Shown piece after piece: positions 1-33,222 of a stretch of 33,222 nt of DNA. The notes below the pieces were generated by a model that saw only the letters and a list, made by a program, of their open reading frames with translations, had not been told where the DNA came from and ran no database searches. The stretch is from contig JTLS01000085.1 of NCBI GenBank assembly GCA_000826855.1, positions 1 through 33,222 of the forward strand, read 5' to 3'. Each line of letters opens with the position of its first letter. Position 1 is the first letter of the stretch. The position numbers and the translations under genes were made by a program. Source of the stretch: Basidioascus undulatus. Taxonomy: Eukaryota.

Positions 1-974
1 GGCCGTTCAATCGACTCGCTCCTCCTCACGCTTGACCACCCGCTTCCGCAACCCGCCGAACCCACCAAAGTCGGCGAAACCGCCAAACCCGCCAGCGCCG
101 CCGAAAGGCCCGCCCCGCGTGCCGTACGCGTTCGGGTCGAAGCCTTGCTGGAAGGACGCGGCGCCGTAGCGGTCATAGTTGGCGCGCTTGGTCTCGTCGG
201 AGAGGACCTGAAGAACAGCTCGACTTCAGCAGCGTGTACCTCATTCCTAATTAAAGAATTCACGCACGTCGTAGGCAGCCTGGATGTCTACGAACTTTTC
301 CTTCGAGGACTTGTCCTTGTTGGTGTCCGGGTGGTACTTCTTGGCGAGCTGCAAAAGCCAGGCCACAAGATGAGTAGAGCTTCTCTGACCGAACACCTTG
401 GAAGATGCGAACCTGATAGTAAGCCTTCTTGATGTCAGATGCAGAAGCGTCCTTCGACACGCCGAGGACCTGATAGGGGTCTTTTGGGGTGCCGGCGCGA
501 GCAGGAGATGATGCGTAGAAGGAGCGCTGGAGGAAACGTCTCAATGAGTTCGAAACGGAGTTATCACCGTGATGTAGATGCGCCGCGTACCGCTTGACCA
601 GATGCAAAACTCGAAGAAGCAGAAGGTCGAGGGGGGGAAGAGCTGAGGGGCTGTTCGGGAGGAACATGGTCAGCTCACCGCCTCGCGCTTCACTCGACAC
701 TGAAGTGCACGTATGCGGCCCATATAGTTCCATTCCACGCAAACATTTGGCGGGTATCGTGGACTCATGCTGGTTCCCTCACAGATTCAAGCCGTCTTCG
801 ACTCACCTTGAGCTCATTGTGCGCGTTCCGCGGGCTCCCTAGCCCAATCACCCTTGCCCCTGGTGATCCGGCAGCCCATTTAACGCCCCTCGAAGAGCTC
901 GGAGCCGGTGGCGGCTGGGGTGCGGCAGCGATGAGGACGGCTCGAGCTGCCGAGGTCGGAAGGCGAGGCGGCAT
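1..974 (-). CDS. MDJ1: Mitochondrial DnaJ/Hsp40 chaperone (Mdj1-like), multi-exon, 3' part runs off the window
   Basis: ATG at 974 ([14 protein letters not shown]..., Arg/Ser/Ala-rich presequence-like). Spliced J-domain: [73 protein letters not shown] with the HPD motif, then a G/F-rich linker ([22 protein letters not shown]). Exon 2 boundaries are uncertain. Confidence 0.85.
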
Positions 975-1658
975 GAATAGTAGCGATGGTCCGAATAAAA
1001 CAAGAAAAGCCGTGAGCGTGAGATGAGTTGTGAAAGAAAATGTGTCTAAGAATCCATGCGGTGCGAGTATGCGAATGCGGTAGATGGACGAGGGCAAGAG
1101 AGAAGACGCTACCTCCAAGGCGAAGATGATTTCGCGAGGGCTTTCGAGCGCCTTCCGCCGGCAAGACATCCGCTTGTCAGTGGTCCGAATCGTATCGCCC
1201 TCTCGCAGCCCAGCTGTTTGTCTGTTCCCTTTACGTATCCCAAGGCGCCACACAGCACCAGCTCTCATACTTTACCATTTTCTTCAATGTGCAGCACGCC
1301 CTGACGAACAACGATGGGACCTGGAAGAATGGCCGCGAGATCTTGATGACGCCATGAATCCAACAGGCTTGAATCCAAATCTCTTCGTGCTGCCGCTGCC
1401 TGAGCACCGCTTGGGCAAAATGTTGATTGTGAACCGTGTTCTTTGGAAAACCGGCTCATTGCTTCGATGGACAGTAACGTGTTGGACCCCAGTCTTTGCG
1501 CTGGCTGTGCTGTGTATCCAACTGACTGCCTTCCGACAGGCTGCCTTGCACAGACAAGCGCAAAGCGAAGCCAATCTGCGATCCAACACGGGCGTACTGC
1601 AGTACAGAAAGAGCAAGCTGAAAGGGAAGCATTGGGTCTATCGACTGCATCCTTCGGC

Positions 1659-2380
1659 TCATGGTCTCCCTCCTTCGAAAGGCTGCGCCATCCCCCCGGA
1701 GCGGCCGCCCCCGCCCGGACTCCTGCTCCTGCTCCTCTGGCTAATCTTATCCCGCAGCACTTGTAGAACCTCTGCGCGCTCGGGCACAGGGGCCGACTGC
1801 GGCTCCAGAGCAGCATCGCGCGAGGCAGTAGAAAAGCGACGTTTGCGCGGGGGCGCGGGCGCGTCTTCCTCGGACTGGAATCCGGAGTCGCTGTCGGAGA
1901 CGAGGGTGGAGGAATGGTCCGAGAGGTCCGAGTGAGATGGCAGAGAACGTTTGCACGTGGTGGGGGGCGAGGCGGGGAGGATGGCAGCGCAGGGGACGGG
2001 GGGCGCTGGGCGGGTGGTGGTCCACATCGCGGCGAGACAGTTGAGTGCGTCGTGGCGGATCATTTCGGTGCGGAGCATGTCGAGGGCGGCTTGTCTCTGT
2101 CGTACAGGTTGCGACAGTCAGTCGCAATGAAAGCATAAGGCAGATTTCGAGAGCCCGCATCCTTCCAAGCATGCATGGCTCTGAAACGCACCTTGTCCTC
2201 CGCCTCCTTCGCAGCAAGCAATGCCAGAAGCATGTCCCTGTCTCCGTCGCCTTACATGTTGTATGACGCAACGATGTCGCTGAGGCTCGGTGTGGTGGGG
2301 CGTGTGAAAGAGCGCATTTGAGTGGACGCCGGATGAAGGCGGGAGTGGTCGGACAGTGGCGGCGAAGGCAGGTGGCTCAT
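1659..2380 (-). pseudogene. Paralog of the uncharacterised gene at 8608-9339, with an in-frame premature stop
   Basis: ATG 2380. PSLSDIVASYNM*GDGDRDMLLALLAAKEAEDK|RQAALDMLR: the TAA at 2252-2254 aligns to CAG (Gln) in the paralog. GT-AG intron 2097-2191 is at the same position as the paralog's intron. Shared downstream motifs AAILPxSP, KRR and PxRAxVLxxLRxKxSxRS. Confidence 0.75.
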
Positions 2381-3066
2381 GCGCGTTATCGGCAGTGTAG
2401 CGCTCGGTGGAAGAGGTGAGATCACAGATGCGGTAACGAGCAGACGGAAAAGGGGAAGTTGCATCTCCTTTGACACGACTCCCTTTTGCGCTCTTCTCGG
2501 CGGAAGGGTATCCGCATCATCCACGCCAGGAGGCCGAGGGAGGCCGCCCGAAAGAGGCACCCTGGCGTCTTGGCTCTCTGGAATTGGGTGCAGACCTGAC
2601 TGTCCACTATGGACCAAAAGGAGCCGCAAGAGTGCCCACTGCTATTCAAAGGAGATGCCAAGACCGAGGGGTCTGCGAAAATTGTCACAGTTCACATTAT
2701 TTTGGGAGGGTGCTGCAGCCGCTGCGTATTGTCAAACCACGCCGGCAGATACACCGAGAGGCCCAGGTCCGCCCCAGAGTTGTCGACTGATTTCCTTGTG
2801 CCCATTCTATGCAGTCAGATCCTTGGGCATTAGAATAACTGATGGTTATAGGCTCTCTTGCATGCAGCAACATAACGCTTTTGTTGAACGGCCGGCGCGT
2901 TATTTCAGACCATGCTAACGTGCGCTAAACTTAATCTGCGCTGCGCATGATGCCATTCTCTACCTCAGATAAGCCTGAGAGCACGCAAATTTTCTTCAAG
3001 TACACTTCTGAGCGTGGAACGTTGCAACGTGGACAATACACCCACATGTGAGCCTTTTTCAGATAC

Positions 3067-3721
3067 TCAAGCGAGCAGGCGGAGCGGTAGAAAGCGTTGA
3101 CCGTCGATAGGAGGGGGCCGACAGGCGTGCTTTACATGTCCAATATCGGATGCTGATTGAAACCTGAAGGCTTGGAAGTCCAGATTGAAGTGGAACTTAA
3201 TAGTAATCGGTTCTCTGAGTTCACAGGGGAGCTGGAGAGAGGCGCACTGCTGTTCGGAGTCCTCAAGGCTCATCAAGCTGAGAAATGAGGCTGGCCGCAA
3301 GAGGCGACATGCTGGCCACTCAATGCCTGCAACTGAGTGCCTAAATCTTTGACTCCAATAACACCATGTGAAAAGAACGATTGCTTTTGGTGCTTTCTGC
3401 ACGAAGTCAGCGAGTAACCATTCACGTTCCACGGTCGCAGTTTTTGGTCTCACACAGTTCAGCAGCTCAGCAACCGACTGAGCTGATTGGGCATAGAAAT
3501 TCAAATCCATAGAAATTCAAATCCATAGACATGTCTCTTTGGATATAGTAAGTCGCTAGTTGATGAGGCAAAACCCTTAGAGATATGTTCTTCGGTACCG
3601 GCAAACGCAAGGCTACTAGAGCTCCAATGGGATCCCCGTGCCCCGTCCAGCGGTGAGCGACATGATGACTACGAACAGCCTTTAGCTTTGCCTGAAAGAT
3701 GTGCCGTCTGTCTTGATGCAC
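3067..3721 (-). pseudogene. Candidate frameshifted gene of unknown family (about 212 codons if the 16-bp duplication is removed)
   Basis: ORFs 3467-3721 and 3067-3510 both contain MDLNFY and join into one frame when one copy of the 16-bp tandem repeat is deleted. No family motif recognised. Confidence 0.3.
3492..3528. repeat. Perfect 16-bp tandem duplication (catagaaattcaaatc)x2 plus catag
   Basis: Read directly: 3492-3507 equals 3508-3523. Confidence 0.95.
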
Positions 3722-4392
3722 ATCAAGTGTTAGCTACTGCCATCATCGGTCAAGGCTATTGGAAGGCGCCAGCATGCCGTACGGTGGGGTGTGTTCGCTT
3801 CCCTTTGTCATCGTCGCTGTCGCACAGTCACTCACTCCCTGCTCGCGCGTGACACGGTCGTTTCCCTTTCACTTGAATGAGTCTTGCATGAGCGACATCG
3901 GCTCAGAATGTCGCTCCAACCGTCTTGTCGCTCCCTTAGCGTGCAGGCTAGTCAACCTTGGAAGGGAACTTGGTCCAAGGGCTGCTTAGCGAGCATAAAG
4001 CCCGTGCAAGTGTACTGTAGTTGCTGTATTCTTCCCCCTCAGAAGCAGCCTGTTCAACAAAACAGAAACCCCTCACCCTACGTTCTCGGTCGCGATGCTT
4101 CAGAATTACCCCAAACGTAATCGCCCTTCTGCACCTCTCCGGCTCGACCGCAATCGGACGTCTCATCCACCTCCCTCTACCTCGTCTCTGCGAACATACT
4201 CCTATTCTGCGGACAAGCCCCTATACAGATTACCCACTACTCCGGCTGCCTCCGCGCCGCCGTCCGACGGAATCCTCCACCCACCTTCACCGTCGGCACC
4301 CGCACATCGCAACTGCAACCAAGCAACCGGCAGGGGAGCCTGGGGTGGGGCTTTGAATCGTTTGGCGTGCTCGGATGTGGGAAATCACCTTT

Positions 4393-4614
4393 CTCTTTTT
4401 ATTCTATTACTTCCCTCCTAGTACTGCTGGACACCCTTATATATTTATACTTAAATGTACAACCCGTTACGACATGCCTGGGTAATTGGCACAACGTCGC
4501 GTTCCTCTTTTTATTCTATTACTTCCCTCCCAGTACTGCTGGACACTCTTTATATTTATACTTAAATGTACAACCCGTTACGACATGCCTGGGCAATTGG
4601 CACAACGTCGCGTT
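4393..4614. repeat. AT-rich tandem duplication, unit about 111-112 bp, two near-identical copies
   Basis: Copy 1 is 4393-4503 and copy 2 is 4505-4614 (ctctttttattctattacttccctcc...cttaaatgtacaacccgttacgacatgcctggg.aattggcacaacgtcgcgtt). They differ by a few substitutions and a 1-bp indel. Confidence 0.95.
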
Positions 4615-5092
4615 GAGGGGCAGGCCTTGATATCCCAGGCCTCCTCGCAGACTAAGGTGAAAGTTGTATGAGATGTTAATACTGTTATTCCGAGCCTATG
4701 CGGATTCAATATAAACGGTAGTCAATACTCTAGAAGGTGGGATTAATCACCGGACTGGCGTTGCCAACAACTCGCTGCAGGGCTTCCTGGACGTCCACCT
4801 GATCTCTGCAAGCCGGCACGGCCTTGCGCATGCATCTGACTGGGATTACGCTGGTATGAAGAAGCCATAGTGCACCGAACGGCTTTCCAAGAGTGCCGAG
4901 GCCGGTCCCTACAAGAAAGCGGGCCGTCCTGGCCGCAAGTTGTGGTGCAGCTCCTGTCTATCTTTCCTGTACTGTCGCCGCTTGGAAAGCTGGTGACGGT
5001 GCTTACATAAATCACGACAACATCTGCTGTCAGAGGCCACTTTCTTACTCTTGCCTGGACAATCTACTTCACAGTCACCCGACACTTTGACG

Positions 5093-6764
5093 ATGAATCT
5101 TCAACCAGTTCTTCTCTTAATTTCGGCATGCGGGTTGGGTGTCTTGTGCTTCACCAACCTACTCAAGGCCTTTGACGGATCTGACCCAAACCTGGTGAGG
5201 CCCTTGTTTTGAGCTCGAGTCATGGCAAGTGTAGCACGGACATACTTCGATGGGCATTACTGTATGACTTTCCTGGTGCTATCCGCACTTTCAGGCCAGG
5301 ATCATCCTCCTTAATCTCACATAGACCTCCTCACGACTATATGGACGAACATTCAAATGGCCCGCTCCACCACACTCTGCGGTCTCAAGACCGCAGAGCT
5401 CAAGTTGGTCTACACGGATGCGGACCCGTCGAGGTACTGCAACGTGTGTGTGTGCCCTTATCGGGATAGAGTTTCTAAGTTCAAGAAGACTGGCTTACAT
5501 TGTCTCTATTACCCAGGGGCGCCCGAGTTGCATATATCGATGGTAGTTAGTGGATCCACTACACTGCCGGAAGAGAGGGCACCCTCGACAATCAACGCCT
5601 GCACGTTCTTGCCAGCGGGAACTCGCCATGGGATGACTTCGCCGTGGGATGACTTTACATATCAAGGCAAGTGTTCCCCGTTGCTGATGAGCTGAAAATG
5701 CACTTTAACCCTGTTCACACATTAGGCCGGATCGTCATACCCAACCGAGACGTTTGGAGTATCGACTCCACTATCTTGTTCACCAAGAGCGGCAACAGCG
5801 GCAACTAGTAGTTTACTCCTCGTGGGATGGAGACCGGATAGCGTAGGTCCTTTGTTGCCCTGAAAGCTCCCCTCACTCCCTTTGCATCTCTGACGGATGT
5901 CAGGCCTTGATCCACAGGAAGCTTCAGAATGCCTACACTGTCGGTGATGCTGTGAGGCTCTCGTGCCTGACGCTTTCATGGGAGCAGCCAGTAGCGTGAA
6001 CGAGGTGGTGGTACGTTTCATTGCTCATTAGTCGAGTAAAGGCAACCAAACCAACTGACTGAGCGAGCTTTCGATAGCTGGACTTTACTGTGGAGGATGC
6101 GCTTTCCTCGCCTACTCTGCATCCGGTTGCATGTAGGAGGGTTACAAGCTCGGCTTGCCCGAGATCACTGGTTCCGACCCCCTGATATCGAGCTCCTGGA
6201 CGAAGTACGATGAACCCATCTTTGAGTCTGCGAGTGGGTGAGTGACCTACTCAAAAGGCGAAGCTGTCCTCAGTCCTCGCTAAAACATGCTTCCTCTATT
6301 CAGGAACTACGGCTTGTGCAAAGTATCTAATTTTAATTGGAAAGAAATTAAAACTTACTTCTTCATTGTCAGCCGGGCCACAACGGATTTTCTTTGTGAG
6401 AATGACCGGATGGCTGAAATATCTCGTCTTCGACTCCCAGTTCATGACCCAGCTCCCGCAGAGCCCCGATGGCACTGAGTTCTGGCTCGTGCGTAGAATC
6501 GCTTTACCATGGTAGCATATCTCTGTACCGAGAATGAAAGCGGCATGCCTTTGGCACTATAATTGCAGGTCTACCACCCTCGTCTGAGGTGACCTGTGAT
6601 GGAACCCGTCGGACCATGGTTCAGCCTTTCCCATGGTAAGTAGAGACCCGACTCGTCTGCAATTGCTCCCCTATTTGAACTGCCATGGCAGGAACGACGA
6701 TGGAACACCGAACCTCGGAGAGCCAGTTTCCATCAGCAGGGACTTACCGGAGCCAGCTTCGTGA
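5093..6764 (+). pseudogene. Secreted glycoside hydrolase family 43 (alpha-L-arabinofuranosidase-like) pseudogene, introns retained
   Basis: Exon fragments in order: signal-peptide-like MNLQPVLLLISACGLGVLC, FTNLLKAFDGSDPNL, YFDGHYYLLTTIWTNIQMARSTTL..LKLVYTDADPSRYCN, APELH/YIDGS*WIHYTAG..DNQRLHVL..SPWDDFTYQGRIVIPNRDVWSIDSTIL, VYSSWDG, TLSWEQ/SVNE, FLAYSASGCM*EGYKLGL..GSDPLISSSWTKYDEPIFESASG, GHNGF, SPDGTEFWL|VYH, CDGTRRTMVQPFPW|NDDGTPNLGEP..PEPAS*. Stops at 5548-5550 and 6134-6136, plus several frameshifts. Confidence 0.9.
5623..5654. repeat. 16-bp tandem duplication (tcgccRtgggatgact)x2 inside the GH43 relic
   Basis: 5623-5638 versus 5639-5654 with one a/g mismatch. It duplicates the SPWDD codons and shifts the frame. 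Confidence 0.9.
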
Positions 6765-7110
6765 AGTAATAGGCCCAAAGAACCAACTAGCTCTCATTTA
6801 CCCATGTAACCATATTGTCATATTGCCTGTGCTTCTACTTCATTTTGACGAGCTTGCACTTGGCGCCATGAAGACATGTTCACCAAACGTGGATTTCCCA
6901 ATCGCAACTTTAAGCCGGATTATATCAGATTTCAATGCGTATCCTGCCAGTAGGGGTTAAACCTTGTGAACCAGGCAGAAGCGCAAAAACTTTGAAAGCG
7001 AGTCTTCCATCGACACTCGAGCCCTCGCCACCACACATGCCCTCCCTTCTCACTCCCTATGCGCTTTGCACCAGTGCCAGAAAGACCGGTACCGTCAAGA
7101 TAGGAAGGCA

Positions 7111-8065
7111 TCAGGGGGAAGATAGCAGAGTACACACCTTCTTGTGCTGTGGCCAGTCGGTCCCTGATGCACCGGGGTGCAGTAGACTGCGCCCTTGCAC
7201 GCGCCGCACAAGTTTCGGCATGCGACCCCGCAAACCTCGCATATCCAACCAATGAGCTCAAAGTGACCCTCAACTTTTTCACAAAATGTGTCGATCTTGC
7301 CGCGATCGAAAAGCATGCTGCGGTGCTCCACAATCCGAAGCTTGCTTCGAGCTTCTTCGAGCATGCAGATCCGTTCTTTGCGTGGCTCGCACCGCCGGTA
7401 AGAAGCGAGCAATAGGCGGATCTCTGGAGGAAAGCACGTCGACGGAACGTAGTGATCGGTATCATACTGAAGTCGAACAAGAGACTGTGCGGTCGTAACC
7501 ATCTCCGCAAAGCGCACGAAGCTGGCCACGACCGAGCCGACGTCGCTTCCTGGTGCCATCGTGTTCTCTACCGAAAATCTCACCTCCAGAGGTGAGGATG
7601 AAATGATGATTGTGACGTCGCTGCTGCAGTTGTGCACGAGTATCGTGTCGAGCTTTTGGACGGAGACTGAGGTGTCCGGAGAGCGATGCGCGTAAAATTG
7701 CTGCGGGAGACCCGAGCTATGGTTGCCAGAGCAGCATCGCGAACGTCATGAATCCCCGTCGAAGAGGCCTCCGACCCCTTGAGTATCACGGCATCCATCT
7801 CGGCGCGATCAGATTCGATCCAAGTCGGGCCCATGCTCACCGGCGTGCCAGACCAGGGTGTTCAGGCTGTATTGGACGACAGCAAGACAGTCGTTACCGA
7901 GTGAAAGCCTTCTCCCGGTGTCGAACAGTCCAAGACTCTGATGAAGAACTTCGAAATGGGATGGCAGCGAGTCAGATCAAGTTTTCCGTCCACTATCAGC
8001 GCCGAGCGAGCCCGGTCTGATTCGGCGGAAACGTGTGGGGGTCGGAATCGAATCGTGATGGTCAT
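7111..8065 (-). pseudogene. MYND-type zinc finger protein pseudogene
   Basis: C-terminal CEVCGVACRNLCGACKGAVYCTPVHQ-(1-nt frameshift near 7163)-TDWPQHKKVC matches the MYND pattern. Upstream pieces 7862-8065 and 7580-7840 share a frame but are separated by TGA at 7862-7864. A further frameshift lies near 7680. Confidence 0.75.
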
Positions 8066-8607
8066 GGAAGGCGCGAGTAGGGTTGAGGTGAGTATGAGTG
8101 CAGTACGATCGAATTGAACGGGGTTCTGATGCTTATATGGAACAGGCAGAGGAGATAAGGCAAGCGACTTGGGATCAAGCGGGGAGGTTGAAAAGAAGAG
8201 ATGGGAGAAAGGGGAGCACTTGGGGAAGACTTGGGGAGAAGGGAGAATGCGGATGCCCCTGGCCGATCTTCGCTCTCATTCCACTCCCGCTCGGCTGCGT
8301 TGAAGCAGGGTGGTATCAAAAAAGCACGCCCTTCATCTTTTTCTTTGCCTTCGATTGAGCTGCAACCGCGACATTGGTTCTACGGCCACAGAATGCAGAG
8401 TTCGCAAGCATCGTTTCCATTTATCTCAGTCATTGGGGCCTGCACTTGTCGGACTACGATTGCCTGCATACGACCTTCGCTTACCTGAACATCCCAGAAT
8501 GAGCAACTTTTGATGTCTCCCTTTCAAGGCGTACTGAGTCTGCAAGGCGGCTTGCGGTGCAGCTGGCCCACCCACATCGTCACAGAGCATGCCAACACAA
8601 AGGTTGT

Positions 8608-9339
8608 TCATGAAAACAACCCGGGGGGTTTATTTGGAAATGAAGATAATATCCTCCTGTCCGACTTCCTTTCCTGGAACCTGTCCTCTGACAACTCCTC
8701 TGCGCTCGTGGGACTGCCACTTCTGCGGCTGACCTTGACGCGCAACGCCGCGAGCACGTCGGCGCGGGTCGGAAACTTCTCAACGGAACGGCGGCGTTTC
8801 GATGCTGGAGCGGAATGAGGCGAAGATAGTCGAGAGGCGATAGAGGAAACAGAGCTGGACGGGGACGAAGCGGGCGAGGAGCTTTGCGAAGCCTCGTGGT
8901 CGGCCGCGTCCACGTCTGATTCGGGCGAGCGTTGGCGCTTGTGGACAGCGGAGGGAGATGGTGGAAGGATCGCGGCTTGCGCGCAGCAGTTGTAGTCCGC
9001 GGGGGTGGCTCGTTCGAAAGCTGCGAGACGAGCGCGCGCCTCGACGCGGAGCACTTCAACGCGAAGATTGTCGAGCGCGGCCTGGCGCTGTTGTACCACA
9101 AACCTAGGGTTTCAGCTCACAAACTAGGGAAGCAGGAAAATAAGAGGAAATGAACGTGCCTTGTCCTCAGCTTCCTTCGCAGCCAGCAGAGCCAGCAGCA
9201 CCTCCCTGTCTCCGCCGCCCTGCTCGTTGAACGCCGCCAGAATGTCGTTGAGGCTCGGCGTCGCACAGGGCGAGCGTGTATGAACGCTAAGCTGGAAGTG
9301 AAGCGAATGCGGCGGAGGCGGTAGTGGCGGAGTACGCAT
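8608..9339 (-). CDS. Uncharacterised two-exon protein with a conserved helical motif and a Ser-rich basic tail
   Basis: Likely ATG 9339 (MRTPPLPPPP..). PSLNDILAAFNEQGGGDREVLLALLAAKEAEDK|RQAALDNLRVEVLR joined by a GC-AG intron at 9088-9159, stop at 8608. Supported by motif and intron conservation with the paralog at 1659-2380. Confidence 0.75.
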
Positions 9340-10651
9340 GTTCTTTGTAGAGACGTCGTCGGCTTGGAGGTGAGGCGCGTGCACGGTGGACGAGGGGTAT
9401 GTCGCGGGATGGGGGAGCCGCTTTGGGGGAAACGCAGCGTCGTCAAGCTGCACTTCGCTAGGTTTTGTATGCGCTGGCGTCCCCTTTAGAAAGACTACTG
9501 GACCCCCTGATAGTGTTCCGAAGAATCAACGCCGTTCGTCTTGGCAACGGATTGCCAAGAGGCTGGTGGCATATTTTCGGCACCCCGGCCCATTGCGTGA
9601 GACCTGCTCGGCGGCTTTGGCACGAAGGGTCCGTACGTTCAATCAGTTGACGAAGAAAAAGCAAAACCAATAGTTGAAAGTGTGGGAAATTGGCATACAG
9701 TGGAGAGGTTGCCGGCAGTACAGTCTGCGGCAGCCGCAAGCGGTTGCACGTTCGTCTCACAGAGTTCGAGCTCTGCAAGCTTGTGCAGTAGCGATGCTTC
9801 ACGAATATCGACTTTGATGATTTAAAGTTGGGCTTATCTATGCATTTGGACTGTATGCGGGAAGAGGTCCATCCAAGGCTCGTAACAGATGCGTTGCGAA
9901 CCCGTAAAAGGCTGCCCGCTCGCTCATTCGCACTTGGTTTCGACACTTTACCGTGTTGTTACTACTCTCAAGTAACTTTGGCTCCATGCTCTTCTGATTT
10001 TAGGCGGGAGTACAATCGTTTCCCAGTGGCTCAAGGGCGCTTGCCTGTCCCTGAAAACGTTGCTACACCTGTGCAGCTACACGTGAACCGATCAAGACCC
10101 GAAGATATTGTCGTCTATGAAATAACGCGGAAATTCCATGACACCGAATCGCCCGGGACACCGGAGCGGACTTCTTTCCTCACCAGTTGGGCCTGCGCGC
10201 CGTCAGTCGCCTGCCTGCAGCGTTCTGCTTGAGCGAAGGAGTTTGTGAGCGATGCAGTGAACCCCCTGGCAATTCATGTTTGCGAACGCAATACACGACG
10301 AGCCGAACACAAGCGACGCTACACCGAGGCGCCAATTCAACCGGCAGGAGCGACCGAAGAGCCAAGAAGAGCGGGCGGTTGAGATGAGTTGAGGCCCCAA
10401 ACGCTCAGCGGCACTCTTTCGAAATGAATGTCGAGCTGGATGCGATCGAAAGACCAAATATGAATATGTTGAATGACAGAAACGCCGGTCCCGCTCGAAA
10501 AGTCAGTGCGTCCCTCGCCGCAGACGCACTCCATCCAACGCGCTCGTGTCCGTGAATTGCATTACCTTCCACCTCGCATCTACTGCCCTTCCAAATCTGT
10601 ACACCCTCCCACCCGACGCAACCCAACTCGCGCTCGGCCCCGCCCAGGCAT

Positions 10652-11967
10652 CTACTTCTTCTCCTCCTTCGGCGGCTCGGGCAGCTTGAAGGTCTCGGGC
10701 CGGCTCTCCGCGCCCGCGCCGACCTGCTCCCAGGGCGAGGTGGCGCCCTCGAAGTTGCTGGTGCGTCCCCGATCCTGCGTCAGCGCTGAGAGGAGAGGGA
10801 CAGGGAAGGGCGAGGAGGGGAAGTGTGCGGGGAGGGGAAAGGGAAGGAAGACGCACCGGAAGGCCTGCGTGAGCTGCAGCGGCTCCTGGACGACACGCTT
10901 CTTCTCCTCGTCGTAGCGGAGCTCGACGTAGCCCTGTCTCCCATCCCGTTCGTCAGCCTTCGTAGTTGGCTGATGGAATGGATGAGCGCAAGCCAAGACG
11001 CGCGACGCACGGTCAAGGGGAAGTCCTTCCGGAGCGGGTGGCCCTCGAAACCTGGGTGTGTGCGACACAAGAGTGAGTGGGAGACGGAGGAAGGGCGTGA
11101 GAAGGGGGGGTGAGGAGAGGGTGACGCACCGTAGTCGGTAAGGATGCGACGGAGGTCAGGGTGGTCGAGGAAGAAGATGCCGTACATGTCCCAGGCTTCA
11201 CGCTCGAACCTGTGAGGGAAAGGGGCGGAAGAGGCGTTAGGGGATGTTCCAAGAGCGTGGGGCGAAGTCGACGCGGGTAGACGAGGAAGGTTGAATCCGG
11301 CCCTTCCAACGCCGCTCTCCGGCCTACACCATCCCACCGCGCCAAATCCGCACGAACTCCACCCTTTCTCCCAGAAAGCAAGTTAGATTCTGGCACTCAC
11401 CAGTCCGCAGACCGGTACACGCCGGTCGCGCTAGGCACGGGGGTGACCTCGTCTGCGTAGGTCTTGACGCGAATGCGCGCGTTGTGGCGGACGCTGAGGA
11501 GGTTGTAGACGACCTCGAAGCGGTGGCTGCGGCTGGGGTAGTCGGCGCCGGAGATGTCCATGCACGCCTTGTACTGCGTGTTGGTGTGGTCGTGGAGGAA
11601 TGTGAGCGTGGGGACGATGCCCGAGGGCGCGACGTAGAGCGTGAGCTCGTCCTTGTACACGCTGTACTGCTGGACGAACTTGGGCAGGCACGAGGTGAGG
11701 TACCGCCCGAACGAGTGCAGCGGGTCGGAGAGGTGCGCAGAGTCCAGGGCCGGGTTCCGGCCGGCCGGCTCCTTGAAGGGGCCAGTCACCTCTTGGGCTG
11801 TTGGAGAGCGCATACACACCACATCAGCTATCCAGATAGCGGACGTAGTTGGGTGCGGGCTACCCACCCTGGCAGGACCGGGCGGAGGTGGACAGCGCGC
11901 GGATGGATGCGGCGCGCGAGGCGGACGCGCGGGCGACGGAGCGGATGGCGAAGCGGGCGGCGGACAT
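10652..11967 (-). CDS. NDUFS3: NADH:ubiquinone oxidoreductase 30 kDa subunit (complex I), 6 exons
   Basis: Presequence [149 protein letters not shown]. All five introns splice in frame. Confidence 0.97.
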
Positions 11968-12899
11968 GATGAGGGGAGGTGGTATGTGGTTGGTGAAGCT
12001 ATGGGTGAGTAGGACGGTCAGTTCCTGCTCCGTGCTGCCTGCGCTTCGCTGATGCGAGAAGACGGTAAAGGCACAGCGGCTTAGCTCGCCTGGAGGCAAC
12101 TGATGCGCCCCGTACACCCAAATGCGTGTCGTATAGACCTCGCGAGTAACACCACCCAAGTTCCCTGAGATGCAGCTGCGCCCACGGCCCGGGAGGACTG
12201 CGAGCGAAGCAGGAAGACACTCACGATTGAGAGAAGGAAGCGGGGTCTCGTCAAGCTTAAGGAGCGTTCACGAAGCGAGAACTACGCCCAAAATTCACCA
12301 GGTTAGTGAATTCTGCGCGTTTTTACGTGTTGCGAAAGTGCTATGTACCGAGCGAGAGCGAGAGGAGGATGACGGTCGAGATGCAGGCGCGAGCGGAGAG
12401 CGCTTGAAGCGAGCCTGCCGATTGGACGGGGCAACCCTACGTAGTCTTAGTTGCTTTGCTCGGCGCCAAACGACGAGGTGCAGATTGCCCATCAGGTTGC
12501 AGCTGCTTTCCACCAGCTGATTTCGATAAGAAGCCAATACGAGGCTCCATGAAGTCTAACCATAGAACATAAAGATAAGTCCAAGCACCCGTCCATAAGC
12601 TCTGGTCTGCATGCCGTAAGGCAGGATGCAGCACCCACCAGACACTGTATGCGCCATTGCTCGAGCTTCATTGTTCTCCGTGTATGCGTCAGCTCGAACA
12701 AAGTCCAAACGTTTCTACACCTCGAGGGGGCAAGCGGGATTTAGCCTTATGCCCTGAAGGTCGCAAGCGTGCCTGCCACGTACCGCTGTGACACAGCCTC
12801 GTCAGCGTTCCGTGAGGCCGCTCGCTTGGTTGCCCCTTCCTTCGCTCTTCCATCCCATCGCTCTCTGCACCGCTCAAGCACAACCCCCCCCACATTCGT

Positions 12900-13682
12900 C
12901 ACAATTAACGACATGTTCGATCCGACGAGCGGTGGACCGACGCTTTCTACAATTATATCACACCGTGCAGCTGCACAGCCCGGAGGAGGTGTGGTAAGAC
13001 CGGCCGACGGGCGTCGCATGAATATGCCATACTCAGAACGCTCCCTGCGCACCCCCACCTTCGGTGCCCTTTATCCCGTTCCCGATGGGTACGCAATGCG
13101 GTTCTGAGACGAAGGGACGGAAGACCAGCTCGCCGGAGGGGACCCGGCACCGCTGCGAGTGGGTCGTTTCGCTTTGCGAAGTCGTTGCTCACATTCACAG
13201 TCACGGCGTCGTCCACAGCTATATGAAATACGGCAACATCCTGCTCGAAAGGACCTCGCACTCTCTGCGTTTGATTGCCTTCGACCGCGCCCGGCGCCTC
13301 AAGCCTGATGGCTCCCGGACTGTGTGTGCGACAGAGCCTTTTCGAACTGCACTCCGAGCCGGCGGAGTGGATGACCCCTGAACTCTGCGATGGGTTTGAT
13401 CGTTACACGACAGCGTACGACATTTACTCTCTCAGTGTTCGATATTCGAGATCATGACTGGCGGGATGTTCGAGCCGGACGCTAACGACTCCAAAGCATG
13501 GATACTCTGGCTCGCAAGTACCCGCGCTTCTCGAGACCTATGGCTGGCTCTCGGACACATGCTGCAGGATGGATCCAAAGGAGAGACCTACCGCCGAAGA
13601 GGCTGTCGTGTGGGCAAAGCTGGAGCTTGCGGCTGTCGAGGCGGCAGAGACACAGTTGGGCTTCACGGACTCTGGGGGGTGA
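12900..13682 (+). pseudogene. Protein kinase pseudogene (5' limit uncertain)
   Basis: LCEVVAHIHSHGVVHSYMKYGNILL (catalytic loop, Asp replaced by Tyr), LRLIAFD (DFG-like Asp lost), EWMTPELCDGFDRYTTAYDIYSL, IFEIMTG, DPKERPTAEEAVVWAK. The motifs lie in different frames and there is a stop at 13105-13107. Confidence 0.85.
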
Positions 13683-14130
13683 ATGAACGGGATCCTGAAT
13701 TTGGGATTGTCGTGGTCGAGGTCTGGCATGGAGGAGTTGCACGTTCCTTGTCTTTGCCATTCCGCGCAATAGTCTTGACTGTGTCCGCCGTCACAACACC
13801 TGCCCGCAGTGCAGCGACTGTAGCAATAACGTTTTGCCGTGAAACACAAGCCACAGCAAGCATCTTCTAGTTTCCTTTGGGTTTTATATTGAATGCATAT
13901 GTTTCGGTGGGTGATCAAAACTCTTGTCAAAGATTCGTGCGTCCGCGTCTCTGATGAAACGTTCGTAACTACACGGGTTCTGCTCGTCCGTCCAGACTGC
14001 ACACCACTTGTCTTCTGACTTCAGCACACAATGCCAATTTTCTAATTTTTTTTTTTGGCTGTAGCATCATGTTGGAACCGACTACATGGTATCCCAGTGT
14101 CCAAAAGAAGGCGTCTGCAAAGTGGATTCG

Positions 14131-14820
14131 TCAACCCCTGAAAGCATCCAAACCCCGCAGGGTCTCTCCCCAGATCCTATCCAACTTCTCCCACATAACG
14201 GGGCAACTAATCCCCAAAGCAACACAATTCGACCAGACACCATGCAGCTCCCCCGCGCGGCGAATCCACTCTTCTCGTCCTCCCTGCAGCGGCGCAATCC
14301 GCTCTCCCACTAGGAGGCGTTCCAATAGCGACATAGCTGAGGGAGCGGGGACGACTATGTCCACTGCTGGGAGTCCTGCCCCTGGAGACGGCGGAGGAGG
14401 AAGGACAGGCAGCGCAGACGCGGCTGCTGCGAAGCGCAGGCCGTCGACGGGGAGGTCGAGGGTGTTGCCTGTGCCGGACGTCGAGGAGCGAATACAGAAG
14501 AGGTGCGTCCTCGGAGGGAGGTAAGGCGCAGCGGAAAGCGTGTCGAGCACGAACGCCGGCGGGATGTTCGGTGGGATCCCGAACGGCGCGAGCGCGGCGG
14601 GGTGGACGTCGCGCAGCTTGACGCGGGGGAGGCGGAGGGGTAGGCGGAGCGTCGTGGGTGGTGTTTTCTTGGAATGGGAAAGTGGACGGTTATGCGTGAC
14701 GAGAATGCTGCGCGGGTGGCGGGGGTAGGGGTGGGTTCGGTTCGGGAGCTCTGAGAGCGGACAGGGTCGACGGCGCCGGAAGCGCAGGTGCGTGGGCGAG
14801 GCGGGGATGGCGAGGCTCAT
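14131..14820 (-). CDS. clp1: Clp1 (clampless-1)-like protein, intronless, 229 aa
   Basis: N-terminal LRLPLRLPRVKLRDVHPAAL..NIPPAFV, central THLFCI..LPVDGLRFAA..LP..LPAVDIVVPAP, and C-terminal ELHGVWSNCVALGISCPVMWEKLDRIW, which matches the HGxWxNxxALG..W...W pattern I recall for basidiomycete Clp1 proteins. Uninterrupted ORF. Confidence 0.7.
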   Translation of the reverse strand: MSLAIPASPTHLRFRRRRPCPLSELPNRTHPYPRHPRSILVTHNRPLSHSKKTPPTTLRLPLRLPRVKLRDVHPAALAPFGIPPNIPPAFVLDTLSAAPYLPPRTHLFCIRSSTSGTGNTLDLPVDGLRFAAAASALPVLPPPPSPGAGLPAVDIVVPAPSAMSLLERLLVGERIAPLQGGREEWIRRAGELHGVWSNCVALGISCPVMWEKLDRIWGETLRGLDAFRG

Positions 14821-14860
14821 GCTGGTGGATGAACGCTTGGTGAAGCGAGATGAAGAGACC

Positions 14861-14870
14861 TTATATTTTA
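14861..14870 (-). promoter_or_regulatory. TATA-like element upstream of the Clp1-like gene
   Basis: Minus strand reads taaaatataa about 40-50 nt upstream of ATG 14820. Confidence 0.3.
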
Positions 14871-16860
14871 GTTGAAGATAAAACCGACACGTTCAGACAG
14901 AGATGGTCTAGCCTCTGCAGTCTTTATGTCTCCAGAGAGTGACCAGGCATCAAAGCTTGAAAGGCGGAAAGGCAAATTGTCCTTTGTCTCCATCCTTTAT
15001 CGCTCATTCAAGAAAGTCTTTGAGAAAGTCGGAGCTGCCCAAATCGACAGCTTGAAAGGACAGCGAGCCAGCCAGCGAACGGGCCTTTCAAAACGCAACA
15101 AAGAAACGCGGCGCGCACTGGACGCGGGACTTGGATGTCTCCGCTGCAGTCTCCACAAGTGCCACCACTCCTTGTCCCTTGTTCTTTGTGCCAGAATTTT
15201 ATAGGGGATCCCTAAGCATCCTAGTCCTACTGCGTTTCGAGAGCCGCACCGGGGATGCTGTTCCCAGGACCAGACGAAGCAATGTAATCGTCAGCAGTAA
15301 CGCATAAGCCACTACCTAGCCTCCCTCGCATCAACGGAACCTGCTAGAAAAAATTACTCCCAATATAGAAAACTCAACGGACTGGGATGAGGAAAGCACC
15401 CACCGCCTGGCTTCTCACTCAGGCTGAAACATCACTATGCACAGCAAGAACACAAGTGGACGGCACAGCAAGTACTGTGCACGGTCACCGAAAGCCACAC
15501 AGACAACATTCCCTTCTGTACAACACACGTCTTTCTCTCCTCAGGCCAGGAAAGCGGATACGATCATTCCTCCGAATGCTCCTAGCTAGACGGAGGACGT
15601 GCATAGACCCGCTCTTGTCTGACAGTTCGTCCCCTCAGGAACCGAACACCTGCACAATGTCTAATAGCAGGGTGTCTTGTAGCATTCGGGACTCGAAAGG
15701 AGCGAGTGCGAGAGGCATGGGCGGGCGTGTTTCCCTCCATGCTTGAGAGCGGGCACTCACCAGCGGCCGTACCCTGAAAAGCCAGTCTCATCCTCATCCC
15801 TATCGGATTCTTCTGCCTATACCTGGTGACTTTTACAAGCTTGCATGTAGATGAACCCAACAACAACAAAAGCCACCTGGACGCCAGCTTCTGCTGTCGC
15901 TCCTGCGACGCAGCCCGCCCGTGTTGAGATTTCCCTCGCACGCCCGCGATCTGCTCAGGAAGGTATACCAGCCGGGCTGGAGGATGGCAGTCCTCCACAA
16001 AGTGCCGGGAACGAACAGTGTCCGAACTCATATCCCAGTGAGGACAGCAAGTCGCTGCCTGGTCTGCGAAAGAAACCGTGGCCCGCTCACCTTAGTCTGC
16101 GATTCCGCCTAAGCGCGCAACCGCTGATGAGCACGTAACCTCGCCCAAGTTAGCGCGGGGCGAGCGTCCGCCCCTGCGCGCCCTCGGACAGTGTTGCGCA
16201 CCGAGCACTTGGCGAAGCCTTGGCAACATGGGTGCAGACTGCAGTCTGAGTTCGCCGGGAACGACTACAAATGCAGAAGGCGTAGTTGCGCTTGTGAGTA
16301 ATTACTGCTCTCCAGTCCGATGTGTGGGCGCTGAGAGCGTGCCGGTTCCGTCACGATCTTCTCCGCCAGGATTGGAGATTGCCGAGGGCCAGGGAGGGCT
16401 GCGACGTGCAATGCGCGTTGAGCGATACGCGAGATACGAGATGCGAAGCTAAAGTTATGTTTGTTCGATCCCGTGTCCGGCGGATGTGAGGAAAGAGAGG
16501 TCCGGCGGTGCGGGAGCTGATGATATGGATAAGTGGGCCAGCCAGTGAGTGAGCGGGTGGGTGAGCGATGTGCGCGTCCAAGAGCAGCTCGGAGCGAGCG
16601 GCATGAGACCAGGGGAGGCGAGTGATACCTTGATCGAGTGAGGGACAGAGACTGCCCCGGCGGGTGATAGAAAGATTGAGCGTGCGCGAAAGCCGCCTCT
16701 ACCCACTCCCCCTCCCGCGCGCAACCCACTCCACACCAGCAACCCACGCTTCAAACTTAAAGAAACCTGGTATCGCCCCGCGCTCTCCTCCTCCCAAGCC
16801 GGGTCCATGCTCCTTCCCTGCGCCTCCTCCCACGCGGCAAGCATCCTGCCTGGCGGCAAA

Positions 16861-17508
16861 TCACTCGCCCACGAGCTTCTGCACGCGCTTGAGGATCGAG
16901 TCTTTCTCGGGGTCTGGGTGGGGCGGGTTGAAGGTGGGAAGTCAGGATGGGGGTTGCGGGAAGGAGGGGAGCTAGAGGGAAGAGGTGGACGAGAGGAGGA
17001 GAGCGGGAGGAGTGAAGGAGGAGGAGGGGAGGGTAAGAAAGATAGAGCAGGACAACGCACCGTACGGGTGTTCCTTGGACGGGATCTCCAGCAGCGCTGG
17101 GAACGGCTGGGTATACCTGTCCACCATCGGCCTGATCTTCTCGGCGATCTGCCCCCATCCCACCATCTCATCAGCGTCCCTCCCGTTCCCTCTATCCCTC
17201 ACTCTCCTGCACGCACATGCTGGTTAATTAACAGAATCGCAACATCCTTCCGCTCGGTGAACTCCTCAAACGCCGACTCGATGACGGACGTCTGCGTCTT
17301 GGTGTCCACGATGAGAAAGTTCTTGCGCCCCTTGTCGACATGCCCGATGCCCGCGAGGAGGAGGCCGGTGATGGAGTCCTGTGTCGAGGGAGGGGTCAGG
17401 GGAGTGGGGGTAGCTAGAGTGGGGACGGGGAGGGGAGGGGTAAGGTACCTCGTCCCCGATTGCTGCGAGGAGGGTGCGGTCTTTGATGCCTGCTACTGCG
17501 GAGGACAT
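16861..17508 (-). CDS. VMA7: V-type proton ATPase subunit F, 4 exons
   Basis: [113 protein letters not shown]. Confidence 0.97.
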
Positions 17509-17734
17509 GCTGAATGTGAGAGTGTAGATGAGTGTGGTGATGTACAGTTGGATGACGATGTGGTCGAGAGGGGTCGCTGGGCTCAGTTGCATCCGGGGTG
17601 CGAGCTTATCGCCGACACAGCCTACTGTATTCGACCTCACAATGAACTCAGCCTCAATTCCGAAAGGCAGAGCGCTGCACTTGGAAACGCGCCTTCTGAT
17701 CATCATCACCTCCTGCATCCAAACCAATCTCACA
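17509..17734. promoter_or_regulatory. Probable bidirectional promoter (VMA7 / SPF27)
   Basis: Only 226 bp between the divergent ATGs at 17508 and 17735. Confidence 0.55.
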
Positions 17735-18801
17735 ATGTCCAACGCGCATCGGGACGACTTGGACGTGCAGCTCGACGCGCTGCCATACCACGACAAGGAG
17801 CTCGAGACCACCCCAGGTGCGCCTCCCTTCCTCCCTCTCCTTCCTCTCCCACTCCCAGCTCACCCTCCCTCCTCCCGGCAGGCCTCCAGCAACGCGCCGC
17901 AGCCGAGATCCAGCGCGAGCTCGCCTCCGCCCCGAAGCTAGGCCTCACCCTCCCCCCAGACGCAGACGACTTCCTTTCCGTGCGTCTCCCCCTTCCTCCC
18001 TCCTCCTCCCCTCTCCTTCCTAACACCCACCCTCCCGCACCGCAGGCCCACCCCCTCCTCCACGCCGAGCTCTCCCGCGTGCGCGCCGGAGAGCCCCTCC
18101 AGGGGTTCGACCCCGCTCGGTACAGCCTCGCCGCGCCGGAGAGCACGTCCGAGGAGGAATGGACCCGCGCGCTCGAGCTCGCGGGCGCCAACATCGAGCA
18201 CCAGGGGATTCGTCAGACTAACCTCGACCTGCTTTCGTCGCTGGGTGCAAACCACTGGAGACTGCACAATTATGTGCTTGAGGCGGACGCGGCGCGCGTG
18301 GAGAAGGAGTTGGAGCAGTTGCAGGAGAGGGTGGCGGATGTGAATCGGGGGAGGAAGGCGCAGCAGGTGCGTTCGTGTTCGGTTCTTTGCCTCTTCCTAT
18401 ATCCGTCCTCTTGCTTTCTTTCAACCCGTCCCATTGCCACCAATGCTCCTCCCTCTCCTCCCACCCTCTCCGTCCCCCCGTCCCGTTCTTCCACCCAACC
18501 CCCGCCCTCGCTTCTCTCTCCCCTCCCTCCTCTTCCCATCCCCCTCCCGACCACCTCCTACCCCTATCTCTTTTTGCGCCTTCCTCACCCCCTCTGTTAC
18601 CTCATTTGCAGCGCATGCTGACATTGCCTCCCTTGTGAAACGCAGACCCAAGCCGGCGCCCGCCTCCACGCCCTCGAGTCCCGGTGGACGCAGCTCGTGT
18701 CGCACACTTTGCAAGTGGAGGTCGCGAACGCCGCGCTCGAGGCGGAGTTGGGCGCGCTGCGGGCAAGGGAGGCGGGGTTGCGGGCGGAGCTGGGCCTGTG
18801 A
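17735..18801 (+). CDS. SPF27: Pre-mRNA splicing factor SPF27/BCAS2 (Cwf7, Prp19 complex), 4 exons
   Basis: LDALPYHDKELE..|LQQRAAAEIQREL, HPLLHAELSRV..GFDPARY, EEW..A..NIEHQGIRQTNLDLLSSLGANHWRLHNYVLE..VNRGRKAQQ|TQAGARLHALESRWTQLVSHTLQVEVANAALEAE. Stop at 18799-18801. Confidence 0.92.
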
Positions 18802-18837
18802 CGTGGAAGTGAAGAGAAGGGGGAGGGAGGTGTAATA

Positions 18838-20154
18838 TTAGCTGTATTTTATGCGGGCGCGATTTGGGAAACGAGTGCTAGATGGCAGGGAGCGGTCGGG
18901 GACTCGCTCGCCATGCTTGTCGAAGGCGGCTCGCGAGCGTCCGGGGTCGAGGACGGGGACGGGGACGCTTCGCTCGCTCGCTCGCTTTCGGAGCATCCAA
19001 TCCAATCCCACCACACTCTCCTTTGGTCGCTCGCCACTCCTCCCTCCAATCCCTCGCAGCTCTCGCATCCCCAACCTCCTCAATCCTTCTTGGGGCATAG
19101 TCGACCATCGTCTTCCATCTCGCTCACACTGACGCCGCGGTCGCTCAGACCGAGCTTTCGCGCACTGATACGTTATTGATACCACAACGTCGCAGCGCAC
19201 CCCGCCATGTTCGATTCCTTGAGTGGCCGTCGTTTGACTCTCTCCTTGCACGCTTACGATCGCAACCAGTGATTTGCAATTTAGGCTGTCCCCGCCAATC
19301 GCTTCGTAGGCCTGGGCACGGACAGTCTTCGTCACGAGCACATAACTACATGAGCAGCGACCTCGAGGTCTTGTGCACAAGCCAAGTACAGTACTGCAGC
19401 GTCGTGCGCTCACTTGTGCGTGAACAGGAGCACGCAGAGCGCGATGCCCGCCACCACAAGCAAGCCCACGACGAGCCACGGCGCCACCGCGAACGCGGCG
19501 GCGCCCATCGCCCCGCCTGCGGCGAAGCTCTGCAGGAGAGCGTACAGCGACTTCTCCAGTATGAACCCCCCGAACACATAGGATGCGTATGCCGCAGCCC
19601 AGGACCCTATTCGGGGGCACAGAAGAACGATGTGAGCTCGAGTGCCACGGGAATGGAGAGAGGGGGACTGAACGTGCCTTTTGCGACGCCCGCTACGGTA
19701 AAGCCTAGACAATATACGATAGCGGAAAACGCGAACCAGAAGACGAAGAGGGCGGCGATCGTAGCGAGGACGCCGATGGAGAGTTGCACGCGGTGCGCCC
19801 ATAGCCAATGAGCCGCTGGCTCCAGCGCATGGGCGGTTTTGTGATCTGGGCGAAATTGATCCTTCCGTAAGTCTGGCCGAGTCGGTGGCAGAAGAAGGGC
19901 TCGCAGCTATAGATGCTCACAGACTGCAGTGAGCGACTTGGCTAGGTTGTGGACGGAGGGCTGGAGCGTCACCGCTGGAATGTGCAGCTGATCGTAAGCC
20001 CATGGTAGCCAGCTGGAGAAATTCTCGGAGAACTAAGAACGGGTGGGGAGACTTTACCGAAGCTGGCGACGCCGCCCTGGAAGGCCTTCAACGGTCTATG
20101 GACCTGCGCATGAATGGCAGCGACTCCGGGTAGCATCGCAACGTCAACATGCAT
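18838..20154 (-). CDS. IFI6/IFI27 (ISG12)-like small membrane protein; both termini uncertain
   Basis: Spliced core QLSIGVLATIAALFVFWFAFSAIVYCLGFTVAGVAK|GSWAAAYASYVFGGFILEKSLYALLQSFAAGGAMGAAAFAVAPWLVVGLLVVAGIALCVLLF contains GFTxxGVxxGSxAA...SLxAxLQS. GC-AG intron at 19607-19677. An upstream ATG near 20171 is out of frame, so a 5' lesion is possible. Confidence 0.6.
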
Positions 20155-20401
20155 ACTGCAGTCGCCAGCATGATGAAGTGAGTATTTGGGCTCACCAATC
20201 CGAGAGCCCCCCAACTGGAATCATGAATGCGCTGCGATCATGAAGGAAGGACGACTGTCACTTTCGCAACAGACTCGCCTGCCAAATCCAAGCGCACTCT
20301 TGTTCATCTACTCATGTATGGGCAAGGCTACAAAGAATGTGCATAGGCCATCTGTCGGCAAAGCTACAAGGGAATGTTCATAGGTCATTTGTATCATTAC
20401 G

Positions 20402-20955
20402 TTGCGCGCTCACTTGGGCGTAAAGAGGATCACGCAGAGGGCGACGCCCGCGAGCCGGAGCAAGCTTACGACGAACCACGGCGCCACCGCGAACGCGGCG
20501 GCGCCCATCGCCCCGCCTGCGTCGCGAGGACGCCGATGGAGAGTCTCACGCGATGCGTCCAAAGCCTGTGTGCCCCGCTATCTCGAGCGCAAGGGCCGTT
20601 TTGTCGACTGAATGAAAACCATTGCCCTCTAAGTATGTGATTCGGTCGTTGAGTCAAGAAGAGTGGATAGACTCGCAGCCTGCCCACCCTGCGGTGACTG
20701 GACTGGCCAAGGCGTGGACGGAGGACTAGACTGTCACCACTGGGGTAAGGGGTCGACCGTAAGGCCATGCGAGCCAACCGAGGGAAGTTCCGAAATAGAA
20801 GGTGGGACCGACGTACGGAAGCTGGCGACGGTCCCATGGAACGTCTGAAACGATTGCTGAACGAGCGCAAGGAGAGCAGAGCCTTTCGAAAGCTCCGCAA
20901 TGCTCAGCAATGGGCACTGCGATTTCCAGCATGATGGAAGATTTGGCCTCACCAA
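20402..20955 (-). pseudogene. Tandem duplicate of the IFI27-like gene with the core domain deleted
   Basis: 20476-20521 is identical (46 bp) to 19476-19521, then jumps to sequence matching 19761 onward (about 240 bp deletion). CAG>TAG stop at 20726-20728. Homology continues to about 20955 versus about 20200. Confidence 0.85.
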
Positions 20956-21519
20956 CATGAGACCAGACCCCTTTTACTCCGTGAAGACCATTGAAATCCG
21001 CTATCTTGCCCCCGAAGACATGCTGAATCGGCGCACAACCTAGCCCTAGGAAGTTGGGGATGGGGATCATGGCCTAGTGCTCTGAGGGTTCCCTAGACGA
21101 AAATGGAGGGTAGTGACTGCAAATAGGGAAGATAGCTGAGTTCCACTTTTCAGCTTTGATTCGGGGCGCGAGTAATGCAACGTGCTGTTCAGACGTTCGC
21201 GCGCTCGCAAAGACAGCGCGGGCAGCGGACTCCGACGGCATTGGGTTCCTTTGAAGACGCCTCGAACTCCGTCAGCGTAAGTCACAGGTTGCGAAGCTTA
21301 TCAAGCAGCATGGTGCCGCTCAGCTCTGGGAAAGTACACTAGCAGTCTTCTGAGAGGGGCGCGGGGGCACCCGCGAATGACAGCTGCTCACGCCGCTACT
21401 AGCGCACTCGCTGGCAACCCTACGAGCGATTCTGTCCAACCATATCATTTTTCCCTTTCGAAGAAGGGACTCGAACACCTGCCTTTTAAGGTGGCGGAAC
21501 ATACTGTGCACTCCAGCTA

Positions 21520-21880
21520 TTGTGACGGCTGGACTGCCCGACCGGGCGTTTTCGCTACGGAGCAGCCGGGTGGATAGCACCGGAAATCTGAGACGGATTC
21601 GATCCCTACACGAAAGCTTGCAATTTCTACTCTTTTGTACTCTCTGGGTGTGATGATCTTCGAGATCATGGCCCGGCGGGCTGTTCGAATGCGACACCAA
21701 CAGGGCTACCAAAAACACGTTGGCCGGCAAGCAGCCACGCTTCTCCGGAGCTTGAATGGATTGACGCCCCAAGGAATGCTTCAAAATTGACTCAAAGAAT
21801 CAAGCTGACTGCAGAGGAAGCTCTCATTTGGGCCGAGTGTGGGTTTGCGGCTGTCGTGTCGGGGGCGTGGCTGGACCGTG
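21520..21880 (+). pseudogene. C-lobe fragment of a second copy of the 13 kb protein kinase
   Basis: GWIAPEI*DGFDPYTKACNFYS/YSLGVMIFEIMA/GGLFECD...LTAEEALIWAE..AAV aligns with EWMTPELCDGFDRYTTAYDIYSL..IFEIMTGGMFEPD..PTAEEAVVWAK..AAV. Stop at 21589-21591 and an imperfect 10-bp duplication at 21628-21647. Confidence 0.8.
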
Positions 21881-22299
21881 AGGCCGGATGGTCGAGTACC
21901 TTTTTTATGAACTGGAATAAAAGTTCGGTAACCAGTATTTACCTCAGCTTTCAGCGAAGACTGCTGACATCAAGAGTTATGGACGTTGACCTTGAGTACA
22001 AGAGCGACGAGTCCTGTGTGCGGAGCATGATGAACAAAATGCTTTGGTGAGCCGTTGATTTACTGGATTGAGAAAGAGAACTGGAGAAATTTCTGTCATC
22101 CTTTCGGCACACTGGTGTAAATGAAACACGCAACATGCGTTATGGGACACAACTACAGAATACAAGAAGCTCGCCCAAGGTAAGGCAAGAAGCGCTACAG
22201 CAGGTGATAATCAGGCGAGCAATCGAACACAAGAAAGCAGAGCAGCAACTCGGCCAGCCGAATCAGAAGCGTCCTTTTCCAAACCGTCTCTGCGTCCCC

Positions 22300-22859
22300 C
22301 CACGCGAACGCAGGCTTGAGGACCTCCTTCGCGAACTGCTCGGGCGTCGAGAACTTGACGCCGAGGTCGGCGAGCTCGGGCGACGGCTGCGCCTTGCCCT
22401 CGTACATGTCGAACTCAGCGTGGAACTGCTCTGATAGCTATTGAGGATCGCCTTGACGGACGCGCCGAGGTCGTGGCCGATGTAGATCCTCGCCATGACC
22501 TGGCCGGCGGGACCCATCGTGTTGAGGACGAGGCCGGAGCCTTCCTCCTGGATGAGCATGAAGGTCGTCAGGTTCTTGATGAACTGTGACAGCGAGAAAA
22601 TCAAGCCGGAGTAGGAGCACCCAGGAACAATGAAGACAGGCGCACTATCAAAGGCCTTCTCGAGGCTTGCCTTGTCCTTGAAGTCGCGCTGGACGACCTC
22701 GCAGCCGAGCTTCTTGACCGCCTGCGACTTGTCCGACGACGGGTCGCGCGCGACGGCGTGAACGTCGAAGTTGCCCAAAGCCAGGAGCGCCTTGATCACG
22801 GAGGTGCGTTGGTTGCCGGTGGCCCCGAGGACGGCGACGGTGCGGTTGTTGGGGGACAT
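22300..22859 (-). pseudogene. NmrA-like / atypical SDR NAD(P)-binding protein pseudogene with internal deletions
   Basis: MSPNNRTVAVLGATGNQRTSVIKALL (third Gly of GxxGxxG replaced by Arg)..VHAVARDPSSDKSQAVKKLGCEVVQRDFKDKASLEKAFD jumps straight to SAPVFIVPG/FIKNL, then HDLGASVKAIL, then a different frame MYEGK..LGVKFSTPEQFAKEVLKPAF. About 180 codons versus about 300 typical for the family. Confidence 0.8.
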
Positions 22860-23820
22860 GCTGATGGGTGGGCGCTGAAGTGGGAGAAAAGCTGCGGCGA
22901 GCGTCGGCAGCGTGTGAGTACTGACTGTAAAACGAGGGATGTCGAGGGGAGGCGACTTACTCGAATTCTGAGAGATGTGAAAGCTAGGCAAGCTCGATGG
23001 GGGGAGGTGAGGCCGTGAGTAAAAGAGAGGCAAGCCAGCGCATCGAACGGCGCTCACCAAATCGTGGGTGGCCCGTAGCAACGGAGCCCCCCCGAAGTTG
23101 GGCGGAGTGTCATGTGAAGCGGACATCGATGGGATCAGCGGTAAAGGGCTTATCAGGGACGGCATGTAACAAATAGTCTTGCTTTCCATCTGCAGGTTGC
23201 GCCCTCGAAAGACACGCGGCAGAGTGTATCGAAGTGGGGTTGCAGGCCTCAGGCGGCAGCGTTCAAAAGCTACCGACCCCCACTGATCGGCGAGCCACAC
23301 TATGCAACGTTCATAACGCTGAAATTTTGAAAGGTAGCTCGGGGCTTGATGGTCTGGGTTGTATCGATTTCAGGCAGCACCGTGGGATAAGCGGTGCCGA
23401 CGCTGCTGGCCTATTTGACTACTTAAGCACCTTTTCATTTCAATTTAGCTGACCTTTTTTTCAGCACTTCCGGGCTCTCTTGAGATGGGATCATCATGTA
23501 AGTCGATCATGACGCGAAAGCCGACGTCTCGGTGCGACCCATCCGGCATTGTCTGAGAGTGAAAGCGCCTCAGGCAATCGATGAAGTTAATCCTGTATCT
23601 CAAAAGTCGTTATGGCGAGCGTAATAAAAAGAAGCCCCATGGTAGGACATGTCTGCTTGTCGCGTGAACAACGCAACTTGCGGACACAGACTGCGCTTGG
23701 CTTTCACTAGCAAAGCCAACAGAACGTGTGCAAGTATGCAGAAAGCCAATATTACCCAACTATACAACAATGCCGTCTTTGCCTCCCCCTCCACACCCGC
23801 CCAATCGGGCACACGCACGC

Positions 23821-26286
23821 TCAAGCTCCCGCGCCCGGCTCCCCCTCAGCGGTGGCCTCTCCAATCTCCGTCTCGATCCCGCCCTCCTTCGGAACCTCAG
23901 CGGGGGCACCAGCAGGTAGGGGCTCGACGGGCGCGCATCCGGGCACGATCGCGGGGGCGGCGGCTGTCTCGACCGTCTTCTGCTGTGCCGTGGGCGCGGT
24001 CTCGTCCGCCATCTCGACGTCTGCAGGAACAGCTGCTGCGTGAGCCGCTACCGCCGGGGCAGGTACAGCCGCGTCCGAGGTCGCGACCACCGGCGTGGCG
24101 GAGGAGGTGCGCGGACGCTTGTGGCTGCGCTCGTCGCGCCGTCCGCCTTCGCCTTCGTCCTCCGAGTCCGAGAACTCGTTGTCGCGCTGGACTTGCCGGT
24201 CCCAGAGACGTTCTGTAGGTTGAGCGGGAGAGCTAATCAGCCGCTTGCGGGACAGTAAATCGCTGCCAAGGATCGAGATTGAGCCTACGAGGTTTGCGTT
24301 CGTTCGGGTCGTCATTGTCGTCCTCAACGTCGTCGTCTTGATCGTGCGACATCCGAGGGACCTCTGAAAGAAAATAGGGTTGTCAGCTTGAGGGGATGTG
24401 CAGGTCCCGCAGAAGACCTGCTCACCCTGCATCTGCACACCCGGCGCATGGCCCTGGCCGCGCATGGTCTCGAATACCTGCGCCTTGACCTTCTCGAGGT
24501 ATTCGCGCGTGTTCATGTCGTCCATGTTGGACTGGGGAACATCCATCTTGTAGTCCGGGCCGAAGTACTCGTAGTACTCGTTCACAGGCAGTCCTGTTGC
24601 CGGCGTCACACGGTGAGCTGGTCCTTGAGGTCATGGCGGCGAGGCGGACGCACGAGATCCGAGTTCCTGCCCAACAGCGACGCCAGTCTCGAACGCCCAC
24701 GCTCGCGAGACGTTCTTAATGGTGTAGCCTCCACCGCCGAGGAGAAGCAGCGGTAGGTTGAACGACTTGACGAAGGAGACGCAGTTTGCATGACCTGCAG
24801 CAACCGCGGATCTGTCAGCTCTCTCACGAATCGCTCCCGCACATGACAGTCAGGTCGCTTACCGCGCATGGAGAGGTTGAAACAGCCGAGCTTGTCGCCG
24901 GAGAGCGAGTCGGAGCCACATTGCAGGACGACCGCGGAAGGGCGGTACCAGTTCATGATGTGGGAGATGACCTGCATGACGATAGCCGTGAGGACGAGCA
25001 CTAGAGTAGCTCCGCGCAGCCACATACCGGCTCGAACACGCTCTTGTAGTTCTCGTCTGTGATGCCGTCGCGCAGCGGGACGTTCACAGAGTAGTTTCGG
25101 CCCTTGCCGTAGCCGATGTCCTGCACGCTTACAGGTTCAGCGTTACAGAGCATCGAAGCAACGACCGTGAATGTAGACGTACCCTGATCTCGCCTGTCCC
25201 GGGGAAGTACTCGCCGTACTTGTGGAAGGAGCACGTCATGACACGGTCGGTGGTGTAGAACGCCTCCTCGACACCGTCACCGTGGTGGATGTCGATGTCG
25301 ATGTAGAGCACGCGCGGGTGATACCTCAGCAGCTCGAGGATGCCGAGGACGATGTCTGGGTTCGTGAAACAACGGTCAATTTCTCCGGCAGTGCGCCACA
25401 GGTCGTGTGGAAATGCGCCGACCGTTGACGTAGCAGAACCCGGATGCCTCCGACTTCTTCGCGTGATGCAGACCACCAGCCCAGTTGACGGCTATGTCGC
25501 ACTTGTCTCTGCTCAAACGTGCCGCGCCCTCTGATCGACCCATCGTCGTCAGGACTTCATAGGGACGTGCTGAGTCAAGCCGGACGGACCCATTGATCCT
25601 CCCGCAGAGATCGAGCAGTACTCGAACAGCCCATCGAAGACTGGACAGTCATCGCCAACGTTGACTGAGAGCGCCCAGGCGCCACGTCAGTCGCGCGGCC
25701 GGCTTGCGCCAATGGTAACTTGCCAAGCTTACACTTTGCCTGCTCCTTCGCATACGAGTCCATGTTATCCGGCGTGATCCTGTTCAAGAACTCGACGTAT
25801 TCGTCGGTGTGGAACTGGGTCATCTCGCGTTTTGTGGCCGGTTTTGCTCTCTACGTGCCCACATCCAAAGTCAGTCAAGTGGCCACGGCCGGGCGGGCGG
25901 AAGAGGACGAACGAATATCTCCATCTTCTTGTACAGTCCGTAATTCATGACGAGCGAGTGACACATGCGTATCCGCGTCGGCTTCATTGGATGGCCCTGC
26001 CAGAAGTGGAAGGGGCGCGTCAGTAGTTCCGGGAAGTGATCAGCAAGCTTGCAACCGCACCGGTCCATAATGGTAGTGCCCGATATCGGAATCAAAGAAG
26101 TAGCACTTTTGCGCGATGGGAGCAATGCAGTCAACGCAAAAGCCAGCGGCGAGCGAAAATATGCAGACAGAGCGAAGGGTTCAACGGGGACTCGTCAGGC
26201 TGAGCGCAAGAACAGCGACAGCGTGGAGCACGTACGACGCGCTTTTTCCCGTGACCCTCTATCGGGGTAAGCAAGTCTGCAGCCAT
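23821..26286 (-). CDS. RPD3: Class I histone deacetylase Rpd3/Clr6, 13 exons
   Basis: [195 protein letters not shown]. All junctions are in frame. Confidence 0.97.
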
Positions 26287-26826
26287 GCTGGTCGAGCACC
26301 GCTGGCGAATATGAAACGGAGAAGCTCGAAGAAGGGCGAGGGAGGTTTGACCTGCCGAATCCCCGAACGGTGAGTAAGGGCGTTTCAATATCAGGCAGGA
26401 AGAATAATCGGACTCTGTAATTCCTTTTAAACGAAAGCCGAGTCGAAAGCGAGTGGTCAGTGGATACGAGATGCGAGAGCGGAGATGGGGACGAGAATGG
26501 AGGAGGGAAAGAAGCGTTCGCGGCGCGCGCGAAAGGCGCCGAGGCCTGGCACCGCTGTCGCCAACAAACGTCTGAGTACGACACGCAATTGTGCTCTTCG
26601 CTCTTGCTTTCACTCAGAATCGTTCGTATGATGGTTTTCGCAGGAGATGAGTGCCCACTGTAGCCGCATTCTCGCTGGCATGATGGTTTCGGCCGATCTT
26701 GAGCTCAAGCAGGACGAACTTGGCAGGCTTGTGCATCGTAGAAACGTAAGGGGTTGAGCAATGTGCTTCAAATGCCGACACCCGACGCAAAGCATAACAG
26801 TACGTATAATTGCATGAAGATAAAGC

Positions 26827-29800
26827 TTAAAGGTGCTGCTTGCTCACGTCCATCAGCCTCCCGTCGGCGAGCGGACCCACGACCGCCAGGCTCTCCTTTC
26901 CTTCCCAGATCTCGGTCTTGTCCTTTTCCTCCAGCATCACCTTGTCAACCAGGCTCCCATCATTTCCAAATTCGCAGGCTACGGGATCGATCGCGCTGTT
27001 GTGCTCGTTCCTGCTGAGGAAGAAAGCGGTGCGCATCGCGTTCGCCGAATGGTCGACGACGTGCCGCGGCGGCTCTCCGGCACTTTGGGAAGAGTGCGAG
27101 AAGTCGGACTGCACAGGAGAGTCGCAGACGACGGCGCCGGATCCCGCGGATGAGGAGTTGCGCGAGTGTGAGCGCTGCTGTGAGCAGGCACTCGCTATCG
27201 CCGTAGCCGTGCGCCGGTGCTTGGGCGGCGGTCGCGCGGTCTCCTTGAGTTGTTTTACGGTCCAGCTGGTTGACCTTCGTGAGCCGAGGTTCATCATGAG
27301 AGATAGGTAGATGCTACGCACAGGTGTTGCGTCCCGAGCAGGTAACTGCGGACGACCTGGGACATGATCTGCCCGTTCTCGTCGTCCACGAGATATTTGC
27401 CCGACATGAGCGCCTCGTATCCGTCGTAACCTTGTGCCTAAAGGATCCAAACCGGGATGTTGTGAGTCTCAACACCCGATGCAGATGCACGGAAGCGCGG
27501 CCACTTGCCATGTACTCTCGCGTAACGACCTTGTACGTCTTGCTTCGATTGAGCGGCTCGCGAACCTCGAGTCTTCTCCGGAAGATGTCAATCTCTACCC
27601 CGTCGCGGTGCATATGCGACTCGACGTGCGCCGGAGGTTCGGGATGGAGGAACTCAACCGTGCGCACGCGCTGGAACGGCGGTGCAGTCGAGTCCCAGGT
27701 GATGCGGAAGCCGGAGAAGACGGGGAAGCGGCTGTGGGACAGATGGATCAGCCAATTGAAACTGGTGATTGCAGCGATGTGTTTACCCTTCTTGAGCGGG
27801 ATACGTGCTGAACGCGGATTCCAAGGCATCCCAAATGGCTTGACCCGTAAGTTCGAGCACGACGATCTGTCAAGCGAAATCAGACACGGCGCACCGCTTC
27901 GCGATGAGGAAACAAGGCGCACCGGATCTTGGAACGGCAAGATCTATTTGGCGCGGCAAGCTTAAACATTCCGCATGAAAAGTTGAAGGTATGCAAGCAC
28001 GCGTACCTTCAAAATGTCGCCGACAGTCACTTCACCTGGCTCAACGACCATGTCGCCACGCAATGACCCGCCGCAGATGAACACGCAATCCGCGCTGATG
28101 CCCTTCTCTCCCGGTCGGTTGGGATCCGGCAGATCTTCGTAACTATGAAAGGGGCAGTTCTCAGCAGATAATAAGAACGTCGTAGTGACTATATCTGCTC
28201 ACGCGTGCTCGAGGATGTCGGACAGCCAATCGCCGAATGCGCTTTCTGTAGGGGAACATCTCAACATGCAGTTGCGGAGAAGCGACAGCACAACGCACCG
28301 CGGGTCCGCACGATTTCGCTGCGGACGTCCCACTGCAGCGCATCGATCATTATCCAAGACGTGGACTGCGTCACCATTAAGACTTACAGGCGTGATCGTG
28401 TAGCATATCGGGACTTCCAATTTCTTGGAGAGGTTGCCCATGACATTTTGCACGATCTTCGCGACGACCGGAGAGGACGGCGAGGAGTGGCTTATCGCAT
28501 GGCGTTTGCCTGAAGAACGGTTCATGGCGCTTGTGGCTTCCTTCCATAACGCTCTCACTCACCGCAGACCGCGCTGATCAACTTGCGTCGAACCGAGCCT
28601 TCAGGTGCGTCCTCGAGGACGAGCTCGAGCTCCGTCAATTCTTTGAAGTCGGTTCCCGACTTCACGAGGCTGAAAGGCAGAGCTGAGCTGACGAACGTCC
28701 AGCCGAGAGAAACGGCTGGACACGTACAGCACTCCGTCGTCGCCCTCGGCGCCCGGAAGATTGGGGTCGGGCGTATAGCCCTCGAAAGGCTCGCATCCCT
28801 TCGAAATATAGAACATATGGTCGCTAGAAGGCAAAGATTAGAGGAAGAGTACCGGCGGTGAGCAGGCAATGTGGGCTCACTGTCCGCCGAAGATGATGTC
28901 CGCCCCCTGCTCGTTGTGCACGCCTTTGCTAGCCGGGACGGCACCAATCTGCTTGGCGAGAGCAATATCCTGTCTCCGATTGCGTCAGAAAGGATATAGT
29001 ACTGCTCGTACTGCTCCTCTGAGCAATGACATACGTTCGGCAAGCGAGAGTGCGTAAGCGCAATGACGAGGTCAACGCGATGCGGTCCCTGCGGGTCACG
29101 AAGCTCCTTGGACAGCTCGCGCGCGACGTCGACCTCCGACTTGTGCACGTAGTTGGCGTCCCATGCCGGAACCGTCGCGATCCAGTCCCTGTGGTGCAAC
29201 AGCTCAGCTAGGTGTTCCCCGACTTGTGTGCGAACGTCTCACTTCTCAACCAGGCCAATCACCCCGACCTTGAGACCCCTGACATCGGTCGTCCAGAACG
29301 GCGGCGTCCAAGGTTTTCCCGTCTCGACGTGCACGATGTTGCTCAACAGCCACGGGATGTTGGTTTGACCGATGAGCTGCAAAGTGAACTAGAATCAGGA
29401 CGTGATCAATGATCGTAGGCCCGACTCTTCAAACCTTCTGCAGATGCGGCAACCCGAAGTCCTGAGATGGGAGTGAGAGTGAGCCGCTCGTTCATCAGCA
29501 CATTGGGAAAACAGTATACGGACATGGTCGTGATTGCCGAGGCATGCAACCGAGATCCCGAGCGCGTTGAGCACGGGCACCATGTGCGTGCCCCGGGTCA
29601 CGGACGACTCCACAGACGGATTGAAGACCTGAGAGCCGTCGGGGTAACGTCAGCAATGCGGTAGGTGCCTCTGCGTCTCGTCAGTGACGGGTGAAAGGGC
29701 GCTCGTACATCTCCGCTGAAGAGCGTCAGACCATCCGGCGTGCCATCTTCCTTCGTTGGCCAGCGTTCATTCCGAATGGCCTCGATCGTGCCGGCGAAGT

Positions 29801-29940
29801 TGGACACGTCTAAGTTTGCCGGTCATGAGCGTGGATCTCCAGACGGGCTATTCGCATCAGTTACCTAGATCCTTTTGTTTGATCGAATACACATCATTAA
29901 AGTGTACCAACGGCAAGGTCGTGGCGACGGTGGACGACAT
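26827..29940 (-). CDS. 5'-nucleotidase family protein (calcineurin-like metallophosphoesterase plus 5'-nucleotidase C-terminal domain), many exons
   Basis: VHFNDVY, LFSGD|VFNPSVESSVTRGTHMVPVLN..LGNHDH|DFG, PWLLSN, VGVIGLVEK|DWIAT, IALTHSRLPN|D, IFGGHDH, VKSGTDF, ICGGSLRGD, ILPFQDP|IVVLEL..DALE..YPAQEG|RFPVFSG, YKVVTREYM|AQGYDGY. No signal peptide seen. Confidence 0.92.
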
Positions 29941-30709
29941 GCTGATGCGAGCAAATCGAGCGATTGAACAGAGATTCGATGCAGGAGCGCGAGCGGCGGC
30001 GAGACGGTGAGCCACGGAGTGATCGAGGTAGGTTGTATGATTTGCTCAGTAACGGAAGGTCGTGAGAGTGTGTTTTTCGAATCAGGAGTGTCAGTTTACA
30101 AATGAAAGAGATGATGGTACGAGCTGAGGGGCTGTGTCCGTCATCTCCGCGAACTTCGAAGCTCGATCGTCGGCCGCGCTGACGCCGGCGCCGAGCTGGC
30201 TGACCAGGGAGCCGTGCACCACGTTTGGTCTTGTCAGGTTCATTCGACCGCAAGCCCCTCTTGACTTCGCAGACATTCTCAGAACGCGTCGATGGCAAGT
30301 GTATTAGGCGAACCACTAGAAGTCTTCGTACGTGCAAGCTGTGCCAAAGAGACAAAATGAGTGGAAAAGACGACGACCCTCAAAAGAACGGACAAAAGGT
30401 TAGGGATCAAGAGAAGCAGTGAGAAAGGCAAAAAGGGTCGTAGAAAGGTCGTGTACATTGTGCGTGGCGGAGGCGTGGATGTGTTGTGTGAATGCGGATG
30501 AAGCAGTGATTCAGAAAATGTGGACAGCCGAAAGGTACGAGACGAGAGACTGTGGTGTGAGGCAATCGTGGTATGCGGAGTGTAGGTGGAAGCACAAATA
30601 AAAGAAATACACTATGCAGCGAAACACATAGGTTAAAAACTAAAGATGTGACAAGATATGAACGGGGTATCGTCGGAAAGGTTTATGTGCCGCGTGTGCC
30701 GCGTGTCGT

Positions 30710-33222
30710 TCAACGCTTCTTGGTGCTAACGCGGATGGCGCGAGCGAGCTTCGAGTCGGCGAAGGACCACGTCGGGTCGACCTGCGTTACGAAAGCGTCC
30801 TGCGCCAGCGCGGAAGCAGTCGGGCGCTCGCGAGGATCCCTGCAAGGGAGGAAAGCACCAATCAGCTGCTGCCCCCACACCGCATGCGAAGCAAGGGTCA
30901 ACATACTTTTGGAAACACATATCCTTGAAGCGAGCCGCTTCCGGGGAAAGCTGGACACCGTCCGGAAACGGAGGCGCCTGGCCCTGGCCGAGCTGGAGCA
31001 CGAAAGTACAGGTCAGCAAGGGGTGAACAAGTAGAGCAAGAGCACACAGGCAACACGGACCAAAGTGAGCACTTGGAGCATTGTGGACCCGAACCATGGC
31101 GGCTTGGCGGTGAGCATCTCAAGCAGGACGCAGCCCAAGCTCCAGATGTCGCATTTCGCGCTGTAGCCGCGCAGGCCGACGCTGCTGTGGGCGCCCAGAG
31201 AGGGGTCGACAACCTCGGGCTGCACGGGACATTTGTTTGCGTTGAGCACAAGGTCATGCCGATGTCACAGGAAAAAAAAAAACCCACGGCCATCCAGTAG
31301 AACGTGCCCCTCATGTTGGTCGACACAGCGTGCGTGTCGTACGGACCGTCCTCTAGAGAGGCGGGAAGACGATCAGCGACCCACTGTCCATGACGGAACC
31401 TGCGCTTCCAACGCACCGGTTTCCTTGCTTACGCCAAAGTCCGAGATCCGGACATTGCCCTCGAAGTCGACGAGCAGGTTGTCGGCTTTGAGATCCTACG
31501 AGTAATAACAGAGCTCGTCAGAATACGACCGTCGCAGAGCTGGACGCGGCACAGCGGCGTACGCGGTGAAGGATGTTGCGATCGTGCAGATACGCCAAGC
31601 CGTCCAGGACCTGCTTCATGAAGTTACGGACGACGTTGTCCTCGAACGGGCCGTGTCGTTTCAGACACCGCATGACGGATCCACCAGGAACATACTCCAA
31701 GAAGCTGCTCGCAGGCACGACCGACACCACCAAAGCATCAGCATTTTACCTCCAGCACCGCCGGCGAAAAGGAACGGAACGACGCACATGCTCAAGAAGC
31801 TGTCGGTGCGCTCGAAGCCAAGGTACGAAACGATGCGCGGGTGGTCGAGGTCTTTCAGGAGCTCAATCTCGTGCATGATCGAGCGCATGATCTTGTCGTC
31901 CTCGCGCTCACGCGTGGTCTCGACCTGCTTGACCGCCATCGGCTCGCCCGTCGTCGCGTTGAGCGCGAGGTACACGTGCCCGAACGAGCCCTTGCCGATG
32001 AGCTCGCCCTTGACCCACTTGATCGGTGCTGCAGTTCCCCCCAAGATCGACCAGTAAGTACACAGCCGCAAGCGGGAAAAAGGGCCATGGGTGAACGATG
32101 AGACGTACGTCGTTCAGCTGCCGGCGATGACGGGGCCGACGCGGAGCTGGGCGTCGCGCTACCCGGCTCGCCAGGGACGACCTCGACGACGCGCTGGCCC
32201 CAGAGCATGGTGCTCTTCCTGCGGAGGTTGGCCGCGCCCGTTTCCTCCCTCCGTATAGACTTGGCGCGGTCGAGCTGGCGGCGATGGTCGAGTGCGGCGT
32301 GGCGGATCGTGCGGTGGCGCCTAACGCGCGCGGGCGGCGCGACGACGGGCGGCGCGTCCTGCTGGCCGGGGGAGGGGGACGGTGTGCCCTGCCCCGGCGC
32401 GACTTCGGCGACGGGCTTGCCGAGGTCGTGCCCGGGTAAGTACACCTCGAGGTTGTCGATGACCTCCTCCGGGTTTGGGCGGAACAGCGTCTCCTGGTCC
32501 GCTCGGTCCTTGATCGTATTGCCGCGGGCGAGCCGCGCAGTAGGCACGAGAGGTTTGTCCTCCTCCGCGACCGCGTCTGAGGCATGCTGGCGCGGGTCGA
32601 GAGGATCGGGCGAGCGTGAGGTGGGGATGTCGAGGGGAGGCAACATGACGGCGGGCTTGCGCGGCGAAGCTGACGAGCGATTGCCGGCGCGTGCGGCGCT
32701 TTTGCGAAGGAGCCCTCCAGGCGACGTCGCTTGCGGGCTGCTCAGCGGCACATCCTCGTCGACCGTTTCCGGACGAACGGGTTCCGGGGGCGCTGCCGGC
32801 GCGACGGGCTGGGTCGGTGCGACGGGCTGGAGCGGCACGCCCCATGTTCCGCCCATGCTCTCGTCCGAGTCGTCATCCTCCTCCGCAGAGAAGTATGCCT
32901 TAGGAGGCGCTAGCGCGGCTCGCTGCGGCTCGTCCGCGATGCCCACACCGTTGCTCCCCAACGACGCGTCGAGCTGGCTGTCGAACTCCGCAGACAACGT
33001 CGCCGTCGCCGCGCTGTTGTCCGAGTCGCCCGAGCCCTGGCGGTGGGCGGGAGCAGTTGCATGCGGGGGCGGAGTCGGGAGCGGGGCGCGCTTGGTCGGC
33101 ATGATGGTGAGCTGGTCCTGCTCGAACGGCGGGGGCGAGGCCGCGACAGCGAGGGAGGCGGCAGCAGCGGACCCAGGCAAGGGCGCGAGAGGGATCTTCC
33201 ACCCGTCGTCCGACTCCGTGTC
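30710..33222 (-). CDS. BCK1: MAP kinase kinase kinase, Bck1/Mkh1 type (cell-wall integrity pathway); 5' part outside the window
   Basis: [93 protein letters not shown]. The pre-kinase motifs [23 protein letters not shown] and RRKSTMLWG favour Bck1 over Ste11. Confidence 0.88.

Follow-up and report, generated by a model that had tools for sequence, protein, structure and literature searches.

Broken accessory genes between intact core genes in a Basidioascus undulatus contig as a local sample of genome-wide gene decay

The genome of the bacterial symbiont Sodalis glossinidius, at an early stage of erosion, reportedly consists of near 50% pseudogenes, many of which are kept in recognisable form among intact core genes. 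In Cladosporium fulvum, portions of the published account (PMC3510045) connect pseudogenization with a change of host or lifestyle, the broken genes being read as the trace of an earlier lifestyle; the carbohydrate-active and other accessory genes that are broken there belong to an otherwise functioning, repeat-rich genome, for which a few broken genes are named in each family. For the oomycete Peronosclerospora sorghi, parts of the description (PMC9997571) place probable pseudogenes across the whole genome, interspersed with single-copy genes that are conserved, and attribute them to retrotransposition; many of the pseudogenes are non-syntenic, and they have fewer exons. In the mating-type regions of the basidiomycete Microbotryum, as sections of the relevant report set out (10.1101/2021.07.20.453045), deleterious change has accumulated regionally, the codon use of all resident genes is affected, and non-recombining regions lose optimal codons.

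The stretch of DNA considered here (hereafter 'the window') comprises 33,222 nucleotides, which is the whole of contig JTLS01000085.1 (C2822 in our numbering) in the assembly GCA_000826855.1 of Basidioascus undulatus, a haploid basidiomycete. It resembles each of these systems in part, in that recognisable broken genes, carbohydrate-active and other accessory ones included, persist among intact core genes across the genome, and in that basidiomycete DNA has gathered deleterious change. Unlike Sodalis, the organism is not bacterial, appears to have kept a broad metabolism and has a pheromone receptor that is intact; unlike C. fulvum, it yielded few retroelements and has two families in which most sampled members are broken; unlike P. 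sorghi, its GH43, GH10, GH13, NmrA and P450 relics bear introns; and neither the regional decay nor the altered codon use of Microbotryum is seen. The genes of the window are as follows.

1-668, minus strand: DnaJ gene that a motif leads us to take as MDJ1-like; gene model, lesion-free as seen, truncated in its 3' part at the contig end
1659-2380, minus strand: relic 1, uncharacterised paralog of two exons, interrupted by one in-frame stop (2252-2254)
5093-6755, plus strand: relic 2, arabinofuranosidase-like GH43 gene of full length that retains 9 introns and has 8 frameshift calls and 2 exonic stops
7050-8065, minus strand: relic 3, gene of the MYND family with a TGA at 7862-7864, a change of frame near 7700-7745 and a loss of 1 nt in the finger near 7160
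8608-9342, minus strand: open paralog of relic 1, with a GC-AG intron
10652-11967, minus strand: NDUFS3, intact, 267 codons, GC3 0.94, single copy
12914-13680, plus strand: relic 4, intronless kinase (Pkinase E 5.8e-9); 6-7 frameshifts, catalytic-loop Asp lost
14131-14820, minus strand: open 229-aa gene, family not assigned, with a paralog on contig C2699
16861-17508, minus strand: presumably VMA7, from its sequence features; intact, 120 aa
17735-18801, plus strand: SPF27/BCAS2, intact, 218 aa
19410-20200, minus strand: small membrane-protein gene, copy 1, presumably IFI27-like; 3' part open
20400-20955, minus strand: relic 5, copy 2 of that gene, presumably likewise IFI27-like; core removed by a deletion of ~235 nt relative to neighbouring copy 1
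21500-21870, plus strand: relic 6, kinase C-lobe remnant of the same family as relic 4; 1 stop, 3 frameshifts
22195-22859, minus strand: relic 7, NmrA-like gene (Pfam E 6e-16) with two large deletions
23821-26286, minus strand: RPD3 histone deacetylase, lesion-free
26827-29940, minus strand: 5'-nucleotidase-like gene, lesion-free, start not fixed
30710-33222, minus strand: BCK1-like MAPKKK, lesion-free, 5' end cut by the contig end

The initial annotation had reported at least seven multi-lesion pseudogenes between 1659 and 22859, and all seven that it named are present at those places; that description fits the GH43, MYND, NmrA and two kinase genes, while the uncharacterised paralog carries one stop and the IFI27-like copy one deletion. 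The spliced models of NDUFS3, VMA7, SPF27, RPD3, the nucleotidase and the BCK1 part are free of lesions, as had been claimed. Two open accessory genes (8608-9342 and 14131-14820) had been overlooked, the latter sharing 75% DNA identity, and the same stop, with its paralog on C2699.

The relics differ in their state of preservation. Relic 1, with its one stop, is 49% identical to the open copy at 8608-9342, and a further copy on contig C2423 is without the stop. The GH43 relic (GC 0.52, CpG o/e 0.77) aligns at 59% identity with residues 2-322 of 323 of a GH43 protein from the Agaricales, the group that provides its best matches, and its family homology extends over the full length (PDB 3akf, E 4e-4; PF04616-bearing fungal proteins, tblastn E 1e-42); its stops lie at about 5550 and 6136, two of its frameshift calls are due to tandem duplications of 16 and 9 nt, and we take it to be of the AbfII type and to belong to subfamily 26. 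In the MYND relic, whose Pfam zf-MYND match is weak (E 0.034), the two frame changes, one of them within the finger, were called by eye, and the two upstream lesions are putative, the homology of the N-terminal half being weak (E 0.03). The two kinase relics share 65% DNA identity. The deletions in the NmrA relic, measured against paralog L036, span ~440 and ~230 nt, and a Gly in the nucleotide-binding loop has become Arg; this relic would be recent, because its GC3 is still 0.86. A Pfam scan of separate exon frames of the small membrane-protein genes gave no match to the IFI27/Ifi-6-16 family (PF06140) at E 0.01.

Comparable decay is found on many other contigs. The MYND profile matches at 97 places distributed over 94 contigs, and in 10 of these matches a stop interrupts the finger; among 26 loci of that family, 17 carry a stop or frameshift within the last ~116 aa, the frameshift calls depending on low-identity profiles. 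Seven of 31 P450 loci are clearly broken and 2 more doubtfully so, each on its own contig, and 22 are without a lesion. Elsewhere in the genome nine NmrA-like loci divide into 3 broken, 4 predicted intact and 2 undecided; both close paralogs of the kinase are broken (2 of 2), a further kinase locus, L091, being left uncounted as a distant homolog that appeared broken by eye but not to the aligner. One of 11 SDR loci is broken, and the frameshift calls at two others (L211 and L215) were set aside as lying at alignment edges. The single GH10 xylanase locus found has 2 stops and, by eye, at least 3 frameshifts, and a GH13 glucosidase relic and a methyltransferase relic are both present in control DNA. 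A PF04616 search of the genome returned 0 matches and thus no second GH43, although it also missed the GH43 relic itself, and a loose search of an assembly of 2992 contigs is the basis for reporting no intact copy of GH43 or GH10. A GH3 glucosidase, a sugar transporter and an ADH are lesion-free. Introns are kept in the GH43 (9), GH10, GH13, NmrA and P450 relics, and an origin as processed (retro) pseudogenes was rejected for the GH43, GH10, GH13 and P450 relics on that ground; the kinase family, intronless in all close copies, is uninformative on retroposition. The decay of accessory genes is therefore genome-wide, and the window is a local sample of it, not a chromosome region that is degenerating on its own. 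The original proposal of accessory-gene decay with slow DNA removal is borne out in its first part and extended from the locus to the genome, slow deletion itself being a likely corollary.

The earlier description of the relic set as dense fares less well within this genome. The coding fraction of the window, 11.4%, is matched by 3 of 20 random loci of at least 8 kb and by 1 of 4 interior 20-kb stretches; such fractions are lower bounds, because the gene finder overlooks intact genes of low GC3, STE3 among them, and 'not predicted' was accordingly not scored as broken. Pfam-visible relics number 2 in the 18.9 kb of gaps in the window and 3 in ~128 kb of control gaps (1 doubtful relic in the ~87 kb taken at random and 2 in the 40.7 kb taken from interior stretches picked as gene-poor), a nominal excess of ~4.5 times that is not significant (binomial p about 0.13, hand-computed); relic density in the window is probably above the genome average. 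No copy of the window's gene families occurs in 398 kb of the sample. Gap composition is alike in window and sample (GC 0.549 versus 0.547, CpG o/e 0.97 versus 0.96), as is the density of paired splice signals, 0.95 per kb in both, which hardly exceeds simulation. A low-bias gene model was abandoned after recovering only 1 of 5 intact test genes, as was an amino-acid filter that failed to single out known relics.

One interval records how some relics may have arrived. In 26 of 80 metagenome loci SPF27 lies head-to-head with NDUFS3 at a distance of 239-458 nt, versus 5768 nt here, and the relic 4 kinase sits within the widened interval. Since the interval measures ~0.3 kb in other fungi and 5.8 kb here, with a dead kinase inside it, some relics would be insertions. 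The closest metagenome match to the NDUFS3 exon is 70%; apparent synteny of MDJ1 in these loci was discounted, the matches covering the J domain only.

The explanation that we consider probable is that dispersed duplicates are dying, that plant-carbohydrate enzymes have been lost as well, and that slow deletion has preserved the remains, the window being a relic-rich sample of this genome-wide condition. MYND, intronless kinase, small-protein, NmrA and P450 genes would have multiplied at the DNA level, as duplicates either dispersed or in tandem, and landed between core genes, in an order of insertion that is likewise conjectural; most would not have been selectively kept and would then have gathered stops, small indels, short tandem duplications and deletions. 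Outright loss may have struck some genes for which no spare copy was detected, notably the arabinoxylan pair of GH43 and GH10, and suggests that plant wall polysaccharide came to be used less. If deletion is slow, dead copies would persist and relics of unlike ages would lie together (NmrA with GC3 0.86, GH43 with GC 0.52), with the core genes presumably under normal purifying selection throughout.

A shift to host dependence had been suggested at the outset, and the dead GH43, GH10 and GH13 genes favour a trophic shift; the 22 of 31 P450 loci and 10 of 11 SDR loci without a clear lesion speak against full host dependence. Two plant wall-enzyme families were searched, and in both the loss is apparent, GH43 and the only GH10 found being broken. 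The 22 P450 loci without a lesion fall inside the range of 14-27 given for non-Armillaria biotrophs in the relevant part of one survey (PMC4633277). Only tentatively, then, may the genome be read as an instance of early, pseudogene-rich reductive evolution after a recent move from plant polysaccharide to host-fed life, with at least on the order of 1000 intron-bearing relics, ~100 MYND genes and a kinase family dying together, the arabinoxylan pathway gone and few transposons.

It is rather unlikely that gene families are merely turning over by birth and death at a rate normal for the lineage, with lifestyle unchanged and the window in the upper tail. Paralogs exist for 6 of the 7 window relics, and much of the decay is therefore birth-and-death of duplicates, a process that the initial annotation left out of account; many accessory genes are whole, and 436 pseudogenes are given for Fusarium graminearum, a normal pathogen, in part of a recent study (PMC12311193). 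Against an unchanged lifestyle stand the MYND and kinase families, mostly broken among sampled members, the P450 loci, about a quarter of them broken, and the two arabinoxylan enzymes, both dead with no copy found.

A recombination-suppressed setting for the window, such as an extended mating-type chromosome, is improbable. The window does lie in the gene-poor tail with a nominally ~4.5-fold Pfam-visible relic rate, and the fragmented assembly, whose contigs cannot be ordered, would allow linkage to mating-type genes; however, STE3 is intact and on contig C2, accessory genes alone are hit, and relics occur on dozens of contigs. Using GC3 as a proxy for optimal-codon use, no reduction is seen in the 7 core genes of the window (0.76-0.94, versus quartiles of 0.82, 0.85 and 0.88 and a 5-95% range of 0.77-0.92 among 76 sample genes). 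No transposon was found in the window, with no high-copy match for 1200-16400 and no transposon Pfam match in 148 frames, although short-read collapse could hide copies; the RVT_1 profile has 18 matches on 14 contigs. Two marks expected of the kind of region first proposed, in core GC3 and in transposons, are thus missing. Decay driven by methylation or a RIP-like process leaves context-specific C to T change, that is, depletion of CpG or TCG, and this signature is absent from the gaps (CpG o/e 0.96-0.97, TCG rho 1.01-1.06), only the GH43 relic being lower in CpG, at 0.77.

Gene loss following hybridisation or genome doubling, also raised at first, is very unlikely: a 32-Mb assembly and paralogs at 68-75% DNA identity might invite it, but the genome gives a single match to NDUFS3, there is one STE3 locus, a DNA search of 1200-16400 revealed no collinear second block, and the paralogs are dispersed and mostly broken as well. 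The single-copy NDUFS3 and STE3, the location of STE3 elsewhere, the normal core GC3 and the few retroelements found together make both hybrid loss and mating-type degeneration unlikely. Sequencing or assembly error is scarcely credible, despite a fragmented assembly, lesions called in the assembly itself and one control gene shifted once within a run of G, since the lesions, as had been argued from the start, go beyond homopolymer slips: they include nonsense codons, duplications in tandem and deletions that are hundreds of bases long, with only 1 of 8 GH43 frameshift sites in a run of four, and since core coding DNA of the same contig has 0 lesions in ~7.6 kb versus 10 in ~1 kb of GH43.

Dying duplicates and lost plant-carbohydrate enzymes are the probable source of these remains. 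Gene counts made from the assembly will be too high because they include relics, and low-GC3 intact genes are readily mistaken for relics. In fungi the loss of a gene is mostly deduced from its absence. Here the lost genes can still be read, at various ages and between core genes that partly keep a conserved order, and the order of loss, the rate of deletion and the former diet are therefore directly measurable.

The core genes of the window, presumably NDUFS3, VMA7, RPD3, a nucleotidase, BCK1 and MDJ1 (names that, with that of SPF27 excepted, we assign from characteristic sequence features), were found to be undamaged. Complete spliced products were obtained from the gene models of NDUFS3, VMA7 and SPF27, and RPD3, the nucleotidase and the contig-borne parts of BCK1 and MDJ1 were free of stops and frameshifts; the lesion-free splicing that the initial annotation claimed for all of these except MDJ1 is borne out (BCK1 as its contig part) across approximately 7.6 kb of core coding DNA. 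The GC3 of these genes, 0.76-0.94, can be set beside quartiles of 0.82, 0.85 and 0.88 for the 76 codon-biased genes of a 284,875-nt sample, which took the opening 10 kb of 40 contigs spaced 75 apart in contig number. Intact genes fall into two codon classes, core genes with a GC3 near 0.85 versus intron-rich accessory genes near background GC (loci L052, L059, L085 and L092), and the latter class was missed by a self-trained gene finder.

The GH43 relic displays the following structure:

5093-6755, GH43 relic: nine introns, eight frameshift calls and two exonic stops (two further stops, falling in introns, are left out of the count)

Against an Agaricales GH43 it aligns at 59% identity over residues 2-322 of 323; tandem duplications of 16 nt and 9 nt account for two of its breaks, and one of its eight frameshift sites lies in a run of four. 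The MYND relic carries a TGA and two frame changes, the first kinase relic six to seven frameshifts, and the second three frameshifts and one stop; compared with its paralog on contig C2488, the NmrA relic has lost approximately 440 nt and 230 nt. The earlier description of at least seven multi-lesion pseudogenes was thus a real observation, slightly overstated: it stands for these five of the seven, because the uncharacterised paralog contains a single stop and nothing more, and the IFI27-like copy a single deletion. Two open accessory genes, at 8608-9342 and 14131-14820, were absent from that account; the second encodes 229 residues, matches no Pfam family, and has a dispersed second copy on contig C2699 at 75% DNA identity. 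An AT-rich tandem duplication of approximately 111 nt (4385-4614, copies 96% identical) yielded no further copy in a genome search.

Relic density was estimated by Pfam searches of stop-free frames of approximately 70 aa or more, which revealed two relics in the window's 18.9 kb of gaps (148 frames). A random control (alternate loci of the sample, with 600 of their 611 frames searched, approximately 87 kb of gaps) produced six genes past the cut-off: four apparently intact ones, a reverse transcriptase, and a gene with a single G-run frameshift. An interior control (three of four interior 20-kb stretches, picked for larger gaps; 293 frames, 40.7 kb) contained multi-lesion relics of a GH13 glucosidase and, just below its cut-off, a methyltransferase, together with RPL37, a Sir2-like gene, DHFR and a peptidase that are not such relics. 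The resulting densities, 2 per 19 kb versus 3 per 128 kb, differ approximately 4.5-fold (binomial p ~0.13, by hand), for a window that had been picked for its relics. The coding fraction of 1659-22859, 11.4%, is matched by 3 of 20 loci of at least 8 kb and by one of four interior stretches; gap composition is equal inside and outside the window, and neither CpG nor TCG depletion was found in gaps of the window or the sample. Scaling 3 per 128 kb to some 60% of 32 Mb gives perhaps 450 Pfam-visible relics genome-wide, and perhaps 1500 altogether since the method detects two of the window's seven, with several-fold uncertainty; Fusarium graminearum is reported to have 436 pseudogenes (PMC12311193).

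The source is marked as a basidiomycete by its intron signals, with the donor consensus GTGCGT, and by an STE3 receptor. The assembly comprises 32.1 Mb in 2992 contigs, one of which, C2822, the window spans entirely. Contig ends inside GC-rich genes are frequent among sampled loci (L048-L087), and the assembly therefore seems to break in coding DNA.

SPF27 adjoins NDUFS3 in 30 of 80 metagenome NDUFS3 loci (many redundant, all free of lineage labels), 26 times head-to-head at 239-458 nt and four times tail-to-tail; no VMA7 turned up in any of the 80. In the window the head-to-head orientation is kept at a spacing of 5768 nt (11967-17735), and the interval contains the first kinase relic, the open duplicated gene and VMA7. 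Because the pair lies so much closer together in the metagenome loci, that kinase would most simply have been inserted between the two members of an old divergent pair. Paralogs exist for six of the seven relics, and these families appear to have been copied at the DNA level, since most relics examined retain introns and an RVT_1 search of the genome returned just 18 matches on 14 contigs.

Ordinary gene-family turnover might account for such relics, a possibility that we consider doubtful and still worth entertaining. Degeneration of a recombination-suppressed, mating-type region, as the initial annotation proposed, is improbable: core GC3 is normal, the window lacks any transposon, and STE3 is intact on C2, another of the assembly's unordered contigs. 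In Microbotryum, mating-type degeneration is reported to be marked by loss of optimal codons (10.1101/2021.07.20.453045), unlike the normal GC3 of the window's core genes. The STE3 gene itself is single and low in GC, and lies in a gene-poor stretch (C2, 20001-53245) with a GH3 glucosidase alongside. Its other neighbours are presumably RasGAP-, VPS41- and PUF-like genes. Gene loss after hybridisation, also suggested previously, is very unlikely, given a single genomic match for NDUFS3, one STE3 locus, and no second block found to match 1200-16400. Sequencing or assembly error is least credible of all beside so much lesion-free core coding DNA.

Similar damage was observed on other contigs. A PF01753 profile search matched 97 sites on 94 contigs, the finger containing a stop in 10; among 26 MYND-family loci (the 30 best of the 97, minus four of other MYND types), 17 had their final ~116 residues interrupted by a stop or frameshift under a leave-one-out profile, with scores of 96-241 versus 29-50 for shuffled sequence, although alignment noise may explain some calls. 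Cytochrome P450 loci (31, on 31 contigs, inspected over at most the last 330 residues) comprised seven clearly broken, two doubtful and 22 lesion-free copies. A dispersed trio of P450 paralogs sharing 83% identity (L204, L206 and L207) is without lesion, and recent duplicates can therefore survive. Three of nine NmrA-like loci outside the window are broken by eye, four are predicted to be intact and two belong to neither class; both close kinase paralogs are broken. Contrary to these families, only one of 11 SDR loci is broken (10 of 16 loci from a search in which 18 of 120 candidates were scored, and one locus of the sample). A genome search that also overlooked the window's own GH43 relic found no second GH43. 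A literature search, with most subscription papers outside its coverage, found no report of such genome-wide relics in a basidiomycete. The sole GH10 xylanase found (contig C2255, 800-2500) has, by eye, two stops, at least three frameshifts and a changed catalytic-motif Trp, and a GH13 alpha-glucosidase relic (contig C2900, 1690-4400) is interrupted by two frameshifts and by a stop where a Trp is conserved. Decay in Basidioascus undulatus is a genome-wide rather than a regional phenomenon.
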